In this document: in pieces, positions 1 to 64,000 of the stretch
Numbering within the stretch: the stretch's first letter is position 1
How the letters are laid out: the number at the start of each line of letters is the position of its first letter
DNA from: an uncultured bacterium
Lineage (GTDB): Bacteria; Abyssobacteria; SURF-5
Assembly: GCA_964607485.1 (NCBI GenBank)
Contig: CAZSKP010000004.1
Coordinates: 96,001 to 160,000, forward strand
DNA length: 64,000 nucleotides
Direction: 5' to 3'
Notes under the pieces: generated by a model
Databases searched by the model: none
Seen by the model: only the letters and a program-made list of their open reading frames with translations
Told to the model about the DNA's origin: nothing
Made by a program: the position numbers and the translations under genes

Positions 1-1086
1 TTGGCGCTCATTAAGCAGCTCGGTGAGAGCAACATAATCCTGCGAAGCTTGGACATGACCGAAGCACAGGAATGGGCGGCCAAAGAATCTCATTCAGGCG
101 GGCTGCAGTTGACCGATGCGGATAGAATAAGGGCAACAACGTCGAATGCAGAAGAGATTGCGCCGGTAATAAATGTCAAGGCTGCCCTATCAAAGGCGCC
201 AAGAGGGTTCAACCCTGAGATAATTGCCACGACCGAGGCTTACCGGGAAATATTGAGTCTGCCTATGGCAGAAGGCCGATTTCTTTGCGAAGAAGATGTG
301 AGGAGAAAGAATCTCAGTTGTTGTATCGGATGGGATGTCTTCCAAGGCCTGGGACCCGCCGGAAATATAGGCCAATCGCTCCGAATCGAAGACACGTCTC
401 TAAAGATTATTGGGATTCTGCAGGAGCGAGGGTGGAGCAGCCGCGAAGGTCAGCCGATTTCGGTGCGAAACATAGACCGAATGATTGTGATCCCATTGGG
501 CACCGAAAGGGCGATTCAAGATTCGACTTCCTCCGACGGGAGGCTTTCGGAAATTGTGGTCAAGCTCGCCGACAAAAGCGACGTTCCATTGACCGCGAAC
601 CTCGTAGCGGACATTGTGCGAAAAGCCCATCGGGGCGCAGAGGACTTCAGCATAGTTATCCCTCAGGAACTCCTGAATCAGGCACGAAGGACACACGCAG
701 TTTACAATGCCGTCCTCGGATGTATTGCCGCCATTTCTCTATTGGTCGGCGGTATCGGCATAATGAACATAATGCTTGCAACGATATCGGAAAGAACACG
801 AGAAGTCGGCATCCGGCGCGCCGTTGGCGCAAATAAGGAACAAATATTTGTCCAATTCTTGGTTGAAACGGTCGTGCTCACGCTCATCGGGGGTGTCCTC
901 GGAATTGCCGGCGGCATCTTTGTTTCTGTTCAGATTGCGACATTCATAGGGTGGAAGACGGTTGTCACGGGCTGGTCGGTGTCACTTTCCTTGGCCACGT
1001 CGGTTCTGGTTGGGATATGTGCGGGAACCTACCCTGCCGTACGGGCTGCAAGAATGGATCCGATAGAGGCATTGCGGTTCGAGTAA
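1..1086 (+). CDS. ABC transporter permease, MacB/FtsX family (5' truncated by window)
   Basis: C-terminal 'IAAISLLVGGIGIMNIMLATISERTREVGIRRAVGA' and 'YPAVRAARMDPIEALRFE' are MacB/FtsX signatures. Confidence 0.93.
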   Translation: MALIKQLGESNIILRSLDMTEAQEWAAKESHSGGLQLTDADRIRATTSNAEEIAPVINVKAALSKAPRGFNPEIIATTEAYREILSLPMAEGRFLCEEDVRRKNLSCCIGWDVFQGLGPAGNIGQSLRIEDTSLKIIGILQERGWSSREGQPISVRNIDRMIVIPLGTERAIQDSTSSDGRLSEIVVKLADKSDVPLTANLVADIVRKAHRGAEDFSIVIPQELLNQARRTHAVYNAVLGCIAAISLLVGGIGIMNIMLATISERTREVGIRRAVGANKEQIFVQFLVETVVLTLIGGVLGIAGGIFVSVQIATFIGWKTVVTGWSVSLSLATSVLVGICAGTYPAVRAARMDPIEALRFE

Positions 1087-1514
1087 AAGCTCTCAATATC
1101 AGCAGTAAACCCTTCCCCTCTCAATTCTTAACTCAGCAAACTCGGCATAAGAGATTCCCCATTGGTCAAGAGTCGCAATGGCTCCAGAATTGCCGAAAAA
1201 ACGGCTTACAGACTTGACAAAATGGCCCGGGTATGATTATATTTGGGCGTGCCGGACATTTTCTATAAAAGAAACAACTTATAGGCTATTCTTATAAGAG
1301 TCATCGGTTAATTTCATTTAACGGAAAATCAATCGTGGCTGGAACATCCGGAGACTTCGGCGGAATCATTGACGCGACGTACGCAGCGAGCTTTCTAAAC
1401 TTGACGGAGATGTGATTTGAAGCTGGATTTGGCTCTAAAGGGGAATTTCCTGCCGGCTCGAGCCCCAAGATTCACCGGTCGTTCAACCCGCCAACAGAGA
1501 AAGGGTGATGACTC

Positions 1515-2540
1515 ATGAAGAGACTATGCATTTTTATCTGCTCCTTCCTTCTGTCGGTTTTTGCCGTAACCCCGTATGCGGCGGCCCAGCTTTGTCCTGA
1601 GCCCGGCGGTGGAGCCGACGTAGTCGAGGTATTCAAGGACGCTTGTGACGAATGTGAGCGGGGCCCTGTTTTAACGTGCAGGGAGGATTTCTCCATCACA
1701 CTCATCGACATCGTCAAAGACGCAGTGACAAGGAAGACTACCTTTATTTACGAGGTACAGAATACCCCGGACACGACGGTCGACAGAGATCTGGCTCACT
1801 GGGTCCTCGGCATCGACCTCGATCAGCTCCAGCTTTTCCTCGCCGATGGCAAGACCTTATCCGACCTTTTCGAAACCTGTTCGGTTGGGGGATTGGAAGA
1901 GGGCATGGATTGCGGCCTTGTGATTCCCGATCCGACAACCCAACTGGATGGCATGAAATTCGAGGCTATTCTTGCCGACGGCGAAAGCCAGACGTTCAGG
2001 GTCACGTTTGACGAGACCGCACTGATTCCGGGAAACGCAATCGGGGAAGGATGTGTTATCGCGGCTACCAAAGCAGGAGACGAGGATATTCAAAGGACAG
2101 ACAGGCAGGCCCCGGGTTACGTCTGCATATCCGGCCCTGTTCTTGTGGAAGGACCATCAGAATTCGTTTGTCCGAGAAGTCAAGGGTATTGGAAGAATCA
2201 TCCGGCTGCGTGGCCCGTTGAATCCCTGGAATTGGGATGTCAGAGCTACTCGAAAACAGAATTGTTGACCATTCTGAACACACCTCCGAGAGGGGATGCA
2301 AGCCTGATATTGGCCAAACAACTAATTGCCGCCAAACTGAACATTGAGAATGGTTCGGATCCTGGTCCAGTTGCGGGAACAATAGAATCAGCAGACGAAC
2401 TGCTCTGCGGTTTTTCCGGAAAACTGCCATATCGAGTGCGGACTTACATTCTAAGCGGACACCAAATGGTGAGGCGTGCCCGCGTGCTGGATGCCTACAA
2501 CAATCGCTGGCTGACTCCAAATTGCGGGTGCCATCAATAA
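1515..2540 (+). CDS. Secreted hypothetical protein
   Basis: Sec-type signal peptide (MKRLCIFICSFLLSVFAVTPYAAA), Cys-rich and acidic; C-terminal 'SQGYWKNHP' module of the kind seen in extracellular proteins. Confidence 0.7.
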   Translation: MKRLCIFICSFLLSVFAVTPYAAAQLCPEPGGGADVVEVFKDACDECERGPVLTCREDFSITLIDIVKDAVTRKTTFIYEVQNTPDTTVDRDLAHWVLGIDLDQLQLFLADGKTLSDLFETCSVGGLEEGMDCGLVIPDPTTQLDGMKFEAILADGESQTFRVTFDETALIPGNAIGEGCVIAATKAGDEDIQRTDRQAPGYVCISGPVLVEGPSEFVCPRSQGYWKNHPAAWPVESLELGCQSYSKTELLTILNTPPRGDASLILAKQLIAAKLNIENGSDPGPVAGTIESADELLCGFSGKLPYRVRTYILSGHQMVRRARVLDAYNNRWLTPNCGCHQ

Positions 2541-3185
2541 TTACGGGCTCGGTGAAGAGAGATTTCGCAAGGCTTTCTCTTGTCTGATTCTGTTGGATGA
2601 CGATGCGTCTCTCCTGGTCCGAATGATAAGACCTCCACGTCGGAACGCACGGTATTTGTTGCTATCCTGATTGAATTTGGTAAACGATGGGGAAACGACG
2701 CGCTCCGCAGGCTTGCGCGAGATTTGGGCGCACCTTGCGGAGAAGCGATGGTTTTTTTCTTATAATGAGTCGCCTCGTGGGACCTCAACACGCTGAAGAA
2801 TTTCCGCCTGCGCCGGGCAGAGCGTGACTATTCCCTTCCCTAAGTCCTTCCATGACAATGTTGTTGCGTTCTTGAAATATTCCTGCTTGCTGGAACGCTT
2901 GAGATGCGCAACCAAAGAGCATCTGGGAATTTCTGCGCTTTGGATGGAATGAATAGGATCTGGGAGAAGATTTGTGATGAGAATCTTGACTTTCCCTCTT
3001 TCGCTCCGCCTGGCGAATTCGGGCAAGAGTTGCACTATGCAAAATTGCAGAATATCAACCCTTCCTGACCAAACCTTGACCGCGGTTTCCATCCTTTGCA
3101 TGCTTGGGTTTTATAGTTGCACCGTCAGGATATAGAGAACGCCCTCACACAACGGCTCAAAATGGCTCCTGGAAATGAAGGAACC

Positions 3186-3653
3186 CTACGAATCAACCGA
3201 TTGCGTCGTCGCAGAAACTCTGCGGCCTCCATATCGGGCGCTCATGTACATGCTGTTGGTCAGTCGAAGGCGATGACAGAGCATGGCGATGATGTTGATA
3301 AGGAATTGCCTGGACACTCTCTTACGCAGCAGGTTGTCCAGCATGTCCTCGCTCAGTTCAAGAACCTGTGCAGGCTCCCTGACAACGGCGTGCGTCGAGC
3401 GCGTATGGCCTTCTTCGAACATCGCCATCTCCCCGAAGATTTCACCAGGTCCCAATTTGGCTATGATCTCCCCCTGATCACCCAGCTGGTCGATGATGTC
3501 GATCCTCCCCGTCAGTATGAGAAACATCTCATGGCCTGGATCCCCCTTGCGGAAAAGCAGCTTTCCGCCGGGGAGGGGGCAAATCATGCCCCATTCGATG
3601 ATTCGATTGATTTCCCCTTTGCTGAGCCCATCAAAAATCTGGAAGGTCGTCAT
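3186..3653 (-). CDS. Cyclic nucleotide-binding domain protein
   Basis: 'LFRKGDPGHEMFLILTGRIDI...LGPGEIFGEMAMF...RSTHAV' cNMP-binding cassette; no HTH. Confidence 0.9.
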   Translation of the reverse strand: MTTFQIFDGLSKGEINRIIEWGMICPLPGGKLLFRKGDPGHEMFLILTGRIDIIDQLGDQGEIIAKLGPGEIFGEMAMFEEGHTRSTHAVVREPAQVLELSEDMLDNLLRKRVSRQFLINIIAMLCHRLRLTNSMYMSARYGGRRVSATTQSVDS

Positions 3654-3745
3654 GGCTCATCCTCCTCTTAGATGCTTTAGCCGTTGCGAAGACATTCGTG
3701 GGAATCCTGCAATCCGAATGTGCTGCCGGCTGTGCAAAATCCAAT

Positions 3746-4984
3746 TCACCTCCTGCGGGCGTATTCCACCCTTTTGTCCAATATTTTGTCCCTCACTTTT
3801 CTTATAGTTGATATGAGGTAGTCTAACTGGTCCGTTGTATGGTTATACATCACAGATATCCGCAGTCTGGCCTTTCCCTCGGGCACGGCCGGCCACATTG
3901 ATGTGGGAACAAGAATGCCATAGCTGGACAGCATCTGCGCGGCGGCATATGTTTTTCTCTCGTCGCCTATGAGTATGGGGATTATTTGAGTTTCCGAACC
4001 GCAAATATTCAACCCCATTTCCAAAAAGGCTTCTCGCAGATACCTCGCATTTTCCATGAGTCTCTCTCTGCGCCATGGCTCGTTTCTGACAAGTTCTAGA
4101 GCTTTCATGAGGCCGTACACGACCGGAGGCGCGATGGGGGCGGAGAATATGTACGTTTTGGCCGATATCCGAAGATAATCAATCAGTTCCGTGCTCCCGG
4201 CGACAAAACCGCCGATACCGCCGAAGGATTTCTCTAAAGTGCCCGCCACAACGTCGGCTTTTCCCTCAATGTCGAAGTATTCCTCGACCCCCCGTCCGTT
4301 TCTTCCCAAAATTCCGGTCGCATGGGCATCATCCACGTATACCATTGCGTTGTATCGCTTGGCCAGCGTCAGAATGTCGGGCAGTGGCGCGATATCTCCA
4401 TCCATGCCAAAAACTCCTTCAACAACAATCAACTTCCTTTTTTGTTTCGTGTGCTCTCTCAACTTGGCCTTCAGGTCTGCCATATCGCTGTGTTTGAAGA
4501 TCTCTTTGGGGGCGCCACTTACTCTTATTCCAGCTATCGCGCTGGCGTGATTGCACTGATCGCTGAAGACAACGGTTTCTGACCCACTCGAGAAGCCTTC
4601 ACCGAGCATCAAGAGCGAGGGTTTGATAACGTCAACGATCGCGGGAATGGCCCCGGAGTTGGTCATGTAGTCGGTGGAGAACGTCAGGCACGCTTGCCTG
4701 CCTTTGAAACCGGCAATGCGCGTCTCCAACTCTTCGTGAATCTCGGAGTTGCCGCCCAGCAGCCTGGATGCACCGGTTGCCATTCCCCATTTCTTTAGAC
4801 CCTCGGCCGCTGCTGCAATTACCCGCGCATCGTTCAACATGCCGAGATAGTTATTACTCGAGAACATCAAGATGTTTCTGCCTTCCACAACTGTCTCCGG
4901 CTCGTGGGGACTGTTGACCGTGGGTGCGTACGGATACAGTTGCATGTTCCTTGCTCTGTCAAGCACTGTGGAAATGCTCTCCAT
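3746..4984 (-). CDS. PLP-dependent alpha-oxoamine synthase (BioF/Kbl/SPT family)
   Basis: Motifs 'SSNNYLG', 'GASRLLGG', 'NHAS', 'VDDAHATG', 'GTLEKSFG', 'PAVPEGKARLRIS'; ATG 4984 has a GGAGG RBS (ORF open to 5080). Confidence 0.88.
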   Translation of the reverse strand: MESISTVLDRARNMQLYPYAPTVNSPHEPETVVEGRNILMFSSNNYLGMLNDARVIAAAAEGLKKWGMATGASRLLGGNSEIHEELETRIAGFKGRQACLTFSTDYMTNSGAIPAIVDVIKPSLLMLGEGFSSGSETVVFSDQCNHASAIAGIRVSGAPKEIFKHSDMADLKAKLREHTKQKRKLIVVEGVFGMDGDIAPLPDILTLAKRYNAMVYVDDAHATGILGRNGRGVEEYFDIEGKADVVAGTLEKSFGGIGGFVAGSTELIDYLRISAKTYIFSAPIAPPVVYGLMKALELVRNEPWRRERLMENARYLREAFLEMGLNICGSETQIIPILIGDERKTYAAAQMLSSYGILVPTSMWPAVPEGKARLRISVMYNHTTDQLDYLISTIRKVRDKILDKRVEYARRR

Positions 4985-5229
4985 GTCGTCCTCCCATATT
5001 TGCAATCCCTCGAATCTCCTCCATTTCTTATCTGCGAAAAGGGTGGGCCGCCCGTTCATATCATGCAGGGTGACCCTCACTGTCCAGGAGTCGCGTCATG
5101 GCCATATCGTCCACGTCCCGCTCTCCAAGAGAGACCATTGATTATCCGTCAGTCTCGTTTCAGACTCTCGGGCCGCATACGACGTTGCAGCTCGCTTCCC
5201 TGAAGATGTCGGAGAGTCGTCAGCCACGG

Positions 5230-5517
5230 TCACGTTCCGCATCCCACGACATCCCGAGCCTGCTCCGAACTGGAATCAGCCGTGCCCCCAGATAGGCCAT
5301 GGAGGAAGGTTGGAGAAGCGCCTAAGCTAGGCACTCTCCTGAACGATTGCCCCTCTGCCCCGGCTGCACTCTGTTTCGGAGAGATCAACATTAACCAGAG
5401 CTCGTCGAAGTTCCTGAAGACCTTTTTCCAGTTTGAGCCGACTTCTTCAATGGTTCCCTTGAATATTTCGGGGTTCCTTACGCCGCGATGGTAGACCTGA
5501 ATGAAATAGCTTTCCAT
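5230..5517 (-). CDS. Small hypothetical protein downstream of the BTAD regulator
   Basis: GGAGG RBS; 'MESYFIQVYHRG...GTIEEVG...FRNFDELW' resembles small proteins often found beside SARP/BTAD regulators. Confidence 0.65.
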   Translation of the reverse strand: MESYFIQVYHRGVRNPEIFKGTIEEVGSNWKKVFRNFDELWLMLISPKQSAAGAEGQSFRRVPSLGASPTFLHGLSGGTADSSSEQARDVVGCGT

Positions 5518-5582
5518 CACGCACCTCCCTCTTTGATGACCCACTATTTGCCGGTCGTCTTCGCTTCTTGAAACTGACTGAA

Positions 5583-5627
5583 TCTTATCGCATGGGGGAT
5601 TACGGATAGGATACGGGGAGGTAACAG
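5583..5627 (-). promoter_or_regulatory. Putative SARP/BTAD-activated promoter
   Basis: Minus-strand direct repeats ctgttacc, ccgtatcc, ccgtaatc at exact 11-bp period, followed by a TAAGAT -10-like box. Confidence 0.5.
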
Positions 5628-5664
5628 ATAGACAAAAAAATCAGGTGACCAAGATTTTTTTTGA

Positions 5665-8600
5665 TTAATTTTCCGAGAGGACGGATCTGTAGACAGCCTC
5701 AGTTTCGGACGATGGCTCTATGCCTAAGCTCTCGAACAGCAATTTCTTGCAGCGGTCATAAATCAACAGGGCCTCGGTTCGTCGCCCTGACTGCTGATAG
5801 CATCGCATGAGCCCTCGATAGAATTCCTCAGCGAGGCTTTCTACGTCCAGAGCTTGGTGGTAGCATGTTGCAGCCTTGTCCCATTCTTTGATCTGTTCCC
5901 AATATTGGGCCAGTTTTCCAACGCCACGAATGAATTTTCTCTGCATTTGTTCCCGAGGAAGTATTGCCCACGACGCCTCGCTTTCCTCCACGAGGAATGG
6001 GCCCCGATAGATCTCCATGGCCTCCTCGATCGACCGAGTCGCCTCTTCGGCAGCGCTTTCCGTTATCTTCCCTCTTTTCCAAACAGCATCGGCCCGTTCG
6101 AGCAGCCGCTCAAATGTCCAAACATCAATCCAGCAGTATCTCTCGTCCAGCGTCAGACAACCTTCTCGAAGCTGGACGGCTTCGGGATACCCGATCAGCT
6201 TACGGAGGCGGTGAAGGGTGGTTGCGAATGATCTATGCGCCATATCACCTTCGGCGTCGGGCCAGAGCAAATCGGACAGCTGTTCTTCTCTTACTCTCCT
6301 TCCACCGCAGGCTACCAGCGCCTTTAGGAGGGACAGAGGCTTCTGTTGTGCTTTCCGGGAGAATTGGACCGGTCTTCCCTCTGTAACGAGCTCGAATCCT
6401 CCCAATGTGAATATCTTCACGGCCCAGGGCCAATTCTGCAGGTGGATGGGCGGAGTATCCAGAACGAGGCCATGCTTCAGGACGAGCTTCTGACCATATT
6501 CAACTTCAATACCGGCCTCGAGCGCCCTGGCACAAAGCCTGGCCATGACAGCCGGGCGATGGCCAAAGGGTTCGGTGTATCCCCGTTGCTTTCCGACCCT
6601 CATGGCTCTGCGGAGCGACGCCAGCCCGGCTTCTTGCTCGCCCCGATCGAAGCAAAACGTCGCCTCCGCCCAGAGGGCGTGAAACTCAAGCTGTGCGCTC
6701 TTGGTCTCATGCGCGATCGCGAGCGCGTGCGCAAGATGCTCCGACGCCTCCCGATGGTTCCCAGACTCATGCATAACATGGGCCTTTGCCAGATGAGACA
6801 TGGCCGCGGGAAGAGGGTACCCGGAATCGACGGCCAGTTTCAGGGCCTGCTCGGCCTGCGCCGCAGCCTGCTCATGATCTCCCCGAAGCAATGCTTCCCG
6901 CGTTCCCATGAAATGGTAATTATACATATCCCACGGCTTATGGCTTCCGGTGGTTACCTCATCGATGAATGCCTCTATCTTGCCATACAGGTGTTCTCCG
7001 ATCACATTCATTCCATACTCTTCACTGATTTCAAGCCTGCTGCCCCGGATGTGCTCATGCAGGTAATATGCAGCGTCCACGGGAATATAGCTGTTGTCGG
7101 GGTCGTGGACAATCAGGGTAGGAACACGAATGTCGGCAAGGAGCGGACGGACATCGGTCGCGCCGATTGCCGCCGTTATCTTAGACCAAGCATGTTTGGG
7201 AACCCGTCTCAAAACGGCAGAGATGGCGTCCGCCCGGTTTGTCCCGCTTCTGCCACGGGTGAGCTGATGGATAGCACGGCCTCGGTCCGATGCGTCTGCA
7301 CCGAGGAAGGAAGCAAGGACTTCGGGGTTGATCCCGAAGAGGAAATCCTCTGAGTTGAAAAGCTTTGGGCTGGTGCCGGCAAGGATCAGCCCTGCCGTAC
7401 GCTCGGGATGCTGGGCCGCAAAGGAGATGGCCAGGGGGCCCCCATCCGTGGAACCCCAGAGGACCGCGCGCTCGACTCCGGCGGCGTCGAGCACGGCGCG
7501 AATATCCTCCGCGCCGGCAAGGAGGCTGTAGCCCCTTGCGGGTGCGGCAGAGTAGCCCACGCCGCGCCGATCGTAAAGGATCACGCGGCAGCGGCGGGCG
7601 ACCCAGCCCCATCTTTTTTGGACAAACTTGTTTCCGGAACGAATGGCCGGGCAGTTGCTGAGTCCGACGGCGAGCACGTGAGGACCCATCCCCCCGATCA
7701 CCTCGTAGGCGAGCTTTACGCCGTTGCTGTCGGCATACTGGAGGACTTGACCGTGGAGACGCACGCGCGTGGTCGCTGTCAACCCCTCGTATAGGGTCTC
7801 GTGAACAAGGGTGTGCGAGAACCGATAGCGGCCCGCAATGTTGGGCACTTCCCTGATCACGTCGGCAGAGATCGCTTCCTCCAGCAGGTCAAGCAACCGC
7901 TCGCCCGGAAGGTCGCTTGCCCGCTCCAAAGCCTCAAGGGTGAATTCCCGGCCGATGACGGACGCGATCGCCAGGACGCCGTTGCACTCCTCCGACAGAC
8001 GCAATAGCCTTTGGCCGACAACCTCTTTCACGCCTTCGGGGATGCTCATCTGCTCTATGGACACGTCAGTCTCCCAGCGGTCGGCGCGCTGGCGGATGAT
8101 TCCCGTGTCAATGAGGTGACGCAGCACCTCCTCAATAAAGAAGGGGTTGCCCTCGGTCTGCTGGTGGATGGTGGAGATCAGCGTCGCCGCAGGCTCTTGA
8201 CCGAGCCAGTGGCCGATCATCGTGGCTACCTCCGGCCGATCGAGACCCTTCAGGGAAATCCTCCTGAAAGCAGTAGTCCGACGCATGTCGGCGAGTGCCT
8301 TCTTAAGCGGATGCTCGGGCGCCAGTTCCATCTCTCGGTAAGTTCCCATGATGAGCAAGGGCGACTGCATCGAAGACCGCATGATATGCCTGAGGAGGAG
8401 CGGTGTGAGCTCGTCCGCCCACTGCAAGTCGTCGAGGATCAATACTACGGGGCTATCCTTGGACATTTCCGACAGAAATGCGGTGACAGCATCGAATACG
8501 CGATGAGAGGCGTTGCCGGCCAAGTCAGGGGCCGGTCGCTCGAGCATATCGTGCAGGTGGTCGGCCACTTCCGGCACCAGCGCGGCCAGCTCACTCCCAA

Positions 8601-9486
8601 CCTCCCCCACTTGCGCTTGCAGTTTTTCAACCGGACAAAGAGAAACATAGTATCGTAGCGCTTCAACAAAAGGCTGGCAAGGGAATGTCGCGTACTCGTC
8701 CGCGTGTCCGAAGATCACGGTTGCTCCCTCGGCGTGAGCGGAAACGGCTATCTCGGATGCGAGGCGCGTCTTCCCGATACCCGGCTCTCCTGTCAGCAGA
8801 ACCAACCGGCGTTCTCCCGTCCGTGCTCTCACCCATTCCTCCCCAAGACACATCAATTCCCGTTCCCGTCCGACGAAGGCCGACCTTTCGCCGGTCGTGA
8901 GCAGTGGAGGCAGGGGTACTGGCGTGAGCATATCTTCTGCGGCCGTTTTCCATATCACCTCGAAGGCGGAAATCGCCTCGGCAACGCCTTTCAGCGTGAG
9001 CAGTCCCAGATCGTGGAAGCTGTGGCCGCCGCGCGAGCCGACGAGGCGTCGCACCAGATCGGAAGCGAGGATCTGCCCTCCCATGGCGCGTTCGCACAGT
9101 CGCTTTGCAACGACCACCGACATGCCGAAGTAATCCTGCTCTTCCCGGATTGGTTCGCCGACATGGAGGCCCACCCGAACCTGTAGGCGATGACCTTCAT
9201 CGTGCCGCTGATTAAAGAGATTCACTGCTTGCAGCATCGCGATGGCGCAGGCGAGGGCATCCAGGGCACTCGCGAAGACCACCATCAGTCCGTCGCCCAG
9301 CTTCTTCACCTCCTGCCCGCCTCGCACAGCTATGGCGTTTCGGAGGAGTTGCAGGTGAGTGAGCCACAGCACGCGGGCCCTGTTGTCGCCGAGTCGCTCC
9401 AATAGCTCGGTGGAGCGCTCGATGTCGGTAAACAGGAGGGTGACGGTTCCGAGGCGAGCCTCAGGCGAATATTTCGCTTCGGGCAT
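5665..9486 (-). CDS. Multidomain signalling protein: class III nucleotide cyclase, STAND AAA ATPase, alpha/beta-hydrolase fold, TPR, OmpR-type wHTH, BTAD
   Basis: 'LLFTDIERST', 'KKLGDGLM', 'VRVGLHVG', 'DYFG' (cyclase); 'FVGRERE', 'GEPGIGKT', 'LDDLQWAD' (STAND); 'YDRRGVGYS', 'LWGSTDGG' (hydrolase fold); 'IFTLGGFEL', 'LSDLLWPD', 'YRGPFL', 'EEFYRGLMRCY', 'LGIEPS' (wHTH/BTAD). Start 9486 or 9537. Confidence 0.88.
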   Translation of the reverse strand: MPEAKYSPEARLGTVTLLFTDIERSTELLERLGDNRARVLWLTHLQLLRNAIAVRGGQEVKKLGDGLMVVFASALDALACAIAMLQAVNLFNQRHDEGHRLQVRVGLHVGEPIREEQDYFGMSVVVAKRLCERAMGGQILASDLVRRLVGSRGGHSFHDLGLLTLKGVAEAISAFEVIWKTAAEDMLTPVPLPPLLTTGERSAFVGRERELMCLGEEWVRARTGERRLVLLTGEPGIGKTRLASEIAVSAHAEGATVIFGHADEYATFPCQPFVEALRYYVSLCPVEKLQAQVGEVGSELAALVPEVADHLHDMLERPAPDLAGNASHRVFDAVTAFLSEMSKDSPVVLILDDLQWADELTPLLLRHIMRSSMQSPLLIMGTYREMELAPEHPLKKALADMRRTTAFRRISLKGLDRPEVATMIGHWLGQEPAATLISTIHQQTEGNPFFIEEVLRHLIDTGIIRQRADRWETDVSIEQMSIPEGVKEVVGQRLLRLSEECNGVLAIASVIGREFTLEALERASDLPGERLLDLLEEAISADVIREVPNIAGRYRFSHTLVHETLYEGLTATTRVRLHGQVLQYADSNGVKLAYEVIGGMGPHVLAVGLSNCPAIRSGNKFVQKRWGWVARRCRVILYDRRGVGYSAAPARGYSLLAGAEDIRAVLDAAGVERAVLWGSTDGGPLAISFAAQHPERTAGLILAGTSPKLFNSEDFLFGINPEVLASFLGADASDRGRAIHQLTRGRSGTNRADAISAVLRRVPKHAWSKITAAIGATDVRPLLADIRVPTLIVHDPDNSYIPVDAAYYLHEHIRGSRLEISEEYGMNVIGEHLYGKIEAFIDEVTTGSHKPWDMYNYHFMGTREALLRGDHEQAAAQAEQALKLAVDSGYPLPAAMSHLAKAHVMHESGNHREASEHLAHALAIAHETKSAQLEFHALWAEATFCFDRGEQEAGLASLRRAMRVGKQRGYTEPFGHRPAVMARLCARALEAGIEVEYGQKLVLKHGLVLDTPPIHLQNWPWAVKIFTLGGFELVTEGRPVQFSRKAQQKPLSLLKALVACGGRRVREEQLSDLLWPDAEGDMAHRSFATTLHRLRKLIGYPEAVQLREGCLTLDERYCWIDVWTFERLLERADAVWKRGKITESAAEEATRSIEEAMEIYRGPFLVEESEASWAILPREQMQRKFIRGVGKLAQYWEQIKEWDKAATCYHQALDVESLAEEFYRGLMRCYQQSGRRTEALLIYDRCKKLLFESLGIEPSSETEAVYRSVLSEN

Positions 9487-9606
9487 CGGTGGCCTCCGCT
9501 CTGCGCTGAGGGAATGGTTTCCCCTCACATTGCCCAACGGGGGGTCGGCTGCCCGATCCCTTCAGCAATCCGCCGACGAGTCCTCTCCATGCGCCGTGTG
9601 GAGGAG

Positions 9607-10233
9607 CTACCCGACGTTCACTTTGATGCGACCGTGGGTCTCTGTGATGCTCTTGCGGGGGCTTCGAAATGTGATAATAATCTCCCGCCCCTCGCCGGGA
9701 TCGAAAATCTCGGTCGCTCTGTTCTCGCCACGGTGAAGTTCCCAGAAAAAGCGAACCCGGCGGTTCTCGTCAATGGCTTGAACGAGCTTTTTCCGGACTT
9801 TCTCTTTCTGGTCATTGGGCCACGCGTCGATATGAGCACAGAGCCGCGCGTGGTCTTTTGCGTTCAGGAAGGATTCAAGCCTTTTTTTCGCCCAGGTAGG
9901 AAGCGAGTCGAAATGAGCGTTCCCATCCGCAGCAGCCTCTTTTTGCATCTCGGCGAAGTTTGGGTCCGACCTGAGCCGGCCTGGATCGGCGAACAGCGTG
10001 TCCAACGCTTTCGTGATCTTCGTCCTGCCCGTTCGCAGGATATCCACGAAAGTCTCCGGGCGCATCGTGTCCCAGGAGATGGCTGTCTCTGACGAAACTG
10101 CCCGCACACTCTCGCGGAAACCGGGGACACCAATCACGTTCAAGCCGAGAATCCCCAATGCCGTGCCCGCCCCCAGCGAGGCGGATTTTCCAAGGAGTTC
10201 CCTTCTCGTCAGCCTGGTTTCCTTTTTCGCCAT
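9607..10233 (-). CDS. Hypothetical protein with Tat signal; paralog of 10297-10779
   Basis: 'TRRELL' followed by a hydrophobic helix; AGGAG RBS; shares 'NRRVxFFWELHRGEN' and 'ITFRSPRK' with its neighbour. Confidence 0.8.
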   Translation of the reverse strand: MAKKETRLTRRELLGKSASLGAGTALGILGLNVIGVPGFRESVRAVSSETAISWDTMRPETFVDILRTGRTKITKALDTLFADPGRLRSDPNFAEMQKEAAADGNAHFDSLPTWAKKRLESFLNAKDHARLCAHIDAWPNDQKEKVRKKLVQAIDENRRVRFFWELHRGENRATEIFDPGEGREIIITFRSPRKSITETHGRIKVNVG

Positions 10234-10296
10234 GGTTACACTCCTTCGGTTTCGGAGGAGGAATCTCGGATCGTGGCCCGGCGATGCGCACCGGCC

Positions 10297-10779
10297 CTAT
10301 ACGTCTACGATAACTTCCGGCTCCTCGAACCTCACTTTCTTTCGCGGGCTGCGAAAGGTGATGGTGACGGCGCCTCCGGGTCCGGTGTCTTCGATCACAA
10401 TCCCCTCATTTTCGCCCCGATGCAGTTCCCAAAAGAAATCGACTCTGCGGTTTTCGTTAATTACTTCGACGAGTTTGCTGCGCATATCTTCCTTCTGGCT
10501 GTTGGGCCAATCGTCGATGTGCTTGACGATGAGGTTGAACGTCGCATCGGGAACAGGGGGAGGAAGGTTGTCTTTCAATTTGGTCTTGGCCCAGGCCGGG
10601 AGGCTGTCGAGGGCATTCCTTTTCTTGAACCTCTCGTCGGTGAAGTCGGGATCGCTCTTGAGCGGATGATCCGTTTGGGTCGGAGCATTCTGAAAGAGCT
10701 TGTCCAGCGAATGCATGGTTTTCGTCTTTCCCGTCCTGAGCGCATCCACAAAATCTTTCATCTTCGTCGCTGGGGGCAT
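10297..10779 (-). CDS. Hypothetical protein, paralog of 9607-10233 without a signal peptide
   Basis: AGGAGG RBS before ATG 10779; colinear similarity to the neighbouring ORF. Confidence 0.8.
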   Translation of the reverse strand: MPPATKMKDFVDALRTGKTKTMHSLDKLFQNAPTQTDHPLKSDPDFTDERFKKRNALDSLPAWAKTKLKDNLPPPVPDATFNLIVKHIDDWPNSQKEDMRSKLVEVINENRRVDFFWELHRGENEGIVIEDTGPGGAVTITFRSPRKKVRFEEPEVIVDV

Positions 10780-11295
10780 ACTACTTCCTCCTTTCTGTCC
10801 GGTCCCGCAGGATGCACGGACCCGACACAAGCGGAACTGAATGATCGTGAGAGACGTAGTCGGAGTTCAGAGCTTCGGAGCCGGGACAATCCGGCATTGT
10901 TCGCAGGTCAGACTTCTTCGGAGGGGTTCGCTGGCTGACTTGAGTGTCTCTGAGCGTATCTTTCGCAATACACCCGTTTGACATGATGGCATCCGTAAAT
11001 CAACACTTATCAGGAAACTCCCTGTGGAATCTCCGGCTATCCGTCCCGGACAATGACAACTTTAGAGAAAAAACTTATCATACTTATGCGCAAAGTTATA
11101 TATCATAAAATTCATTTTTTGTCAAATTTCTTCTCTCATTTACGCAGCCACATAGGCCACCTGCAGTTTCTAAGCCCGGACACCGTAAGACAAAGAAACC
11201 GATGCTTTAAGCGATTGGTAATCAAGCATTTCCAGTCTTCCGCTCTGTGGCCGCCCATTGTTGTTAACTCGAACTTGAGGGACCCCTCTTCGCCC

Positions 11296-11345
11296 TTGAC
11301 AAGTAAGCCAAGAGCAGCTACGATAATGAATGAGGTCTCATTTAT
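11296..11345 (+). promoter_or_regulatory. Sigma70 promoter with a palindromic TetR-type operator
   Basis: TTGACA-17-TACGAT, then the inverted repeat atgaatgag-gt-ctcatttat, upstream of the tetR gene. Confidence 0.6.
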
Positions 11346-11406
11346 ATGTGAATGCAGAGTCAGTATTTGGAATGCCCATGTGGGATAACACCAGATTGGA
11401 GGCAAA

Positions 11407-12009
11407 ATGTGCGCGTTGCGACAAAAGAAGAAAGAACTCACGAGACAGCGTCTCATTGATGCGGCGGCAGCCGAATTCGCTCAAGTCGGCTATGCTCGGG
11501 CAAACATCTCGCGAATATCCGAGAAGGCGGATTACGCCGCAGGAACGGTTTATAACTACTTCCGCTCCAAGCACGAACTGCTCGTGGCAGTCCTCACCCG
11601 AGCGATGGAAATGCTCACAGAGCGGATACGGGAAGAGATCGCCGAGATCACCGATCCCGTGGAAAAGGCAAAGCGCGCCATTCAGGTCGACTTCGAGTTC
11701 ATGGAGCGCAACGAAGCCCTGAGCAAGGTGATCATCCGGGAAGGCTTCGCTGCCGACCCCAAGAGGCAAAAGGAAATCCTCGCGGCCCTCGCTCCTGCAT
11801 CGGAGATTTTCGTGGAAATACTCGAACAGGGCAAACGCGAAGGTCTGATTCGGCCGGATATTGATTCGGTATGGGCGACCGTGCTGGCGGATGGGATGGT
11901 GGCGTATATCCTGCTCGCTCGATGGGCATTGGAGGATGAAGAAATGAAGTGTCAGGAAATGTCGGACTTGATGATCAAGTGTTTTGTCGAAGGAATCCTT
12001 GCCAAGTGA
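11407..12009 (+). CDS. TetR/AcrR family transcriptional regulator
   Basis: N-terminal HTH 'RQRLIDAAAAEFAQVGY...GTVYNYFRSKHELL'. Confidence 0.93.
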   Translation: MCALRQKKKELTRQRLIDAAAAEFAQVGYARANISRISEKADYAAGTVYNYFRSKHELLVAVLTRAMEMLTERIREEIAEITDPVEKAKRAIQVDFEFMERNEALSKVIIREGFAADPKRQKEILAALAPASEIFVEILEQGKREGLIRPDIDSVWATVLADGMVAYILLARWALEDEEMKCQEMSDLMIKCFVEGILAK

Positions 12010-12078
12010 AATCACGCGCTCCGGAGGATGGCGCTATCCGGTTTCAACGGAAGAGCGGTGACAGAGGAGAAGCAGCAA

Positions 12079-12450
12079 ATGAACACAGGTCATATTGACG
12101 AAATCCTGGAAGCTGTGACTGCAGGGAGCTACGGCGCCATCATGGAACTCTGCGAAAAGGCGCACGCGGCGGGGTTGCAGGCGAGGGAGATAGTCACTCA
12201 CGGATTGTCTAGGGGGATGGTCAAGACAGCCAAGCTCTACCGGAAGAGGGGTATGTATCTTGATTCCATCGTCAGGTCGGCCGCGGCGTTTCAAATGGGC
12301 ATGGCCTGTCTTCAATCCCATCTGGAGGAAGAAAAGCAGGTGCCCGTGGGACGCATTGTGCTCGGCGTGCCTGACGGTCCCTGGACGATCGGGAAAGACA
12401 TTGTTGCCGCGGTCCTGCGTGCACACGATTTTGACGTCTTCGACGCCGAC
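12079..12450 (+). pseudogene. Truncated methyltransferase-cognate corrinoid protein
   Basis: B12 cap domain 'EIVTHGLSRGM' and start of the B12-binding domain 'GRIVLG...IGKDIVAAVLRAHDFDVFD'; homology stops and the frame runs into IS3-like sequence. Confidence 0.7.
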
Positions 12451-12459
12451 CCGAAGCGC

Positions 12460-12601
12460 ATCTGTTACAATGAAACCAGGCCGCACCGCTCACTGGGGGG
12501 CATGCCACCCGGTGAATATACCCGGCTAATGGCCGAAACCCAAGGAGCAGCCGCCCTGGTTTCCTCCAGTCCGTAGTGGTACAGTTTCAGGGAAACGGTC
12601 A
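12460..12601 (+). mobile_element. IS3-family remnant (transposase C-terminus and right end)
   Basis: 'YNETRPHRSLGGMPPGEY' is the IS3 integrase-core C-terminal motif; followed by 'gtggtacagtttcagggaaacggtca', an IS3-like terminal sequence ending in CA. Confidence 0.7.
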
Positions 12602-12661
12602 CAGATTTAGGCCATTATGCAAAATAACATAATAGTCTTCGGGTAAATGGGAAATTGATAG

Positions 12662-13192
12662 ATGTCATCTAATATTGAGGTCAAAGCTAAGGTCAGAGAA
12701 CTGGACCAATTCAGATGCATTGCAATGCGCATGGCCACAGAACCGTTGCAGACACTTCATCAAGAAGACATTTTCTTCCGCGTACGAACGGGAAGGCTTA
12801 AGCTACGAATCTTTTCAGATGGTACAGGTGAACTGATACAATACGAGCGTCCAGATATCAGTGGAGCCAAACAGTCAAATTACCAGATTCACCGCACATC
12901 CAAGCCGCTGGAGTTGCGAAAAATCCTGTCGGAGGCTCTGGGTGAGACTGCAACGGTAAAGAAGAAGAGAGAGGTCTACATAGTAGGGCAGACGAGGATT
13001 CACTTAGATGAGGTCGATACGTTGGGGACTTTTGTTGAAGTGGAAGTAGTGTTGAGTCCCGGCCAGAGCCCGGACGAGGGACGGAGAATTGCATCCGATC
13101 TCATGGATAGGTTGGGCATCAAAGAGTCTGACTTGGTTCCTTGCGCCTATGCAGATCTTCAAAAAAACAAGGCTGAACAAGAGCGTGCCTGA
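12662..13192 (+). CDS. CYTH domain protein (class IV adenylate cyclase-like)
   Basis: 'NIEVKAK', 'QEDIFF', 'RLKLRI', 'TRIHLDEV', 'FVEVEV', 'AYADL'. Confidence 0.92.
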   Translation: MSSNIEVKAKVRELDQFRCIAMRMATEPLQTLHQEDIFFRVRTGRLKLRIFSDGTGELIQYERPDISGAKQSNYQIHRTSKPLELRKILSEALGETATVKKKREVYIVGQTRIHLDEVDTLGTFVEVEVVLSPGQSPDEGRRIASDLMDRLGIKESDLVPCAYADLQKNKAEQERA

Positions 13193-13442
13193 GGCCGCTT
13201 CACTTTCCCGGCTGCCCGCGAGTGCACCTTCCACCCTTCCGATCGCTCAAACATCGCTTTGAGAGAGTCAAGTTTTCGTTTTCAATTCTGCACCATTTGA
13301 AAGCTTTTCCTTGTCCGGCCTGCCGAGTCCCACGCAGTGAAGGATACCGACCTTTCCGGCTCTCCGAAACCACAAAAATATGAGACATTTCAAGATTGTC
13401 CAGGGTGCTGTGGTGCCGCCGACAAAATCCTGCCGTCTGGCG

Positions 13443-13472
13443 TTGACATGAACGCAGTCCTGCCGCTATAAT
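13443..13472 (+). promoter_or_regulatory. Sigma70 promoter of comM
   Basis: TTGACA-18-TATAAT consensus about 40 bp upstream of the ATG. Confidence 0.7.
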
Positions 13473-13513
13473 TGCGCCACTGTTTTCTACCAGCATGCAA
13501 CCAGGAAATTCCG

Positions 13514-15049
13514 ATGCTCGCGAAGGTCTTCAGCAGTTCCGTGTTCGGGGTGGACGCCTACCAGGTCGAGGTCGAGGTGGACCTGGGCGGCGGGCTGCCT
13601 TCGTACACAGTCGTCGGCCTGCCCGACACGGCCGTCAGGGAAAGCAGGGAACGCGTCGCCGCCGCTATCAAGAACTCCGGCTACGTGCTGCCCAGCAAGC
13701 GCATCACCGTGAACCTCGCCCCCGCCGACGTGAAGAAGGAGGGCTCATCGTTCGACGTGCCCATCGCCATCGGCATCCTCGCCGCCTCCGAGCAGGTCAA
13801 GAGCGAGAAATTCCTCGACTATTACATTGCAGGGGAATTATCGCTCGACGGAACCATCCGCGGCATTCCCGGCGTGCTGACGATGGCGCTTCAGGCGTCG
13901 AAGATGAACAGGCGCGGCATCGTCGTTCCCACCGACAACTCGGCCGAGGCGGCGGTCGTCGAGAAGGTGGAGGTCATACCCGCGAAGACGCTGCGAGCGC
14001 TCGTCGATTTCCTCGAAGATTTCACGCCGATCGAGCCTCACCGGATAGACCTCGAAGCCGCCTTCAGGCAAAGCTCCCGATATGCGATTGACCTTCAGGA
14101 GGTGAAGGGACAGGCGCACGTGAAGCGGTCGCTCGAGGTCGCCGCCGCGGGAGGGCACAACGTGCTCATGATCGGCCCGCCCGGCTCGGGCAAGACGATG
14201 CTGGCCAAACGCCTCGCGACCATCCTGCCCGATATGACCCTCGAAGAGTCATATGAGACCACGAAGATTCACAGCATCAGCGGGTTCCTTCCTCCGGGGA
14301 AGCCGCTCATCGCGACGCGGCCGTTCCGCTCGCCGCACCACACGATTTCCGACGTCGCGCTCGTCGGCGGAGGCAACTACCCGAGACCGGGCGAGGTCAG
14401 TCTCGCGCACAACGGCGTCCTGTTCCTCGACGAACTGCCCGAGTTCAACCGGAAGGCGCTTGCGGCGATGAGACAGCCGCTCGAAGACGGCTGCGTCACC
14501 ATCTCGCGCGCCGCATATTCGCTCACCTTTCCCGCCAGCTTCATGCTCACCGCCGCGATGAATCCGTGTCCGTGCGGTAACCTGGGCGACCCCAGGCGCG
14601 AGTGCACGTGCCAGCCGTGGCAGGTGCAGCGGTATCTCGGCAGAATATCCGGCCCGCTGCTCGATCGGATCGACATGCACATGGAAGTACCCGCCGTCAA
14701 GTATGCCGACCTTTCATCCACCGAGCCGTCGGGCGAGCCCTCCGCCGCAATTCGCACGCGCGTGCAGAAGGCGAGGAACCTCCAGCGCGAGCGCTTTGGC
14801 GACGATTCGCTCCGATGCAACTCGCAGATGGGCTCGAAGCATGTGAAGAAATATTGTGTTACCACCGCCGACGCGAAGGAGCTTTTGAAGGCGGCCATCC
14901 TCAACCTCGGCATCTCCGCCCGTGCCTACGACCGCATCCTCAAAGTCGCTCGCACCATCGCCGACCTCTCCGAGAGCGATGTCATCCGCGCCGAACACAT
15001 TTCCGAGGCCATCCAGTACCGCAGCTTCGATAGAGGCCTCTGGAGGTAG
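13514..15049 (+). CDS. comM: YifB/ComM Mg-chelatase-like AAA+ ATPase
   Basis: '[15 protein letters not shown]', '[18 protein letters not shown]', 'GPPGSGKT', 'RPFRSPHH', '[15 protein letters not shown]', 'NPCPCG', '[18 protein letters not shown]'. Confidence 0.96.
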
Positions 15050-15182
15050 GATGGAATTGCGCTTGAAGCCGGGGTACTTATGGGCCTGTAGCGAATGAGA
15101 GACAGCTATGACCAATGTGGCTTTCGGACTACCATAAAATGCGGATAGCGTCATCGGGGAAAATCAGCAGGATGCCAAAATA

Positions 15183-16271
15183 GTGAGTGACAAAGACCGC
15201 GTTGACTATCCGTATCAGGTTTCGCTCCACCTTACCGAGGCCTGCAATCTGCGCTGCAAGATGTGCTACTTCTGGGGGGAGACCGGCCGCTATGTCAATA
15301 CCGGCGACAGAGAGAAGCCCAAATCTCTCGACATCGACAGGCTGAAGCGGTTGGTACGAGAGCTCGCCCGAGCGCGCCCGAACTACGAACTGTTTGGCGG
15401 CGAGCCTTTATCGTATTCGCACCTGGAAGAGATCATTCGCGCGATCAAAGAGGCCGGTTCGCCTGTCGAAGCTCCCACGAATGGCACTCTGCTGGAAAAG
15501 TATTCATCGCTGCTGGTGGAAACAGGCTTTGATTCTATTCGCGTGTCGCTCGATGGCCCGCGGGAGATAAACGACGCACAACGTGGCAAGGGCAGCTATG
15601 ACAAAGCGATGGCGGGCATCGAGGCCGTCTTCAAAGAAAAGATAAGGGTAGGCTCAGCTTCTCCCATTTTGAGTGTCACTTATACCGTCACACCGGAAAA
15701 CTACCTCTTCATCGAGCAGTTCTTCCTCCATGAGCTGAACCTGGAGGCAATGGATTGGGTGACGATCCAGAGTCAGAATTTCATCACGGAGGCAATGGGA
15801 CTGGCCTACGCGAAGCTGCTTGAATCGGAATTCGGGATAACGAGTGATTCCTTCTGGCGTGGCTTGGTGAGGTCGCGGGAAGATCTTGCTGAAATGGATA
15901 CCGTCGAACTCTCGCGACAGGTAGGAGAAGTTCAAGAACGTTTCGCGGAGCTTGGCAAGAATGTCCTGCTTCTGCCCCGCACATTTACACCCGAAAACCT
16001 ATCCGCATATTTCCGCATGGACTGGGGTAAGATGAGCGATAGATACTCAAGTTGCCCAGTTCCGTGGAGTTCGCTCGACGTCACTGCAAACGGCGATGTC
16101 GCCGCCTGTCACATCTTTTACGACCTCGTGATGGGCAATATCTACGAGCAGAGTTTTGAAGAGATCTGGAATGGCGAACCCTATAGGAAATTGCGAGCCC
16201 ATATGGAGCGCAAGGGTCTCATGTCGATATGTCCCGGCTGTTGCATCCTCTATCTGGTTGGTAGCACATAA
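15183..16271 (+). CDS. Radical SAM/SPASM domain protein
   Basis: CNLRCKMC motif, 'GGEPL', C-terminal 'CPVPW...GDVAAC...GNI...EEIWN...CPGCC'. Confidence 0.9.
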   Translation: MSDKDRVDYPYQVSLHLTEACNLRCKMCYFWGETGRYVNTGDREKPKSLDIDRLKRLVRELARARPNYELFGGEPLSYSHLEEIIRAIKEAGSPVEAPTNGTLLEKYSSLLVETGFDSIRVSLDGPREINDAQRGKGSYDKAMAGIEAVFKEKIRVGSASPILSVTYTVTPENYLFIEQFFLHELNLEAMDWVTIQSQNFITEAMGLAYAKLLESEFGITSDSFWRGLVRSREDLAEMDTVELSRQVGEVQERFAELGKNVLLLPRTFTPENLSAYFRMDWGKMSDRYSSCPVPWSSLDVTANGDVAACHIFYDLVMGNIYEQSFEEIWNGEPYRKLRAHMERKGLMSICPGCCILYLVGST

Positions 16272-16435
16272 TGATCCCGCCTCTCCAAGGCAGCTGCGCG
16301 CCGCGATGGAACCGCCATGACGCCGAATTTGCATTTGATCTCAAAGCCCGCTATGATAATTCCGAATTTGCGCATGACGCGTGAATCGAAATCGTCGCGC
16401 CTTTGCTCCGGGTGGAGCAAGCAGGGAGGTTCGTT

Positions 16436-17491
16436 ATGACTGAGGATGTTTACAAGAGACTACGTGAATTCTTGGACAAGCTGCCGGGGGGATATCCCGA
16501 GACCGACAGCGGGGTCGAAATCAGAATCCTGAAGAAGTTGTTCTCGCCCGAGGACGCCGAACTGACGATGAAACTTAAGCCTGAACCCGAGGGGGTTTCT
16601 TCTATAGCGGAGCGTCTCGGTATCGATGAAGCGAACGCGGCCGAGAAGCTCGAGGATATGGCGAAGCGCGGCCTCATCTTCCGGACGAGGGAAGACGGCA
16701 AGCCGAAGTACCAGGCGTTTCAGTATATCGTCGGCATCTACGAATTCCAACTGCCTCGCATAGACCGCGAATTTGCGGAGTTGATGGAGGAGTATTTCCC
16801 CTATCTGGGAATGTCATTCGCGCCGCTCAAGACCAAACAGCTTCGAATTGCGCCAGTGAATTCCTCGGTCGATGCCCTGCCGACGGTGGCGCCGTATAAC
16901 AAGATTCGCGAATTGGTCAAGCAGCAGAAGCTTATCTTGAATAATCCCTGCATTTGCCGGAAGGAACAGGAATTGCTCGGCAACAAGTGCGACCGGCCGC
17001 GGGACCTGTGCTTTTCGTTTGGCAAGTTTGCGCAATACGGTTTGGACAACGGTACGGGGACGCAGATCACGCCGGAAGAGGCGTTGAAGCTTCTCGACAA
17101 GGCCGAAGAAGCAGCGCTGGTGATGTCGCCCAGCAATACGCAGGAGCTTGAATTCATATGCTGCTGTTGCGGCTGCTGCTGCGGTAGTCTCAAACGCATT
17201 AAGCTGCTCGAAAATCCTGCCGATTTCGTCCAGTCGTATTACCGGGCCGTGATCGACCCGGACGAGTGCACCGCGTGCGGAACGTGCGTTGACCGATGTC
17301 AAGTCGCTGCAATCGAGGAAAAGGATGACGTGATGGAGGTCAATCCGGCTCGCTGCATCGGCTGTGGGCTGTGCGTGTCGGAGTGTCCGGTCGAAGCCAT
17401 CACGCTCGAGGAAAAGGAGGGCGAGGAAGCTCCGCCTGCGGATATAGACGAGGTCCTCCACAGACTCGCAAGCGAAAGGGGACTGAGCTAA
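16436..17491 (+). CDS. Polyferredoxin / 4Fe-4S binding protein with N-terminal HTH-like region
   Basis: 'CICR', 'ICCCCGCCC', two CxxCxxCxxxC motifs; GGAGG RBS. Confidence 0.88.
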   Translation: MTEDVYKRLREFLDKLPGGYPETDSGVEIRILKKLFSPEDAELTMKLKPEPEGVSSIAERLGIDEANAAEKLEDMAKRGLIFRTREDGKPKYQAFQYIVGIYEFQLPRIDREFAELMEEYFPYLGMSFAPLKTKQLRIAPVNSSVDALPTVAPYNKIRELVKQQKLILNNPCICRKEQELLGNKCDRPRDLCFSFGKFAQYGLDNGTGTQITPEEALKLLDKAEEAALVMSPSNTQELEFICCCCGCCCGSLKRIKLLENPADFVQSYYRAVIDPDECTACGTCVDRCQVAAIEEKDDVMEVNPARCIGCGLCVSECPVEAITLEEKEGEEAPPADIDEVLHRLASERGLS

Positions 17492-17524
17492 CGAGATATT
17501 GTTTTTCGGCTTAACAGACTATAT

Positions 17525-17554
17525 GGGGGCGCATCCGGTTGCGCTCCCTTTTTT
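17525..17554 (+). terminator. Rho-independent terminator
   Basis: gggggcgca/tgcgctccc hairpin followed by a T run. Confidence 0.65.
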
Positions 17555-17672
17555 GTTGTCGGCGCGCCGCCTCGATTCTTTCGACCCTGAAAGGAGTCCT
17601 ATCGCCCCAACGGTCAGGGTTCGGTCAGGTGCACGCTTTGAAGGCAGTTCGCTTGGGATGGCTGTGTAGTTG

Positions 17673-18752
17673 TCAGAACGGGCTGGAATATATGCTTTGC
17701 AGTCTTCTGAATATTTCTTCCGCCTCTCCCATCATGCGTTCGATCAGCTCTTTGCAACTTGGTATGTCGCCGATCATGCCTGAACCTTGTCCCGCAGTGA
17801 TGGTGCTGTTCTCCAGATTGCCATACAAGAAAGCGGACACGGTTTGATGACTTTCCGGAAGGAGGTCGGAGGAACCCGAAGCTCTGACGAGTTCCTCAAA
17901 TGTAGCAACCCCACCCGTTTTCATTAGAATTTGCCTTGCGAAATCGTTGAGAAGGATTCTGACAGAGCCCCGTCGTTCCTCGACGAAGCCCCTCTCTCCT
18001 CTCTTCTCGTCGTCTTCAGGTTTTGGGCTCCCGTGTCGCAACGCAATTGTGCTCGTGTCGGTTGCCTCAAGAATCGCACGCTTGACCCTGGGATGCGCAG
18101 GGCATTCCTTTGTGGGAATGAAACGCGTTCCCATGTACACGCCGTCCGCGCCGAGAGACAGCGCCGCCACAAGACCCCGCGCATCCACAATTCCTCCTCC
18201 CGCAATGACAGGAATCGCAATCGCGTCGGCGGCCTGCGGCACGAGACACAGCGTCGTAATCTGGTCAAACCCGCTGTGCCCGCCCCCCTCCGTTCCGGAC
18301 ACAATGACTGCTTCCACTCCGGCCTCCTCGGCCTTTTTGACATGCCTGACCGTCGAGCAGACATGGATTACTTTCATTCCGCTGTTCTTCAGCCTCTCAG
18401 TATAGGCCATTGGATTGCCCTGGGACACGATTGCCACCGGCACGTGCTCCTCGATTCCCACCTGCACACACCGGTCGCTGAAATCGCGGTCCCAGCCCAC
18501 TACCCCAACCACGAAGTTCACGGCGAACGGCTTATCCGTCATCTCCCTGCACGTTTTGATCTGTTCCCTCAAACGCTCTCCCGTTTCGTCGATGTCGGTC
18601 GTCACCGTCTTGCTCCCCGCATTGGGCCCTATTGTCCCCAGACCACCGGCTTCCGAAACCGCCGCGGCGAGGCCCGCATCCGCAATCCAGGCCATCGATG
18701 CCTGGATGATCGGATAGTCGATCCCCAGGAGTTCCGTTATTCTTGTCTTCAT
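17673..18752 (-). CDS. Nitronate monooxygenase / FabK-like flavoprotein
   Basis: 'MKTRITELLGIDYPIIQ', 'LAAAVSEAGGLG', 'EGGGH', 'PVIAGGGI', 'GVYMGTRF'. Confidence 0.92.
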   Translation of the reverse strand: MKTRITELLGIDYPIIQASMAWIADAGLAAAVSEAGGLGTIGPNAGSKTVTTDIDETGERLREQIKTCREMTDKPFAVNFVVGVVGWDRDFSDRCVQVGIEEHVPVAIVSQGNPMAYTERLKNSGMKVIHVCSTVRHVKKAEEAGVEAVIVSGTEGGGHSGFDQITTLCLVPQAADAIAIPVIAGGGIVDARGLVAALSLGADGVYMGTRFIPTKECPAHPRVKRAILEATDTSTIALRHGSPKPEDDEKRGERGFVEERRGSVRILLNDFARQILMKTGGVATFEELVRASGSSDLLPESHQTVSAFLYGNLENSTITAGQGSGMIGDIPSCKELIERMMGEAEEIFRRLQSIYSSPF

Positions 18753-18881
18753 CTCAGGGTGTCCTCCAATGTATTCTCATTCGAGCCGGATAGACCCGGA
18801 TCGTTCAGGCTCTAAAGGCCGTCCTCGGCCGACGGCCTTTGCGCGGTCCGGCCTCCATCGGTGGATTGCCGGACTATCAGC

Positions 18882-19922
18882 CTACGGTTTCCTGCCGGTG
18901 ATTCTGGTCAGAGAACCGGGAATAAATGAATGGACCTGAACATCGATAAATCCGGCATTCTCCAGATATCCAACCACTTCTCCCTCGGAATGAGCTCGTC
19001 CCTCGCTTCCGAATAGAGCCTCGTGAATGCCCCAGAGGGCCGGACCCAGCGGCCCGCATTTTTCATCGTTCAAGGTTTCCCCGACGACATGGTATTCTCC
19101 ACCCGGCTGCAGCGCCTCGTAAGCCTTTGTGAGAATCTTCAGGAGAACGCCTTCGCTGTATTGCGGCAGGTTGCTCGCCATAATCATCACATCGGCGCCG
19201 CGCGGAAGTGGGTCTCTGGTGAAGTCTGCCGGATAGACTGAGATTTTGTCTTGCATTTCCCATTGAGCTATGAACTCTTGCGCTACCTTGCACACGGGTT
19301 CGAAATCCAATACGGTCGCCTTGAGATGGGGATACTTCTGGATTGCCGCTATGCAATACGCGCCGGAACCGCCGCCGAGGTCGAGTATCATTGATCGTCC
19401 GCTCAGGTCCACATCCCTGGCAAACAGCATGCCTGCGCCCAAACCGACGGCGTACGTGGCCTCATGATACTCTCTGGCAATCTCTTCCGTCATGCTTTCG
19501 TAAAGCCCGAGCACCTTGGGAGGGGTGTCCGATTTGAGGTGGTCGGCCAGGTTCTTCCACTGCTCGAAATCCATTCCGGCAAAAAGCAGCCACGGCCCGA
19601 TGTAGGTAAGCTTTCCTCGTACCAGAAATCGCTCCACATCGGGCGCGTTCCGGTATTGGTCTCCTTCCTTTTCCAGGAGCCCGAGAGCCGCGCAGGCAAC
19701 GACAAGCCTTTCCGCATTGAGGTCACTCAAACCAACAGCGCCTGCGACTTGAGAAACATTTATGGCGCCCTCAGATACCCTGGTAAACAAATCCAATTGT
19801 ATCGCTGCTCTCAGAGTTGCACTCTGTTTGTGTCCGTAACTCAGGTTCTGCAAGCGCACGGTGTCTGTCTTTCTCTTACGAGTTGTCACGGATGCCTCCA
19901 AAACATTCTTGCGCCCTGTCAC
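18882..19922 (-). CDS. SAM-dependent O-methyltransferase with dimerisation domain
   Basis: 'LRAAIQLDLF' dimerisation helix, 'LDLGGGSG' SAM motif, 'ALQPGG'. Confidence 0.9.
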   Translation of the reverse strand: MTGRKNVLEASVTTRKRKTDTVRLQNLSYGHKQSATLRAAIQLDLFTRVSEGAINVSQVAGAVGLSDLNAERLVVACAALGLLEKEGDQYRNAPDVERFLVRGKLTYIGPWLLFAGMDFEQWKNLADHLKSDTPPKVLGLYESMTEEIAREYHEATYAVGLGAGMLFARDVDLSGRSMILDLGGGSGAYCIAAIQKYPHLKATVLDFEPVCKVAQEFIAQWEMQDKISVYPADFTRDPLPRGADVMIMASNLPQYSEGVLLKILTKAYEALQPGGEYHVVGETLNDEKCGPLGPALWGIHEALFGSEGRAHSEGEVVGYLENAGFIDVQVHSFIPGSLTRITGRKP

Positions 19923-20749
19923 GTCTGGGGTGGTGTGCCGCCTTCTTCTTGAAGCATTTGTTCTATGCTTTTTATGAAGCCCGAAAAATCAAAGGACGTG
20001 TCCCATGTGTAGGGGAGGTCCACAATTTCACCCGGATTCGAGGCCGATGCGAGCACGTTCAGCGCATCCTTCAGAACCTGGGTCTGAAGCTCGACATCAT
20101 GCGGTTTGCCGCATTGATGGCCGAGCGGGAAATTGAGGAATGCGCTGCGAGGAGGTTTGACCCGGGCCATCATGTATCTGCACGAGCCGAGGTAAATTGT
20201 GGAGAGTCCGGCTTCTTCGATCTTGCGTGCTATCAGTCCGACCGACTGATGGTCCAGCGGTCAGGCCGGGACAAGCAGGACAAAATCTGCGCCCTCCCGT
20301 TTCAGAAGAGCCAGTATTTCGGGCACAGTCTCATTCTGTAGCGCTGTGCGTTTATAGAGCCGACCCATCCCGAGCGTGACCGCAATCGGCGCCAACTTTC
20401 CTATGTACCGTTCAGCCTCGAGTTCCTTCAGCCGCTCGACGGGAAACACGCAGTTTAGGTCATTTGCGGCGTCTCTGTGGTCGAAGTAGTTGTGATGAAG
20501 CCTGAGCCTTTCGTATGGGGTGTCGATTGGAATCTGACGGAAGCTCAAGTCATTCACAGCCCAAGGGTTGAACGGCTCTTGGTCGTCTCTGGAAATGCCG
20601 GCTGAACTGACCAGCGCCAGGCAACCTTCTTTCAGCGGTTTGCTCAGCGAAGACCACGGACTCGTGTCAAATTCGGACCATTTATAGGGCGGGAATCCTT
20701 GACTCTGATACATCTCGTTGAGGGCCGATACATAATCTATGGGCTTCAT
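19919..20749 (-). CDS. Selenoprotein of the glycine/proline reductase B (GrdB/PrdB) family, UGA at 20261-20263
   Basis: Two ORFs in one frame joined across TGA: 'DFVLLVPA-U-PLDHQSVGLIARKIEEAGLST...PPR...FPLGH'; family motifs 'LVSSAG', 'DLNCVFPVERL'; hairpin directly after the UGA. Confidence 0.85.
20232..20250 (-). promoter_or_regulatory. Putative bacterial SECIS
   Basis: ATCAGTC-GGTCG-GACTGAT hairpin starting about 11 nt after the UGA, with G first in the loop. Confidence 0.75.
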
Positions 20750-20796
20750 TTATTGCACCTCCTTGCCGTGTAATGAGAAATGCCCGCAAGAGACCA

Positions 20797-21921
20797 TCAG
20801 AGTCCCATTTCCCGGGCAACTAATTCTCTGTGAAAATCCGCATCTCCGAACATCTGTTCCGCGGCCTTCGCCCGTTTGAAGTAGAGCTGGAGGTCATGCT
20901 CTTCCATAAAGCCGATGCCGCCGATAACCTGGTGGCCCAACGCTACCAGTTTGCGGTGGGAATCGCTCACCCAAGCCTTGCACATCGAGGCTTCCAGCTC
21001 GAAAGGAAGTCCTGAGGCGATTCTCCACGCCGCCTCGTACGTCATGTATTTGACCGTATCGGCATATGTGAGCATGTTGGCGCAGTGATGCTGAACGGCT
21101 TGAAATGCGCCGACCGGGCGACCAAACTGTGTCCGATCCTTGACGTAGGTGACCGCCATTTCCAGAACTTTCTGGGCCGCACCGACCATCTCAGCGCTCT
21201 TGGCAACGGCAGACATCAGGAGCACTTTCTTCAGGATGTGCCATGCCGTGCCAACTTCTCCAAGCACGTTGTTCCTCGGCACCGCGACCTCATCGAAAAT
21301 CACCTCACACTGCTTATCGCCCGCCAGCGTGTCGAGGGGGGCAATCTTGATTCCGTCGCTCTTCGCGTCAACCAGGAACAGAGTGACGTCCTCCGGTTCC
21401 GCACCGGTTCTGGCGACACAAATGATGGTATCGGCCACATGAGCGTCCGGCACAAAGAGTTTCGTTCCGGAAAGGATATACTGGTCGTCCCGAAGCCTGG
21501 CAGCCAGCTTTATTGCATCGGGAGAGTAAGTGCCGGCTTGTTCCAGCCATGCCAGTGTCAGAATACGACTCCCTTCGGCGAGTTCGGGCAGGATTTCCGC
21601 CTTTTGTTCCTCGCTTCCCGCTTCAATCAGCGTGAGTCCGCCAAGGACAACGGTGGAGAAAAACGGTCCCGGCAGGCAATAATGGCCCATCTCAGCCAGA
21701 AGGACCACCAGATCGAGAAAGGTCATATCGGAGCCGCCATATTCTTCCGAAACCAGAAGGCCCATCCATCCCAACTCGGCCATCTTCCGCCAGAGGTTCT
21801 GCGTGAACCCCTGTTTATCCTTTGCCATTTCCCGCACAAGCTCGCTCGGACATTCGTCGGCCAGAAACTTGTGCGCCGATTCCCTGAGCATATTCTGTTC
21901 TTCCGTAAGGTCGTAATACAT
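20797..21921 (-). CDS. Acyl-CoA dehydrogenase (likely second subunit of a heteromeric pair)
   Basis: 'LWRKMAELGW', 'LSGTKLFV', 'RTQFGRPVGAFQAVQH', 'GGIGF..EHDLQLY'. Confidence 0.92.
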   Translation of the reverse strand: MYYDLTEEQNMLRESAHKFLADECPSELVREMAKDKQGFTQNLWRKMAELGWMGLLVSEEYGGSDMTFLDLVVLLAEMGHYCLPGPFFSTVVLGGLTLIEAGSEEQKAEILPELAEGSRILTLAWLEQAGTYSPDAIKLAARLRDDQYILSGTKLFVPDAHVADTIICVARTGAEPEDVTLFLVDAKSDGIKIAPLDTLAGDKQCEVIFDEVAVPRNNVLGEVGTAWHILKKVLLMSAVAKSAEMVGAAQKVLEMAVTYVKDRTQFGRPVGAFQAVQHHCANMLTYADTVKYMTYEAAWRIASGLPFELEASMCKAWVSDSHRKLVALGHQVIGGIGFMEEHDLQLYFKRAKAAEQMFGDADFHRELVAREMGL

Positions 21922-21938
21922 TTTCCTCTTTCCCTTCC

Positions 21939-23105
21939 CTATTTTCGCGGGAGCTCCAGTCCTCTCAGGGCCATGATGCCTCGCTGTATCTCGGACGTTC
22001 CGGCATATATCGTCTCGACGACGCTGTTGCGATACAGGTGCTCGATCTGTCCGGCCAGTACCGCATGCTTTGAGCCCTTCTTCAATTGGCCATACATGCC
22101 CAATATCTCCGTGGCTGTATTGGCAATGTGTTGGGCTGTTTCGGTGGCGAACAGTTTTTGCATCGATGCCTGGTAGTTCGGGTGCTGGTCGGTGTCGAGC
22201 ATGTGAGCCAACCTGTAGTAGAGGTGCTTGTTGCACTCCACCTCAATCCTCAACTGGGCCAGTTTCTGCCGAACCAACGGCTTCTTTGACAACATTTCCC
22301 CGTCCACCTCGGTCCGCTTGGCGTATTCCACTAATTCATCAAATACCCGACGATAAACCGCGAGCGGGAACATCCTCTCGAAGTCCAGGGCATGCATGAC
22401 ATAGTAGAATCCTGCGTTCAGGTTGCCGACAAGGTTTTTCTTCGGCACCTTGACATCGTCATAATAGACCTCGTTGGTACGCCAGCCGGCCATGGTAATC
22501 AAAGGGCGAATCGTGATGCCGGGGCTTTTCAGGTCCACGATGAGAATTGACATTCCTTGATATTTCCCCGCGTCGGGGTCGGTTATTGATGCCAGCCAGT
22601 GATAGTCGGCCACGTGGGCATGAGTGTTGAACGTCTTTTGGCCGTTGACGGTGAAAAAGTCGCCGTCATCCACCGCCCGAATGCTCAAAGCTGCAAGGTC
22701 GGAACCTGCCTGAGGCTCTGTGTAGCCGAGGCAGAATTCCACCTCTCCCCGCGCGATAGGCAGCAGCCATTCCTGTTTCATTTCCTCGCTGCCAAAGTGC
22801 ATGATGGTTGGGCCCGCCATGTGCGCGGCAACAAAAATCAATGGCACCCCGGCCAGCGCCATCTCTTCCCGTATCGCGAAGGCTAATGTCGTCGAAGCGC
22901 CCAATCCGCCATACTCCTTGGGCCAGTTGGGCGTCAACCATCCGTTCGCTGCAAACTTCTTGATAAACTTGCGCCCCTCTTCTCCCCCGTAGATATATCC
23001 CAATTGCAGGGTCTCGGCCAACAACTCCGGCGTCGATTCAGACCTCAGAAACTCTCGGACGTCTTCCAGCAACGTCCGCTCCTCTGGTGAAAAACCGAAG
23101 TCCAT
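21939..23105 (-). CDS. Acyl-CoA dehydrogenase
   Basis: 'CLGYTEPQAGSDLA', 'NGQKTF', 'ALDFER', 'TIYAGTSEIQR'. Confidence 0.93.
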   Translation of the reverse strand: MDFGFSPEERTLLEDVREFLRSESTPELLAETLQLGYIYGGEEGRKFIKKFAANGWLTPNWPKEYGGLGASTTLAFAIREEMALAGVPLIFVAAHMAGPTIMHFGSEEMKQEWLLPIARGEVEFCLGYTEPQAGSDLAALSIRAVDDGDFFTVNGQKTFNTHAHVADYHWLASITDPDAGKYQGMSILIVDLKSPGITIRPLITMAGWRTNEVYYDDVKVPKKNLVGNLNAGFYYVMHALDFERMFPLAVYRRVFDELVEYAKRTEVDGEMLSKKPLVRQKLAQLRIEVECNKHLYYRLAHMLDTDQHPNYQASMQKLFATETAQHIANTATEILGMYGQLKKGSKHAVLAGQIEHLYRNSVVETIYAGTSEIQRGIMALRGLELPRK

Positions 23106-23153
23106 TATCTGGTTCCTCCCATCGATTTAACTTTACCCGTGTTACGGGCCGGA

Positions 23154-23558
23154 CTATGAGCCGGACACGTAGGCTCCCTTCTTTTCCTCAGCGATGTTGT
23201 TTATGTATGCAAAATTCAGGAAGTATTCCAATGTACCCAGATACTTGCCGGACTTATCCCTGATTGCGAAAAAACAATTCAAGGCCCTGAGTCCCCAATC
23301 CTCTTTTATTACCCAGAACTCGTCTTCGTCCTTCTTTCCGCTCTTGAAATCCGACAGCATCTTTTCAAGCCTCGGTAGGCTGCTCTCTTTGTGGCAATCC
23401 CGGACGTCTTTTCCGAGGCTTTCTTCGGGGGGCTCCAGCAGGCGGGCCTTGGAGTTGTTCCAGTACCTGACGCGATCATTCTCGTCGATGAACAGAAGTT
23501 GAAACGGCATCGCATCGAACATACCTTCTATCTGTTCCGCTGTAAGCTTTTCGATCAT
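23154..23558 (-). CDS. PAS domain protein (PAS_10-like)
   Basis: 'FIDENDRVRYWN', 'GKDVRDCH', 'AIRDKSGKYLGTLE'. Confidence 0.85.
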   Translation of the reverse strand: MIEKLTAEQIEGMFDAMPFQLLFIDENDRVRYWNNSKARLLEPPEESLGKDVRDCHKESSLPRLEKMLSDFKSGKKDEDEFWVIKEDWGLRALNCFFAIRDKSGKYLGTLEYFLNFAYINNIAEEKKGAYVSGS

Positions 23559-23814
23559 GTTTCGCTCCTCTCCGTGGACGGCCTGAACGAATAACCGAAA
23601 CTATACTACTCGGTGGCCTCGGCTTTTTCAAGACAATCTCAATGGAAGCGAACGCGTGGGAGAGCTTTCTCCGAAGAGGCGGCATTGTTCACCCGCAGAA
23701 TTGTCACGAAGCATCCTTGGCCGTGCAGAATTGGAGAACGATCCGTGACTCATCTGGAGCGGTATGTGAGCGATCGGATGAGTGATGGTTGCGCTCTGGA
23801 GGTGGGGAAAATTG

Positions 23815-24675
23815 TCAAGGCTTGGCCGCGAGGTCGAGTTTCGCGGCGAGATTGAACACCGCCCAAGCGCCGCAGAGGTCGCAGTCCACATCGTTACCGT
23901 AGCAGCAGAAGGGGCTTACAAACTCGTCACCCGCGAGATAGAGCGGCAGCAGGTATTTCTTTACCGGACAGTTGTCGGTGACGGCCCTCGCGTTATCGGA
24001 TAGCGTGAGTTCAAGGGCGCGGCGGGTGTTCCAGATGAAATCGGGGTACTTCTCCTTCAGCCTGATCACTTCTCGCACGGCTTTATCCCGCCGTTCGAGG
24101 GAGCCCCAGGTAAATTCTGAATCGTCATTGCTGTGAGGGACATAGAAAGAAAAGGTCATGCCCTCGGCCCGTGTCGGCCGCAAGAGCTCAACCAGCTCTT
24201 CGAGGGCGTCCTCACTGGCTTTCGTCACGGCACACTGACACATGAGTGTCGGCCCAAACTCTTTAGGTACCCGCGACAAAGTGTGCATCACCTTTGCGAA
24301 TGCGCCCTTGCCTCGGGTGGAATCGTTCAGCTCGGGCGGGCCGTCTATTGATACTACATATGTGCATCGGGGCAGGTCTATCGGATCGAGCGTGCCATTG
24401 GTCGTGACAATGTTTCTTTGAAAAAGCTTGGTTCCCTCGGTCAGCACGTCGGGCCTGAGGAGGGGTTCTCCACCCATCCATAGCATGGTCTGTAATCCAT
24501 GGCGCTCCTTCAGCTCGGATATTTTCCGCAGCATCGTCGCGGTGTCCATCTCTTCGCTCGGGTCGTTCGGGTTTCCGTCGCGGTAGATGAAACAGTGCTT
24601 GCAACGAAGGGTGCATCTGTTTGTTATGTTGATGACCGCCGCGGGGTATTGTCTGGCATCAGTTTTCGCTTCCAC
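23815..24675 (-). CDS. Radical SAM protein
   Basis: CTLRCKHC, 'GGEPLLR', 'TNGT', 'SIDG', C-terminal 'CCYGNDVDCDLCG'; GTG start with AGGAG RBS. Confidence 0.88.
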   Translation of the reverse strand: MEAKTDARQYPAAVINITNRCTLRCKHCFIYRDGNPNDPSEEMDTATMLRKISELKERHGLQTMLWMGGEPLLRPDVLTEGTKLFQRNIVTTNGTLDPIDLPRCTYVVSIDGPPELNDSTRGKGAFAKVMHTLSRVPKEFGPTLMCQCAVTKASEDALEELVELLRPTRAEGMTFSFYVPHSNDDSEFTWGSLERRDKAVREVIRLKEKYPDFIWNTRRALELTLSDNARAVTDNCPVKKYLLPLYLAGDEFVSPFCCYGNDVDCDLCGAWAVFNLAAKLDLAAKP

Positions 24676-24798
24676 CGTTCTTCTCCTTGAAGACCGCCAA
24701 CTCAACCAGTTCCCGGATGATACAACATATGAGGATGCGAGGATAGTGATTGCTGCCCGTAGGCTTCGACCCGGCAGCAAGAATTTCTTCGATCAAGA

Positions 24799-26073
24799 TC
24801 ATCCTCGTCTGAGACTCTCAGTCTCAGACCTGCTCCGGGGCTTCAGCGATTCAACAAAAGCTTCCATCCGGGTGAAAACAGGACCCTCCGCATATGCACG
24901 TTCATCGTTCATGTCCGCTTCCACGAGGATCCCCGGCACTCCTGTCCACTCCGATAACATATTCTTAATGTCGTATTGTCCGAACGAATAAGGTCTGCAG
25001 CTTCTATTTGAATGAAATATCACTCCGTCAATTGCATACTCCTCGATGATTGAACGCATCAGCTTTGCACGATGCTGTATGCTCATGTTTACGAATGCCG
25101 ACGCATACGCGCGCGCGATACCGTCCAGTGGGTCATCTGCCTCGAGATCGTAAGACACCCATCCGTTAAGATACGTGGATGCTACCACACAGGCCCCGAG
25201 GCCGGCGAATTTCTCGGACAAGCTTCGAGTCTTGAACCAGATGGGAAGATTATCCCAAAGAAGACGGTACTTCTCGTTCGGAACGGCGGCCACCCCCTGC
25301 GCCACACGCTCCTCCAGCTCATCCTTGAGAATTTCGTAAAAATCAATTACCTCCTGCTTGCCGCGAAGAGTCACGACGGGCGCCATCAAGACAAAACCGT
25401 CAAAGGCGCTGATAGGGGAAGGAATACTCTTGCAGATTGCAAGCGTGTCTCCCCAGAGTCGTGACGCCTTACTCGAAAGCGCGACGACTTCTCTCAGGCG
25501 CTCCACGTCGAACCGCGTGCCCACGAGGGATTCGAGCCGACCGGCGGCCCGGTCGAGTTGGCGTCTCACATAATTGAGCGCATTCTCAGTCAAGTCTTCG
25601 TGTATGAATGGAGTGTCTATGTAAATGAGAGGGACGTTGAAAAGACGAGCCAGGGCCTCATACCATTTCGTCACCATGCCGCAGGTGTTATTGCAGCAGA
25701 GCAGGGAATCGGGCTTCGGAAGACCCATTATCGGGCTCTTTCCGGTGAGAGCGGAGCCGATATCACAGCGAGCGTAGGAACAGATGTCCCGCGAATATCC
25801 CTCGCGCTCGGCTATTTCGCACAGCTCCACACCCATTTTGGCGGCGCCGCACATTGCCGCATGATTCTCAGGATAGACGGGAATCACGTCCATCGCAATC
25901 AGAAGTTCGACGGGTCCTCCGCCCGTGATCCATGCAACTTTACGATTGTTCTCGGCCGCATTCTTGGCTTCGAGATAATAGGTTGACATCATTTCCCTCA
26001 TGATTCGACTCGACCGAATCTTGCGAGGGGGTGTCTTTGAAATGCCGTTATCCATAGAGAACCTCGGCTGCAT
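24799..26073 (-). CDS. 2-hydroxyacyl-CoA dehydratase subunit (HGD-D family)
   Basis: 'YPENHAA', 'DICSY', 'LPKPD', 'CNNTC', 'DGVIFH...SC', 'EADM..R...TRMEAF'; start uncertain. Confidence 0.9.
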   Translation of the reverse strand: MQPRFSMDNGISKTPPRKIRSSRIMREMMSTYYLEAKNAAENNRKVAWITGGGPVELLIAMDVIPVYPENHAAMCGAAKMGVELCEIAEREGYSRDICSYARCDIGSALTGKSPIMGLPKPDSLLCCNNTCGMVTKWYEALARLFNVPLIYIDTPFIHEDLTENALNYVRRQLDRAAGRLESLVGTRFDVERLREVVALSSKASRLWGDTLAICKSIPSPISAFDGFVLMAPVVTLRGKQEVIDFYEILKDELEERVAQGVAAVPNEKYRLLWDNLPIWFKTRSLSEKFAGLGACVVASTYLNGWVSYDLEADDPLDGIARAYASAFVNMSIQHRAKLMRSIIEEYAIDGVIFHSNRSCRPYSFGQYDIKNMLSEWTGVPGILVEADMNDERAYAEGPVFTRMEAFVESLKPRSRSETESLRRG

Positions 26074-26157
26074 CTGATATTTTCGTCGATTTACTCGCCA
26101 GAATCAGGCTATCATCTCGCAACCATGATACTCGCCCGCCGCTCTAATTTCAAGCAA

Positions 26158-26205
26158 TCCGAGGCCATCCTATACCGCGGCTTCGACCGGGGGCTGTGGA
26201 GGTGA
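26158..26205 (+). repeat. Direct copy 1 of the comM 3' end
   Basis: Encodes SEAILYRGFDRGLWR* versus com[16 protein letters not shown] (13/15 aa; 38/48 nt identical to 15002-15049). Confidence 0.92.
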
Positions 26206-26325
26206 GAAACCAACGAGAAGTCGGGGACTTGATTCTGCCGACTGCTTAGAGTAGAGTCATCTGTAAGAATCATGACGACGTGACTCCTTGACCACGTCAG
26301 AGCTACCTCGGAAAGGGAACAGAAA

Positions 26326-27036
26326 ATGGCAAAGGCTGACAACCCAAGGGAGTATCCGCCCGGATCTTTCGATTCTTTTCGAATCAGGGACGAGAAAAAT
26401 TTTCTGGCCGGAACTCGCGAGCATCCGGAAGAATTGGCAAGCGCCGGCAGAATTTTTCTTGAATTTATTTACGGCCTCCAAGCTCTTGGGACTCTCGGGC
26501 CGTGCGTGACCGTGTTCGGCTCGGCGCGGTTTCCCGAGGAACATCGCTATTACAAACTGGCGCGCGAACTCGGCAGGAGGCTGGCGGAAGAGGGATTCAC
26601 CGTCATGACCGGCGGCGGGCCCGGCATCATGGAGGCCGCAAACCGCGGCGCCAGGGACGCCGGCGGGCTGAGCATCGGATGCAACATAGAGCTTCCCAGC
26701 GAGCAAGAACTGAATCCATACGTTGACCGATTTGTCGAGTTTGAGCATTTCTTCGTGCGGAAGGTCATGCTGGTGAAATATTCCCAAGCATTCGTCGTCA
26801 TGCCCGGCGGATTCGGCACGCTCGACGAGGTGTTCGAAACGCTGACGCTCATCCAGACGAACAAGATCGAGTCGTTCCCCGTCATCGCCATGGGAGGAGA
26901 GTTCTGGGGGGCGCTGACAGGATTTATTCGCGACACGATGGTCGTAGAAGGAACGATAAGCGCTTCGGACCTCAGCCTGATTCACCTCACCGATTCGGTT
27001 GGCGAAGCGATGGAGGTCATCCGACAGGGGATGTAA
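26326..27036 (+). CDS. LOG family protein (TIGR00730-type)
   Basis: 'VFGSARF', 'TGGGPGIMEAANRGA', 'PGGFGTLDE'. Confidence 0.93.
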   Translation: MAKADNPREYPPGSFDSFRIRDEKNFLAGTREHPEELASAGRIFLEFIYGLQALGTLGPCVTVFGSARFPEEHRYYKLARELGRRLAEEGFTVMTGGGPGIMEAANRGARDAGGLSIGCNIELPSEQELNPYVDRFVEFEHFFVRKVMLVKYSQAFVVMPGGFGTLDEVFETLTLIQTNKIESFPVIAMGGEFWGALTGFIRDTMVVEGTISASDLSLIHLTDSVGEAMEVIRQGM

Positions 27037-27110
27037 TCGCATCCGGCGACATGCTGCACAAAGCCCTCGAAAAGCGTGCAAAAATGGGGCTTTTCCTCTC
27101 TCTCTCCTGA

Positions 27111-27869
27111 ATGGTTTCCGACTTGCAATCGGGGCCACCGATTTGGTATTATGGATATTGGGCCGAATTCAAGGCGTACACCCCGGATGAGAATCTCTGT
27201 GGCTTGGCAAAAGGAGCAAGTTCTATGGGTCCGAATCAAGAAGCCACGGCACATCGCGCCTCTCAGAACCCCCGCATTCTTCTTGTGGAGAACGACGCGA
27301 ATGCCGGCAAGGGGCTTCAGACGGTTCTGAGAGAGGAAGGCTATGCCGTTGAGCTGGCGACGACGGGATCAAGCGCACTCGAGTCGTTCAGGGGAAATGG
27401 TTTTGATCTTGTTGTGGCCGACCTTCGGTTGCCGGACATTGACGGCATGGATGTGCTCAAGCAGATCAGTAATGAACGTCCCGAAACGAAAATGCTGGTC
27501 ATCACCGAACATCCGTCGATCTCTTCGGCGGTGGCGGCGGTGAAAATCGGCGTGATCGATTATCTCCGAAAACCTTTCACGGACGATGAGTTCAAGGCGG
27601 CCGTTGCCTCTGCTCTTAAGTCCAGCCAAGGGGCTTCAATGGAGAATCTCCTCGTCGAGACCCATCAGGGGCGTCTGAGAAAGTTGTCGAATTCTGGAAC
27701 GAGCTGATGGATAGAGGCTCGGAGGCCCTTGAGGGGTATCGGCTTTCCCGCCAGGCCAAGGCCGCGATGCTATCGGGCGATTTTAGAATGGATTCGAAAA
27801 GATGTCGGAGATTTGTCGGAAGAACGGCTCGGCTGCATTAATAAGCCGCTTGAGCGGGAGGCTTGGTAG
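27111..27869 (+). pseudogene. Response regulator (REC plus C-terminal helical domain), frameshifted
   Basis: REC motifs 'RILLVEND', 'DLRLPDIDG', 'DYLRKPF'; the C-terminal domain continues through two frameshifts ('EFWNELMDRGSEALEGYRLS...SGD/LEWIRKDVGDL...EREAW*'). Confidence 0.75.
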
Positions 27870-27931
27870 GTTCTTGTCGATGTTGACAACGGATGCTTGA
27901 CTCAATCTCAGTGGTTGGGAGGATTGGACTT

Positions 27932-28462
27932 ATGGATATTGGCGCACTTGAATCTCCGGTTTCGGAGGATATTGCTGAAATTGAAAAAACCAATTCGGCC
28001 ATGCGGAAAGAATTCGAAGGGAAGCCCGAGGAACTCATCCCCATCCTCCAAATGGTTCAGAGATCGCTGGGGTATCTTCCTGAGGAATCGCTCCTCGAGA
28101 TAGCGCGGTTCATTCGTGTGCCGGAGGCCCGCGTATTTGCTGTCGCAACCTTTTACGCCCAATTTCGATTCACGCCGATAGGGAGACATCATGTGTTGGT
28201 CTGCAGGGGCACTGCGTGTCACGTCAGGGGGGCCCCTCGAATATTGGATGAAATAAAGAAGGACCTGCGCATAGAGGAAGGAGAGACCACGCCCGACAGG
28301 GAGTTTTCACTCGAGACCGTGGCCTGCATCGGCGCGTGTGGTGTGGCTCCGAATATGGTGATAAACGAACGAACCTACGGCCGACTTACGAAGAAAAGGA
28401 TCAAAGAGATATTTGCGGAGATTAGGTCCGAAAACGATGGGAAGGAAAATGAAAAACAATAA
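27932..28462 (+). CDS. NADH dehydrogenase NuoE/HoxE-like 2Fe-2S subunit
   Basis: 'LIPILQ...GYLP', 'VATFY', 'CRGTACHVRG', 'ACIGACG'. Confidence 0.93.
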   Translation: MDIGALESPVSEDIAEIEKTNSAMRKEFEGKPEELIPILQMVQRSLGYLPEESLLEIARFIRVPEARVFAVATFYAQFRFTPIGRHHVLVCRGTACHVRGAPRILDEIKKDLRIEEGETTPDREFSLETVACIGACGVAPNMVINERTYGRLTKKRIKEIFAEIRSENDGKENEKQ

Positions 28463-31400
28463 AAGGACAATCTTCATTTGTCAGGGTACGGGTTGTGTGT
28501 CGGCAGGGTCGCCCGACATAGCCGCTGCAATTGAAGACGAGGCTCGAAAGCTGGCCCTCACGGATGTTGAAGTAAAACTCACCGGATGCCACGGCTTCTG
28601 CCAACGAGGGCCGATAGTCATCGTCGAGCCCGAAGGAATCTTCTATTCCGCCGTAGAGGCTAAAGACGCAACCGAGATCGTTCATTCCCACCTGAAGAAC
28701 AATAAGCCCTTAGAACGCCTGTTTTACAGACATCCCGTCACAGACGAGCCCATTCCCCACTATCGCGACATTCCGTTCTATAGTGAACAGCAACGAGTGG
28801 TCGTTCTCCGCAACTGCGGCCATATTTGCCCCGAAGTCATCGACGATTATCTGGCTGTCGGCGGTTATGACGGCCTGAAAAAAGCGCTGACCGAGATGAC
28901 CCCCGAGCAGGTCATAGAAGAGGTCAAGAAATCCGGGCTTCGCGGCAGGGGAGGTGCGGGCTTCCCGACGGGAAGGAAATGGGAGCTCTGTCATAATGCT
29001 CCAGGTTCCAAGAAATACATGGTATGCAACGCCGACGAAGGGGATCCGGGAGCATTCATGGACCGCAGCGTGCTCGAAGCTGATCCACACAGCGTCCTCG
29101 AGGGTCTCGTAATCGCCGGATATGCCATAGGGGCCGACGAGGGTTATATCTACGTGCGCACTGAGTACCCGTTGGCAGTGCATCGAATCCGCACGGCCAT
29201 ACGGCAGGCTGAAGAGAAAGGCTTCCTGGGGCGAAACATCTTTGGCTCGAAATTTCACTTTCGTGTGAATGTTATGGAGGGCGCGGGAGCCTTCGTCTGC
29301 GGCGAGGAAACGGCCCTCTTGGCTTCCATAGAGGGGAAGAGCGGAAGACCTCGACCTCGGCCTCCCTTTCCAGCCCAATCCGGTCTTTGGGGCAAACCTA
29401 CAACAATAAATAACGTGAAATCCCTTGCCAGCATCCCGGTGATTATCTCAAAAGGCCCGGATTGGTATGCCGCCATCGGGACCGAAAAATGCAAAGGGAC
29501 CGCCGTATTCGCCCTTACCGGCAATATCGCAAATTGTGGTCTTGTGGAAGTGCCGATGGGGACCTCGCTTCGTAAGATTATTTATGACATCGGCGGTGGA
29601 ATTCCCGGCGGCAGGGCATTTAAAGCCGTCCAGACCGGAGGCCCTTCAGGAGGCTGTCTGCCGTCGAGCTTCCTGGATCATCCCGTTGACTACGAGTCCC
29701 TTGCCAGCGCGGGCTCAATCATGGGTTCCGGCGGCATGGTCGTTATGGACGAGAACACATGTATCGTGGATATCGCTCGATACTTCGTTGACTTCACGCA
29801 AAGGGAATCCTGCGGCAAATGCATGCCGTGCCGCCTTGGCACAAAACAGATGTTGGAAATCCTTGAGGACATAACACGAGGCAAGGGAAGGCCCGGAGAT
29901 ATCGACCTGCTCGTTGACATAGGCGAAGCGGTCAAATCGGGTTCGCTTTGCGGTTTGGGGCAGACTGCCCCGAATCCGGTGCTCAGCACGATTCGGTATT
30001 TCAGGGAAGAATACGAAGCCCATGTTAAGTACAAGAGATGTTCGGCAGCCGCGTGCAAGGAGATAATATCTTCCCCTTGCCAACATGCCTGTCCGATAAG
30101 CACGCAGGCAGCGACCTATATTTCCATGATTGCTGAAAGCCGCTTCGACGAGGCGATGGACATAATTTGGATGGACAATCCACTCCCGTCGGTCTGCGGC
30201 AGGGTATGTCATCATCCATGCGAGTTGAAATGCCAAGCGGGCAAATGGGGCGACCCCATCTCGATCAGGGCGCTCAAGAGATTTGTTACCGATTATGCAA
30301 TCAGCAATGGAACCTACTCCGTCGAAGAAAGAACACCGACGAAAACCGAAAAGGTGGCGATTGTCGGTGCCGGGCCGGCAGGTTTGGCGGCGGGTCACTC
30401 CCTCGCCCAGAAGGGATATAATGTTACTGTGTTCGAAGCCCTCCCGGTCGCCGGTGGCGCCGCAGCCGTGTACATACCGGAATACAGATTGCCGAAAGAC
30501 ATCCTCAATCTTGACATCGAGAATATCAAGAAGACAGGCGTGGAAATAAGAACAAATACCAGAGTGGGAAAAGATATATCCTTCGACCAGCTTCGGGATG
30601 ATTATAATGCAGTGTTTATCGCTGCGGGAGCACACGAGTCACGAAAGTTGGGCGTTCCAAACGAAGACGCCGATGGCGTATTGGATGCCATGGAATTCCT
30701 GAAAGCCGTGAATCTCAAGAAGGGCGTCAAAGTAGGAAAACGGGTCGGCGTCATTGGTGGAGGCAACGCCGCGGTTGATGCCGCCAGGGTGGCGATGCGG
30801 CTCGAAGGGTGTGAGAAGGTTCACCTGATCTACAGGAGAACGCGGAACGAGATGCCCGCGTTCAAGGAGGAGGTGGACGCGGCGATTGACGAGGGCATTG
30901 ACATCGTCTATCTCGCCGCTCCCTCCAAGATCGTGACACAGCAAGGGCGAATCACAGGAATCGAATGCATAAGGATGGAGCTGGGACCGCGTGACGAAAG
31001 CGGCAGGAGAAGACCTGTTCCTATCAAGGGATCGGAATTCGTCGTCGAGCTGGACACACTCCTCGTTGCGATCGGTGAAGTGCCCGATGTCTCATTTCTT
31101 GGTGAGATGTGCGGCGTCGAAGTGTCAAAGAGAAACACGATCGCGGTAAATCGCGAAACACTCGCGACTAATGTAGAAGGGGTCTTCGCGGGAGGCGACA
31201 TCGTGACCGGTCCGAATACGCTCATAGAGGCTGTCGCAGCCGGCAAGAGGGCGGCGGAATCCATCGACAGATACATTCGTGGCGAGAGCCTGGTGGGGGA
31301 ATACAACGTCACACGACCTTCAACGTACTTGCCTCCGGTCGAACTGACGGAGGAAGAGATTGCAGAGGCTGAAAGAGCGGCCACTCCGCATCTCTCTATC

Positions 31401-31550
31401 GAACGCAGACAAAGGAGTTTTGATGAGGTCGAACTCACACTCTCCGAAAAGGCGGCAATAAAAGAGGCAAGGCGCTGCCTCAGGTGCGATTTGGAGACTG
31501 AAGACGCCAAGGAATGGCTTGAACAAGCTGCGTCGATGAAGGGTGCTTAA
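28449..31550 (+). CDS. NuoF/HydB-like NADH-binding subunit fused to a GltD-like FAD oxidoreductase
   Basis: 'SGLRGRGGAGFPTG', 'CNADEGDPGAFMDR', 'GAFVCGEETAL', 'CGKCMPCR', then 'PCQHACP', 'GAGPAG', 'GGGNAAVD', 'EARRCLRC'. Confidence 0.92.
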   Translation: MKNNKRTIFICQGTGCVSAGSPDIAAAIEDEARKLALTDVEVKLTGCHGFCQRGPIVIVEPEGIFYSAVEAKDATEIVHSHLKNNKPLERLFYRHPVTDEPIPHYRDIPFYSEQQRVVVLRNCGHICPEVIDDYLAVGGYDGLKKALTEMTPEQVIEEVKKSGLRGRGGAGFPTGRKWELCHNAPGSKKYMVCNADEGDPGAFMDRSVLEADPHSVLEGLVIAGYAIGADEGYIYVRTEYPLAVHRIRTAIRQAEEKGFLGRNIFGSKFHFRVNVMEGAGAFVCGEETALLASIEGKSGRPRPRPPFPAQSGLWGKPTTINNVKSLASIPVIISKGPDWYAAIGTEKCKGTAVFALTGNIANCGLVEVPMGTSLRKIIYDIGGGIPGGRAFKAVQTGGPSGGCLPSSFLDHPVDYESLASAGSIMGSGGMVVMDENTCIVDIARYFVDFTQRESCGKCMPCRLGTKQMLEILEDITRGKGRPGDIDLLVDIGEAVKSGSLCGLGQTAPNPVLSTIRYFREEYEAHVKYKRCSAAACKEIISSPCQHACPISTQAATYISMIAESRFDEAMDIIWMDNPLPSVCGRVCHHPCELKCQAGKWGDPISIRALKRFVTDYAISNGTYSVEERTPTKTEKVAIVGAGPAGLAAGHSLAQKGYNVTVFEALPVAGGAAAVYIPEYRLPKDILNLDIENIKKTGVEIRTNTRVGKDISFDQLRDDYNAVFIAAGAHESRKLGVPNEDADGVLDAMEFLKAVNLKKGVKVGKRVGVIGGGNAAVDAARVAMRLEGCEKVHLIYRRTRNEMPAFKEEVDAAIDEGIDIVYLAAPSKIVTQQGRITGIECIRMELGPRDESGRRRPVPIKGSEFVVELDTLLVAIGEVPDVSFLGEMCGVEVSKRNTIAVNRETLATNVEGVFAGGDIVTGPNTLIEAVAAGKRAAESIDRYIRGESLVGEYNVTRPSTYLPPVELTEEEIAEAERAATPHLSIERRQRSFDEVELTLSEKAAIKEARRCLRCDLETEDAKEWLEQAASMKGA

Positions 31551-31665
31551 ATGAGGAAAACCTCCTGTCATTTTTGGATGATCTGGAGATAATTAAGGCC
31601 GCCATTTCTGGGGCCGGTATTTCGTTCAATGCTGCGCATCTTCCATGACTTAAGGAGAAAGAAGC

Positions 31666-34614
31666 GTGAAAAAGGTTACGCTCACAATTGACGGACGCAA
31701 AATTGCAGTGCCTGCGGGGTCCACCGTGCTGGATGCGATCCGGGCGGCGGGTCTCTATGTGCCCACCCTTTGCCACGATTCTGAACTGAAACCATACGGA
31801 GCATGCCGTTTGTGCATCGTTCAGATAGAAGGCTTGCGAGGGCTGCCTACATCTTGCACCACCCCTGCCACAGAAGGCATGGTCGTGCACACGGAAAGCG
31901 AGCAGATTCGCAACGTTCGCAGAACCGTTGTGGAATTGGCAATCGCGAATCATCCGTACGATTGTCTCCTCTGCAGCCAGAACCAGGAATGCGAGCTCCT
32001 GAGCGTGGCCCGATACGTTGGTGTCGAGAAGGGGGCGCTGGAGCGGATGCGGAGAGGCGCGCTGGACAGGGCCATCGACACATCCAACCCCGCCTTCGAT
32101 TTCGACCCGAACAAGTGCATCCTCTGCGGAAGATGTGTGAGGATATGCCAAGAACTCACCGGAGTGGGCGCAATAGACTTCGCCTATCGCGGGAACAAGA
32201 CCGTCGTCACCACGTTTGGCGCAAGACCGTTGGCGTTGTCCCGATGTCAGAACTGCGGCGAATGCATGGAGCATTGTCCAACGGGAGCCCTGTCGCCGAA
32301 GCTCGCGGTCGCTCCTCAGCGTGAGGTCGAGACCACCTGCCCATACTGCGGCGTCGGCTGCTCCATGTATCTCGGGGTGCGCGGGCGCGAAATCGTTCGC
32401 GTCAGAGGGGCGAAGGAAAACAGCGTAAACCCGGAAGGTCTCTGCGTGAAAGGGCGGTTCGGACTCGATTTTGTCAATCATCCCGACCGCTTGACCCGGC
32501 CTCTGATTCGGAAAGAAGGTGCGCCCAAGGGTGATGGGCAAGTCGATCCGATGGAAGCGTTTCGCGAGGCCAGTTGGGATGAGGCGCTGGACCTCGTGGC
32601 CGAAAAACTTGGCCGCATCCGTGACGAGCACGGTCCTGACGCCATCGGGGTGATCAGTTCCGCCAAGTGCACGAACGAAGAGAACTACGTCATTCAGAAA
32701 TTCGCCAGGGCCGTCATCGGAACGAATAACGTCGACCACTGCGCCAGGTTGTGCCACGCCTCCACCGTGACGGCCGCGCTCGCGTCGTTCGGCTCCGGCG
32801 CCATGAGCAACTCGATTTCGGATATCGACCATGCCGACATGTTGTTTGTCATCGGGTCGAACACGACGGAATGCCATCCCATCATCGGAAGGCGTATCAA
32901 ACGGGCCGTCCGTTTTAACGGGGCCAAATTGTTAGTTGCCGACCCGCGCATCACCGAACTGGGCGAGATGGCCGACGTGCGCATGAACCATTTTCCCGGT
33001 ACCGATGTCGCTCTGATGAACGGCATGATGCGTCAGATCGTCGATGAGGGAATGCACGACAAGAAGTTCATCGATGAGCGGTGCGAGGATTTCGAGCCGT
33101 TCCTCGAATCGTTGCAGCAGTATCCCGTCGATTATGTGAAAGATATTACCGGCGTTCCGGCCGAAAAGATACGCAAAGCCGCGCGTTTGTTCGGCAAGGC
33201 AAAGAGAGCCATCGTCTTCTACGGCATGGGCATCACGCAGCACACCACGGGAACCGACAACGTAAAGGCCGTCGCCAATCTGCTCATGTTGACCGGAAAC
33301 ATGGGTCGCAGGGGCACGGGCTTCTCGCCGTTGCGCGGTCAGAACAACGTGCAGGGGGCCTGCGACCTGGGGGCGCTCCCGAATGTCTTTTCCGGCTATC
33401 AGGTCGTCACCAGCCCGGAGGTGAGGGCCAAGTTCGAAAAAGCCTGGGGAACGAGCTTGTCGGATCGACCCGGCCTCACCCTCACGGAGATGTTCGGCGC
33501 GACACATGAGGGCCGGCTCAAGGCAATGTACATCATGGGCGAGAATCCCACCATGAGCGAGCCCGACGCGAATCATGCCCGGGCCGCCCTCGCGGAACTC
33601 GATTTCCTTGTCGTTCAGGACCTCTTCCTGACGGGGACGGCCGAATACGCCGACGTGGTGTTGCCTGCGACAAGCTTTGCCGAAAAGGACGGAACCTTCA
33701 CCAACACGGAGCGAAGGGTGCAGATGGTTCGCAAGGCCATCGACCCGCCCGGCGAGGCGCGCGTGGACTGGGAGATCACCGCCGACATCTCAAGGAGGAT
33801 GGGATATCCCATGGAGTACGCCTCCAGCGCCGAGATAATGGATGAGATCGCCGAGTTGACTCCCATCTATGGAGGTATCCATCACGATCGACTGCAGAAG
33901 GGCGGATTGCAGTGGCCGTGCCTGAATCGCAAACACAAAGGCACGCTGTTCCTTCACAAAGGCCGATTCTCCCGAGGGCGTGGAAAATTTCACGTGCTGC
34001 ACGATAAACCGCCGGCCGAACTGCCGTCGCGCCTTTATCCGCTCGTTCTCACGACCGGCAGGATTCTTGAGCATTGGCACACGGGCAGCATGAGCCACAG
34101 GTCGCACGTCCTCGAGACGTTGCAGCCCGAGAGCAGCGTCGAACTGAGCCCGACAGACGCCGAGCGACTCGGCATCGAAGAGGGCGACATGGTTTCGGTG
34201 CGCTCGCGGCGCGGCCAGGTTCACACGAAGGCCAAGAAAACTCCTCGCGTGCGACCCGGCCAGGCCTTCATGGCCTTCCACTGGCTCGATGCTCCGGCGA
34301 ATCTTCTGACGAACCCGGCTCTGGACCCTGTGGCCAAAATCCCCGAGTACAAGGTATCCTCCGTGCGGGCCATTCTTGACGTGCTCGAACGCGCGGCCGA
34401 GGACAACGCGTTCATCGCCGCCCTTGCCGAGAACCCCGCCGGCGCACTGAGCTCCTACGACCTCACGCCTGAACACCGCGAGGCCCTGCTCAACGCGGAT
34501 TTCAATGCGCTCGAAGAGTGGATAGGCCCGCTCGACGACCGTCTCAAGATTTGGCTGAAGCACCGGCTCAAGCAGGAGAAACTGTCGGAGGCATCTGAGA
34601 CACCCCGCAAGTGA
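31666..34614 (+). CDS. fdhA: Formate dehydrogenase alpha subunit (Mo/W-bisPGD, Cys-type) with N-terminal FeS domains and a C-terminal extension
   Basis: 'TTCPYCGVGC', 'LCVKGRFG', 'DHCARLCH', 'PLRGQNNVQG', 'FTNTERRVQ', 'AKIPEYK'. Confidence 0.93.
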   Translation: MKKVTLTIDGRKIAVPAGSTVLDAIRAAGLYVPTLCHDSELKPYGACRLCIVQIEGLRGLPTSCTTPATEGMVVHTESEQIRNVRRTVVELAIANHPYDCLLCSQNQECELLSVARYVGVEKGALERMRRGALDRAIDTSNPAFDFDPNKCILCGRCVRICQELTGVGAIDFAYRGNKTVVTTFGARPLALSRCQNCGECMEHCPTGALSPKLAVAPQREVETTCPYCGVGCSMYLGVRGREIVRVRGAKENSVNPEGLCVKGRFGLDFVNHPDRLTRPLIRKEGAPKGDGQVDPMEAFREASWDEALDLVAEKLGRIRDEHGPDAIGVISSAKCTNEENYVIQKFARAVIGTNNVDHCARLCHASTVTAALASFGSGAMSNSISDIDHADMLFVIGSNTTECHPIIGRRIKRAVRFNGAKLLVADPRITELGEMADVRMNHFPGTDVALMNGMMRQIVDEGMHDKKFIDERCEDFEPFLESLQQYPVDYVKDITGVPAEKIRKAARLFGKAKRAIVFYGMGITQHTTGTDNVKAVANLLMLTGNMGRRGTGFSPLRGQNNVQGACDLGALPNVFSGYQVVTSPEVRAKFEKAWGTSLSDRPGLTLTEMFGATHEGRLKAMYIMGENPTMSEPDANHARAALAELDFLVVQDLFLTGTAEYADVVLPATSFAEKDGTFTNTERRVQMVRKAIDPPGEARVDWEITADISRRMGYPMEYASSAEIMDEIAELTPIYGGIHHDRLQKGGLQWPCLNRKHKGTLFLHKGRFSRGRGKFHVLHDKPPAELPSRLYPLVLTTGRILEHWHTGSMSHRSHVLETLQPESSVELSPTDAERLGIEEGDMVSVRSRRGQVHTKAKKTPRVRPGQAFMAFHWLDAPANLLTNPALDPVAKIPEYKVSSVRAILDVLERAAEDNAFIAALAENPAGALSSYDLTPEHREALLNADFNALEEWIGPLDDRLKIWLKHRLKQEKLSEASETPRK

Positions 34615-34651
34615 CGGGCTGAGCAGACTCCTCTCTTGACTTCTTTTGGTC

Positions 34652-34682
34652 AACGGGCATGACGACCGTCGTCATGCCCGTT
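34652..34682. repeat. Perfect inverted repeat (terminator-like or REP-like)
   Basis: aacgggcatgacga-ccg-tcgtcatgcccgtt. Confidence 0.7.
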
Positions 34683-34759
34683 TTCTCATTCCATCTCCTC
34701 TCCCCATCGCCGCCATTGCAGAGCGACCGGCACTCAACGGCGTGTTGCCCAAAACGTCC

Positions 34760-35020
34760 TGTCATTCCCGCGGAGCCTGTCCTCGACCCTGATCGGGGAG
34801 CGGGAAACCAGCGTTGTCTCAGGAGCACTCGACAACAGGCCACTAAGAATGGCACACCCCGCCCCTTAAGGCACGAAGGGACACCCTTGGGAAAGGTTAG
34901 AAATAGCCAACTACTATTCGGAGCAGCAAATAGTTGTCATTCTGAGCGCAGCGAAGAATCTCGAAGAATACAGTAGCTTTGGGCTAAACATGAGATCCTT
35001 CACTTCGTTCAGGATGACAA
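34760..35020. repeat. Cluster of REP-like palindromic elements
   Basis: 'tgtcattcccgcg...gcgggaaacca' and 'tgtcattctgagcgcagcgaagaatct...agatccttcacttcgttcaggatgaca'. Confidence 0.7.
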
Positions 35021-35273
35021 GCATGTGACGTATTTCATGCACCTTGTAGTAATTCAGGAAATTAACAACGCTGGCGAACTCTGCCATCTTCTTCATCTTC
35101 AACATTCCTGCAAAAAATGCTATAATGCCGGGAAAACAGAAGGGACTGTGAAACTCCATGTGCGTATAGAGAAAGACATGGAAGGGGCTTCCCATTATTC
35201 AACCCGTTGAGCTTTAACGAATCATAGAAGGAAGCGTCTTAATAAATGTCAAACTGGCAGGGAGGAATTGGCA

Positions 35274-35522
35274 ATGGCAGTTTTGTTCATAGTAATAATT
35301 GGTACCTCTATTTTCTGTTTTTATCAAGGATATATTGGCACGGGCATAATCTGCCTCATCGGTTTTTCCAAAACGATCGGCTTTTTGGCACTCATATACA
35401 CTTCAATCTATCTATTTTTCAAGGGCCACTATGTGATGGGATTTGCACCAATCGGGTTGATCGCATGGAATATTATTGGGATGTATTGGACCGAGAGGGA
35501 TCGACATCGAGCAGAAGAGTGA
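35274..35522 (+). CDS. Small AT-rich membrane protein
   Basis: GGAGG RBS; almost entirely hydrophobic. Confidence 0.6.
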   Translation: MAVLFIVIIGTSIFCFYQGYIGTGIICLIGFSKTIGFLALIYTSIYLFFKGHYVMGFAPIGLIAWNIIGMYWTERDRHRAEE

Positions 35523-35539
35523 CCCAGCAAAGAGAGAAT

Positions 35540-35647
35540 AGGGTCTCCCGCACAATCGCCGACCTCGCCGAGTCCGAAACTGTTCGTGCCAGGCGAATCT
35601 CCGGGGAGACTTAGTACCGGAGGTCTGATAAGGGGCGTTGGAGGTGA
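35540..35647 (+). repeat. Direct copy 2 of the comM 3' end (decayed)
   Basis: RVSRTIADLAESETVRARRISGET*YRRSDKGRWR* aligns without gaps to com[36 protein letters not shown] (19/35 aa). Confidence 0.9.
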
Positions 35648-35790
35648 GGAGAAGAGGCGTCGTCTTGGCCTGAATAGAAGTTTTGTGTACAGAATAGTAG
35701 GAAGGTTCAAGAGAGGAAAGAAAGGAATAAATGGTTCAATAAGAAGCCCGAAGCTCTCGAATTAGGAACGAATCAATGGAGGCGGTTTAA

Positions 35791-36552
35791 ATGGAGACGC
35801 CAAATCCGGCCAAGCGAATGAAGATATACTCCAGAATCAAAGGGAAATGGAGAGAACTTGTTGCGGCCGTTGCTGTCATATTATTTATCATCACTTCTGT
35901 TCTTACAGACAACAAGTCTGGTGTTGTGGTTAGCTTCTTGATCTTGATTTCAATCCTCTATCTCGACCGAATCAAAGGAATTATAATCGAGATGAGGATA
36001 AGAAGAATATTTGGTATTGAACTGGCTGAAGAAGTCTTCAAGGAGGAACTGCGCCGTGAGGCACTCAAGAGGAAACCAGATCTCGACGAGGAAGATGTTG
36101 ATATGATTGCCGACTTGGCGCTCAACCGTATTGAGGGTCCCTACCGTAAAGCAAAGTTGTTTGAAGATATCGTCCAACTTGCACTGAACGATCTGAATCT
36201 GACATTTCAAAGAGGGGTAACCTATCCTTCTCTTGCCAGCCACCCTCAGATTGATTTTTTAGTTGAGTTAGGTCAAGAACGCCTTGTTGGCATAGCAGTC
36301 GCATACAGTGATCTGATGTATCTTACTGACGACCATCTTTTTCGAGCAATTAAGATGTCAAACGCATTATCTGAGCACTTCAATCTTGCTGGCTTCTTGC
36401 TGATAACAAATGCCGCAGTTGGAGAAAGAGACAAGACAACTTTGAACGAGCAAGAGCCAAGAATTGATGTCATCGAGAGTGTAATATCTCCTGATGGCGT
36501 CACGTCAAGATTGTCGTCCTATTTCCAACAAATTGCCGAAAGAATAAACTGA
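35791..36552 (+). CDS. Hypothetical membrane-anchored protein, possible degenerate PD-(D/E)xK fold
   Basis: GGAGG RBS, two N-terminal TM helices, 'LFEDIV...QIDFLVE...GIAVAY'; low GC. Confidence 0.65.
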   Translation: METPNPAKRMKIYSRIKGKWRELVAAVAVILFIITSVLTDNKSGVVVSFLILISILYLDRIKGIIIEMRIRRIFGIELAEEVFKEELRREALKRKPDLDEEDVDMIADLALNRIEGPYRKAKLFEDIVQLALNDLNLTFQRGVTYPSLASHPQIDFLVELGQERLVGIAVAYSDLMYLTDDHLFRAIKMSNALSEHFNLAGFLLITNAAVGERDKTTLNEQEPRIDVIESVISPDGVTSRLSSYFQQIAERIN

Positions 36553-36585
36553 TAGCAAATCATTCACCCCGCGGACGGTGTCACT

Positions 36586-37173
36586 ATGCGGATAGAGACG
36601 CTAAAAGACTACATTCTCTTCTGGTTGAATTCCGCAAGGACCCTAGGCAAAGTGAGAAGAACATCCGAGCTTTTGACTTGGGTCTTCGGTTTGTGTGTCG
36701 CAATTATAGCTTTTCTTGGCTCAAATTTCGTGACGGCGGTGTTGGGGATTTGCGCAACAATCTCAGCTTTGCTTACGATTGTGGCTAACAAGCAGCTGGA
36801 CAATCTAAATGCTCCCCGTACCATAGATACCAACCGGAAACAACTGATACTCGATGCACTCGCCAACATAGCACCGTGTCGAGTAATAATATCGGCTGCG
36901 ATCGGCGATTGTGAGGCCATCAATCTTGCAGAGGAACTGGCGAAGGTCTTCAAAGATACAGGATGGCAGGTGGAAGGGCCCGACTATTCTCCTCTGTCGT
37001 CTGATGACCAAGGCATTATACTTCGCGCACATGACCAACATTCGGCTCACAAAGAAGTCTCGGCTCTAAAGGAGGCCTTGGCTACTTGCGGCTTCGAAGT
37101 AAGAATGGAGTTCGATGAGCGCATACCGAACAAAGCAATTGACCTGCTGATAGGCTATAAAGGCTTTCGATGA
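36586..37173 (+). CDS. Hypothetical membrane protein
   Basis: 195-aa ORF with two N-terminal TM segments; low GC. Confidence 0.65.
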   Translation: MRIETLKDYILFWLNSARTLGKVRRTSELLTWVFGLCVAIIAFLGSNFVTAVLGICATISALLTIVANKQLDNLNAPRTIDTNRKQLILDALANIAPCRVIISAAIGDCEAINLAEELAKVFKDTGWQVEGPDYSPLSSDDQGIILRAHDQHSAHKEVSALKEALATCGFEVRMEFDERIPNKAIDLLIGYKGFR

Positions 37174-37191
37174 AAGCTAACCTCGTTAGAA

Positions 37192-37360
37192 ATGATGACG
37201 GCTTACGAGGCCAAAGCGTTGCTCAAGTTGGCCATCTTTAAGCTCGGTTTCTCGGACCGCGCATATGAGTGTGTCCTCAGAATTGACCACACCACTGCAG
37301 ACTTTTCCGAATACATCTTCAGGGGCGATTCAGTTTCGGAGTTTTCATGGGAAATTGTGA
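37192..37360 (+). repeat. Direct copy 3 of the comM 3' end (most decayed)
   Basis: EAKALLKLAIFKLGFSDRAYECVLRIDHTTADFS matches com[35 protein letters not shown]; after a deletion and frameshift, AIQFRSFHGKL* matches [11 protein letters not shown]. Confidence 0.88.
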
Positions 37361-37438
37361 TAGCAGAAGAGAAGTTGGGGACAGAGGTCGGACAATCCGG
37401 GCTGCGATATTTGATTACCTAGAAGGAGGTAATTCGAA

Positions 37439-38704
37439 ATGCAGAAAGTCATCATAGCCGGCGGCGTGCGCACACCCATCGGGAGCTTCGGCGGCTCGTT
37501 GCGCGACGTGCCCGTGCACAAACTCGGAGCCCTGGCCCTCGCCGAGGCGGCGAAACGGGCTTCCATCGACCCCGCTCAGGTGGACGACGTCATCGTGGCG
37601 CAGTCGTATCAGAACGGCGAATGCGCCAACGCCGCGCGAATGGCCGTGCTCGAGGCGGGCTGGCCCGACCACGTTCCGGGAGTGACGCTTGACCGCCGCT
37701 GCTGCTCGGGGCTGGACGCCATCTTCTTCGGCGTCATGAAAATCCAGACGGGCAACGCCGACATCGTCGTCGCCGCAGGCATGGAAAGCATGAGTCAGGC
37801 GGAGCTGTACATTCCGGGCGAAATCCGCTGGGGGCTGGGCGGAAGGGTGGACAAGAAGTTGGGCTTCATGCCGAGGGGACACGGCGCGCTCTCGATGTGG
37901 GGGATACCGCTGTACGACAGGATTCAGCGCGCGCGGGTCATGTCGCAGCCCATCGAACGCTACGGCGAGCTGAACTCGATGATGGCCTGGGCCGAGGAGG
38001 CCGCCAGGAAGGAGAACATCTCGCGCCGCGAGGCCGACGAGTGGGCGGTGCGAAGCCATCAGAAGGCCATCGCCGCCATCGACTCGGGCAAGTTCAAGGA
38101 GGAGATCGTCCCCGTCCCGATTCCCCAGCGGAAGGGAGAGCCGAAGCTTTTCGACACCGACGAGCCGCCGCGGCGGGATACGCAGCTCGAAAAACTGGCG
38201 AAGTTGCGCACCGTCTATCCCGACGGAATATGCACCGCCGGCAATTCATCCACCGAGAACGACGGCGCGGCAGCCGTCGTGCTGATGTCCGAGAGCAAGG
38301 CCAAAGAGCTCAACGTCGCGCCGCTCGTTTACTTCGACTCCTGCGCCGTCGCCGCCACCGACCCCACGCTCACCTATCCGGCCGTGCCCGCTTCCGTCAA
38401 CAAGGCGCTGGAAAAGGCCGGCCTCGCCATAGACCAGATCGACCTGATAGAGATTCAGGAGGCGTTCGCCGTGCAGGCGCTCGCCGACGCGAGGCTGATG
38501 GGAATCAAGCCGGAAGATTTCGACAAGACGATCAACGTGAACGGCTCGGGCATCTCGCTCGGGCATCCCATCGGCGCCACCGGCGTCATGCGACTGGTTA
38601 CACTCATTCACGAGATGCGGCGGCGCGGCAGCCGCTACGGACTCGAAACCATCTGCGGAGGCGGCGGCCTCGGCATCTCCGCCATCGTCGAAGCCGGAAA
38701 ATAG
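37439..38704 (+). CDS. Acetyl-CoA C-acyltransferase (thiolase)
   Basis: 'RTPIG', 'RCCSG', 'TAGNSS.ENDGAA', '[17 protein letters not shown]', 'ICGGGG'. Confidence 0.95.
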
Positions 38705-38742
38705 GACTGGGGCAGGGCAAGGCATCGCTCAAACTATTCGGT

Positions 38743-38786
38743 GTCATTGCGAGGGAGGGTCACAGACTCGACCGAAGCAATCCCGC
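38743..38786. repeat. REP-like element, half copy of 51727-51840
   Basis: 41/44 nt identical to 51727-51770. Confidence 0.8.
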
Positions 38787-38822
38787 TGATAAATAGGGAC
38801 AGACCCCGTTTTTCGAAGAGGG

Positions 38823-38948
38823 TACAAATACGACGCGTTCGGGAACATCATCTCGGAGACGGGGCAGGCGTTTAACCGACGGTTCACCTACACCTCTCGC
38901 GAGCGCCACGTCCGCAGTGGGCTGTATTACTACCGCGGCCGCTTCTAT
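38823..38948 (+). pseudogene. Orphan Rhs repeat-associated core fragment
   Basis: Translates as YKYDAFGNIISETGQAFNRRFTYTSRERHVRSGLYYYRGRFY. Confidence 0.85.
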
Positions 38949-39036
38949 GTTACTCTGGGGACAGTCCCGAATCTATGCGGCACAAGACGGCCGCCGTAAT
39001 TCTTGGGACAGTCCCCGTCGCAACTTTCGGACAGCC

Positions 39037-41031
39037 CTATTCCAGCCGGCCCCACACCGACCAATTCCAGTCGATGGATGCACCTTCCGGATTGGATAAT
39101 TCCACCCGCCTTGAGAATGTTCTGCTGTGAGGTGACAGCGCGTCACCCTTGAGGGCGGACCCGAAATCGATATACAGCTTTCCGTCGCAGGTTGTGCCGT
39201 CGGGATTTTTCACCTGGACAGTCGAGGGGCTTATGTATTCGATGACGAGCCTGAGCGGCCCCGCTATCTGCTGGGACGACACGTTGTAGAGACGGATGTC
39301 GCAGTATGTGACACTTCGCTTTCGGTCGAAGCGCGGGCGCGAGTGGCGCAGTAGTGTCAGAGAAGTCACATCGTCGCCCATCGGCGCGCAGCCGTAAGCA
39401 CTGGCCGTGCACGTGTCGGGCTCGCTCTCATATTCACCGTCACCGACGATGAGCTGGACGACGTAGTCGCCCTCCGCGTCGACCTCGAACGTGGGAGTTG
39501 CGGACGTCTCGTCGGACAGCAGGGCGGAGCTGTCGGCGGGTTTGCTCAACATGCTCCAGCGATGTGTCAGCGGGTCGCCCTCAGGGTCGCTGCTGCCGCC
39601 GGCATCGAGCTGCACGATGTCGCCCACCGCGACCTCCTGGTCGGGCCCGGCATCGGCGACGGGCGGAAGATTGTACGTGCTGATCGCGACCGAATCGGGC
39701 TGGCTCGGGCATTTCCCGTCACTGACGACCAACTCGGCCACGTATTCGCCTGGAAGGTCAACGGTGAACGTGGGCGTCGCTGCGGTGGGGTCGGACAAAG
39801 TCGCTGCACTGCCGGCGGGCGTGCCGACGAGCGTCCACATGAACGTCAGCGCATCACCGTCGGCGTCGGTGCTGCCCCGTCCGTCGAGGCTCACGACATC
39901 GCCGACATGAACCGTTTGGTCGGAGCCGGCTTTTGCGACCGGACACGAATTGACGGTGCTCACGGTGACCGTGTCGGGTTCGCTGTCGCAGGCGCCGTCG
40001 TTGACGACGAGCTCGGCCATGTATTCGCCTGAAAGATCAACGGTGAACGTGGTCGTTACTGCGATAGGGTCGGAAAGCGCCGCCGCGCTGCCCTCTGGTT
40101 TGCTCGAGAGCGACCACACGTAGGTGAGCGCATCACCGTCCGGGTCGGTGCTTCCGCCGCCGGCAAGCGTCACGATGTCGCCGAGCGCGACTGTCTGATC
40201 CGGTCCCGCGTTTGCGGTCGGACAGCTATTGCAGAATTCGTCTATTTCGCCGTTGCAGTTGTTGTCGATGCCGTCGTCGCACAGCTCCACTGCGCCGGGG
40301 TTAATCGTCGCATCGGCGTCATCGCAGTCCGTATTGTCGAGCACGTATCCGCCGGGGGCCTCGCACGTTTGGAGGGATACTGACGGGTCGCCGTATCCGT
40401 CTCCGTCGGCGTCCCGGTAATAGAGCGACCCCTCGACCCCTTCATCTATTTGACCGTCGCAGTCGTTGTCCACTCCGTCACAGATTTCGACGGCGCCGGG
40501 ATGAATCGCCGGATTGGAGTCGTCGCAGTCGTCTCCGCCGCATGAGATACTGTCGTGCATGTCGCCGTCCGCGTCGCAGTCACACGCGTCGCCGACTCCG
40601 TCACCGTCCGTGTCCGCCTGGTCCGGGTTGTAGGTGAGCCGGCAATTATCGATTTCATCAGGCACACCATCGCCGTCGGAATCCGGCGCCATCACAACAA
40701 CCGCATCTGAAGGGGGGGAGAACTGGCTGAAGTTTCCACATGTATCGACCGCTCGCAATTCGTAATAGTACGTGTTGTTCAGGCTCACGCTATCATCGGT
40801 CAGAGACGTGCCGGTGACGATACCGCTGTGTATCTTGGCGTAGGGACCGTCAGAGGCGTTTCCCCGGTAAACCTCGTATCCCGCAACATCGGGTTCGGGA
40901 TTGGCCGTCCATGACAAGTGAACGGGCGGCTTAGGAACGAGGACATCAGCCCAACTCAAGGAATGTAAGCCTGCCAAAAGGCACAGTGCAATCAAGAAAG
41001 ACCAGATTCGACGGGGATTGAGGTTTCGCAT
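39037..41031 (-). CDS. Secreted Ca-binding surface protein: FN3-like, TSP3, MopE-related repeats and three PKD-like domains
   Basis: Signal peptide; '[16 protein letters not shown]'; '[14 protein letters not shown]'; 'DCDD...[16 protein letters not shown]'; three 'PxAxAGPDQ...[12 protein letters not shown]' repeats. Confidence 0.88.
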
Positions 41032-41113
41032 GATTCTTTCTCCAGATTTGCCTTGCTGCTCCACTGGGGGAATGCCTATGATTTGTGAGCGTCATGAATT
41101 ATGCTATAGCTTA

Positions 41114-41130
41114 AGCAGGGAAGATGCCAA
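41114..41130 (-). promoter_or_regulatory. Putative sigma54 promoter (proximal)
   Basis: TTGGCAT-CTTCC-CTGCT upstream of the PKD gene. Confidence 0.5.
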
Positions 41131-41463
41131 AGCACTCTATTTATTGAAACTACTTGTCGCGCCTACTGTTTTGCATTCTTTCCATCCACGAAGTTAGCTG
41201 CGGGAATATACGCCCGTGTAGCTCTCAATCACAGAAATGTAAGTTGGCACTGGGACATTCATTCCCGGATACCGCGTGGAGGATTGTCACACAATATAAA
41301 CAGTTTTGTATAAATACATGTAAATATAAACACCATAAGGCAAAAAAATTTTGGAAAATGCCTGAGCGGGGACATGGGGACATGAGGTCGGCTGCACCTG
41401 CGGCGCTATCGGCGCGCTTGCATCCGTGGTGGGGCGGGATCTTATTTTTGGATGCGAAGGCAA

Positions 41464-41480
41464 AGCAACGCACGTGCCAA
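41464..41480 (-). promoter_or_regulatory. Putative sigma54 promoter (distal)
   Basis: TTGGCACGTGCGTTGCT, an exact -24/-12 consensus. Confidence 0.6.
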
Positions 41481-41897
41481 TCGGCCGAGCCCGAGGTGAG
41501 AATCAACTAAACCGTTGCCGGGCAAGAGCTTTAGCACTTTACCGGAAGGAGGCTTCGTGAATGGGCGACTATAGGACTACGAATATCTACTTGGTATTGT
41601 TATGCCCCACAATCCCATATTACTCAGTGCGCGGACAGCCGTTAGACCGATAAATTAAGGCTATTCTGAGATTCGCAGCACCCGACACGGGTATTTGAGG
41701 GGGAGGCCCATTATGCCCGGCAGGAAACGCATTTCGGGTTTTTCGAATCCCGACGCGATACGGCACGCCCCTGGCATGATGATAAGTTGAAGAAAAGTCG
41801 TCTTTTACAACAAAAGTCCGCCCTCAGCGTCGCGTTGCCCAAGCAGCGGATGCCGCTTTCCCAGCAGGGGGTGCCGGAAGGAGCCGCGGCCCAATCT

Positions 41898-43040
41898 TCA
41901 GAGGCCGGTGAAGCCCAATTGCGAGATGACGACCCTCATGAATATCCACCTGACAATGAAGGCTCCGATCGCCAGGAAAAAGGCGCCGACGAAACCATAG
42001 CCATATGCGCTCATGAGGACGATGATATTGAGCGCAAGGGTCCAGACAAAGAGCGCCAGGAAGAGCATGCCAACGGCAGCGGCGACGGGACCCATGAGTT
42101 GCGGAGAGGCGACGATGACGACCACTCCAATCACCGCCACGATTACCAGTGTGTAGGTAACAATGCGCGTGACTCCCTCGACGAACGCAAAATAGACGGT
42201 GAGCGTGATGAAGTTCGTCTCGTCGGCCACGAAAAAGTTCACGGCGGCTATGCTGAGCGAATAGACGAGAAGATTGAGCACGGTCTGACCAACCACCATC
42301 ACGACGCTGGGTTGTCTGAACTCCCCTGAACCGATGAGAGAGCCCGCCATCCCCCCCGGCAGTTTATCGGCGATGCTTGCTCCGACGAGAACAAACAGGA
42401 CCACGGGCAACAGGCTGATGAAATAGAACGCTGCCACCTTGGCCAGGCCCGACGGAGCCGACAGGTACTCGTCGAATTCGTCAAGCGTCTGGACCGGATG
42501 AATGATGAGATTCACGATGTAGTAGAGGAGACTGTTTGTCTCATATGTCTCCTCCACTCCCGCGTTGGGTCCGGCCGGCGGTTCCATTCCCGGGGGCAGG
42601 GCGTCTCGTTCGCTGATGGGCGTCTCGTATTCGCGCAACAGGACATCTTCGTTCTCGTCTGAATGAAGGAACGCTTCCTCGGGGGGTATGTAGGGCGGGG
42701 GCTCCGAAAAATCGAGGTCTTCCACACGCGGGGCCTCTTCATCCTCCGGGGGGAAAACCGGCGCCGGCTCTTCATAAAGCCTCTCACTCGGGCCTTCGTC
42801 CGAAACGAGGCCGAGCATTCGCTTGCGCGCCCTGAACTCCTCCTTCGCGAGGTCCATCAAGCGAAGCTTTTCCTCGTGCACCTCACGGCGATATTTCCTC
42901 CGCTTCTCCTCCACCGGGATTTTTTCCCGTCCAATGCGCTCCTTCGTCTCGCTCTTGTAATCGTCCAGCCGCCGCTGCATCGACTCCTTTATCTCCCGGC
43001 GGAGAGCGGCTTTCTTCTCCCTTATGTTTCTCTTATCCAT
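41898..43040 (-). CDS. Hypothetical membrane protein with Yip1-like C-terminal domain
   Basis: Charged coiled-coil N-terminus, acidic Pro-rich linker, 'LIIHPVQTL', then about 5 TM helices. Confidence 0.75.
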   Translation of the reverse strand: MDKRNIREKKAALRREIKESMQRRLDDYKSETKERIGREKIPVEEKRRKYRREVHEEKLRLMDLAKEEFRARKRMLGLVSDEGPSERLYEEPAPVFPPEDEEAPRVEDLDFSEPPPYIPPEEAFLHSDENEDVLLREYETPISERDALPPGMEPPAGPNAGVEETYETNSLLYYIVNLIIHPVQTLDEFDEYLSAPSGLAKVAAFYFISLLPVVLFVLVGASIADKLPGGMAGSLIGSGEFRQPSVVMVVGQTVLNLLVYSLSIAAVNFFVADETNFITLTVYFAFVEGVTRIVTYTLVIVAVIGVVVIVASPQLMGPVAAAVGMLFLALFVWTLALNIIVLMSAYGYGFVGAFFLAIGAFIVRWIFMRVVISQLGFTGL

Positions 43041-43213
43041 GGATGCGTCTGCAATCTTTGACCGTCAGCTCTATTAGAGATGCATTCAAATAATAGCATA
43101 CCCTTTGAATACAGCGCAAATTTCGGGACGCCGATGGAGAAAACTTGCGGCAGTCTCCCCATCCGACAACAAGGCCCCGGTTCGCGACACGCCGCCGGGG
43201 CCCATGAGACGTT

Positions 43214-44716
43214 TCAATTCTCGACCGCTTTCTGCGCCTTGTGGTTGCGGAAGATCCTCGCGAACGAAAAAGCGATCACGAAGGCCAGAATCACCACTCC
43301 CCAGCCGCCCACGAACAGCGACCATTGAGGATAACCTTCATACGGCACGCGAATGCGCTGGACGAATTCGCTCGCAATCATGAATATAAGGACGAGCGGA
43401 GTCAAATACTTTATGCACACGCTCCACCACCGTCCCACGGAAAAATCGGAAGTGGAATTGACGAACTCTCGCATCTTCTCGGCCCCGAAGAACCAGCCGA
43501 TGGCGAGGCACTCGAACAGGCCGAAAATCGTCAGCCCGAAATTGTTAATGTGGCGGTCCACAATGTCGAGCCAGTACAGCCCCGCATCCGTGCAGAACAG
43601 CAATCCCCCGAGCAGAGCCAGAATGCATGTAATGAGGCTGATCGTCTCGCGCTTGACGGGGATATAGTCATGGAACCCGGCGACCACCGCCTCCACCAGC
43701 GAAAAGGCCGAGTCGATTGCGAGAGTGAGCAGCGTGAGGAAGAACAGGAATCCGAACAGCGCAGGCAGATAGGGCATCAAGCTGATGGCCGTCGGGTACG
43801 TGACGAACGCCAGGCCCGGCCCGCTGGATACCACTTCCGACACGGCCACGCCCTGCTGAACGGCCAGAAAACCCAACACCGTGAAAACAGCGAAGCCGGC
43901 GATGAAGCTGACGGCGGCATCCAGCGCGACCACCCATATGGCATTTGCGTTGATGTCCGAATTCTTGGGCAAATAGCTGGCATATGCGGGCATCACGCCG
44001 AACGCGAGCGTGATGCTGAAGAACACCTGCGAGTAGGCGGACAGCCATACGCGGTGGTCGAGCAGCTTCTCCCATTCGGGCCGAAGATAGAATGACACTC
44101 CCTCCAGCGCCCCCGGCAGCGTGAAACCCCGGATTACGAACAGTATGATGATAACGACCGGCAGCGGCACCGTCCACATCACGATTTTCGAGACCACCTT
44201 GGTTCCCTTGAAGATTGAAAGATAGATGAGAATCCACGCGGCGACGGACCCCGCCAAAAGCACGGGCACTATCTTGGTTATATCGCCCGGCCCCGAAGAA
44301 AGTTGGAGCACCTGCTTGAAGAAGTGAGCTTCGGCATCGCTTCCCCATGCAAGGGTCAGAGATTTGAACAGATAAATGATGGTCCAGCCCATCACCACGG
44401 CGTAAAAGCAACAGATGATAAAGCCATTGGCGAGCGTGCCCCAGCCGATCCAGCGCATGCCCGAACGGATGTCTCCGAACGCGGCGGGCGCGCCGTTGAC
44501 CTCCCAACGCGCGCGGCCCCAACAGCCGACGGCCATCTCCAGAACCAACAACGGAAAACCGGCCGTGACCAGCGCGATCAGCCACGGTATCAGAAATACC
44601 GCGCCGCCGCTGTCATACACGATATAGGGAAACCTCCAGAGGTTTCCCAGGCCGACCGCACTGCCGACAGCGGCCAGCACAAACGTAGTCCGACTGCTCC
44701 ACTGTTCGCTTGCCAC
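43214..44716 (-). CDS. Sodium-dependent transporter, NSS/SNF family
   Basis: 'GSAVGLGNLWRFPY', 'QVFFS', 'GPGLAFVTYP'. Confidence 0.95.
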   Translation of the reverse strand: MASEQWSSRTTFVLAAVGSAVGLGNLWRFPYIVYDSGGAVFLIPWLIALVTAGFPLLVLEMAVGCWGRARWEVNGAPAAFGDIRSGMRWIGWGTLANGFIICCFYAVVMGWTIIYLFKSLTLAWGSDAEAHFFKQVLQLSSGPGDITKIVPVLLAGSVAAWILIYLSIFKGTKVVSKIVMWTVPLPVVIIILFVIRGFTLPGALEGVSFYLRPEWEKLLDHRVWLSAYSQVFFSITLAFGVMPAYASYLPKNSDINANAIWVVALDAAVSFIAGFAVFTVLGFLAVQQGVAVSEVVSSGPGLAFVTYPTAISLMPYLPALFGFLFFLTLLTLAIDSAFSLVEAVVAGFHDYIPVKRETISLITCILALLGGLLFCTDAGLYWLDIVDRHINNFGLTIFGLFECLAIGWFFGAEKMREFVNSTSDFSVGRWWSVCIKYLTPLVLIFMIASEFVQRIRVPYEGYPQWSLFVGGWGVVILAFVIAFSFARIFRNHKAQKAVEN

Positions 44717-44925
44717 CTCTCCCTTCTCCTTTTCCAGATTTAGAATCGGCAGTCAACTTGTCTGAGGCTTATCGTACGAAATGACATATTAACATAAACT
44801 CTATCTTGAGTCACTAGAAAAACCGGGCTCGAGTAGTGTCCGGCAAGGTATCTGCCTGCTTTTCCAGACAGCCCATAACGTTTCGCATACGCTCCTTCTT
44901 CCTGATGGATCATAAGGAATCTCAG

Positions 44926-45016
44926 GTAGGGGCAGGCCCCCGTGGTTGCCCGTTTTTTCCCATGATACCGCAAATATTCACGAGCGCGCGAGGCAGGCAC
45001 AGGGGCCTGCCTCTAC
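44926..45016. repeat. GTAG-type REP doublet (REPIN-like)
   Basis: gtaggggcaggccccc...aggggcctgcctctac inverted pair. Confidence 0.75.
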
Positions 45017-45097
45017 TTCGAATCGGTCTTCGGAATAAGACGCGTTGTTCGCGTGGGATGGATTCACCCGTGCAGGGAAGAGTGGAAGAGATTCCGC

Positions 45098-46255
45098 TCA
45101 GAGCCGCAGCACCCTGGCGAGCGGGCCGCTGCCGACCGTTATTGCGCCCTGAGGGCACATCTCCTGACAGCAGAAGCAGCGAATGCACTGCTTGAGGTCG
45201 AACCGAAGGGAATCGTTGTGGGCGGTGATGACGTGCGCGGGACAGTTATTAACGCATACGAGACACATCTCGCATTTGCGCGAATCGACAACGGGCCGCG
45301 TCGTCAGCCAGTCGCGCAAATAGTCTCTGAGGAAGCCGGGGAAAAGCCCTATCAAGTCGCTGGTCTCGGGAAAAACGAAGCCGGCCACCTTGCAATCTTC
45401 AAGACGCTCACCGGCGGTCGAGATCTCTCGCAGCCGCGTCTGCCCCGCTCCCATTTCCTCCGCGGCCAGAATCGTCGGCATTCGGTCTCGTGGCAGTCCG
45501 ACTATCTCGCACACGACGGTGTCCAGCGCCACGGCGTCCTCGGACGCCAGGACGAGCCCCATCCTCTTGAGGTCGCCGTTCTGCGGGCCGTTGCCGTGCA
45601 TGGCGGTAATCCCGTCCATGAGCGTCAGCCGCGGGGACACCTTGCGGTAAAGATCGACCAGCATTCGCGCGAAATTCATCCGGTCGGCGCCGGCGGCCAG
45701 GTGCCACTGCGATTTGCGCGTGCCCGGCACTACGCCAAACATATTCTTCACGCCGAGGGTGAGCGTCATCTGTCCGTGCGTCTTCAATTTGGGGAGATTT
45801 ATGACGACGTCGGCGTCGAGGACCGACCGGTCGATCTTGAACCTCTTGTATTTTGCGCCGTCGGGACTGTCCACATCCACGGGATTGTCGAAATTGACAA
45901 CCTCCACTTTCTCCTCTTTGGCCACAGCGGCGATCCCGCACTTCGAGGCAACCCTCACGGCGCTCCCCATGGCCGGGCTGTCCCCGATCAGGGGCTTGCC
46001 GCCCGCCTTCTTCACCAACCCGACGACCGCGCGGACGATCTCCGGATGGGTGGTCACGTGCTTGTCGGTCGGCCTGCCTATGAGCAAATTGGGCTTGAGA
46101 AGAACTCGGTCCCCCTTTTTCACAAAACGGTCGATCCCGCCCAGCTCATCGACCGCCTTATCGACGGCTTTGAAAACCTTCTGCGAGCCATAGCTGCCGC
46201 ATCGCGACACAGCCACTCGCGCGCTTTTTTCAGCGCTCTTCTTCGACTTCCCCAT
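45098..46255 (-). CDS. DUF362 domain protein with 4Fe-4S dicluster
   Basis: 'VLLKPNL', 'TTHP', 'NLPKLKTH', 'GVKNMFG', CxxCxxCxxxCP twice. Confidence 0.92.
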   Translation of the reverse strand: MGKSKKSAEKSARVAVSRCGSYGSQKVFKAVDKAVDELGGIDRFVKKGDRVLLKPNLLIGRPTDKHVTTHPEIVRAVVGLVKKAGGKPLIGDSPAMGSAVRVASKCGIAAVAKEEKVEVVNFDNPVDVDSPDGAKYKRFKIDRSVLDADVVINLPKLKTHGQMTLTLGVKNMFGVVPGTRKSQWHLAAGADRMNFARMLVDLYRKVSPRLTLMDGITAMHGNGPQNGDLKRMGLVLASEDAVALDTVVCEIVGLPRDRMPTILAAEEMGAGQTRLREISTAGERLEDCKVAGFVFPETSDLIGLFPGFLRDYLRDWLTTRPVVDSRKCEMCLVCVNNCPAHVITAHNDSLRFDLKQCIRCFCCQEMCPQGAITVGSGPLARVLRL

Positions 46256-46466
46256 CGGGCAGCTCTCCCCCAAAATTGGATGGGTCGCGGACAATCTTGT
46301 GCAGCCCCGTCCCGTTCTCAGAAAGACGAAAACCCTCGGAGTCGCGCGAACCGATGCCCAGACCCGAGGTCCGACTGAATATCTGGCGAAACACCAGAAA
46401 AAGATGAAGGCCGTACAAGCCGATGGACACGCCCAGAATTAATTTTGCAATCGTTTCGATGCTCAT
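46230..46466 (-). CDS. Small hypothetical membrane protein
   Basis: 78-aa ORF with an N-terminal TM helix, overlapping the DUF362 start. Confidence 0.45.
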   Translation of the reverse strand: MSIETIAKLILGVSIGLYGLHLFLVFRQIFSRTSGLGIGSRDSEGFRLSENGTGLHKIVRDPSNFGGELPDGEVEEER

Positions 46467-46765
46467 CTCAACGCACTGCCAATAAAATACTTACGCAATC
46501 CAGCATCAATCGGTCAACCCCTCGATCTGCTCCATTATAACACGTTCCTGCCCGCATTCAAAGGGGCCCGTTGTTCCGCTGTCCGAAAGCGGCCGGACTG
46601 CCTCGAAGTGGTCACCGACCGGCAGGGGCTTTGGCATGATATTTTCTCCCCTTCGCGGTGGAAAAGTGCGTCGGCTCTCCTCAAAACAGGGGAGGAATAA
46701 TACATTTGCTGCCTGAAAAAGGTCAAGCGAGGCTTTCGCGGCCGGCTCGGGCGCAGGGTGGCCCC

Positions 46766-47611
46766 ATGAGCGATTCTGCCGAACAGTTCAAGAAGAAATT
46801 GATGGCCATAAAGGAGATCTCCACCCTCCCTCAGGTGATGATAAGGATAATGGAGATAATCACCGACGAAAGCTCGTGCGCATCCGACCTTGCGAGCGAG
46901 ATCGCAAATGACACCTCGCTCACCGCCAAGATACTCAAAATGGTGAACTCCGCCTACTATGGTTTCTACAGGGAAATAGTCAAGGTGTCGGACGCCGTCG
47001 TCGTGCTCGGGTTCAACGAAATCAGACGTCTCTCGCTCGCAATCTCCGTGCTCGACATGTTCGGCCCCGGCAACCGGGCGGAACATCGTCTGAGACTCTG
47101 GAATCACTCGTTCGGATGTGCCGCGTTGAGCGACATCATCGCGAAGGAGTGGGGCATATTCGACAGGGGCGCATTCACGGCCGGACTGCTGCACGACATC
47201 GGCAAGGCGGTACTCGACCAGTATTTCCCCAGCATGTTCTCAGCCATTCAGGCCTGCATGCGGGAACACTCATTGAAGGCGCACGAGGCGGAAAGACAGC
47301 TATTCGAATTCGACCATGCCGATGTCGGCTATTGGTTGTCCGAACGATGGAACCTTCCGGTAAGCCTGAGCGAAGCCATCCACTTTCATCACCGGCCGGA
47401 AGCAGCCGAAGAGGCGCCCGAACTCGCGACGCTCGTCCATCTGGCCGACGGCCTCGTGAACGAGTTCATGAGTCTTAAAGCTGCGGGCGTGCCTCTGACC
47501 GATGTGTCGGCCGAAGATGGCGAGGAGTTCTCGTCCGAGAAGAAGGCGGCCCTCCTTCTCGAACTGGAAAGAAGGATGAAGAGTTCGGCGGCGGCGAACA
47601 GTTTCCTCTGA
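46766..47611 (+). CDS. HDOD domain protein
   Basis: 'STLPQV', 'LTAKILKMVNSAYYG', 'AVVVLG', 'AGLLHDIGK', 'WNLP'. Confidence 0.93.
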   Translation: MSDSAEQFKKKLMAIKEISTLPQVMIRIMEIITDESSCASDLASEIANDTSLTAKILKMVNSAYYGFYREIVKVSDAVVVLGFNEIRRLSLAISVLDMFGPGNRAEHRLRLWNHSFGCAALSDIIAKEWGIFDRGAFTAGLLHDIGKAVLDQYFPSMFSAIQACMREHSLKAHEAERQLFEFDHADVGYWLSERWNLPVSLSEAIHFHHRPEAAEEAPELATLVHLADGLVNEFMSLKAAGVPLTDVSAEDGEEFSSEKKAALLLELERRMKSSAAANSFL

Positions 47612-47652
47612 TCGTTCGAGCATGAGTCGTCGAACCACGGGGGCATTCACGA

Positions 47653-49488
47653 ATGAGGCTCGAAAAACGCATCTCCCACGAAGATTACATAATAAAGGCC
47701 CTGAGCATTCTCGAACGGCGCGCCACAGAGGAAGACCCGGCGCTGGGCGCCCAAGCTCACACCGGGGACGAACCGGGAGAGACGTTGCTTCGGGGACTGA
47801 ATTCGCTCCACGAGTCATGGCGTGACGCGACCGAAAACGTCAAGCGAATGAAGAGGGAACTGGCCGTCTTCAGGGAGGTCACCGCCGAGACGGGACGTCG
47901 GCTGGAGAGAAAGATTGAGGAGCTTTCCTTGCTTCGGCTCATCACCGACACGACCAGTCGGGCCATAATGTCGCAGGATCCGTTCAAGCCCGTGCTCGAT
48001 ACGGTCATCGCAAAAGTCGGAGCCGACAACGGTTCGATCATCCTGCTCAGCCAGGAAACCGGGCGCTTCGAGTTGAGAACCGCCGGCGGAGAAGAATATT
48101 CCCAGCTCGACAAGCCGCAATTCGACCTGACGGAGAAAGTTGCAAGCGTGGTCGTCTCCTCGGGCGAGCCGTGTCTCATCGACGACGCCCGCAGCGACCC
48201 CCGCTTCGGGATGTCGAGCGACACAGACCACGGTATCGGCTCCCTCGCGTCGTTTCCGCTTGTCGCCGAGGGCAAAACGGTGGGCGTCCTGACCGTGAGC
48301 AGCCGGCATTCCAACACCTTCGGCGCCGAGACAACGCGCATGATGCACATCATAGCCGGCCAGATTGCCGTCGCCGTCCAGAATGCCAGGCTGTACGGTG
48401 AGGTGAGGAAGACGAAAGAATATCTGGAGAATCTCGTCGAGAGGGCGGGCGACGCGATTTTCACCCTCGACCACGGTCACAACATAGTTTCCTGGAACAA
48501 GGGCGCCGAAATGATTTTCAAGCGGGACAAGCAGGCCGTGGTCGGCTCGGCCATTTACAACCTGGTCCCGGGGAGCTCATCGCCCATGCTGCGAGAGCAC
48601 GTCGACGGCGTCCTCGGTGCCGAAAGCATCGTCACAGTCGAGACCGATGTGGCGAGGGGAGACGGCCAGACGACCCAGATCGCACTCACGCTTTCCCCCA
48701 TCCATGGGGCAGAGGGCGAAGTGGTGGGCGTATCGGGCATCGCGAAGGATATCACCGAGCGCAAGCGGGTGGAGGAAGAACTGCGACACCTGAATGCCGC
48801 CAAGACAAGCTTCGTCTCCACCGTCTCTCACGAACTGCGCACTCCGCTCACCTCAATCAAGAGCTATGTCGAAATTCTCCTGCACGACGTAGCCTCGCTC
48901 CCCGAGGACACCGTGAAAAGGTATCTGAACATCATGAACGAGGAGTGCGACCGGCTGACAGGGCTCATTTCCACCGTGCTCGACCTGCAGAAGCTGAATG
49001 CGGGCAAGCTCGAGGCACGGCTGGAGCCGCTGCTGCTTTCCGACCTCGTCCGACAGGCGGCCGAGCTGTTCGATAGTGTGGCGCTTCGAAACCGAACAGA
49101 GCTGAGCAGGGAATTCCTCGTGCCCGACCACATGACCAAAGTCATGGGCGACCGCAAGCGCTTGATGCAGATTCTGTCCAACCTGTTCTCGAACGCATTC
49201 AAATACACCGACGCCGGCGGCCACGTTCTCGTCACGCTCGCCCGCGAGGACGAAGAAGTGAAGCTCACCGTCAAGGACAACGGCATCGGCATACCGAAGG
49301 CAGAGTTGGACAATGTCTTCGAAAAGTTCTACCAGGTGAACAACTCGACCACGCGAACAAAGGGCGGCACCGGACTCGGCCTGGCGATAACGAAAGAACT
49401 CGTCGCACTCCACCGGGGACGGATTTGGGTGGAGAGCGAAGAGGGGAGAGGATGCAGCTTCAGCGTCCTGTTTCCGGCCATCGAATAG
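47653..49488 (+). CDS. Sensor histidine kinase (GAF-PAS-HisKA-HATPase)
   Basis: 'VSHELRTPLTSI', 'NLFSNAFKYT', 'DNGIGI', 'GTGLGL'. Confidence 0.95.
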   Translation: MRLEKRISHEDYIIKALSILERRATEEDPALGAQAHTGDEPGETLLRGLNSLHESWRDATENVKRMKRELAVFREVTAETGRRLERKIEELSLLRLITDTTSRAIMSQDPFKPVLDTVIAKVGADNGSIILLSQETGRFELRTAGGEEYSQLDKPQFDLTEKVASVVVSSGEPCLIDDARSDPRFGMSSDTDHGIGSLASFPLVAEGKTVGVLTVSSRHSNTFGAETTRMMHIIAGQIAVAVQNARLYGEVRKTKEYLENLVERAGDAIFTLDHGHNIVSWNKGAEMIFKRDKQAVVGSAIYNLVPGSSSPMLREHVDGVLGAESIVTVETDVARGDGQTTQIALTLSPIHGAEGEVVGVSGIAKDITERKRVEEELRHLNAAKTSFVSTVSHELRTPLTSIKSYVEILLHDVASLPEDTVKRYLNIMNEECDRLTGLISTVLDLQKLNAGKLEARLEPLLLSDLVRQAAELFDSVALRNRTELSREFLVPDHMTKVMGDRKRLMQILSNLFSNAFKYTDAGGHVLVTLAREDEEVKLTVKDNGIGIPKAELDNVFEKFYQVNNSTTRTKGGTGLGLAITKELVALHRGRIWVESEEGRGCSFSVLFPAIE

Positions 49489-49694
49489 GCCGCACGGCGA
49501 GCCGGCCGGAAGGGCTCAAAGCATGGCGAGGGCGTATCGAATCCGCTCGTTCCACGCGGTGTTTCGAGTGTGTCTGAACGATTTCCTCCGGGCATCAACA
49601 CACGCTTCGGACCGTTTGACAAAGCCAGGCCGACGTGCTACGATTTCTCTGGGCGCGCGGGTGACACTCCGGCGTCAAAGAGGGAGCAAGCAGT

Positions 49695-50750
49695 ATGAAG
49701 ACCGCTCGCCGTGAATATCCCGACCTTCTCACTCCGGCACAGATATACACCCACCTGAACCAGTATGTCATAGGGCAGGAACGCGCCAAGCGCATCGTCG
49801 CCATTGCCGCCTACAACCACCAGAAACGCATCCTTCACAAGAAGGCCGGCCAGCCCAACCCGATCAAGAAATCCAACACCCTCCTCATCGGACCCACCGG
49901 CTGCGGCAAGACACACATAGCCAGGAACCTGGCGAATGTGCTCAACCTTCCCTTCACGGTCGTCGATGCCACCGAGTACACCGAGGCCGGCTACTACGGA
50001 AAAGACGTGGAGGTGATGGTCGCCGAGCTGCTGTTCAAAACCGGCGGTCGCACCGACGAGACACAGAGGGGAATCATATTCATCGACGAGATAGACAAGG
50101 TCGCCAGACGCTCCCACGGCGCACGCACCGGCGCGGGTGCGCGCGACATAGGCGGCGAGGGCGTTCAGCAGGCCCTGCTGAAGCTGCTCGAGGGCTCCGA
50201 GGTGTTCGTCCCGCTCAACGTCACCCAGCACTGGAGCAAGCACGACTTCGTGCTCGTGGACACCTCCGAGATACTTTTCATCTGCGCGGGCACGTTCTCA
50301 GACATGCCGCTCATTCAGCATCAACTCAGGCCCGTCGGCTTCCGAAGCAAGAAGACGGGGGAACGGGCCAAGCAGCGCAGAAGAGTGACCACGAAGGATT
50401 TGCTCGAGTACGGAATGCTGGCCGAATTCCTCGGCAGACTGCCCGTCGTGGTCGAGCTCGAGGCGTTGACCGCCGAGGACATGATGCGAATTCTCAAGGA
50501 ACCGCCCGACTCCATCCTGAAGGAATATACCCACCTGCTCAGCCTCGACAACATCGAGATCAGGTTCACCGACGGCGCGCTCAGGCTGGTGATAGAACAC
50601 TCCCTGAAAACCAACCTGGGAGCGCGCGGCCTTCGCTCGATAATGGAAGAGGTCATGCACGACATCATGTTCGACGCGCCCGCTTCAAGGGGTAAGAAGG
50701 TCACCATCGACAAGCGCTTCGTCGTAAAACGACTGGCGAAGCTGGAGTGA
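49695..50750 (+). CDS. clpX: ClpX-like ATPase lacking the N-terminal Zn-binding domain
   Basis: 'YVIGQERAK', 'KSNTLLIGPTGCGKT', 'DEIDK', 'GEGVQQALLKLLEG', 'GARGLRSI'. Confidence 0.9.
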   Translation: MKTARREYPDLLTPAQIYTHLNQYVIGQERAKRIVAIAAYNHQKRILHKKAGQPNPIKKSNTLLIGPTGCGKTHIARNLANVLNLPFTVVDATEYTEAGYYGKDVEVMVAELLFKTGGRTDETQRGIIFIDEIDKVARRSHGARTGAGARDIGGEGVQQALLKLLEGSEVFVPLNVTQHWSKHDFVLVDTSEILFICAGTFSDMPLIQHQLRPVGFRSKKTGERAKQRRRVTTKDLLEYGMLAEFLGRLPVVVELEALTAEDMMRILKEPPDSILKEYTHLLSLDNIEIRFTDGALRLVIEHSLKTNLGARGLRSIMEEVMHDIMFDAPASRGKKVTIDKRFVVKRLAKLE

Positions 50751-50905
50751 ACTCCAAACTGCCATAAGGGCGGCTCAACATTCTCAGAGAACTCTGTGTC
50801 CTCTGTGGCTAAAACGAAGGCTTGCTTGTGGCGGGGCCGCGTATGGTTTCATCATGAAAATGCGCGTTCAGTTCGGCTTTGCGCTATGCCGATTCGGGCA
50901 GGCTC

Positions 50906-51172
50906 TCACCAATACTTCGGGTTGGGCTCTTTCGGGGCCGCCGGGCCGGAGGTCAGGCTCTTCACGAAGTTCTTGGCGGCGTCGATGATCTCGAGATGAA
51001 TGTTCCGATAGCGGGTGAACTGGAGCGCCACAATTATAATGATGAGGATCACAAGCCCGCTGACGGCGTTCGCCAGCCACCGTCGGTTCAACCGACGCTG
51101 CTGTCTCTCGAACATCCGGTTCGCCTGGGCGGCGTCCGCGTCTTCACTTCTTTTCCGAGCCATTCTGATCAC
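50906..51172 (-). CDS. Small membrane protein
   Basis: Single TM helix; RBS-like GAGGGG. Confidence 0.6.
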   Translation of the reverse strand: MIRMARKRSEDADAAQANRMFERQQRRLNRRWLANAVSGLVILIIIIVALQFTRYRNIHLEIIDAAKNFVKSLTSGPAAPKEPNPKYW

Positions 51173-51198
51173 CCCTCATCTTGCCGAGAACGGAAGAA

Positions 51199-51561
51199 TC
51201 ATCGCCTCTTTCTTGGCGTCATCGTCCCGAGAATTTTCCGGAGAAGCTCCCTGTCGGCATTCTTGAACCCGACAAACAGGACGCCCGCGCAGTAGCGCAA
51301 CGTGTTCTTGTCAAACGTGTACCAGAGGATATTGGCCAGCGTATCCAGCCGCACGGGCCGGCCTTCCTCATCCGTCGTCTCTATTGAAAGGTTGAGAATA
51401 GTCTCGTTGGATATGTCCATTTCCGTCGTGAAGGAAAGGCCTTCGATGCTTATGTCCTTCACGCGCAGACGTTGTTCTCTCTTGGCGGGAAACACGGCGG
51501 TTGCGACAAGCGATTCAGGCGCGCGATACCGTGGAGACAGGCGTCTTTCTTCCTGAATCAT
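51199..51561 (-). CDS. PilZ domain protein
   Basis: 'ERRLSPR' (RxxxR), 'DISIEG' (DxSxxG), 'GVLF'. Confidence 0.88.
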   Translation of the reverse strand: MIQEERRLSPRYRAPESLVATAVFPAKREQRLRVKDISIEGLSFTTEMDISNETILNLSIETTDEEGRPVRLDTLANILWYTFDKNTLRYCAGVLFVGFKNADRELLRKILGTMTPRKRR

Positions 51562-51726
51562 CGGGGACTCCTCAAATGGGCGACGAAGGACCCTCTTCCT
51601 CCATAACCGTATCGACATAAAGATCATATACGAATCGCCCCGTTCTTTTCAAGAACATTATTCCTGGGGGCTCCCTGTCTTAAATGGTGCATTCTTGAAC
51701 GGCGTATCGTTCGAAAAATAGTTGGA

Positions 51727-51840
51727 GTCATTGCGAGGAAGAGTCACAGACTCGACTGAAGCAATCCCGCATGCGTTTCCCCCATGCTAGCGGGATTGCT
51801 TCGTCGCCCGAGCTTCCAGCCCTTTGCTCCTCGCAATGAC
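51727..51840. repeat. REP-like palindromic element
   Basis: gtcattgcgagg...gaagcaatccc / gggattgcttcg...cctcgcaatgac. Confidence 0.8.
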
Positions 51841-52036
51841 GAGGCACAGGAATGATGTCGTGCAAGAGCGCTTGGGCAACAATTCCTGAAGGCCGGATTC
51901 GCACAACCAGCCGCTCGATTCGTCTTCAGGACCGTCTGATTTGAACGGGGATGAATATTTTGGTATCATTTAGGAGGGCCGGCCCCTTTCAACGGGGGCG
52001 GGCAATAACGTTTGTTCGGAAGAATCGGGGAATTCA

Positions 52037-52723
52037 ATGCTTAAGCAGCCAGAAGTGCACGATATAGAGGTCAGCGTCGCCATCGACGATCTTCTCGGCC
52101 CGCTCGGCTACGGGAAGGGCGGAGCGGTCGAGCCCTCTATCATGGAACAGATTCTGTCAGAAACCGACCGCTGCAAACAGACAATATACGGAAAGGCCAT
52201 CCATGCCTGCGTGGGAATCACGCATGCCGCCGGCCGCGACGCCTTCGAGGCGAACGGCGTGACAATCAACGACGAGACTCTCACAAGCTCGCTCGACGGC
52301 GCAGAGTCGCTCGCCGTCGCCGTTTGCACGGTGGGCGCCGGGATAGATGAGCTCATCGGCGAACACTTCGGCCGCGGCGATTTTCTCGGGGGCATGATCG
52401 CCGACGTCTTTGCGAGCCGCGCCGTCGAAGCGGCCGCCGAAAAATGCGCGGCGCTCATCTGCGCCGAGGCGCGGAGGCACAATCTCTCGGCGTCGCGTCA
52501 CCTCAGCCCGGGTTACGGAAAATGGGATGTGAGCGGCCAGCGGGCCGTGTTCGCATTGCTCGACCCGTCGCCGATAGGAGTGTCGCTGAACGAGCACTGC
52601 ATGATGCAGCCGCGGAAATCCGTCTCTTTCGTCCTTCCGCTCCTGAAGGGTGAAGTGCGCCCCGAACAACGGCGCCACTGCCAAGAGTGCGGTTTTGAGA
52701 ACTGCGGCTACAGGCGAGAATGA
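52037..52723 (+). CDS. B12-dependent methionine synthase activation-domain-like protein
   Basis: 'AVCTVG', 'SPGYGKW', 'MMQPRKSVS', C-terminal CxxCxxxxCxYR. Confidence 0.85.
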   Translation: MLKQPEVHDIEVSVAIDDLLGPLGYGKGGAVEPSIMEQILSETDRCKQTIYGKAIHACVGITHAAGRDAFEANGVTINDETLTSSLDGAESLAVAVCTVGAGIDELIGEHFGRGDFLGGMIADVFASRAVEAAAEKCAALICAEARRHNLSASRHLSPGYGKWDVSGQRAVFALLDPSPIGVSLNEHCMMQPRKSVSFVLPLLKGEVRPEQRRHCQECGFENCGYRRE

Positions 52724-52763
52724 CGTATCCGGCATCGCCGGATGCGCGGGATGAAGAAATCTT

Positions 52764-53654
52764 ATGACTCTGCTGGAACGACTCAGCGCGGGTGAGAAAC
52801 TCGTATTCGACGGCGCGATGGGCACGATGCTTCAGGCAAAGGGCCTTGGCGTCGGCGAGTGTCCGGAAGAATGGAACGCGTCGCACCCGGACGTCGTTCG
52901 GCAGATTCACCAATCCTACTTCGATGTCGGCTGCGACATCGTGGAGACGAACTCATTCGGCGGAACCCGCCTGAAGTTTGCCCGCTTCGGACTGGCCGGC
53001 AGGGTGAGGGAGTTGAACCGCAAGGCCGCCGAAAACGCGCGCGCCGCAGCCGGGCCGAATCGTTACGTCGCCGGCTCGGTGGGCCCGACGGGCGAGTTCA
53101 TCCAGCCCTACGGCAACCTGACGTATGAGGAGGTTCGCGACGCATTCCGCGAGCAGGCGAGCGCGCTCGAAGAGGGCGGAGCCGACATCATCTGTGTGGA
53201 AACGATGTCGGACCTGAACGAGGCACGGGCCGCCGTCGAGGCGGCGCGCGCGAGCACGAAGTGTGCCGTGTTCGCTTCGATGACGTTCAACCGAGACAAG
53301 CGGGGTTTCCGGACGATGATGGGCGTGGACCCCATGTCGGCCGCCGCGGCGTTGGAAAAGTACGGAGCGGACGTGATAGGCTCGAATTGCGGCGTCGGGC
53401 CGGAGGGAATGTTTGACATCTTGAGAGAGATGCTCGAAGCCACGTCGAAGTTTCTGCTTGTCAAGCCCAATGCGGGCGTGCCCCGCCTCGAGGGCGGCAA
53501 GACAATTTTTCCCGAGACGCCTAAGGGGATGGCCGAAAAGATGCCTCCGCTGCTCGACATCGGCGTCAGAATACTCGGCGGCTGCTGCGGAACGACGCCC
53601 GAACACCTGCGCGAGATTGTGAGGGTAGTCAGGCCGCATACGGAGGGTTCATGA
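52764..53654 (+). CDS. Homocysteine S-methyltransferase (MetH Hcy-binding domain)
   Basis: 'FDGAMGTML', 'ETNSFG', 'GSVGPTG', 'GSNCG', 'PNAG', 'GGCCGTTP'. Confidence 0.93.
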   Translation: MTLLERLSAGEKLVFDGAMGTMLQAKGLGVGECPEEWNASHPDVVRQIHQSYFDVGCDIVETNSFGGTRLKFARFGLAGRVRELNRKAAENARAAAGPNRYVAGSVGPTGEFIQPYGNLTYEEVRDAFREQASALEEGGADIICVETMSDLNEARAAVEAARASTKCAVFASMTFNRDKRGFRTMMGVDPMSAAAALEKYGADVIGSNCGVGPEGMFDILREMLEATSKFLLVKPNAGVPRLEGGKTIFPETPKGMAEKMPPLLDIGVRILGGCCGTTPEHLREIVRVVRPHTEGS

Positions 53655-54454
53655 CGATGGAAGAATCCGAAGTAGTCTCTCCAAGCCGAATCGAGCGTCT
53701 GCTTGAACTCGCCTGCGTGTACAACACCCCTCTGTCCATCACGACCGAAGCGCGCGACACGATGTATCGCTACAAGAGCCGGATGCTCGAAATGAACAAG
53801 GCGACCGGCTCGAGGTCGCTCATCATAGACCATCCCGTGACCGATGGGCCGGCGATTGCGCTCAAACCGGAAACGCTCCTCACCGTCTTCTTCGCGCTCG
53901 ACAAGGAACGGTTCATCTTTGAGACCGAGGTCCTGCGCAAGACCACGTTCGCCCTCGCCAGCCGGAGGAAGATATCGGTTCTCGAGATTGCGTATCCGAA
54001 TGTCCTGTACAGCGGCGAACGCCGGATGTATTACAGGGTGCCCACTCCGATGGGAAAACCGATTTCCGTCGAGTGCGGCGTGATCGGCGGCGTCGGTGAC
54101 TGGCTCGTTCAGGAACCCGGCACGTGGAATTTCCCCTCGCATGTCCGGTTCGACGGGCGCATCCTGAACCTGAGCGTCGGCGGGATGGTCCTGGCCGTCA
54201 AGGAGGGCGGCAGCAGCAAGGCCAGGGTGGGGACGAAGCTGGGCCTGCGGTTCTCGCTCGCGCGCGATGAGACCCCCATTTCGCTGAAAGGGATAATCCG
54301 GCGGACGGGAACGAAGGCCTCCACCGGAGAGGAGACGGTGGCGATCGAGTTCATCGACATCGCCGAAAAATTCGAGTACAAACTGGCCATTAACCGATTG
54401 TACCGATACGTCGTCGAGCGACAGCGAGAGATCATAAAGTCCGGCGCGAAATAG
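53651..54454 (+). CDS. YcgR/flagellar-brake-like PilZ protein
   Basis: N-terminal PilZN-like region, 'ERRMYYR', 'NLSVGG', C-terminal 'YVVERQRE'. Confidence 0.82.
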   Translation: MTMEESEVVSPSRIERLLELACVYNTPLSITTEARDTMYRYKSRMLEMNKATGSRSLIIDHPVTDGPAIALKPETLLTVFFALDKERFIFETEVLRKTTFALASRRKISVLEIAYPNVLYSGERRMYYRVPTPMGKPISVECGVIGGVGDWLVQEPGTWNFPSHVRFDGRILNLSVGGMVLAVKEGGSSKARVGTKLGLRFSLARDETPISLKGIIRRTGTKASTGEETVAIEFIDIAEKFEYKLAINRLYRYVVERQREIIKSGAK

Positions 54455-54467
54455 GATTTGCAATAGC

Positions 54468-54842
54468 ATGTCGAGCAGAAGTTCGAAGGCGTTTGAGAGA
54501 TTCCTGTTAAAAAGAGGCGTCATCGATGAGGCCGCCCTGCGGGAAGTCGAATCGATGAAAGAGGACATGAACATCTCGTTGGGCGTGGTCGCAATGAACC
54601 GCGGACTGTTGACTTCGGAGCAGATCGGAGAAATCCTGGCTGCCAAGAAGAAGACGAAGAAGAGATTCGGACAGGCCGCCCTCCACCTGAAATTTCTCAA
54701 CCGTGTCCAGCTCCGCGACCTCCTCGCCGAACAGGAGCAGGTGAACCTCGACGTGGGAGAACTGCTCGTCTTGACGGGCCACCTCTCATACGAACAACTC
54801 CAAAAAGAGCGCCGCGCCTTCGCCCGCGCAAAGAAGCGATAA
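54468..54842 (+). CDS. Stand-alone MshEN-like repeat protein
   Basis: Repeats 'LGVVAMNRGLLTSEQI', 'RFGQAALHLKFL', 'VGELLVLTGHLSYEQL'. Confidence 0.65.
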   Translation: MSSRSSKAFERFLLKRGVIDEAALREVESMKEDMNISLGVVAMNRGLLTSEQIGEILAAKKKTKKRFGQAALHLKFLNRVQLRDLLAEQEQVNLDVGELLVLTGHLSYEQLQKERRAFARAKKR

Positions 54843-54929
54843 GAACATGCCTTCCTGTACGCATACATGAACTCCGAAAACATGAAACTATCGCGGCCTC
54901 ATTTCGCGACCTTTGCGCCTTTGCGGTGA

Positions 54930-55700
54930 TTAGGAGATTCTTCTTTCACCTTCCGGCTTGAATCCGAAGAGCTCGCTCTGGATGATTCTCGTCACGAGCG
55001 TCGTCTGGTCCGCCGTGAAATATACGCCACGCGTCCGGTGTTCTTTCCTTCGATATTCACGCGCATGTTCTTCTGACCAGAAGAACACACTCTCCTTTCA
55101 GAACGCATGGATGATGCATTTGTCCTCGATCTTCGAGAAATTGACATCCGGCACGAAGACGATCGGCTCGCATCCCTGCTCGGCGGCCTGATAATTCAGG
55201 TCGCTGTCGATTCTCATGCGCATCGGCCGGGAGCAGTGCGCGCATTCCGAGCTGACTTCCACCGACAGCGCTTCTCCGCGTAAGCGCCCTTGCACGAAGG
55301 GCGTTGCAAACGCATCGGCCGCTCAGGCGGCGTAAATCTGCTCGCCCGTGCTGAAGGTGAGATGGTGCGGCGTCCTTTCGACCGTCACCGGATACGCCCA
55401 CACTGCCAGGCCTTCATCATTCCTGCAGATGAACGTCATGTGCCGTTCCAGGTCATCGAACACGGACCGCACGCGGTCGAGGGATATTGACAGTTTCTCC
55501 GCGATGAATTCGGGCGAGATCGGCTCCTTGACTCTGGGGAGTTCTCTGACGATACAGTGGTGCACAGCTCGATGCTCGTCGGTCATGAACCGCAGGTCGG
55601 CGCGTATTTTATTCTTAGCCCTGCCAATCTGTTTCTCCCACAGAAACGGCGGTACCGAGAGCATGTAACGCCAAAGTCCGCTCATGAGTTTGCTGCTCAT
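54930..55700 (-). CDS. MerB-like organometallic lyase with two in-frame UGA (Sec126, Sec201)
   Basis: 'WAYPVTVERTPH...IYAA-U-AADAFA...VSSECAHCSRPM...IIHAF-U-KESVFFWSEEHAREY'; one continuous 256-aa frame with hairpins after both UGAs. Confidence 0.8.
55066..55087 (-). promoter_or_regulatory. Putative SECIS for the second UGA
   Basis: TGTTCTTCT-GGTC-AGAAGAACA hairpin about 11 nt after the UGA. Confidence 0.7.
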
Positions 55701-55764
55701 CGCCTCACTCCTTTCCAGGTTCGAACGCCGATACCATCAAGGTTTCACGAAAGGGAAATTCCCT

Positions 55765-56862
55765 TCAAACTCGAATTCGCTTTCCCGTCTCCGCGTCGAA
55801 CAAATGGAGCTTCTCGTCCGGGACGCCGTATCTGACCTGACTGCCCGGCTCGATGTCGGCGTATCCCAACACACGCGCGAGAAGCTTCAGATTCGCGGCA
55901 TCGAGATAGATGAGCGTGTCGGCGCCCATGGCCTCGACCGCCGACACCTGCGCGGCCCCCGTCAGCGAACAGCCCTCCGAGGTCTCGCCGAGCCGAACGT
56001 CTTCGGGACGGAAGCCCAGGACAACTTTTCCCGGCACCTGCTCGAATCGCTTCGCCGCCTGCGGCTTCAGCAGGAGCATGAGCCCGCCGCACGTGAGCTC
56101 CAGGGAACCGAGCTTTGCCTCGCTCCCGCACTCGACGAAGTTCGTTGGCGGGTTGCCGAAAAAGCCTGCGACAAACCTGCTTTCAGGATTACGGTACAGT
56201 TCGGCGGGGGCGCCGACCTGTTCCAGTGCGCCCGCGTTCATCACGGCGATTCGCTCGCCGATCGTCATGGCCTCGGTCTGATCGTGGGTGACATACACCA
56301 TCGTCGCCGCGAGCCTGTCGTGAATCTGCTTTATCTCCTGTCTGAGTTGCACCCGCAGGGATGCGTCAAGATTGCTGAGGGGCTCGTCGAAAAGGAAAAT
56401 TTTCGGATTGCGCACGAGCGCGCGGCCGAGCGCAACCCGCTGGCGCTGTCCGCCGGAAAGCTCTTTCGGCCTCCGCCCGAGCAGGTCGGAGATGCCGAGC
56501 ATGCCCGCCGCCTCCATCACGCGCGAGCGGACCTCCTGCTTGGGGAACCCGCGCATCTTCAGGCCGAACCCCAGGTTCTGCTCGACGTTGAGGTGGGGAT
56601 AGAGCGCGTAATCCTGGAACACCATCGCGATGTCGCGGTCGCGCGGAGGCACGTCGTTGGCGCGCCTGCCGCCGATGAAGACCTCGCCCTCGGTGGGCGC
56701 TTCGAGGCCCGCTATCAGCCTGAGCGTGGTCGATTTTCCGCTGCCCGACGGGCCGACCAGCACCATGAGCTCCCGTTCCGACACTTCGATATTGAGGGCG
56801 CGCACGCCGACCGCGCCGTTTTTATAGAGCTTGGAAAGGTTCTTGAGCACGAGCGCCGCCAT
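55765..56862 (-). CDS. Carbohydrate ABC transporter ATP-binding protein (MalK/UgpC family)
   Basis: 'GPSGSGKST', 'VFQDYALYPH', 'LSGGQRQR', 'DEPLSNLDA', 'YVTHDQ', TOBE tail. Confidence 0.95.
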   Translation of the reverse strand: MAALVLKNLSKLYKNGAVGVRALNIEVSERELMVLVGPSGSGKSTTLRLIAGLEAPTEGEVFIGGRRANDVPPRDRDIAMVFQDYALYPHLNVEQNLGFGLKMRGFPKQEVRSRVMEAAGMLGISDLLGRRPKELSGGQRQRVALGRALVRNPKIFLFDEPLSNLDASLRVQLRQEIKQIHDRLAATMVYVTHDQTEAMTIGERIAVMNAGALEQVGAPAELYRNPESRFVAGFFGNPPTNFVECGSEAKLGSLELTCGGLMLLLKPQAAKRFEQVPGKVVLGFRPEDVRLGETSEGCSLTGAAQVSAVEAMGADTLIYLDAANLKLLARVLGYADIEPGSQVRYGVPDEKLHLFDAETGKRIRV

Positions 56863-56864
56863 GT

Positions 56865-57383
56865 TCACCCCAACAGTTCGCGAACCCTGCGCCCCAATTT
56901 CCGTCTGCGCCGAAACGAGAAGCCCATAACCAGCATCCATTTCAAGACGACATAGGCGACGATGCCGAGCACCGCACCGTACAGCGCGGCAAAGATGATG
57001 TCGGGAGTCGCCGCGACCAGCGCGCCCGTGACCTTGAACGCCTTGTTCGCATCGTTGATTCTCCGGCTCAAGTCCTCGCCAAGGAAGAATCTGAGCGATT
57101 CCCCGAACCGCTGTTCTTTCCCGATGAGGGGATAGAGCGCCTTGGCCGCCGTGTACTCGGCGGCGGCGAGCATTCCCAAGAACGGCGCGCTGTACTTGGC
57201 AACGAAATCGAACAGGCCGAGAACGGCACGGGCGGGCGCCGAGCGCCTCCGCTGAGGACCGTATGTCCTCGCTATCTCGCGCACGTCGTCGCGGTCGACA
57301 GTGGACGGGAGAAAATCCAGCTCGCGGTCGAGAAGTCGGTTCCTGGCGATGTTCCTCTTCAAGCGTTTTCCGTACGTTGTCAT
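56865..57383 (-). CDS. Hypothetical membrane protein
   Basis: 172-aa ORF abutting the ATPase gene, with two hydrophobic segments. Confidence 0.7.
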   Translation of the reverse strand: MTTYGKRLKRNIARNRLLDRELDFLPSTVDRDDVREIARTYGPQRRRSAPARAVLGLFDFVAKYSAPFLGMLAAAEYTAAKALYPLIGKEQRFGESLRFFLGEDLSRRINDANKAFKVTGALVAATPDIIFAALYGAVLGIVAYVVLKWMLVMGFSFRRRRKLGRRVRELLG

Positions 57384-57460
57384 TTAGGAAATCTCCATAT
57401 ATCCCGCATGTTGCGCTGCGGCCGTTCCCGTGTTGAGCGTGCCTGAGCTATGTTAGTTGA

Positions 57461-59578
57461 GTGGCCGCGTTCATGTCAACATCGAGGTCAACATCATTTG
57501 ACTTTCAACTGTCTCAAAAATATACTGTCACCATGTCGGTCCTCATCGAAACCGTTCTCGGCAGGCTCGGCTCGCGTTTCTCGCTGAGCTTCCATCCATG
57601 CAGGAAACAACTCTGGACCTCGCCTCTGGGCAGGCTATATGACCGGCCGATTCGGCTCGAAATTTCCATGGTCGCGGGCGACAAACGCCTGATGTGGCCG
57701 TTCTCGTCCGGCGAACAGATGGATGTCTGCGAGCAGCAAATGACGATGACGAGCGTGGGATTTCGGTGCATATCTGTGTCGCTCGGCGTCGAACTTCTCA
57801 TAAGATTCGTCGCGCCTTTCTATCCGCAAGACGAGAAGCTTTCGGTCGCACCCTTCTTCTACATCGACCTTGTCTGCAAACCGATGTCGGGCGCGACGGA
57901 ACGCACTGCGGGCGAGATCAAGGTGGCTCTCCTCGGGAGTGAAGACGACGTCGTTGCCCGGGACGGCTCGGGAGTGACGCTCCAGGGCGCGTATCGACTG
58001 ACGCCGGACGTCTCGAGCGAAGAGGCGGACGAGTTTTCCCGGGGCGATTTCGGGGGGACAATCGCGCTCGCGCCCATTCGGGGCAAGCTTACTCTCAAGG
58101 AGAGCACGTTCTCGATTCCCTACTCGGTCGATGAGGGCGCAACAACGCGAGCGACGTTTGCGCTCGCCGCTCATTGCGACGAACCGGTCCTTGAGGTAGA
58201 AGGAACGCCCCATCGTTTTCGTTACCTGCGGTGGTTCCCGTCTCTGGCGGACGTGACGGCGTTCGCGAAGGACGGAGAAGCGAGCATCGCACAGCGCTCA
58301 GACTTCTTCGACGAATTGTTCCTGCGTTCTTCGCTGGGACAATCGGCAAAAAATCTCATCGCGCATTCGTTCCAGTCGCACCTTTCGGCGACGTGGTGGA
58401 CCGAACCGGCCACAGGCGACGGCGCCGAGTGGTTCGGCTTCTGGGACAGTCGAGCGTTCCACAACGCGGCGGAAGCCGAATATGCCTCCTCGCTGCTCTA
58501 TCTGAACCTGTGGCCCGACCTCCTCGAGAAACAACTGAATCAACGAGCCTCTCTTGAGAAGGAGAGCGGCGTCCTTCCCGTCAACTGCGGCCGTTTCCTG
58601 TCGGTGCAATCCTCGGACGCGCGGCCGGCGGGTGTCGAGGAATCGTGCGACTTTCTTCTGATGCTGTTCGCGCACTGGCGGTGGTGGAACCGGTTCGAGC
58701 CGATAGAACGAAACGCCTCCCTGATACGAAGGCTCGGCGGTTTTCTGCTGCATTCCGACCCCGCCCGACCCGGCCGCTCGAGCGTCCAGACCCGCCTGGT
58801 GTTGAAAACGTTGTGCGCCCTCGAGGCGGTGGCCGTCATGGCGGAGGAGCTCGACGACGGCGACCTGTCGGACTCCTGCAGGGACGCCGTGAGGGCCATG
58901 AGGACGCAGTTCGAGGAACACGCGTGGGCGCGGGATCACTTCATTGTCCGGCTCGGCGGCTCGGAATCGGGAGAACGGGAACATTATTCCATCTGTACGC
59001 CCGACGGACTGCTTCACCATCTCATGTGCGACTCGTTTCCCGAGCTGGATTACGGGCGTTTCAGGCAGGATATTCTGTCGTCCGCATCGAACACGCTCTC
59101 CCGCTACGGCTCCGCGGCTGCGGCCGCGGAACCCGAACGATTCTCCATTTTGGACAATGTCTGGCGCGACGTCGTTGCCGCATACCTCGGGATCGATTTC
59201 TCGCGGATGACCGAACGGTACCGGGACTTTTGTGTTTCCGCGAATGCGAGCGAGCCGGGCGGACGCCGCGTCGATCCGCCGAGTTCTCCCAATCTTCTCA
59301 GCGATGCGAGAGGCGCAAGCACGATGGGACTCCTCCAGGCGCTGCTCGGATTGAAACTGGACAGGGTCGAGCGTTCAATCACGATATCCCCGCTGTCCAT
59401 CCCGGCGGAGGCGCCCATACTGCCCCTTGCCGACTGGGAAAGAGGCCTTGTGCCACGAGCGAGCGTCGGGTGTGAAGGAAACCAGATGAGGGTGGATGTG
59501 AGCGAACGCGACCTTGTCGATGCGGCGGGCGATCTCGCAATAGACCCGCATCCCGAGCTCAGGTGGGGAGGCTCTTAG
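57461..59578 (+). CDS. Glycoside hydrolase-like protein (beta-sandwich plus (alpha/alpha)6; GH52/GH116/DUF4965-like)
   Basis: 'FVAPFYPQDEKLSVAPFFY', 'LWPDLLEKQL', 'VEES', 'KTLCALEA', 'DNVWRD'; start uncertain. Confidence 0.55.
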   Translation: MAAFMSTSRSTSFDFQLSQKYTVTMSVLIETVLGRLGSRFSLSFHPCRKQLWTSPLGRLYDRPIRLEISMVAGDKRLMWPFSSGEQMDVCEQQMTMTSVGFRCISVSLGVELLIRFVAPFYPQDEKLSVAPFFYIDLVCKPMSGATERTAGEIKVALLGSEDDVVARDGSGVTLQGAYRLTPDVSSEEADEFSRGDFGGTIALAPIRGKLTLKESTFSIPYSVDEGATTRATFALAAHCDEPVLEVEGTPHRFRYLRWFPSLADVTAFAKDGEASIAQRSDFFDELFLRSSLGQSAKNLIAHSFQSHLSATWWTEPATGDGAEWFGFWDSRAFHNAAEAEYASSLLYLNLWPDLLEKQLNQRASLEKESGVLPVNCGRFLSVQSSDARPAGVEESCDFLLMLFAHWRWWNRFEPIERNASLIRRLGGFLLHSDPARPGRSSVQTRLVLKTLCALEAVAVMAEELDDGDLSDSCRDAVRAMRTQFEEHAWARDHFIVRLGGSESGEREHYSICTPDGLLHHLMCDSFPELDYGRFRQDILSSASNTLSRYGSAAAAAEPERFSILDNVWRDVVAAYLGIDFSRMTERYRDFCVSANASEPGGRRVDPPSSPNLLSDARGASTMGLLQALLGLKLDRVERSITISPLSIPAEAPILPLADWERGLVPRASVGCEGNQMRVDVSERDLVDAAGDLAIDPHPELRWGGS

Positions 59579-59633
59579 GGAGCTGTCTCAGAAGTACCTT
59601 TACATATTCACACAACGCATCGCTGATTTTTTA

Positions 59634-59705
59634 TGTCATTCCCACGAAAGTGGGAATCCAGTTTACAGGGGAAAATCATGGATTCCCGTTTTCACGGGAA
59701 TGACA
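59634..59705. repeat. REP/dRS3-like palindromic element
   Basis: tgtcattcccacgaaagtgggaatcca...tggattcccgttttcacgggaatgaca. Confidence 0.8.
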
Positions 59706-59771
59706 ACAAGCACGAATAACACAAGACATTATTGAAACAGTTTCCGGAACGAAACACCAGGGGGCTTCGCC

Positions 59772-61094
59772 TCAGCCGAGCTTCAGCACATACCTTACAA
59801 CGAACAACGCGGCGAATATGTAAACGAACGCGTTCACTTCCTTTCCGCGCCCGCTCAGCAGCTTGATGAGAGCGAATGAGATAAACCCGAACGCGATGCC
59901 GTCGGTGATGCTGAACGTGAGCGGCATCATTATCATGGTGAGAAACGCCGGCACGGATTCGGTATAATCCTCCCACTTTATCGATTTCACACTGGTCATC
60001 ATCATGCTCCCGACGATAATCAGCGGCGGCGCTATCACGGGATAGAGCTGGAGACCGCCGTACGTAACCGCGCCCCCGACCATCTTCGCCAGCGGATAGA
60101 AGAAGAGCGCGAGGATGAACAGCGACGCCGTCACCATGTTGGCCAGCCCGGTACGCCCGCCCTCCGACACGCCGGCGGCGCTTTCGATATAGCTCGTGAC
60201 CGTCGAGGTGCCCAGCGTGGTGCCGACGACGGTGCCGATGGCGTCTGAAAGCAGCGCCCGCTCGGCGCGGGGAAGCTTGCCGTTGACCATGAACCCGGCC
60301 CGCTCGCTTATTCCCACGAGCGTGCCGACCGTGTCGAACAGGTCGAGGAAGAAGAACACGAATATGACCGCCAGCACATCCGCGATGCGGCCCGTCCTGA
60401 ATGCGCCGAAGATGTCCAGCTTGAACAACGTCGGGGCGATCGATGGCGGCGCGCCCACGACTCCCTCGAATTTCACCATGTTGAGCATCCACCCCGCGAG
60501 GGCGGTGGCGAGGATGCCGATGAGAATCGCACCCCGTATGCGCAGGGCGAAAAGTAACGAGATGAGCAGCACTCCGAACAGCGAAAGCAGGACGGGGGCG
60601 CTGTGAAGGTCGCCCAGCCTCACCAGCGTGCTCGGATGGCCGACGACGAGTCCGCCCCATTCCATGCCCACGAGCGCGATCAGGAGGCCTATCCCGACGG
60701 CGATGGAGCTCTTGAGCGACTGGGGAATCGCGTCCACGAGCCGGGCGCGGAAGCTGAACAGCGACAGGAATATGAACAGCGCGCCCGAGATGAAGTTCGC
60801 GCCGAGGGCAACCTGCCAGCTATAGCCCATCAGTTCGCAAATGGTGAAGACGAAGAAGAAATTGTGGCCCATGGCGGGCGCCAGCGCGATGGGGTAGTTG
60901 GCCAGCACTCCCATGAGAAACGTGGCTAACGCGCTTGCGACGCACGTGGCGACGAGCACCGCTCCGTGGTCCATGCCGCAGATGCTCAACACCGCCGGCT
61001 GCACGAAAATGATGTAGGACATCGTCATGAAGGTGGATAATCCTGCCACGACTTCCGTGCGGACGTTGGTGCCCCTTGACCGAAGCTCGAACAT
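59772..61094 (-). CDS. NCS2/AzgA family purine permease
   Basis: 'TEVVAGLSTFMTMSYI', 'APAMG', 'DLFDTVGT', 'SYIESAAGVSEGGRTG'. Confidence 0.95.
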   Translation of the reverse strand: MFELRSRGTNVRTEVVAGLSTFMTMSYIIFVQPAVLSICGMDHGAVLVATCVASALATFLMGVLANYPIALAPAMGHNFFFVFTICELMGYSWQVALGANFISGALFIFLSLFSFRARLVDAIPQSLKSSIAVGIGLLIALVGMEWGGLVVGHPSTLVRLGDLHSAPVLLSLFGVLLISLLFALRIRGAILIGILATALAGWMLNMVKFEGVVGAPPSIAPTLFKLDIFGAFRTGRIADVLAVIFVFFFLDLFDTVGTLVGISERAGFMVNGKLPRAERALLSDAIGTVVGTTLGTSTVTSYIESAAGVSEGGRTGLANMVTASLFILALFFYPLAKMVGGAVTYGGLQLYPVIAPPLIIVGSMMMTSVKSIKWEDYTESVPAFLTMIMMPLTFSITDGIAFGFISFALIKLLSGRGKEVNAFVYIFAALFVVRYVLKLG

Positions 61095-61168
61095 GGGGGC
61101 GACACCTCCTTTGCTTTCTGGTCAAAGGTCGGGGATGCCGAGCCTGGAGAATCATCCGACCCGGCCTA

Positions 61169-61663
61169 TCATCGTTCTCGCTGCACGTAGAATTTCTCCT
61201 TGAGCCTGCGTTCGACCACCTCGGGCACGAACGAGCCTATGTCCCCCCCAAACTCTATTAACTCCTTCACGAGGCTGGAGCTGATGAACGAATAGTTCTC
61301 GTGAGTCATCAAGAATATCGTTTCGTAGGAATCGTTGAGCTTTCGGTTGGTCAGCGCCATCTGGAATTCGTACTCGAAGTCGGAGAACGCCCTCAGCCCG
61401 CGCACGACGCAGCACGCCTTCTTCTTGCGTATGTAATCGACGAGCAGGCCGTCGAAAGAGTCGACGCTCACGCTCGGAAAGTCCTTGGTCAACTCGCGAA
61501 TCATTTCCATCCGTTCGGAAATCGAAAAGAATTCGGTTTTCCGGATATTGTGCGCGATGGCGACGATGAGCTCATCGAAAAGCCCGACGGCGCGCTCGAT
61601 AAGGTCGATGTGACCGTACGTAATAGGGTCGAAGCTGCCGGGATAGACGGCTATTCTTTTCAT
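61169..61663 (-). CDS. coaD: Pantetheine-phosphate adenylyltransferase
   Basis: 'YPGSFDPITYGH', 'RGLRAFSDFEYE', 'ISSSLVKE'. Confidence 0.97.
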   Translation of the reverse strand: MKRIAVYPGSFDPITYGHIDLIERAVGLFDELIVAIAHNIRKTEFFSISERMEMIRELTKDFPSVSVDSFDGLLVDYIRKKKACCVVRGLRAFSDFEYEFQMALTNRKLNDSYETIFLMTHENYSFISSSLVKELIEFGGDIGSFVPEVVERRLKEKFYVQRER

Positions 61664-61665
61664 AC

Positions 61666-62844
61666 TTATTCCCCCAATTCCTTCATCGCTGATCTCTTGG
61701 CCGCGTCATATACGTGTTTCAAGGGCACGCTGTGGCTGCGCGCGATTTTCCTGCAATCTTCGAATTCGGGCGAGACGGACATCAATTTCCCTTCTCCCGT
61801 TCCCACCTTCACTCTGACCGGCCCCCACTCGGTGGACACCTCTATCACCTTGCGCTCCAGCTTCAGCCGCGCCTCACGGTGATATCTTACACCAAACGTG
61901 GTGGATTCTGAAAATAATATCGAAGCCAGAGAGGATGTGTCGGCCGGCTCGCACAGTACGGTGAGGAGAGTGCCGGGCCTCGTCTTCTTCGCCTGTATGG
62001 GCGTGAGATACGCCTCCAGCGCCCCTCTTTCAAACAGCAGCTCCATGAGATACTCGAAATTTTCCGGATTCATGTCGTCGATGGTGGTGCTCATGACCGT
62101 AACGTCGTCGCCGGCGTAGGCCTCCGTCGGCTCTCCGACGACGGCCCGCAGCAGGTTGGGCCACTCGGGAAACTCGCGCTTGCCCGCGCCGTAGCCGTGG
62201 AACAGCACCTTCTGCGGGGGAAGCGGGCCGAAGCTCTTCGCGAGCGACCTCAGGATGACGGCGCCCGTGGGCGTGACGAGCTCGGCCTGTGGGCCGCGTG
62301 AATAGATGGGGATGCCCTCGAGCAGCTTCATCGTCGCGGGCGCGGGCACCGGGAGCACTCCGTGCCTGCACTCGACGAAGCCGCTCCCCACGTTGACGGG
62401 CGACGAATGCACTTCGTCGATTCCCAGCCTGTCGAGTCCGACGAGCGCGCCGACCACATCGACGATCGAGTCGATTGCGCCCACCTCGTGAAAACGGATC
62501 TTGTCGGGCGTCGTGGAATGAATCGCCGCCTCGGTATCCGCCAGCAGGGTGAAAATCCGCTCCGCCTTGTCGCGTAGTCCCTGGGGCAGGGAGCTTGAGT
62601 GGAGAAGTTCGAGGATGTGGTTGAGTCCGCGCTCGCTGGGCTGGGGTTCCGTCACATCGACGAAGAAGCTGGTGGCGGTCAAGTGCCGCCGCGAGGTCTT
62701 TTGCGCGCGTAGTTCGTAGCCCTCGAGCGGAAGCAGGCGCAGCCCTTCTCGCAGGTCCTCGATGTCAAGGCCCGCGTCGAGGAGGGAGCCTACGAGCATG
62801 TCGCCGCTGATGCCGGAGAAACAGTCGAAATAGATATGTCTCAC
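61666..62844 (-). CDS. larC: Nickel pincer cofactor biosynthesis protein LarC
   Basis: 'YFDCFSGISGDM', 'FHEVGAIDSIVD', 'HGVLPVPAPAT', 'ELVTPTG', 'PEFEDC'. Confidence 0.95.
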   Translation of the reverse strand: MRHIYFDCFSGISGDMLVGSLLDAGLDIEDLREGLRLLPLEGYELRAQKTSRRHLTATSFFVDVTEPQPSERGLNHILELLHSSSLPQGLRDKAERIFTLLADTEAAIHSTTPDKIRFHEVGAIDSIVDVVGALVGLDRLGIDEVHSSPVNVGSGFVECRHGVLPVPAPATMKLLEGIPIYSRGPQAELVTPTGAVILRSLAKSFGPLPPQKVLFHGYGAGKREFPEWPNLLRAVVGEPTEAYAGDDVTVMSTTIDDMNPENFEYLMELLFERGALEAYLTPIQAKKTRPGTLLTVLCEPADTSSLASILFSESTTFGVRYHREARLKLERKVIEVSTEWGPVRVKVGTGEGKLMSVSPEFEDCRKIARSHSVPLKHVYDAAKRSAMKELGE

Positions 62845-62862
62845 TGATTTTCTCCGGAGGGC

Positions 62863-63612
62863 TTATTTCCGCCTCGCGATGATACTGGCAAAGTAGCCCG
62901 CGCCGAATCCGTTATCTATGTTGACCACCGAAACGCCCGGAGAGCAGGTGTTCAGCATTCCCAGGAGAGCCGCCAGCCCGTCGAAGCTCGCGCCATAGCC
63001 CACGCTGGTAGGGACGGCGACGACAGGGCATTCTACCAGACCGCCCACGACGCTTGCAAGTGCTCCCTCCATGCCGGCCGCCACGACGATGGAGTCGGAT
63101 TTCGATATGTCGTTTCTCCGGTCGAACAGCCTGTGTATTCCCGCCACGCCGACGTCGTATATCCGCGTCACGCGGCATCCCATCATCTCGGAGGTGACGG
63201 CGGCCTCCTCGGCCACGGGAATGTCGGAGGTGCCGGCGGTGATGATGGTGACTTTGCCCTTGCGTCGTCCTATCGGACGCACGACGATCGTCATCGCGCG
63301 GGCGTCCCGGTTGTAGCGGGCCTTCTTGTGGATTGCGCGGACGGAGTTGAATGCTTCGGGTGAGACCCTCGTCGCCAACACGTTGCATTCGCGCTCGACC
63401 ATCTTGTCCACGATGGCCACTATCTGCTCCGAGGTCTTGTTCTCGCACAGGATCACCTCGGGAAATCCTCTTCGGAGGTGGCGGTGGTGGTCGAGCTTGG
63501 CGAATCCGAGGTCTTCGTAGGGAAGCGACTTGAGCGCCGACATCGCGTCGTCAACGCTCATCTTGCCTCGCGCGACGGCGAGCATAATCGAGCGGAGTTT
63601 GTCGGGGTGCAT
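62863..63612 (-). CDS. larB: Nickel pincer cofactor biosynthesis protein LarB
   Basis: 'LDHHRHLRRGFPEV', 'AGTSD', 'DVGVAGIHRL', 'AGMEGAL', 'PTSVGYG', 'VNIDNGFG'. Confidence 0.96.
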   Translation of the reverse strand: MHPDKLRSIMLAVARGKMSVDDAMSALKSLPYEDLGFAKLDHHRHLRRGFPEVILCENKTSEQIVAIVDKMVERECNVLATRVSPEAFNSVRAIHKKARYNRDARAMTIVVRPIGRRKGKVTIITAGTSDIPVAEEAAVTSEMMGCRVTRIYDVGVAGIHRLFDRRNDISKSDSIVVAAGMEGALASVVGGLVECPVVAVPTSVGYGASFDGLAALLGMLNTCSPGVSVVNIDNGFGAGYFASIIARRK

Positions 63613-63631
63613 GCTCTGAGTCAGTCTCCAA

Positions 63632-64000
63632 TCATATTTTCTTCCTTGAGCTTTTCTTGAACATGGTTCCGAACACGGACTCCTTCTTGTACTGCTTCGA
63701 CATGCCTATCGTCACCAGGATATCCCGTCCGGTTATCTCCTCTACTATAGCATGAAGATAGCCCGAAGCGGAATCTGGGAGCCTGGCGATGCTCTCGCAG
63801 TCGTCGATCAGCACGACGTGCGAATTGGCGAGCTTGTTGAGAAGGCCGTTCCAATCGAAGGTGGGCGTGAGCGCGAGCATCTCCGCAAGCTTCTCGACCG
63901 AAAGCAGGGAAACCGGCCCCTTGAAGATTCCCCGCAGCGTGTTGCACAATGCGTTGAAGAAATGGTTGCGGCGCTGCTGGTCATTCTCGATGACCAGCAG
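63632..64000 (-). CDS. Hypothetical protein, DnaA/Hda-like ATPase fold (5' end beyond window)
   Basis: Walker B-like 'VVLIDD'; frame open to the window edge. Confidence 0.45.
   Translation of the reverse strand: MLVIENDQQRRNHFFNALCNTLRGIFKGPVSLLSVEKLAEMLALTPTFDWNGLLNKLANSHVVLIDDCESIARLPDSASGYLHAIVEEITGRDILVTIGMSKQYKKESVFGTMFKKSSRKKI

Follow-up and report, generated by a model that had tools for sequence, protein, structure and literature searches.

In E. coli, e14 and phage 21 sit in the 3' end of icd, where they provide a surrogate tail, a few tens of codons long and with mostly silent differences, and leave a displaced pseudo-tail at the far end. ICESt1/3 show tandem accretion at the 3' end of fda. 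The comM gene, whose product is a recombination helper in natural transformation, is itself targeted by the Tn7-like AbaR/Tn6022 islands of Acinetobacter, which split the gene and carry transposition genes. A further type of array, produced by C-terminal displacement at Rhs, CDI and T6SS loci, was reportedly the subject of Jackson in 2009 and Koskiniemi in 2014. In the open-access papers searched, for which 'comM' is a hard search word, the gene is also on record as a site of islands that carry an integrase, whereas stacks of comM tails are not described. Here we analyzed a comM gene followed by three partial copies of its own 3' end in a 64-kb window, meaning the whole stretch of DNA under study.

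comM and the copies of its tail

The features of the array, in their order along the window, are the following.

13514-15049, plus strand: comM, intact, encoding a YifB/ComM-type Mg-chelatase-like AAA+ ATPase
14858-15049, plus strand: live comM tail, comprising codon 463 (numbered with 13472 as the start) through the stop, the portion repeated downstream as delimited by tblastn query ranges and codon comparisons
15050-26157, no strand assigned: Block A, which would be the youngest insertion under the serial-insertion model; genes by Pfam
26158-26205, plus strand: F1, the last 15 codons plus the stop, in frame and undamaged
26206-35539, no strand assigned: Block B, five plus-strand genes and then repeats and low-GC DNA, according to Pfam, sequence and GC
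35540-35647, plus strand: F2, the last 35 codons plus the stop, with an in-frame TAG replacing Gln at 35612-35614
35648-37191, plus strand: Block C, two ORFs (35791-36552 and 36586-37173), GC 0.45
37195-37363, plus strand: F3, about codons 463-525, Pfam Mg_chelatase_C E about 1e-3; it would be the oldest displaced tail under the model
37439-38704, plus strand: thiolase gene, Pfam Thiolase_N 7.5e-74, which would be the original downstream neighbor of comM under the model

The longest open reading frame of comM runs from TTG 13472, and ATG 13514 is the likely start. Pfam identified ChlI (1.3e-47), Mg_chelatase (1.4e-95) and Mg_chelatase_C (4.8e-33) in a full-length protein with all three domains present. 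Searching this ComM against the 64-kb window by tblastn revealed three same-strand partial 3' copies downstream of the gene; neither tblastn nor a repeat search detected any further copy of the tail in the 64 kb, and within 12000-40000 the comM tail was the top-ranked direct-repeat family. The initial annotation had already pointed to the three copies, and its coordinates proved right within a few bases; within the 64 kb searched, the matches of the ComM tail are clustered downstream on the same strand and are not scattered in both orientations. The sole other match with E < 0.01, at 49761-49943 (E 0.002), is the P-loop of another AAA+ gene, and ComM matches with E > 0.1 on either strand are probably due to chance.

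Translation of F1, F2 and F3 showed that every fragment reaches a stop codon. Fragment length grows away from comM, from 16 codons in F1 and 36 in F2 to about 63 in F3, and so does the damage, from none in F1 through a single nonsense codon in F2 to frame-breaking gaps in F3. F1 was matched by tblastn at 26158-26202 (87% over 15 aa, E 0.002) and by blastn at 26158-26203 (83% of 46 nt, E 3.4e-7). Comparison with the live tail identified nine identical, five synonymous (stop-to-stop counted) and two non-synonymous codons in F1, and 13 identical, seven synonymous and 16 non-synonymous codons in F2 (tblastn 35540-35644, 54% over 35 aa, E 4.5e-6; Pfam Mg_chelatase_C E 1.9e-4). For F3 (tblastn 37195-37341, 46% over 50 aa, E 3e-7), the frame is lost after ~40 codons owing to gaps of about 4, 1, 14 and 3 nt relative to the live tail, and the fragment terminates with TGATAG at 37358-37363. 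The chiefly synonymous nature of the F1 differences indicates that F1 was formerly the working tail of another comM allele, thereby supporting serial insertion with tail replacement.

Blocks A-C differ from one another in gene content and GC, and their cargo consists of metabolic operons or genes without an assigned domain. Block A, with a GC of 0.547 compared with 0.636 for comM, encodes a radical SAM/SPASM protein, a Fer4 protein that weakly matches a TrmB-type HTH, a nitronate monooxygenase-like protein, an O-methyltransferase, a GrdB-like protein (a probable selenoprotein), two acyl-CoA dehydrogenases, a PAS protein, a radical SAM protein and an HgdD-type dehydratase subunit. The genes of Block B, all on the plus strand, encode a LOG-family protein, a response regulator, a NuoE-like protein, a NuoF-GltD fusion and a formate-dehydrogenase-like subunit of the molybdopterin type (982 aa). 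On their 3' side lie a hairpin with a T run, recognized by visual inspection, as well as GC-rich repeats and a stretch of low GC that contains small ORFs. The two ORFs of Block C had no match in Pfam, PADLOC or PHROG, and Atlas returned hypothetical-protein clusters only, one of which is 22% Mrr_cat. GC is back to 0.58-0.70 at the thiolase gene. Rfam and tRNA scans gave no matches.

Pfam detected no integrase, transposase or resolvase domain in the 67 window ORFs (32 in the array region and 35 in the remainder), and at E<=1 no recombinase domain in 92 stop-to-stop segments across 13 intergenic or unassigned stretches; rve, DDE and TnsA domains were likewise absent from the 67 ORFs and the 92 intergenic frames. 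At the sensitivity used, ORFs and intergenic frames alike bear out the earlier observation of no recombinase or transposase between the fragments, and the degraded integrase in each block that the initial annotation had named as contrary evidence was not found in the 92 intergenic frames. Weak HTH_28/29/23 matches at ~35658-35754 (E 0.03-0.16) are far under the cut-offs and at about chance level for 92 queries.

Other comM loci and sequence collections

The window ComM shares 53-63% identity with those of 80 listed loci from many phyla, the best match listed being 63%, and tblastn of 26 window proteins against these loci revealed no neighborhood in common. The layout of an intact comM followed by a partial tail was found, independently and with no recombinase seen, in two of the 80 listed distant loci, namely L027 (an Akkermansiaceae MAG) and L003 (MAG STD1_102). 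None of the 19 ORFs scanned at the L003 and L027 loci encodes a recombinase, and no recombinase or other mobility gene was found in any of the five blocks from the three genomes. Pfam identified no phage, conjugation or plasmid genes in the cargo of the window, L003 or L027, and the Block C ORFs have no homology to the unassigned ORFs of L003 or L027. The L027 stub differs from its live tail by seven synonymous and one non-synonymous codons in 40. In L003, where the duplicated segment reaches up to about 130 codons, the counts are about 11 synonymous and one non-synonymous in the first 38 codons of the stub and eight and three in the last 25. This synonymous-dominated divergence indicates that F1 and the stubs of L027 and L003 are former working alleles and not local duplicates. 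Own-tail matches in L007 (E 0.018, upstream and on the opposite strand) and L074 (E 0.042) were taken as chance. The ABC transporter that opens the L027 block and also occurs 3' of comM in some Bacteroidota was dropped, the identity being 25-31%.

Isolated downstream stubs accompany three of the 81 comM genes compared and none of 826 other ORFs, an imperfect control set in that most of these ORFs are less conserved. A census of 206 ORFs located up to 6.5 kb 3' of comM at 65 loci, carried out without a positive control, found no member of the PHROG integration/excision families. E. coli comM occurs at 5,432 places in 5,426 genomes, so that extra tails are essentially absent there. In the phage collection, no isolated ComM tail was seen among 17 records, six of which were looked into; comM is full length in four records, a further record is an Acinetobacter chromosomal contig beginning within comM, and another is a 3-kb contig lacking annotation. 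None of them was informative on attP. The plasmid collection also yielded no isolated ComM tail in 48 records with one place each, and matches with an annotated feature correspond to YifB-family genes or, in one record, to an 'ATP-binding protein'. Short ComM-tail proteins gave 7,916 matches, mostly likely contig-edge partials; non-ComM leaders of at least 15 residues precede 10 of the 120 listed tail proteins, including two fusion ORFs (P0024 and P0106). MAGs with ComM tails of 85-91% identity count among the closest relatives. Explaining odd leader peptides as frameshift products was abandoned, the window's own frames being in disagreement with it and the leaders being mostly divergent ComM sequence.

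Origin of the stacked tails

The locus is very likely a stack of three serial, tail-replacing insertions at the comM 3' end. Each incoming segment would have brought the 3' portion of another comM allele, itself functional, together with unrelated chromosomal-type genes, and each joining would leave comM whole with a new tail, while the resident tail would be severed at some arbitrary codon and shift downstream with all the DNA behind it. Such an arbitrary cut and downstream push would place F3, the oldest tail, next to the thiolase gene and F1, the youngest, nearest to comM. Repeated entry at the comM tail, with a new tail supplied and the old one displaced, had been proposed in the initial annotation; the decay gradient (F1 < F2 < F3) and the synonymous-biased divergence bear this out.

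Stub start codons are about 384 in L003, 487 in L027, and 463, 491 and 511 in the window; the five cases all differ, indicating no common crossover site. No core is shared by all four window tail copies, of which the old ones may have decayed. Identity runs with the live tail at the stub start measure 13 nt in F1 (an exact match to 15002-15014 from its first base), 27 nt in L027 and 11 nt in L003, although local alignments open with matches by construction. The cargo ends are intergenic in all five blocks: in the window one lies 84 nt ahead of a start codon and the other two follow stops by 17 and 21 nt, and for both L003 and L027 the distance is about 140 nt. Two copies of a short motif follow the displaced tails.

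26215-26228, plus strand: post-stop motif GAGAAGTCGGGGAC, 10 nt past the F1 stop
37369-37382, plus strand: post-stop motif GAGAAGTTGGGGAC, past the F3 stops and 13/14 identical to the F1 copy

A degenerate version of the motif follows the live comM at about 15064-15078. Conservation of this 14-nt non-coding motif between F1 and F3 exceeds that of their coding parts, which at the sequence level hints at a functional site. The motif is exact at two places only and absent from the 86 loci searched, and the post-stop regions fold no better than shuffles (z -0.2 to -1.5).

As to mechanism, we favor, with confidence falling somewhat short of even, a recombinase-independent, RecA-type capture anchored by homology ('tail displacement'). 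One homologous crossover would occur within the strongly conserved comM, and the far end would be closed by an illegitimate or micro-homology join inside the resident tail, as in homology-facilitated illegitimate recombination; an equivalent route would be a single crossover with circular DNA bearing a comM 3' fragment. The finished tail-cargo-tail unit could then spread among relatives through double homologous recombination of the ordinary kind. What would favor comM is its high conservation, which makes it a good anchor across lineages, along with its being non-essential and having lineage-variable DNA behind it; strong conservation and a tolerant downstream position are sufficient for this role. 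The lack of a recombinase in the window and at the L003 and L027 loci, the independent recurrence of the layout at the latter two, the scattered stub starts, the metabolic cargo, the decay gradient, the synonymous-biased stubs, the PHROG census and the phage and plasmid records all speak for RecA-type capture, and a model of the same shape has been published for T6SS/Rhs arrays, according to the excerpt of PMC5361080. The same excerpt describes homology-facilitated illegitimate recombination as rare in experiments, which counts against such a capture. So do the preference for comM, which it does not predict, and the intergenic position of all block ends, since donor DNA broken at random would be expected to end inside a gene in most cases. 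The identity runs at the young stub starts, which could mark an att core, and the conserved post-stop motif are counted on the same side. More broadly, the comM 3' part may possibly be a recombinase-free landing pad in several phyla, a generalization we hold to be doubtful: a homologous crossover plus a non-homologous join would there capture chromosomal gene blocks of relatives and generate age-ordered operon arrays with fossil tails in between, exchanged as cassettes by homologous recombination and possibly aided by activity of the locus in competent cells.

Decayed site-specific integration offers another explanation, which we regard as possible but on the whole improbable. Integrase-bearing elements with a surrogate tail in attP would have accreted in tandem at the comM 3' end and later lost their integration modules, resulting in CIME-like islands. 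The apparent specificity for comM, the intergenic block ends, the identity runs at stub starts and the conserved post-stop motif would all agree with this, and precedents exist in the excerpted sources: a 94.9-kb comM island of Acidithiobacillus ferrooxidans with an integrase and a 14-bp repeat (PMC10322971), tandem ssrA islands of Dehalococcoides, 15 of them without an integration module (PMC3146451), and the CIME/accretion scheme laid out in PMC5704250. However, none of the five blocks in three genomes retains a mobility gene and none of the 206 ORFs 3' of comM is integrase-like; the junction codons differ in five of five cases; the L003 duplication is long for an attP surrogate; and isolated tails were not seen in the phage or plasmid records.

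Less readily, the blocks could be integrase-less modules, comparable to IMEX or integron cassettes, that are mobilized by an Xer-type or orphan integrase encoded elsewhere and acting on a site composed of the comM tail and a short 3' flank. The absence of a recombinase in cis from the window, the clean module ends and the post-stop motif common to F1 and F3 would fit such trans-driven cassettes, but the junction positions vary, the four tail copies have no common core, the motif is confined to its two exact occurrences and the post-stop regions lack significant structure, making this an unlikely origin.

The initial annotation had also cast ComM as both catalyst and landing pad. Promotion of insertion by ComM at its own gene is very improbable: what speaks for it is that the gene targeted happens to code for a recombination helper, while nothing here indicates action in cis, E. 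coli has comM essentially without extra tails, and conservation and position account for the choice of anchor. The dual role is unsupported. Least probable of all, to the point of being negligible, is that the copies reflect similarity by chance, a tandem duplication in place or a fault of assembly. Although F1 comprises only 15 aa and both L003 and L027 are MAG-derived, the fragments are all stop-terminated with E-values of 3e-7 to 5e-6, recent local duplication is excluded by the synonymous-biased divergence, the blocks are unlike in gene content and GC, and repeats of 46-190 nt at 55-83% identity would not mislead an assembler.

Should recombinase-free capture be true, a housekeeping gene would be a site at which entire operons can dock again and again, with the stubs recording the order and rough age of the acquisitions. 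Tail displacement would then reach beyond toxin loci to ordinary metabolism. Gains of genes by uncultured lineages could be read from such arrays, and homology-facilitated illegitimate recombination would have a natural case open to testing. If the blocks are instead decayed integrative elements, the locus would be one more accretion array, unusual merely in its target.

Relation to known arrays

Islands of the AbaR type have the same target as the array described here, but in the window comM is intact and TnsA/B/C-type genes are absent. The A. ferrooxidans island also shares the target; the excerpted report describes an integrase and a 14-bp repeat there (PMC10322971), and no such gene is present here. 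The elements at icd differ in another way, each being a lone prophage with its own integrase and not a stack of integrase-less blocks.

Accretion/CIME arrays resemble the comM locus in being tandem ordered islands bordered by repeats of the target 3' end, with the newest island beside the gene and many islands lacking integration genes; insertion at the target 3' end with the frame restored by element DNA is also found at comM. In contrast, the repeats of the ssrA islands are, in the excerpted account, short and fixed (20 bp), with one insertion point and with integrase-bearing members present (PMC3146451). The comM stubs range from 16 to about 130 codons with varied start codons, and no integrase-bearing member was seen.

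Integrons, to which the initial annotation had likened the locus as a chronological array, similarly make additions beside a fixed point and push older units rearward. The age ordering supports this part of the likeness, whereas IntI, attI, an attC-like site and a fixed crossover are all absent from the comM array.

Arrays formed by C-terminal displacement at Rhs, CDI and T6SS loci likewise combine a constant 5' part with a replaced 3' part and new genes behind it, the orphan 3' ends and their neighbors being moved downstream in the same orientation. Those of Rhs/T6SS are, according to the excerpt of PMC5361080, recombinase-free, with homology-facilitated illegitimate recombination followed by homologous spread proposed for their origin. 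Unlike the comM locus, which pairs a housekeeping AAA+ ATPase with metabolic cargo, these arrays encode polymorphic toxins retained through immunity selection; a new comM tail, moreover, encodes the same function and not a new one. Since the cargo is metabolic and no toxin or immunity domains were found in it in the window, the comM array appears to work like the Rhs/CDI/T6SS family without being a member of it.

Tail copies downstream of comM

Searching the entire window by tblastn with its ComM product identified three partial copies of the comM 3′ end (F1, F2 and F3), all downstream of the intact gene, on the comM strand and matching the C-terminal part of ComM. No further comparable ComM-tail match was found elsewhere in the window on either strand, and the initial annotation had placed and described the copies correctly. 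The sole other match at E <0.01 (49761-49943) is the P-loop of a different AAA+ gene. The comM tail was also the top-ranked repeat family of 12000-40000 in a repeat search.

Features of the comM array
13514-15049, + strand: intact comM (ChlI E 1e-47; Mg_chelatase E 1e-95; Mg_chelatase_C E 5e-33)
15050-26157: Block A, between comM and F1; radical SAM/SPASM, Fer4 protein with weak TrmB-type HTH match, nitronate-monooxygenase-like, O-methyltransferase, GrdB-like, two acyl-CoA dehydrogenases, PAS, radical SAM, HgdD-type
~15064-15078: degenerate copy of the GAGAAGTYGGGGAC motif (comM)
26158-26202, + strand: F1 (tblastn 87% over 15 aa; blastn 83% over 46 nt, E 3.4e-7)
26206-35539: Block B, between F1 and F2; LOG-family protein, response regulator, NuoE-like, NuoF-GltD fusion, formate-dehydrogenase-like subunits
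26215-26228: GAGAAGTYGGGGAC, 14 nt, non-coding, a few bases behind the F1 stop (exact-copy search)
35540-35644, + strand: F2 (tblastn 54% over 35 aa, E 4.5e-6)
35648-37191: Block C, between F2 and F3; two ORFs of no Pfam family
35658-35754, + strand (frame of 35523): sub-threshold HTH_28/HTH_29/HTH_23 match just behind F2 (Pfam)
37195-37341, + strand: F3 (tblastn 46% over 50 aa, E 3e-7)
37369-37382: GAGAAGTYGGGGAC motif a few bases behind the F3 stop, 13/14 identical to the F1 copy

Translation revealed a stop codon closing each copy. The F1 reading frame carries no damage; in F2, TAG replaces a Gln codon at 35612-35614; F3 loses its frame after about 40 codons, and its last residues are picked up in the following frame, ahead of TGATAG (37358-37363). 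Compared with the live tail (the 3′ end of intact comM), 9 codons of F1 are identical, 5 differ synonymously and 2 non-synonymously; among the silent differences are one stop codon exchanged for another and an arginine changed from AGA to CGG. The corresponding counts are 13, 7 and 16 for F2, with one nonsense codon, and 8, 12 and 30 for the first 50 codons of F3, which are followed by several gaps. The farther a tail lies from comM, the more damaged it is (F1 < F2 < F3). The silent-change excess shows F1 and the live tail to have diverged while both were functional coding sequences, in different lineages; local duplication was rejected as the origin of F1 because it would not yield such an excess. 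Together with the damage gradient, this points to serial insertion with tail replacement, a well-supported reading of the sequences in which the newest insert would adjoin comM, and it upholds the age-ordered array initially proposed.

Genes between the tails

A + strand gene starts within 66-143 nt downstream of each tail copy, as also behind comM, which fits the joint arrival of a tail and the block to its right; a thiolase gene comes after F3. Pfam searches detected no integrase, resolvase, transposase or other mobility domain in the 32 ORFs of the region or the 35 ORFs of the remaining window, nor, at E<=1, in 92 stop-to-stop segments from all stretches without a confident gene. The initial claim that no recombinase lies between the copies thus holds at the sensitivity of these tools (67 ORFs, 92 segments). 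The only marginal matches among the segments, the HTH hits behind F2 (E 0.03-0.16, 12-15 bits), were discounted, their frequency being about that of chance for 92 queries. PADLOC and PHROGs gave no match to window ORFs of no known family, and Rfam and ARAGORN gave none in the window.

On the minus strand of Block A, the GrdB-like ORF and the next, 84-aa ORF (19919-20749) form one 276-residue frame if TGA 20261-20263 encodes selenocysteine; the Pfam GRDB model stops immediately before this codon, and the two are probably a single selenoprotein divided by ORF calling. The longest acyl-CoA dehydrogenase ORFs (20797-22236 and 21939-23105, minus strand) overlap by ~300 nt; the downstream one has Pfam domains from residue 111 only, so translation probably begins further in. 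In Block B, the LOG-family and response regulator genes precede those (27893-34614) encoding a NuoE-like protein, a NuoF-GltD fusion of 1045 aa and a molybdopterin subunit of 982 aa that carries Fe-S domains at its N terminus; as a set, these proteins resemble a formate dehydrogenase complex that would be soluble and NAD(P)-linked. Behind them, at 34652-34975, lie a hairpin with a T run, recognised by eye (34652-34685), and GC-rich palindromic repeats (TTCCCGCGGAG...GGAGCGGGAA; GTCATTCTGAGCGCAGCGAAGAATCTC), which resemble small intergenic repeat elements. A small ORF resembling a three-helix membrane protein (~35274-35522) ends 17 nt before F2. F2 itself has a GC content of 0.61 and its flanks are low in GC (0.39-0.43 at 34900-35539, 0.45 at 35648-37191); like GC on both flanks is not a prediction of a simple serial model. 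The first Block C ORF (35791-36552) has a hydrophobic N-terminal segment and resembles hypothetical-protein clusters in the ESM Atlas, one being 22% Mrr_cat, which weakly hints at a nuclease tethered to the membrane. Outside the array, 9641-9832 is a partial duplicate of ORF 9998-10669 (residues 111-174; 48% identity, same strand), lying just ahead of that ORF and unrelated to comM.

comM loci in other genomes

The comparison set comprised at least 80 comM loci spread over many phyla; among the matches listed, the highest identity was 63%. Each locus was searched with its own comM tail, and at 59 of the 80 the sequence reached 5 kb or more downstream. Same-strand downstream stubs (displaced comM tails) were present at two of the 80 loci listed; weaker own-tail matches at two others (L007 and L074, E 0.02-0.04) were taken as chance. 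In an Akkermansiaceae MAG (L027), the stub comprises the final 40 codons and lies 8.2 kb downstream, with 7 synonymous and 1 non-synonymous changes. In MAG STD1_102 (L003), codons 384-421 are joined to 490-514, 2 kb downstream, with mostly silent changes. The L027 block holds an ABC transporter, an amine oxidase, NDH-2, a short-chain dehydrogenase and, near its right end (~9479-9641, minus strand), a formate-tetrahydrofolate ligase remnant covering 54 residues of a 556-position profile, that is, gene debris within the block; the L003 block holds two secreted-looking ORFs of no assigned family. Neither block contains a recombinase, and no relatedness was found among the family-less ORFs of the window, L003 and L027.

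In E. coli, the comM tail occurs at 5,432 places in 5,426 complete genomes, about one per genome, so tail stacking is confined to some lineages. A census of short ComM-tail proteins returned 7,916 matches. It shows that close relatives exist: some of the short proteins have tails 85-91% identical and come from MAGs that carry the labels Planctomycetota, Ca. Abyssobacteria and Ca. Lindowbacteria. Unrelated leading residues are present in 10 of the 120 proteins listed, which is at most suggestive. Two of these (P0024 and P0106), in which part of DUF2400 or of an alanine racemase N-terminal domain is in frame with the last 87-102 ComM residues, may span the junctions of tails displaced elsewhere, or may be chimeric assemblies given contigs <1 kb.

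When the 80 listed loci and the window were screened (907 ORFs, each 150 aa or longer), only comM had isolated same-strand downstream stubs of its own tail (3/81 versus 0/826 for other ORFs, Fisher p 7e-4; 2/80 versus 0/786, p 8e-3, excluding the pre-selected window). Other 'tail' matches, in L002, L030 and L039, were domains common to adjacent paralogues. Most control ORFs are far less conserved than comM, so the test shows comM to be special, though not for what reason.

Insertion mechanism and related systems

The insertion mechanism is inferred and contested. With slightly less than even confidence, we favour displacement of the comM tail by homology-facilitated illegitimate recombination (summarised in PMC3240628), which would need no recombinase and has been put forward to explain T6SS effector-immunity arrays and Rhs loci (PMC5361080). 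ComM, 53-63% identical across phyla at the loci listed, would be an unusually good homology anchor, and insertions would be tolerable because comM sits at the edge of lineage-variable DNA. We count for this reading the five different codons at the five stub junctions, the ~130-codon duplicated segment of L003 and the resemblance of block cargo to plain chromosome. Mobility genes are absent from all five blocks across the three genomes, and a census with no positive control found no integration/excision PHROG in 206 ORFs (180-620 aa; 29 longer ones left out) within 6.5 kb downstream of comM at 65 loci, where live elements would be expected if integrases commonly targeted the site; both results favour tail displacement and tell against an integrase. 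Isolated ComM tails were seen neither in phage records (6 of 17 looked into) nor in 48 plasmid records, a further point for tail displacement.

Integrase-driven insertion at the comM 3′ end, by elements that would bring a surrogate tail, accrete in tandem and subsequently lose their integration genes, is a rather unlikely alternative despite the preference for comM as target, the termination of all five blocks in intergenic DNA and not within a gene, and the 11-27 nt identical to the live tail with which young stubs open. It is also favoured by the GAGAAGTYGGGGAC motif, whose 13/14 identity behind the F1 and F3 stops compares with ~51% (hand count from printed sequences) for the coding parts beside it. 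Exact copies in the 64 kb number two only, behind F1 and F3, and the motif is absent from the 86 loci searched; it could be a conserved comM 3′-flank site or a chance survival. As precedents, 15 Dehalococcoides ssrA islands lack an integration module (PMC3146451; for the definition of a CIME, see PMC5704250), and a table in PMC10322971 lists an A. ferrooxidans island that sits at comM and bears an integrase. A recombinase acting in trans is improbable, and all remaining explanations carry little weight. Catalysis by the ComM protein at its own gene, part of the initial proposal, is supported by none of the results.

The tail-displacement scheme of T6SS and Rhs loci and the integrase-accretion scheme both match the shape of the array. 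The locus is best called a variant of the known tail-displacement or accretion arrays, situated here at a housekeeping gene; distant bacteria provide independent examples.

What the first reader, a model, noticed from the sequence alone, without database searches (positions are those of the whole stretch)
13514..37360. comM followed by three direct copies of its own 3' end: a serial gene-capture array with no integrase
Seen: intact comM ends at 15049. Same-strand copies of its last 16, 36 and about 60 codons recur at 26158-26205, 35540-35647 and 37192-37360, each ending at the comM stop region and each followed by unrelated genes. No recombinase or transposase is encoded between them. Known: comM is a target of Tn7-like islands such as AbaR, which disrupt it and carry their own transposition genes; ComM itself acts in recombination during natural transformation. 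Inference: DNA repeatedly enters via the comM tail, supplies a new tail, and pushes the old tail and its neighbours downstream. This builds an integron-like chronological array, possibly by homology-anchored recombination in which comM is both catalyst and landing pad.
Basis: partly seen in the sequence, partly recalled or inferred. Interest (0 to 1): 0.92.

Follow-up and report, generated by a model that had tools for sequence, protein, structure and literature searches.

The report
Stacked insertion scars behind comM
Three blocks of genes were inserted one after another directly behind the DNA-uptake gene comM, each leaving an old copy of the gene's end behind and none carrying an insertion enzyme; this is a stacked form of a known recombination footprint, and comM collects it unusually often.

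Summary
Confirmed. Three decaying copies of comM's end (48, 105, about 170 nt) follow intact comM on its strand, well above chance, with no recombinase or transposase between them. Stacks of two or more tails recur in 7 other genomes or contigs, in the class and in other phyla. The footprint is not comM-only: 14 genes of this genome have their 3' end copied downstream, 0 upstream, and one such insert has an empty site in 6 of 6 relative loci. comM is the hot spot (only gene of 3,252 with three; 7 of 111 versus 8 of 717 elsewhere). Best reading: serial 'insertion with long target duplication' by host recombination with DNA from kin, probably favoured because comM-targeting elements keep breaking the gene; relics of such breaks lie in this genome. 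Rival: decayed comM-specific elements that supply a new gene end. 'ComM as its own catalyst' has no support. The scan already noted this footprint on other DNA, at comM and at other genes. New variant of a known kind.

The parts
13514..15049 (+). Intact comM/yifB (511 aa), the landing site
   Evidence: TIGR00368 653 bits against a cut-off of 362; GC3 0.84, 97th percentile of the genome
15050..26157 (.). Block 1 (11,156 bp stop to stop): two radical SAM genes, 4Fe-4S protein, nitronate monooxygenase, O-methyltransferase, PrdB-like protein, two acyl-CoA dehydrogenases, PAS protein, HGD-D subunit; no recombinase. It may hold more than one event.
   Evidence: Pfam and NCBIfam; GC3 0.61-0.71; size
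26158..26205 (+). Tail 1: last 15 codons plus stop of comM
   Evidence: 82% nt; 6 changes at 9 synonymous sites, 2 at 36 non-synonymous sites
26206..35542 (+). Block 2 (9,442 bp): LOG/SLOG protein, response regulator, NuoE-, NuoF- and molybdopterin-oxidoreductase-like genes, a dispersed palindromic repeat near 34.9-35.1 kb, an 82-aa membrane ORF (35274-35522)
35543..35647 (+). Tail 2: about 34 codons plus stop, with a premature TAG
   Evidence: 66% nt; PF13335 hit
35648..37191 (+). Block 3 (1,716 bp, 45.5% GC): two ORFs of unknown function (253 aa, 195 aa)
   Evidence: no Pfam family at E 0.001; GC3 0.44 and 0.51
37192..37363 (+). Tail 3: aa about 449-511 with a deletion of about 20 nt and a frameshift
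   Evidence: 108 of 162 aligned bases identical; PF13335 hit
37439..38704 (+). Thiolase gene; host-like codon use resumes here
   Evidence: GC3 0.86; genes beyond are mostly 0.71-0.85

Best explanation
[quoted passage not shown] DNA from a relative pairs through comM; the donor's comM end and the genes beside it go in; the far end is joined back to the resident comM some tens to hundreds of bases before its stop, so the old end is stranded behind the new block. Repetition stacks blocks, newest first; tails then shrink and decay, and can recombine with each other. Shown: anatomy, polarity, recurrence, no recombinase, allelic nature of several tails. Inferred: the recombination route, the donor, uptake by transformation. 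Why comM is hot (inferred, less sure): it is often split by site-specific elements, and one-sided repair with an intact allele both restores it and strands the old half.
For: Polarity across the genome: of 3,264 genes (count), 14 have a same-strand orphan copy of their 3' end downstream and 0 upstream; 5 have a 5' end copy upstream and 1 downstream. The 14 include murJ, an L-aspartate-oxidase-like gene, an enoyl-CoA hydratase, nfeD and an HGD-D gene. At the HGD-D pair a 2.4-kb MMPL gene and a 106-nt, 90% copy split two genes that are adjacent in 6 of 6 relative loci. Tail lengths form a continuum, 27-278 nt plus one of 868 (28 tails after dropping 2 misaligned rows of 30), not one fixed site. 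Young tails differ mostly at synonymous sites (G005: 27 of 33 synonymous against 1 of 105 non-synonymous; L036: 19 of 43 against 4 of 143), so they were working alleles. Tails carry their own lineage's ending, so donors are kin. comEC and dprA are present. Intermediate: in G100 intact comM is followed by a PIN gene, a truncated serine-recombinase-like ORF (motifs by eye; Resolvase E 0.064 only), AT-rich genes and an 868-nt tail starting at Walker A that differs only in its last 33 nt. L150 has the mirror image: an old 5' piece ending at aa 220 upstream of intact comM.
Against: No empty comM site and no donor were found: the nearest relatives are other genera. Some of the 14 genes are probably missed paralogs (not checked one by one). 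Mismatches do not favour either half of the tails (14 against 11), so linear-donor and circle routes cannot be told apart. Orthologs of the genes after tails 1 and 3 are not beside comM in relatives. In one phylum sample, second matches were 6 of 239 for the comM end and 5 of 249 for the infB end; the infB ones were not recovered as C-terminal pieces, so that control is unresolved. G139 shows the reverse age order. Long tails at fixed sites beside element remnants fit the rival equally well. Homology-facilitated illegitimate recombination is reported as rare (PMC5361080, passage).
Confidence: 0.6

Rival explanations
1. comM-specific integrative elements (large serine or tyrosine recombinase) insert at fixed sites, bring a replacement 3' part of comM as e14 does for icd, stack in tandem, then lose the recombinase while the displaced ends shrink by deletion.
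For: Orphan 3' halves start at fixed sites: aa 215-222 (G100, L183, L195, L104, L105) and aa 346-358 (G031, G032, G047, L137, L168, L192, L198). L195 has a full large serine recombinase beside the aa 215 junction; HTH genes flank the aa 346 junction in L098 and L107. Long tails shrink by internal deletion (C4:90081-90304 of this genome joins aa 386 to aa 473 at a short repeat). This genome has two copies of one junction at Walker A on C3, and G006's comM is cut at aa 252 by a defence-gene region. This gene class is the target of 12.4% of predicted site-specific serine integrases (PMC10083194, passage).
Against: The three window tails start at aa 449, 477 and 497 with no element remnant. No complete recombinase was seen in any block between an intact comM and a tail (ORF lists; only part were scanned against Pfam). 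No PF07508 recombinase in this genome (97.5% complete). It does not explain the same footprint at other genes. The cargo is metabolic, and the LOG gene has 73-84% identical orthologs in 6 of 9 family genomes.
Confidence: 0.27
2. The tails are debris of local duplication and rearrangement inside one chromosome; the blocks are resident genes moved next to comM.
For: In G139 and G005 some tails share flanks, so stacks do duplicate internally. LOG and thiolase are family genes. Tails 2 and 3 are too decayed to type.
Against: Synonymous excess in tail 1 and in young tails elsewhere; 17 of 18 block genes are below the genome's median GC3; the three window tails share no flanks; strict polarity.
Confidence: 0.08
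3. ComM acts in cis, or with sequence preference, to capture DNA at its own gene.
For: comM is the only gene of 3,252 with three tails; ComM drives branch migration through heterologous DNA (10.1101/147660, passages).
Against: The passages read describe a general helicase, with no mention of a preference for its own gene; the same footprint lies at other genes; element attack offers a simpler reason for the hot spot.
Confidence: 0.03
4. Chance matches or an assembly artefact.
Against: Scores above all 112 controls; tails are 61-82% like comM, not collapsed copies; contigs span the comM stop and tail 1; recurrence in other genomes.
Confidence: 0.02

Closest known systems
Insertion with long target duplication (Nobusato et al. 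2000, seen only as a citation; Furuta, Abe, Kobayashi 2010, PMC2853133: abstract, outline and passages read)
   Same: Insert under 20 kb between direct repeats longer than 30 bp and of variable length, no other mobile element; most cases in naturally competent species.
   Different: Described for restriction-modification genes, with nearly identical repeats (44-49 of 46-49 bp in its Table 2); no stacking in the passages read. Here the cargo is metabolic, the repeats are diverged gene ends, and three are stacked at one gene.
Displacement arrays of T6SS effector-immunity, Rhs and CDI loci (Kirchberger et al. 2017, PMC5361080, passages)
   Same: Newest module first, older parts pushed back, no integrase, homology-facilitated illegitimate recombination proposed, likened to integrons.
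   Different: There the array is the functional toxin-immunity locus and the 3' region is the variable part; here the anchor is a conserved housekeeping end that is rebuilt unchanged, and the cargo is unrelated.
e14 at icd with the icdC fragment (PMC13626634, passages)
   Same: Gene stays whole, a C-terminal pseudogene lies at the far end of the insert.
   Different: A prophage with a defined site; no phage genes or fixed boundary here.
comM-targeting elements: Tn6022/AbaR and Tsy (PMC10293859), large serine recombinases (PMC10083194), diverse elements in Acinetobacter (PMC11472951); passages only
   Same: Same target gene; relics of such junctions exist in this genome and in relatives.
   Different: They split comM near Walker B or other internal sites and carry their own enzymes; here comM is whole and the blocks have none.

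Membership tests
Insertion with long target duplication (criteria of PMC2853133) | Direct repeat longer than 30 bp, variable in length | tested here: met
   48, 105 and about 170 nt
Insertion with long target duplication (criteria of PMC2853133) | Insert under 20 kb with no other mobile element | tested here: met
[quoted passage not shown]
   Six relatives have other genes after comM but none joins comM to these flanks; an empty site is shown only for the HGD-D locus
Insertion with long target duplication (criteria of PMC2853133) | Insert carries restriction and modification genes (the paper's own filter) | tested here: not met
   Metabolic and unknown genes only; so it works like this class but is not one of its RM cases
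Integron | Integron integrase beside the insertion site (feature recalled) | tested here: not met
   8 PF00589 matches in the genome, none on contig C4
Integron | attC sites between cassettes (feature recalled) | not tested
   No attC model was run; the repeat search showed only the tails as a long shared family
Tn7-like Tn6022/AbaR or Tsy | tns genes, or YRec, HTH and TnsF, inside the insert | tested here: not met
Tn7-like Tn6022/AbaR or Tsy | comM split near Walker B | tested here: not met
   comM is whole; tails start at aa 449-497
Large-serine-recombinase element in comM | Recombinase gene and a fixed internal junction | tested here: not met
   No PF07508 in the genome; met in L195 and, as a remnant, perhaps in G100
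Homology-facilitated illegitimate recombination | One homologous anchor and a microhomology join at the far end, in a competent cell | not testable with these tools
   Needs the donor sequence; comEC, dprA and comM are present

The most novel reading that the evidence does not exclude
Once a block has a comM tail behind it, block plus tail is a portable cassette: comM and the tail act as two homology arms (or pop out as a circle), so cassettes move between kin and stack at comM without any dedicated enzyme. The arms race with comM-splitting elements seeds the tails, which makes host repair of a competence gene a standing gene-capture platform in several phyla.
Probability: 0.2. Interest if true: 0.75.

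Novelty: new variant of a known kind. Interest (0 to 1): 0.45.

Why it matters
Many integration hot spots have no integrase (PMC2617782, passages), and how DNA first enters them is open. Stranded gene ends give a dated, countable record of such entries. comM is usually discussed as the gene that mobile elements knock out; these stacks suggest the other side of that conflict, repair with gain of new genes, and make it testable in a competent lab strain. The footprint itself is in print and the scan has met it often, which limits the surprise.

Tried and rejected
Phage and plasmid collections gave only whole-tail matches, and none was opened (17 and 47 records). The viral contig L106 begins with a 130-nt comM tail, but its record is a fragment without PF00589: no conclusion. 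The tyrosine integrase fragment beside the C3 comM pieces abuts a tRNA-Pro gene, so I do not count it as comM-specific. Odd codon use in comM's last 12 codons: seen in 5 of 5 family relatives against this genome's codon table but not in this genome, and not in 15 comM genes of other phyla (p 0.43): not used. GC just downstream of comM is not lowered across 52 loci (p 0.29), while GC just upstream is. 5' against 3' mismatch split: uninformative. infB control: unresolved. No joint between the comM end and tail 1 among the joints shown (14 not shown; contigs cannot show absence). Runs X3 and X4 had small shares and were not used. My GC3 for 35246-35530 was in the wrong frame and was redone. My early note that every relative has a different gene after comM was too strong: G004 and G006 share a four-helix-bundle gene there. 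Ten text searches listed no paper on stacked comM tails; the library lacks most subscription journals, a paper on integrative-element targets that I recalled is not held, and no supplements were read.

Full report
Observation. The window lies on contig C4 of a 4.7-Mb, 93-contig genome. comM is whole (13514-15049). Three + strand copies of its end follow at 26158-26205, 35543-35647 and 37192-37363. They score 43.5, 41.6 and 31.6 bits; the best of 112 control windows scores 24.6. Identity falls with distance: 87%, 54% and 46% in protein. Tail 2 has a premature stop and tail 3 a deletion of about 20 nt. The blocks measure 11,156, 9,442 and 1,716 bp stop to stop. They hold metabolic genes and three ORFs of unknown function; no recombinase or transposase was found. 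17 of the 18 block genes are below the genome's median GC3 of 0.74, while comM (0.84) and the thiolase after tail 3 (0.86) are host-like. The genes upstream of comM are also low, so comM sits inside a variable zone of roughly 60 kb. Contigs of run X1 span the comM stop and tail 1 unchanged; X1 may be the source of the window.

Other comM pieces in this genome. A 5' piece with promoter (204 nt, 93%) lies 32 kb upstream on the same strand. An inverted tail lies 19 kb upstream; it starts near aa 350 and skips from aa 386 to aa 473 at a short repeat. On C3 there is a collapsed 5' piece ending at Walker A and two pieces starting at Walker A behind the same foreign junction sequence. A piece on C27 ends at aa 250. 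These read as relics of elements that once split comM (inference).

Relatives. Of 9 family genomes, 5 match the comM end; G005 has three tails and G010 (same class) five, two on the comM contig and three on a second contig whose adjacency is not shown. None of 19 distant genomes with a match had more than one. The gene after comM is a radical SAM gene here, DUF5677 in G005, a four-helix-bundle gene in G004 and G006, a repeat arm of that kind in G007, a PD-(D/E)XK gene in G009 and an unknown AT-richer gene in G010. G006's comM stops at aa 252 before a defence-gene region that runs to the contig end; G001 gave only a fragment and G002 (77% complete), G003 and G008 no comM match with these queries.

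Other phyla. Tails behind comM occur in loci titled Ignavibacteriae and Verrucomicrobiae and in 6 of 80 metagenome loci. In a sample of G032's phylum, 6 of 239 other genomes with a match had more than one; G100 and G139 are stacks, G047, G116 and G151 have tails on other contigs, G208 was not resolved. In the fetched loci, 7 of 111 comM genes and 8 of 717 other long ORFs had an orphan tail within 8 kb (Fisher p 0.0017); the loci were picked by likeness to the comM end and are not independent, and the 8 were not vetted. An infB control gave second matches in 5 of 249 genomes that I could not resolve. So enrichment at comM is supported in two tests and unproven in a third.

What the tails are. 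Young tails differ from the intact end mainly at synonymous sites, so they were working alleles rather than fresh local copies, and each carries its own lineage's ending. Lengths run from 27 to 278 nt with one of 868 (2 of 30 rows dropped as misaligned). The nearest tail is more like the intact gene than the farthest in 7 of 8 stacks; G139 is the exception. In G139 and G005 some tails share flanks, so not every tail is a separate capture.

The footprint is general. In this genome 14 genes have an orphan 3' end copy downstream and none upstream; 5 have a 5' copy upstream and 1 downstream. At an HGD-D pair the insert and a 106-nt copy separate genes that are adjacent in 6 of 6 relative loci. comM alone has three (19 of 3,252 genes have any).

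Why comM. Separate from the short tails, long 3' halves start at fixed sites, aa 215-222 and aa 346-358, sometimes beside a large serine recombinase or an HTH gene. comM is a well-known target of mobile elements (PMC10293859, PMC10083194, PMC11472951, PMC12378983; passages). G100 shows whole comM, a cut recombinase-like gene, AT-rich cargo and a nearly identical half from Walker A; L150 shows a stranded 5' half ending at aa 220. Both fit repair of a split comM by an intact allele anchored on one side, and both also fit an element that had picked up part of comM. PMC11472951 found recent recombination at comM in 35 of 386 Acinetobacter genomes, no more than chance, which tempers the repair idea.

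Verdict. Real, recurrent and without a dedicated enzyme in sight. Most likely (0.6) serial host-made insertions with target duplication; next (0.27) decayed comM-specific elements that supply a new end. It works like the displacement arrays of T6SS loci (PMC5361080, passages) and is not an integron, a Tn7-like island or a Tsy element by the features tested. ComM acting on its own gene has no support. Ten text searches listed no paper on stacked comM tails, but the scan has notes on the same thing at comM and at hrpB, rtcB, recG and other genes in other genomes; those notes are leads, not support. New variant of a known kind; interest 0.45.

Noticed in passing
G000:C4:77735-77938 and C4:90081-90304 (L020, L021): A comM 5' piece with promoter 32 kb upstream, and an inverted comM tail with an internal deletion 19 kb upstream.
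   Followed up: partly
G000:C3:162754-163104 and C3:187730-187811 (L022, L023): Collapsed comM pieces on both sides of a small insert of about 210 bp at Walker A, next to a tyrosine integrase fragment and tRNA-Pro; the same junction sequence recurs 24.7 kb away.
   Followed up: partly
G000:C15:22816-27658, C8:91372-95737, C11:79619-82617, C18:45714-49359, C3:5800-7244: Single inserts behind duplicated gene tails at an HGD-D gene, murJ, an L-aspartate-oxidase-like gene, nfeD and an enoyl-CoA hydratase.
   Followed up: partly
window 34.9-35.1 kb: A palindromic repeat with many copies in intergenic DNA (65 intergenic loci hit by the ORF that overlaps it); REP-like by recall.
   Followed up: no
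L011:12301-12790, L017:483-1000, L019:1-90, L140:592-1420: Four-helix-bundle (PF05635) genes flanked by inverted arms of 7-base tandem repeats sit right behind comM ends in several genomes.
   Followed up: partly
L121:2200-8001 and L221: G006's comM stops at aa 252 before at least 15 kb of AT-richer genes including GmrSD-like, RtcR/CARF and type I restriction genes.
   Followed up: partly
L118:9891-9981: A comM tail of G139 lies on another contig between two partial IS110 transposase ORFs.
   Followed up: no
L103:935-1014: Smallest case: comM end, 48 bases, then the last 10 codons again with 9 changes, all synonymous.
   Followed up: no
L106:1-130: A viral contig fragment begins with the last 130 nt of comM, followed by phage-like genes.
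   Followed up: partly
window 19922-20749: PrdB-like ORF (20261-20749, minus strand) matches only aa 19-144 of a 238-position model and is followed by an 85-aa ORF; a split or selenocysteine-read gene is possible.
   Followed up: no

Follow-up and report, generated by a model that had tools for sequence, protein, structure and literature searches.

Two in-frame TGA codons interrupt a minus-strand reading frame at positions 54930 to 55700 of the window (the whole 64,000-nucleotide stretch of DNA analysed here, from an uncultured bacterium), and the question raised by this locus is whether the frame encodes a single protein and, if so, what that protein does. A first-pass annotation had proposed a MerB-like lyase in which both catalytic cysteines are replaced by selenocysteine. 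In our assessment the gene probably does encode a double-selenocysteine MerB-like protein, which would be read through two UGA codons via a SECIS element for each and would work like MerB on a carbon-metal bond. The features that this argument needs are the following:

54930..55700, minus strand: coding sequence of the MerB-like putative selenoprotein, 256 sense codons with TGA read through, ATG at 55700-55698 and TAA at 54932-54930
55708..55714, minus strand: Shine-Dalgarno-like AAAGGAG, 7 nt upstream of the ATG, read directly
55323..55325, minus strand: first UGA, predicted Sec126, equivalent of MerB Cys96 by alignments, context YAA-U-AAD
55314..55316, minus strand: Asp129 codon GAT, equivalent of the MerB proton donor Asp99 by alignment
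55285..55303, minus strand: SECIS 1 core hairpin, 7-bp stem CGCCCUU/AAGGGCG with loop CGUGC, overlapping codons T133-R139
55098..55100, minus strand: second UGA, predicted Sec201, equivalent of MerB Cys159 by alignments, context AF-U-KESVFF
55063..55090, minus strand: SECIS 2 hairpin, 12-bp stem here, of which a 7-bp core (55068-55085) is conserved, closed by a GGUC tetraloop, encoding F206-F207-W208-S209-E210-E211
54812..54831, minus strand: terminator-like stem with a T-run, about 100 nt downstream of the stop, weak consensus match

The single 256-codon frame, with both TGAs in the contexts given above, was found exactly as the first-pass annotation had described it, and a hairpin follows each TGA as proposed (CGCCCTT-CGTGC-AAGGGCG at 55303-55285, and the second within 55090-63). 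Orthologues are colinear with the MerB-like protein from residue 1 to about residue 247, and their alignment from residue 1 supports the ATG at 55700 as the start. Judged by its sequence, the region is one intact gene whose two UGAs are passed in translation. Standard gene calling splits it into pieces of 125, 65 and 52 residues. A promoter scan returned no sigma-70-like sites, and terminator-like sites numbered two against 1.4 expected, which is not significant alone. The two putative selenocysteines are 75 residues apart and are predicted to come together only once the protein has folded, in its active site.

Membership in the MerB-like family, also claimed at first pass, is borne out at the level of both sequence and predicted structure. 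Residues 107-233 match Pfam PF03243 with 54.9 bits (cut-off 27), and the AF2 model (pLDDT 88.5, pTM 0.86) has the MerB fold: the top 11 Foldseek matches in the PDB are all MerB or MerB2 (E 3e-11 to 6e-7, target TM-scores 0.64-0.81), and the next match has E = 0.05. Both TGAs and D129 align with Cys96, Cys159 and Asp99, respectively, in comparisons with MerB2 (5C17) and with a MerB paralogue from a sister genus (motifs TWCALD and AFCDKVHFF; 204.1 against the MerB equivalog cut-off of 193), so that the proposed replacement of the catalytic cysteines agrees with the alignments. The MerB active-site signature is kept as U-A-x-D and F-U-x-x-x-F-F-x-S-E-E-H-A, acid included. Compared with canonical MerB (PF03243; NF009710/NF033555; PDB 3F0O, 3F0P, 3F2F) and MerB2 (5C17), the protein thus shares the fold (target TM-score 0.76-0.81) and is colinear, with nucleophile-x-x-Asp followed by nucleophile-x-x-x-x-F-F-x-S in the same order; however, both nucleophiles are predicted to be selenocysteine rather than cysteine, so that the triad Cys96/Asp99/Cys159 is not identical despite the retained Asp, identity is just 17-28%, and the window protein is extended by about 40 residues at its N-terminus. 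The MerB equivalog cut-offs (NF009710/NF033555) were not reached (53.8 vs 193 and 48.7 vs 200), and scores this far below them imply that the function need not be that of MerB. On sequence grounds the window protein is not a canonical MerB (EC 4.99.1.2). A true MerB paralogue occurs in two sister genomes and was not found in the host genome.

Both TGAs are conserved far beyond the host genome. They are present in three sister genera at 71-79% identity, and a scan of 185,579 species genomes yielded 476 relatives, among the best 80 of which the site codons, read by tblastn-anchored coordinates, were TGA at both sites in 80/80 loci. An even sample of 401 Thermodesulfobacteriota genomes gave 26 strong matches, all 26 TGA/TGA. 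Metagenome contigs were queried with an alignment of 13 proteins of the C/U type; all 80 best loci were nonetheless TGA/TGA forms, with TGA at site 1 in 80/80 and at site 2 in 71/71 reaching there. Across full-length loci examined, TGA stands at both sites in 154/154, never TAA or TAG, and no homologue checked at the second TGA ends there. Among 266 database relatives, cysteine occupies site 1 in 17, and site 2 is cysteine in relatives of the S/C type; no member of the double-selenocysteine subfamily with cysteine at both sites, as in canonical MerB, was found among these 266 proteins. D129 is invariant in a 27-sequence alignment, and this position is D in all 41 database relatives stored with W at both sites. 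These W/W entries are likely gene calls made under a table in which TGA encodes Trp; none of the stored W/W proteins was located on the fetched loci, and we infer that their W stands for TGA. That gene callers break up the gene, as the first-pass annotation had it, is reflected in the 151 of the 266 relatives that end exactly at residue 125 and the 19 that end at residue 200. The predicted double-selenocysteine form dominates a large family and is no oddity of the host genome; it is widespread in anaerobic bacteria and is stored in databases as fragments. The family tree is rooted by a single outgroup on a very long branch, and we claim no direction of transfer.

The hairpins that follow the two UGAs show the marks of selection on RNA, and both are present in every full-length relative examined. 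The SECIS 1 loop starts 26 nt after its UGA; 93.9% of cells are paired, the inner five pairs are kept in 80/80 distinct sequences (of the two outer pairs, one is open in 27 of the 80 and the other in 7), and five GC-to-UA compensatory double changes were counted, with 0/500 shuffles reaching the observed value. Thermodynamically SECIS 1 is not exceptional in its GC-rich context (z = -0.39). SECIS 2 (TGTTCTTCT-GGTC-AGAAGAACA, within 55090-63), the loop of which starts 19 nt after its UGA, is the one hairpin that stands out by thermodynamics alone (MFE -14.9 kcal/mol, z = -2.37); 99.6% of cells are paired, with 13 compensatory double changes and 0/500 shuffles as high. Synonymous-codon entropy across 81 sequences drops to nearly 0 at codons 134-138 and 206-211 and nowhere else, with essentially one codon each for P134, F135, V136 and G138 in SECIS 1 and single codons for F206, F207 and E210 in SECIS 2. 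The SECIS 2 stem further reveals co-evolution of RNA and protein, i.e., a Trp-to-Arg swap coupled to a silent Ser codon change three positions on. Because the pattern of TGAs and hairpins recurs in full-length relatives together with covariation and frozen synonymous sites, it is more than chance. Rfam reported no family at the gathering threshold across the whole window, and over 54980-55340 at E <= 10 it returned two chance matches only (mir-567 and a snoRNA); this null result is uninformative, as no general bacterial SECIS model is curated.

Like bacterial SECIS elements such as that of E. coli fdhF, both are hairpins within the coding sequence, directly 3' of the UGA, with G and U in the apical loop; by contrast with such elements, two independent ones that differ in sequence occur here in one 771-nt gene. 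We take the GGUC tetraloop of SECIS 2 to be as in the fdhF SECIS, and the loop offsets of 19 and 26 nt presumably fall within the bSECIS model range of 16-37 nt. A similar hairpin with a GGTC loop had been noted near 20232. The open reading frame at 19760-20749 (minus strand) does contain a TGA in frame (20263-20261), with CAUCAGUC-GGUC-GGACUGAU after it, but its GRDB match is weak (23.9 bits vs a cut-off of 22) and the minimum-energy fold does not pick the GGUC hairpin.

The search for selenocysteine machinery found selA, selB, selC and selD all present in the host genome, with a tRNA-Sec of 67.1 bits (anticodon tca), SelB at 386 bits, SelA at 577 bits and SelD at 392 bits; SelB occurs in 11/11 genomes of the phylum. 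The features generally looked for in a bacterial selenoprotein, namely conserved in-frame UGAs, a selected SECIS per UGA, homologues with Cys and the four sel genes, are found together here, and the UGAs at codons 126 and 201 are almost certainly read as selenocysteine, insertion itself being deduced from the sequence.

The only MerB-like selenoprotein that we found in the searchable literature is SaoL, the "selenocysteine-assisted organometallic lyase" (NCBIfam NF040728), the substrate of which is suspected, in the available text of its description, to be organometallic (Haft & Gwadz, bioRxiv 10.1101/2022.07.06.499078). As portrayed in that text, SaoL resembles the window protein in its MerB fold, in having Sec at the Cys159 position and Asp at the Asp99 position, and in being found in anaerobes and truncated at UGA in databases. 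SaoL differs, according to the same text, in that its single Sec belongs to a Cys-Sec (CU) dipeptide, its Cys96 position is still Cys, its length is about 213 residues and it marks a nine-gene SAO locus, whereas the window protein has 256 residues, predicted Sec at both positions (AA-U-AAD and AF-U-K, with Phe before Sec201) and no Sao families among its neighbours. The non-CU context likewise holds in 80/80 genome loci, the best 80 of the 476 relatives. With 39.5 bits the protein does not reach the SaoL cut-off of 140 bits, and identity with SaoL was rejected on this score together with the missing CU motif and SAO locus. NCBIfam families named as double selenoproteins (ArsM_DUF2284_UU, ArsM_AhpD_UU and MTase_UXPK_star) also have more than one Sec per polypeptide, and several are tied to metalloid chemistry, but their folds are unrelated and their Sec residues, judged by the names, lie in short UU, UxxU or C-terminal motifs. 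The searchable literature yielded no account of a protein with the MerB fold in which both catalytic cysteines have become selenocysteine.

The genomic neighbourhood offers few leads. Within the window the neighbours are a UgpC-type ABC ATPase (147.8, below the SaoA cut-off of 360), PilZ and c-di-GMP-binding proteins, and unknowns. A double-selenocysteine version outside any mer operon had been called unusual at first pass; the location was confirmed, in that, unlike canonical merB, the window gene has no merA/merR/merT/merP context, no mer operon or mer genes lie around it and no MerA in the host genome passes (best 411.9 vs a cut-off of 454.45), but "unusual" does not hold for the dominant form of a large family. 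Across 81 loci no operon partner is conserved. A regulator lies directly upstream in 42/81 (MarR-type in 23, MerR-type in 19) and a 4HBT thioesterase is a neighbour in 10/81; all three kinds of neighbour are lineage-specific and none is in the window. The MerR-type neighbours were considered as a link to mercury and rejected, as their effector domain has no conserved cysteine and is not Hg-MerR-like. In the 401 Thermodesulfobacteriota genomes, HgcA occurs in 15/26 with the gene and in 107/375 without it (odds ratio 3.4, Fisher p = 0.003, in genomes that kinship makes non-independent), a co-occurrence that is a hint only. The host genome itself yielded HgcAB-like paralogues only, and a true HgcA was not found.

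By analogy with MerB, the protein is likely to use a bis-selenolate/Asp site for the protonolysis of a carbon-metal(loid) bond. SelB and Sec-tRNA(Sec) would bind each SECIS within the coding sequence, such that residues 126 and 201 become selenocysteine; Sec126 and Sec201 would then form the metal-binding pair in place of Cys96 and Cys159, with Asp129 kept as catalytic acid. In an organometallic substrate, the soft metal or metalloid would be chelated by the two selenolates, and Asp129 would protonate the leaving carbon so that the carbon-metal bond is cleaved as in MerB. Our leading guess for the substrate is methylmercury, or else another organomercurial, at trace concentration; the lyase chemistry, this substrate and a release of the tightly bound metal product without MerA are all putative. 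Selenols are largely deprotonated at neutral pH, which would mean that the Cys-to-Asp proton relay of MerB cannot be copied unchanged. Release of an Hg(II) bis-selenolate product is expected to be very difficult, an argument against multiple-turnover chemistry on mercury. Selone mimics of the MerB site are described, in the available portions of two papers, as cleaving Hg-C bonds faster than sulfur analogues (PMC11639659, PMC10114901).

Alternative readings concern either how the gene is decoded or what its product does. That the locus is a pseudogene or three small open reading frames, with translation stopping at the first TGA to leave a 125-residue N-terminal protein only, would fit the three called pieces and the many relatives stored as ending at residue 125; we nevertheless regard it as extremely unlikely, given that neither site is ever TAA or TAG in the full-length loci, that protein conservation continues beyond both TGAs and in the orthologue alignment is as high after them as before, that the middle and last pieces have neither a ribosome-binding site nor a conserved start, and that both hairpins are conserved to the nucleotide. 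Three N-terminal database fragments, moreover, map exactly onto loci in which the frame continues through the TGA. A variant genetic code that assigns TGA to an ordinary amino acid (Trp or Gly, for example) has a next to negligible probability; the 41 relatives stored with W at both sites speak for it, but the adjacent ABC ATPase gene has TGA as its ordinary stop, many frames nearby become fused and extended when TGA is taken as a sense codon, the TGA/TGA gene is found across many phyla that use the standard code, and the full selenocysteine machinery and SECIS hairpins are present.

Even with both UGAs read as selenocysteine, the MerB-fold protein might not be a turnover enzyme: it could trap, sense or chaperone soft metals such as Hg(II), Cd or Cu(I) with ultra-high affinity, or it could be a one-shot suicide demethylase whose end state is a metal selenolate bound to the protein. 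We consider this unlikely, although MerA or another obvious acceptor of the metal product and an operon partner are missing, the MarR-type or MerR-type regulators directly upstream in about half of the loci suggest a stress-induced stand-alone gene, and Hg-Se bonds are, as established chemistry, stronger than Hg-S bonds. A pure binder would not need the Asp that is invariant here, the MerR-type neighbours do not resemble Hg-responsive MerR, and two Sec insertions would be costly for a stoichiometric trap. Reuse of the MerB scaffold for metal-free redox chemistry, with Sec126 and Sec201 cycling between two selenols and a diselenide in an oxidoreductase or peroxidase-like manner, appears very unlikely. 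Most bacterial selenoproteins are redox enzymes according to the accessible parts of two sources (PMC9312934, PMC13188914), and by homology with the Hg-bound structures matched both residues would be adjacent in the active site; against this, the whole MerB active-site signature including the acid is retained, the site has no thioredoxin-like fold or CxxC/UxxC motif, and no redox partner gene is conserved nearby.

Under the preferred reading of a selenocysteine-based, MerB-like lyase, one specific role can be put forward tentatively and with more doubt than confidence: the family may be the missing mer-independent methylmercury demethylase of anoxic sediments, a high-affinity selenolate organomercurial lyase acting on picomolar methylmercury, mainly in hgcAB-bearing syntrophic and sulfate-reducing lineages, and passing Hg to a thiol or selenol acceptor or into inert Hg-Se. 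According to the available text of a critical review from 2021, the organisms and pathways behind mer-independent demethylation under anoxic conditions still await characterisation (PMC10114901). The gene is a concrete, clonable candidate for this process from the lineages in question, and, if the demethylase reading were true, it would account for some of the anaerobic demethylation that helps to set net methylmercury and has no assigned agent. Hundreds of species representatives (the 476 relatives) are stored almost only as fragments or mistranslations, and surveys of merB-like genes and of selenoproteomes consequently miss the family. Finally, the double-selenocysteine form would provide a natural test of the effect of selenium on carbon-metal cleavage and product release.

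The MerB-like gene is a single frame with two in-frame TGAs, and the first-pass annotation had described this frame, the residues around each TGA and the hairpin 3' of each, all of which are present as described. The features of the gene and its upstream neighbor are as follows.

55700 (ATG) to 54932-54930 (TAA), minus strand: MerB-like gene frame, 256 sense codons with the two TGAs read through
55325-55323, minus strand: first in-frame TGA (site 1), codon 126, context YAA-U-AAD
55100-55098, minus strand: second in-frame TGA (site 2), codon 201, context AF-U-KESVFF
7 nt 5' of the ATG, minus strand: AAAGGAG, read in the sequence
64 nt upstream of the gene, same strand: UgpC-type ABC ATPase (NF008653, 439 vs. 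a cut-off of 432)

Standard gene calling yields three pieces, of 125, 65 and 52 residues, in place of the one frame; fragmentation by gene callers, also anticipated, recurs in the databases, where 151 of the 266 proteins aligned to the query end exactly at residue 125 and a further 19 exactly at residue 200. The ABC ATPase gene directly upstream ends in TGA, indicating that TGA serves this organism as an ordinary stop codon.

With Cys substituted for Sec, the window protein scores 54.9 bits on Pfam MerB (PF03243), for which the gathering score is 27. It stays far short of the NCBIfam thresholds both for MerB proper (53.8 vs. 193; 48.7 vs. 200) and for SaoL, a MerB-like single-Sec protein (39.5 vs. 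140); no model in NCBIfam release 20 claims it. When an AlphaFold2 model built from a 27-sequence alignment (pLDDT 88.5, pTM 0.86) was compared with the PDB by Foldseek, the top 11 matches were all MerB or MerB2 (E 3e-11 to 6e-7, target TM-scores 0.64-0.81), and the match after these had E = 0.05. Residue equivalence was taken from three alignments (phmmer vs. MerB2 5C17, the family profile vs. 5C17, and BLASTP vs. a sister-genus MerB paralogue), all of which place Sec126 at the first and Sec201 at the second catalytic Cys (Cys96 and Cys159, with Asp99, in the numbering used in the available text of Haft & Gwadz, bioRxiv 10.1101/2022.07.06.499078); Asp129 aligns with the catalytic Asp position, which is Ser in MerB2. 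The protein has a MerB fold with Sec, Asp and Sec at the three catalytic positions, and the earlier description of a MerB-like protein with UGA at both catalytic Cys positions is upheld by the Pfam match, the fold and the alignments. Canonical Cys/Cys MerB is carried by two sister genomes, G006 (L025:1390-2028) and G001 (L023), in the former beside the double-Sec gene; the L025 paralogue passes equivalog NF009710 (204.1 vs. a cut-off of 193) and has the motifs TWCALD and AFCDKVHFF. A search of the window's own genome (G000) with the window protein found one MerB-like gene only and no canonical Cys/Cys paralogue.

Orthologues in three further genera of the organism's own family (79, 77 and 71% identity) have TGA at both sites, and their protein conservation runs on to the C-terminus. 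Scanning one genome per species gave 476 relatives; in all of the best 80 loci, TGA stands at both sites. Among 401 evenly sampled genomes from the phylum of G061 (the genome of locus L033, labelled Smithellaceae, i.e., Thermodesulfobacteriota), 30 had matches at E <= 1e-8, and all 26 strong matches (E <= 4e-85) contain at least two TGAs: two in 17, two plus one TAA in one, and three in eight, where the third is taken to be the terminal stop, as in genome G007. Cys-type relatives served as the query for a metagenome search; in its best 80 loci, TGA occupies site 1 in every case and site 2 in all 71 that reach it, the other nine being cut off by contig ends. Homologues with TGA at both columns, a check named in the first-pass annotation, were found in sister genera, genomes and metagenomes alike.

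The 266 database relatives also include 17 with Cys at site 1, and those of them that extend to site 2 stop just before it. W is stored at both sites in 41, entries which we infer to come from gene calls made under a TGA=Trp table, and three combine Ser at site 1 with Cys at site 2; no Cys/Cys member of the double-Sec subfamily was seen among these proteins. Three N-terminal database fragments map exactly onto fetched loci, where the frame continues through the TGA. Divergent forms in the wider family are listed here.

P0035, P0129, P0181: Ser/Cys forms
P0124, P0126, P0131, P0165: both active-site positions and the Asp replaced (E/G/L, G/E/-, G/H/G), presumably non-catalytic

With regard to decoding, the selenocysteine machinery of the window's own genome is complete, as the double-Sec reading presupposed, with tRNA-Sec (67.1 bits; ARAGORN anticodon tca), SelB (386 bits), SelA (577 bits) and SelD (392 bits); SelB is above cut-off in all 11 genomes of the phylum. 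The selD gene (G000:C18:62527-63453) has one in-frame TGA, and SelD is probably a selenoprotein itself.

A comparison of synonymous codon use over 81 sequences finds a single codon, in 80 or 81 of them, for P134, F135, V136 and G138 after site 1 and for F206, F207 and E210 after site 2; at other conserved residues of the gene almost every synonymous codon occurs. In hairpin 1, where columns 23-29 after the UGA pair with columns 35-41, 93.9% of cells are paired; five GC-to-UA double changes occur, the inner five pairs are intact in all 80 distinct sequences, and the two outer ones are broken in 27 and 7. For hairpin 2 (columns 16-22 opposite 27-33, GGUC loop) the paired fraction of cells is 99.6%, and there are 13 double changes, 12 of which are U-A to C-G changes that convert Trp208 to Arg and silently alter the Ser209 codon; UGG to CGG at Trp208 goes with UCA to UCG at Ser209, so that the closing base pair is kept (12 distinct sequences; loci L053, L055, L059-L061, L067, L070, L074, L077, L090, L092, L103 and L104 in alignment A5, columns 22 and 27). 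As read from these substitutions, protein evolution is tied to RNA evolution by the SECIS 2 stem. None of 500 shuffles matched the observed pairing or covariation for either hairpin, and pairing fell to 32-71% when partner columns were slid; folding energy is unusual for hairpin 2 (z = -2.37) and ordinary for hairpin 1 (z = -0.39). Judged from sequence variation, both hairpins are under selection as RNA.

Readings of the locus as a pseudogene, as three ORFs or as the product of a variant code are not tenable given the machinery, the conserved TGAs, the RNA-selected hairpins, the Cys homologues and the fragment mapping. That the gene encodes a genuine double-selenocysteine MerB-fold protein is, in our judgement, almost certain.

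A second candidate selenoprotein gene lies in the window at 19760-20749 (minus strand), with an in-frame TGA at 20263-20261 (context LLVPA-U-PLDHQ). The hairpin 3' of this TGA is CAUCAGUC-GGUC-GGACUGAU, which the minimum-energy fold does not choose; the ORF weakly matches GRDB, glycine/sarcosine/betaine reductase selenoprotein B (23.9 bits vs. a cut-off of 22).

The MerB-like gene is a stand-alone unit. The upstream ATPase does not reach the cut-off as SaoA (147.8 vs. 360), and downstream are a convergent small c-di-GMP-binding-type ORF, a PilZ protein and a homocysteine S-methyltransferase-domain gene. With such unrelated neighbors and no MerA above cut-off anywhere in the genome, the placement outside any mer operon holds. 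The methyltransferase-domain gene (52764-53654, plus strand; PF02574, 254 bits) is itself stand-alone and is preceded by a 228-residue ORF (52037-52723, plus strand); the pair looks like a split methionine-synthase-type module. In sister genera the neighbors are others (a URO-D-like protein, a phosphodiesterase), and no general partner gene was found across 81 loci. Directly upstream on the same strand, a MarR-type regulator occurs in 23 and a MerR-type regulator in 19 of these loci (e.g., L052:5352-5924 and L070:5462-5911), and a 4HBT thioesterase lies downstream in 10. The MerR-type proteins lack a conserved cysteine and share a Cys-free C-terminal domain with a conserved W-H-x-E-F-E...H-Q-E-F-L-E motif. 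In a quick maximum-likelihood tree, the window's phylum contributes four sequences that form a clade (SH-aLRT 99), set among others mostly labelled Thermodesulfobacteriota; because the tree is rooted by one outgroup on a very long branch, we claim no direction of transfer. The label Candidatus Abyssobacteria is borne by a relative at 77% identity.

The full statement, in which this double-Sec MerB-fold protein also performs MerB-like carbon-metal(loid) lyase chemistry, is one that we regard as likely. By analogy with MerB, an R-M compound would be held through its soft metal or metalloid by the two selenolates, and its leaving carbon would be protonated by Asp129. At neutral pH most selenol groups are ionised, and the proton of Asp129 must therefore come by a route other than that in MerB. 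A Hg(II) bis-selenolate product should be hard to unload, MerA not being at hand in this genome. These two difficulties leave room for a substrate other than mercury and keep two further readings alive: that the protein is a stoichiometric trap or chaperone, which seems unlikely, and that the selenocysteines form a diselenide with a redox role, which we consider more improbable still. In favor of lyase chemistry, the available text of two studies (PMC11639659, PMC10114901) reports faster Hg-C cleavage with selone mimics of the MerB site than with their sulfur analogues, a result that would fit a role at very low substrate levels.

HgcA occurs in 15 of 26 carriers and in 107 of 375 non-carriers of the gene (401 genomes, whose relatedness makes them non-independent; odds ratio 3.4, p = 0.003), a co-occurrence that hints weakly at mercury. 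A true HgcA was not found in the window's own genome, where two HgcA-like genes score 174.5 and 228.3 against a cut-off of 275; an HgcB-like ferredoxin follows the second gene listed here.

G000:C2 ~187.2-188.6 kb (L116:769-2100), minus strand: HgcAB-like fusion (NF043039, 464.7 vs. a cut-off of 285)
G000:C9 ~62.2-63.7 kb (L117:742-2331), plus strand: CpaM methyltransferase fused to an HgcA-like corrinoid/membrane domain

By the defining tests, the window protein falls within the broad MerB fold family and the bacterial selenoproteins and outside both SaoL and MerB proper. SaoL, as described in the available text of Haft & Gwadz, carries a single Sec, placed at the Cys159 position within a CU dipeptide, has Cys at the Cys96 position, and belongs to a nine-gene SAO locus; by contrast, the window protein has Sec at both sites, with Sec126 at the Cys96 position, and its gene stands alone. 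In the available text of two reviews (2022, PMC9312934; 2026, PMC13188914), the MerB entry is SaoL only, with one Sec, and in the latter, of 119 families, only a small subset is said to have two or three Sec. Full-text searches of openly searchable main texts turned up no double-Sec MerB-like protein, and SaoL was the sole MerB-like selenoprotein found in print. The double-Sec MerB form, surprising to specialists, is widespread and mis-annotated, and is a candidate, open to testing, for as yet unassigned organomercury chemistry in anaerobes.
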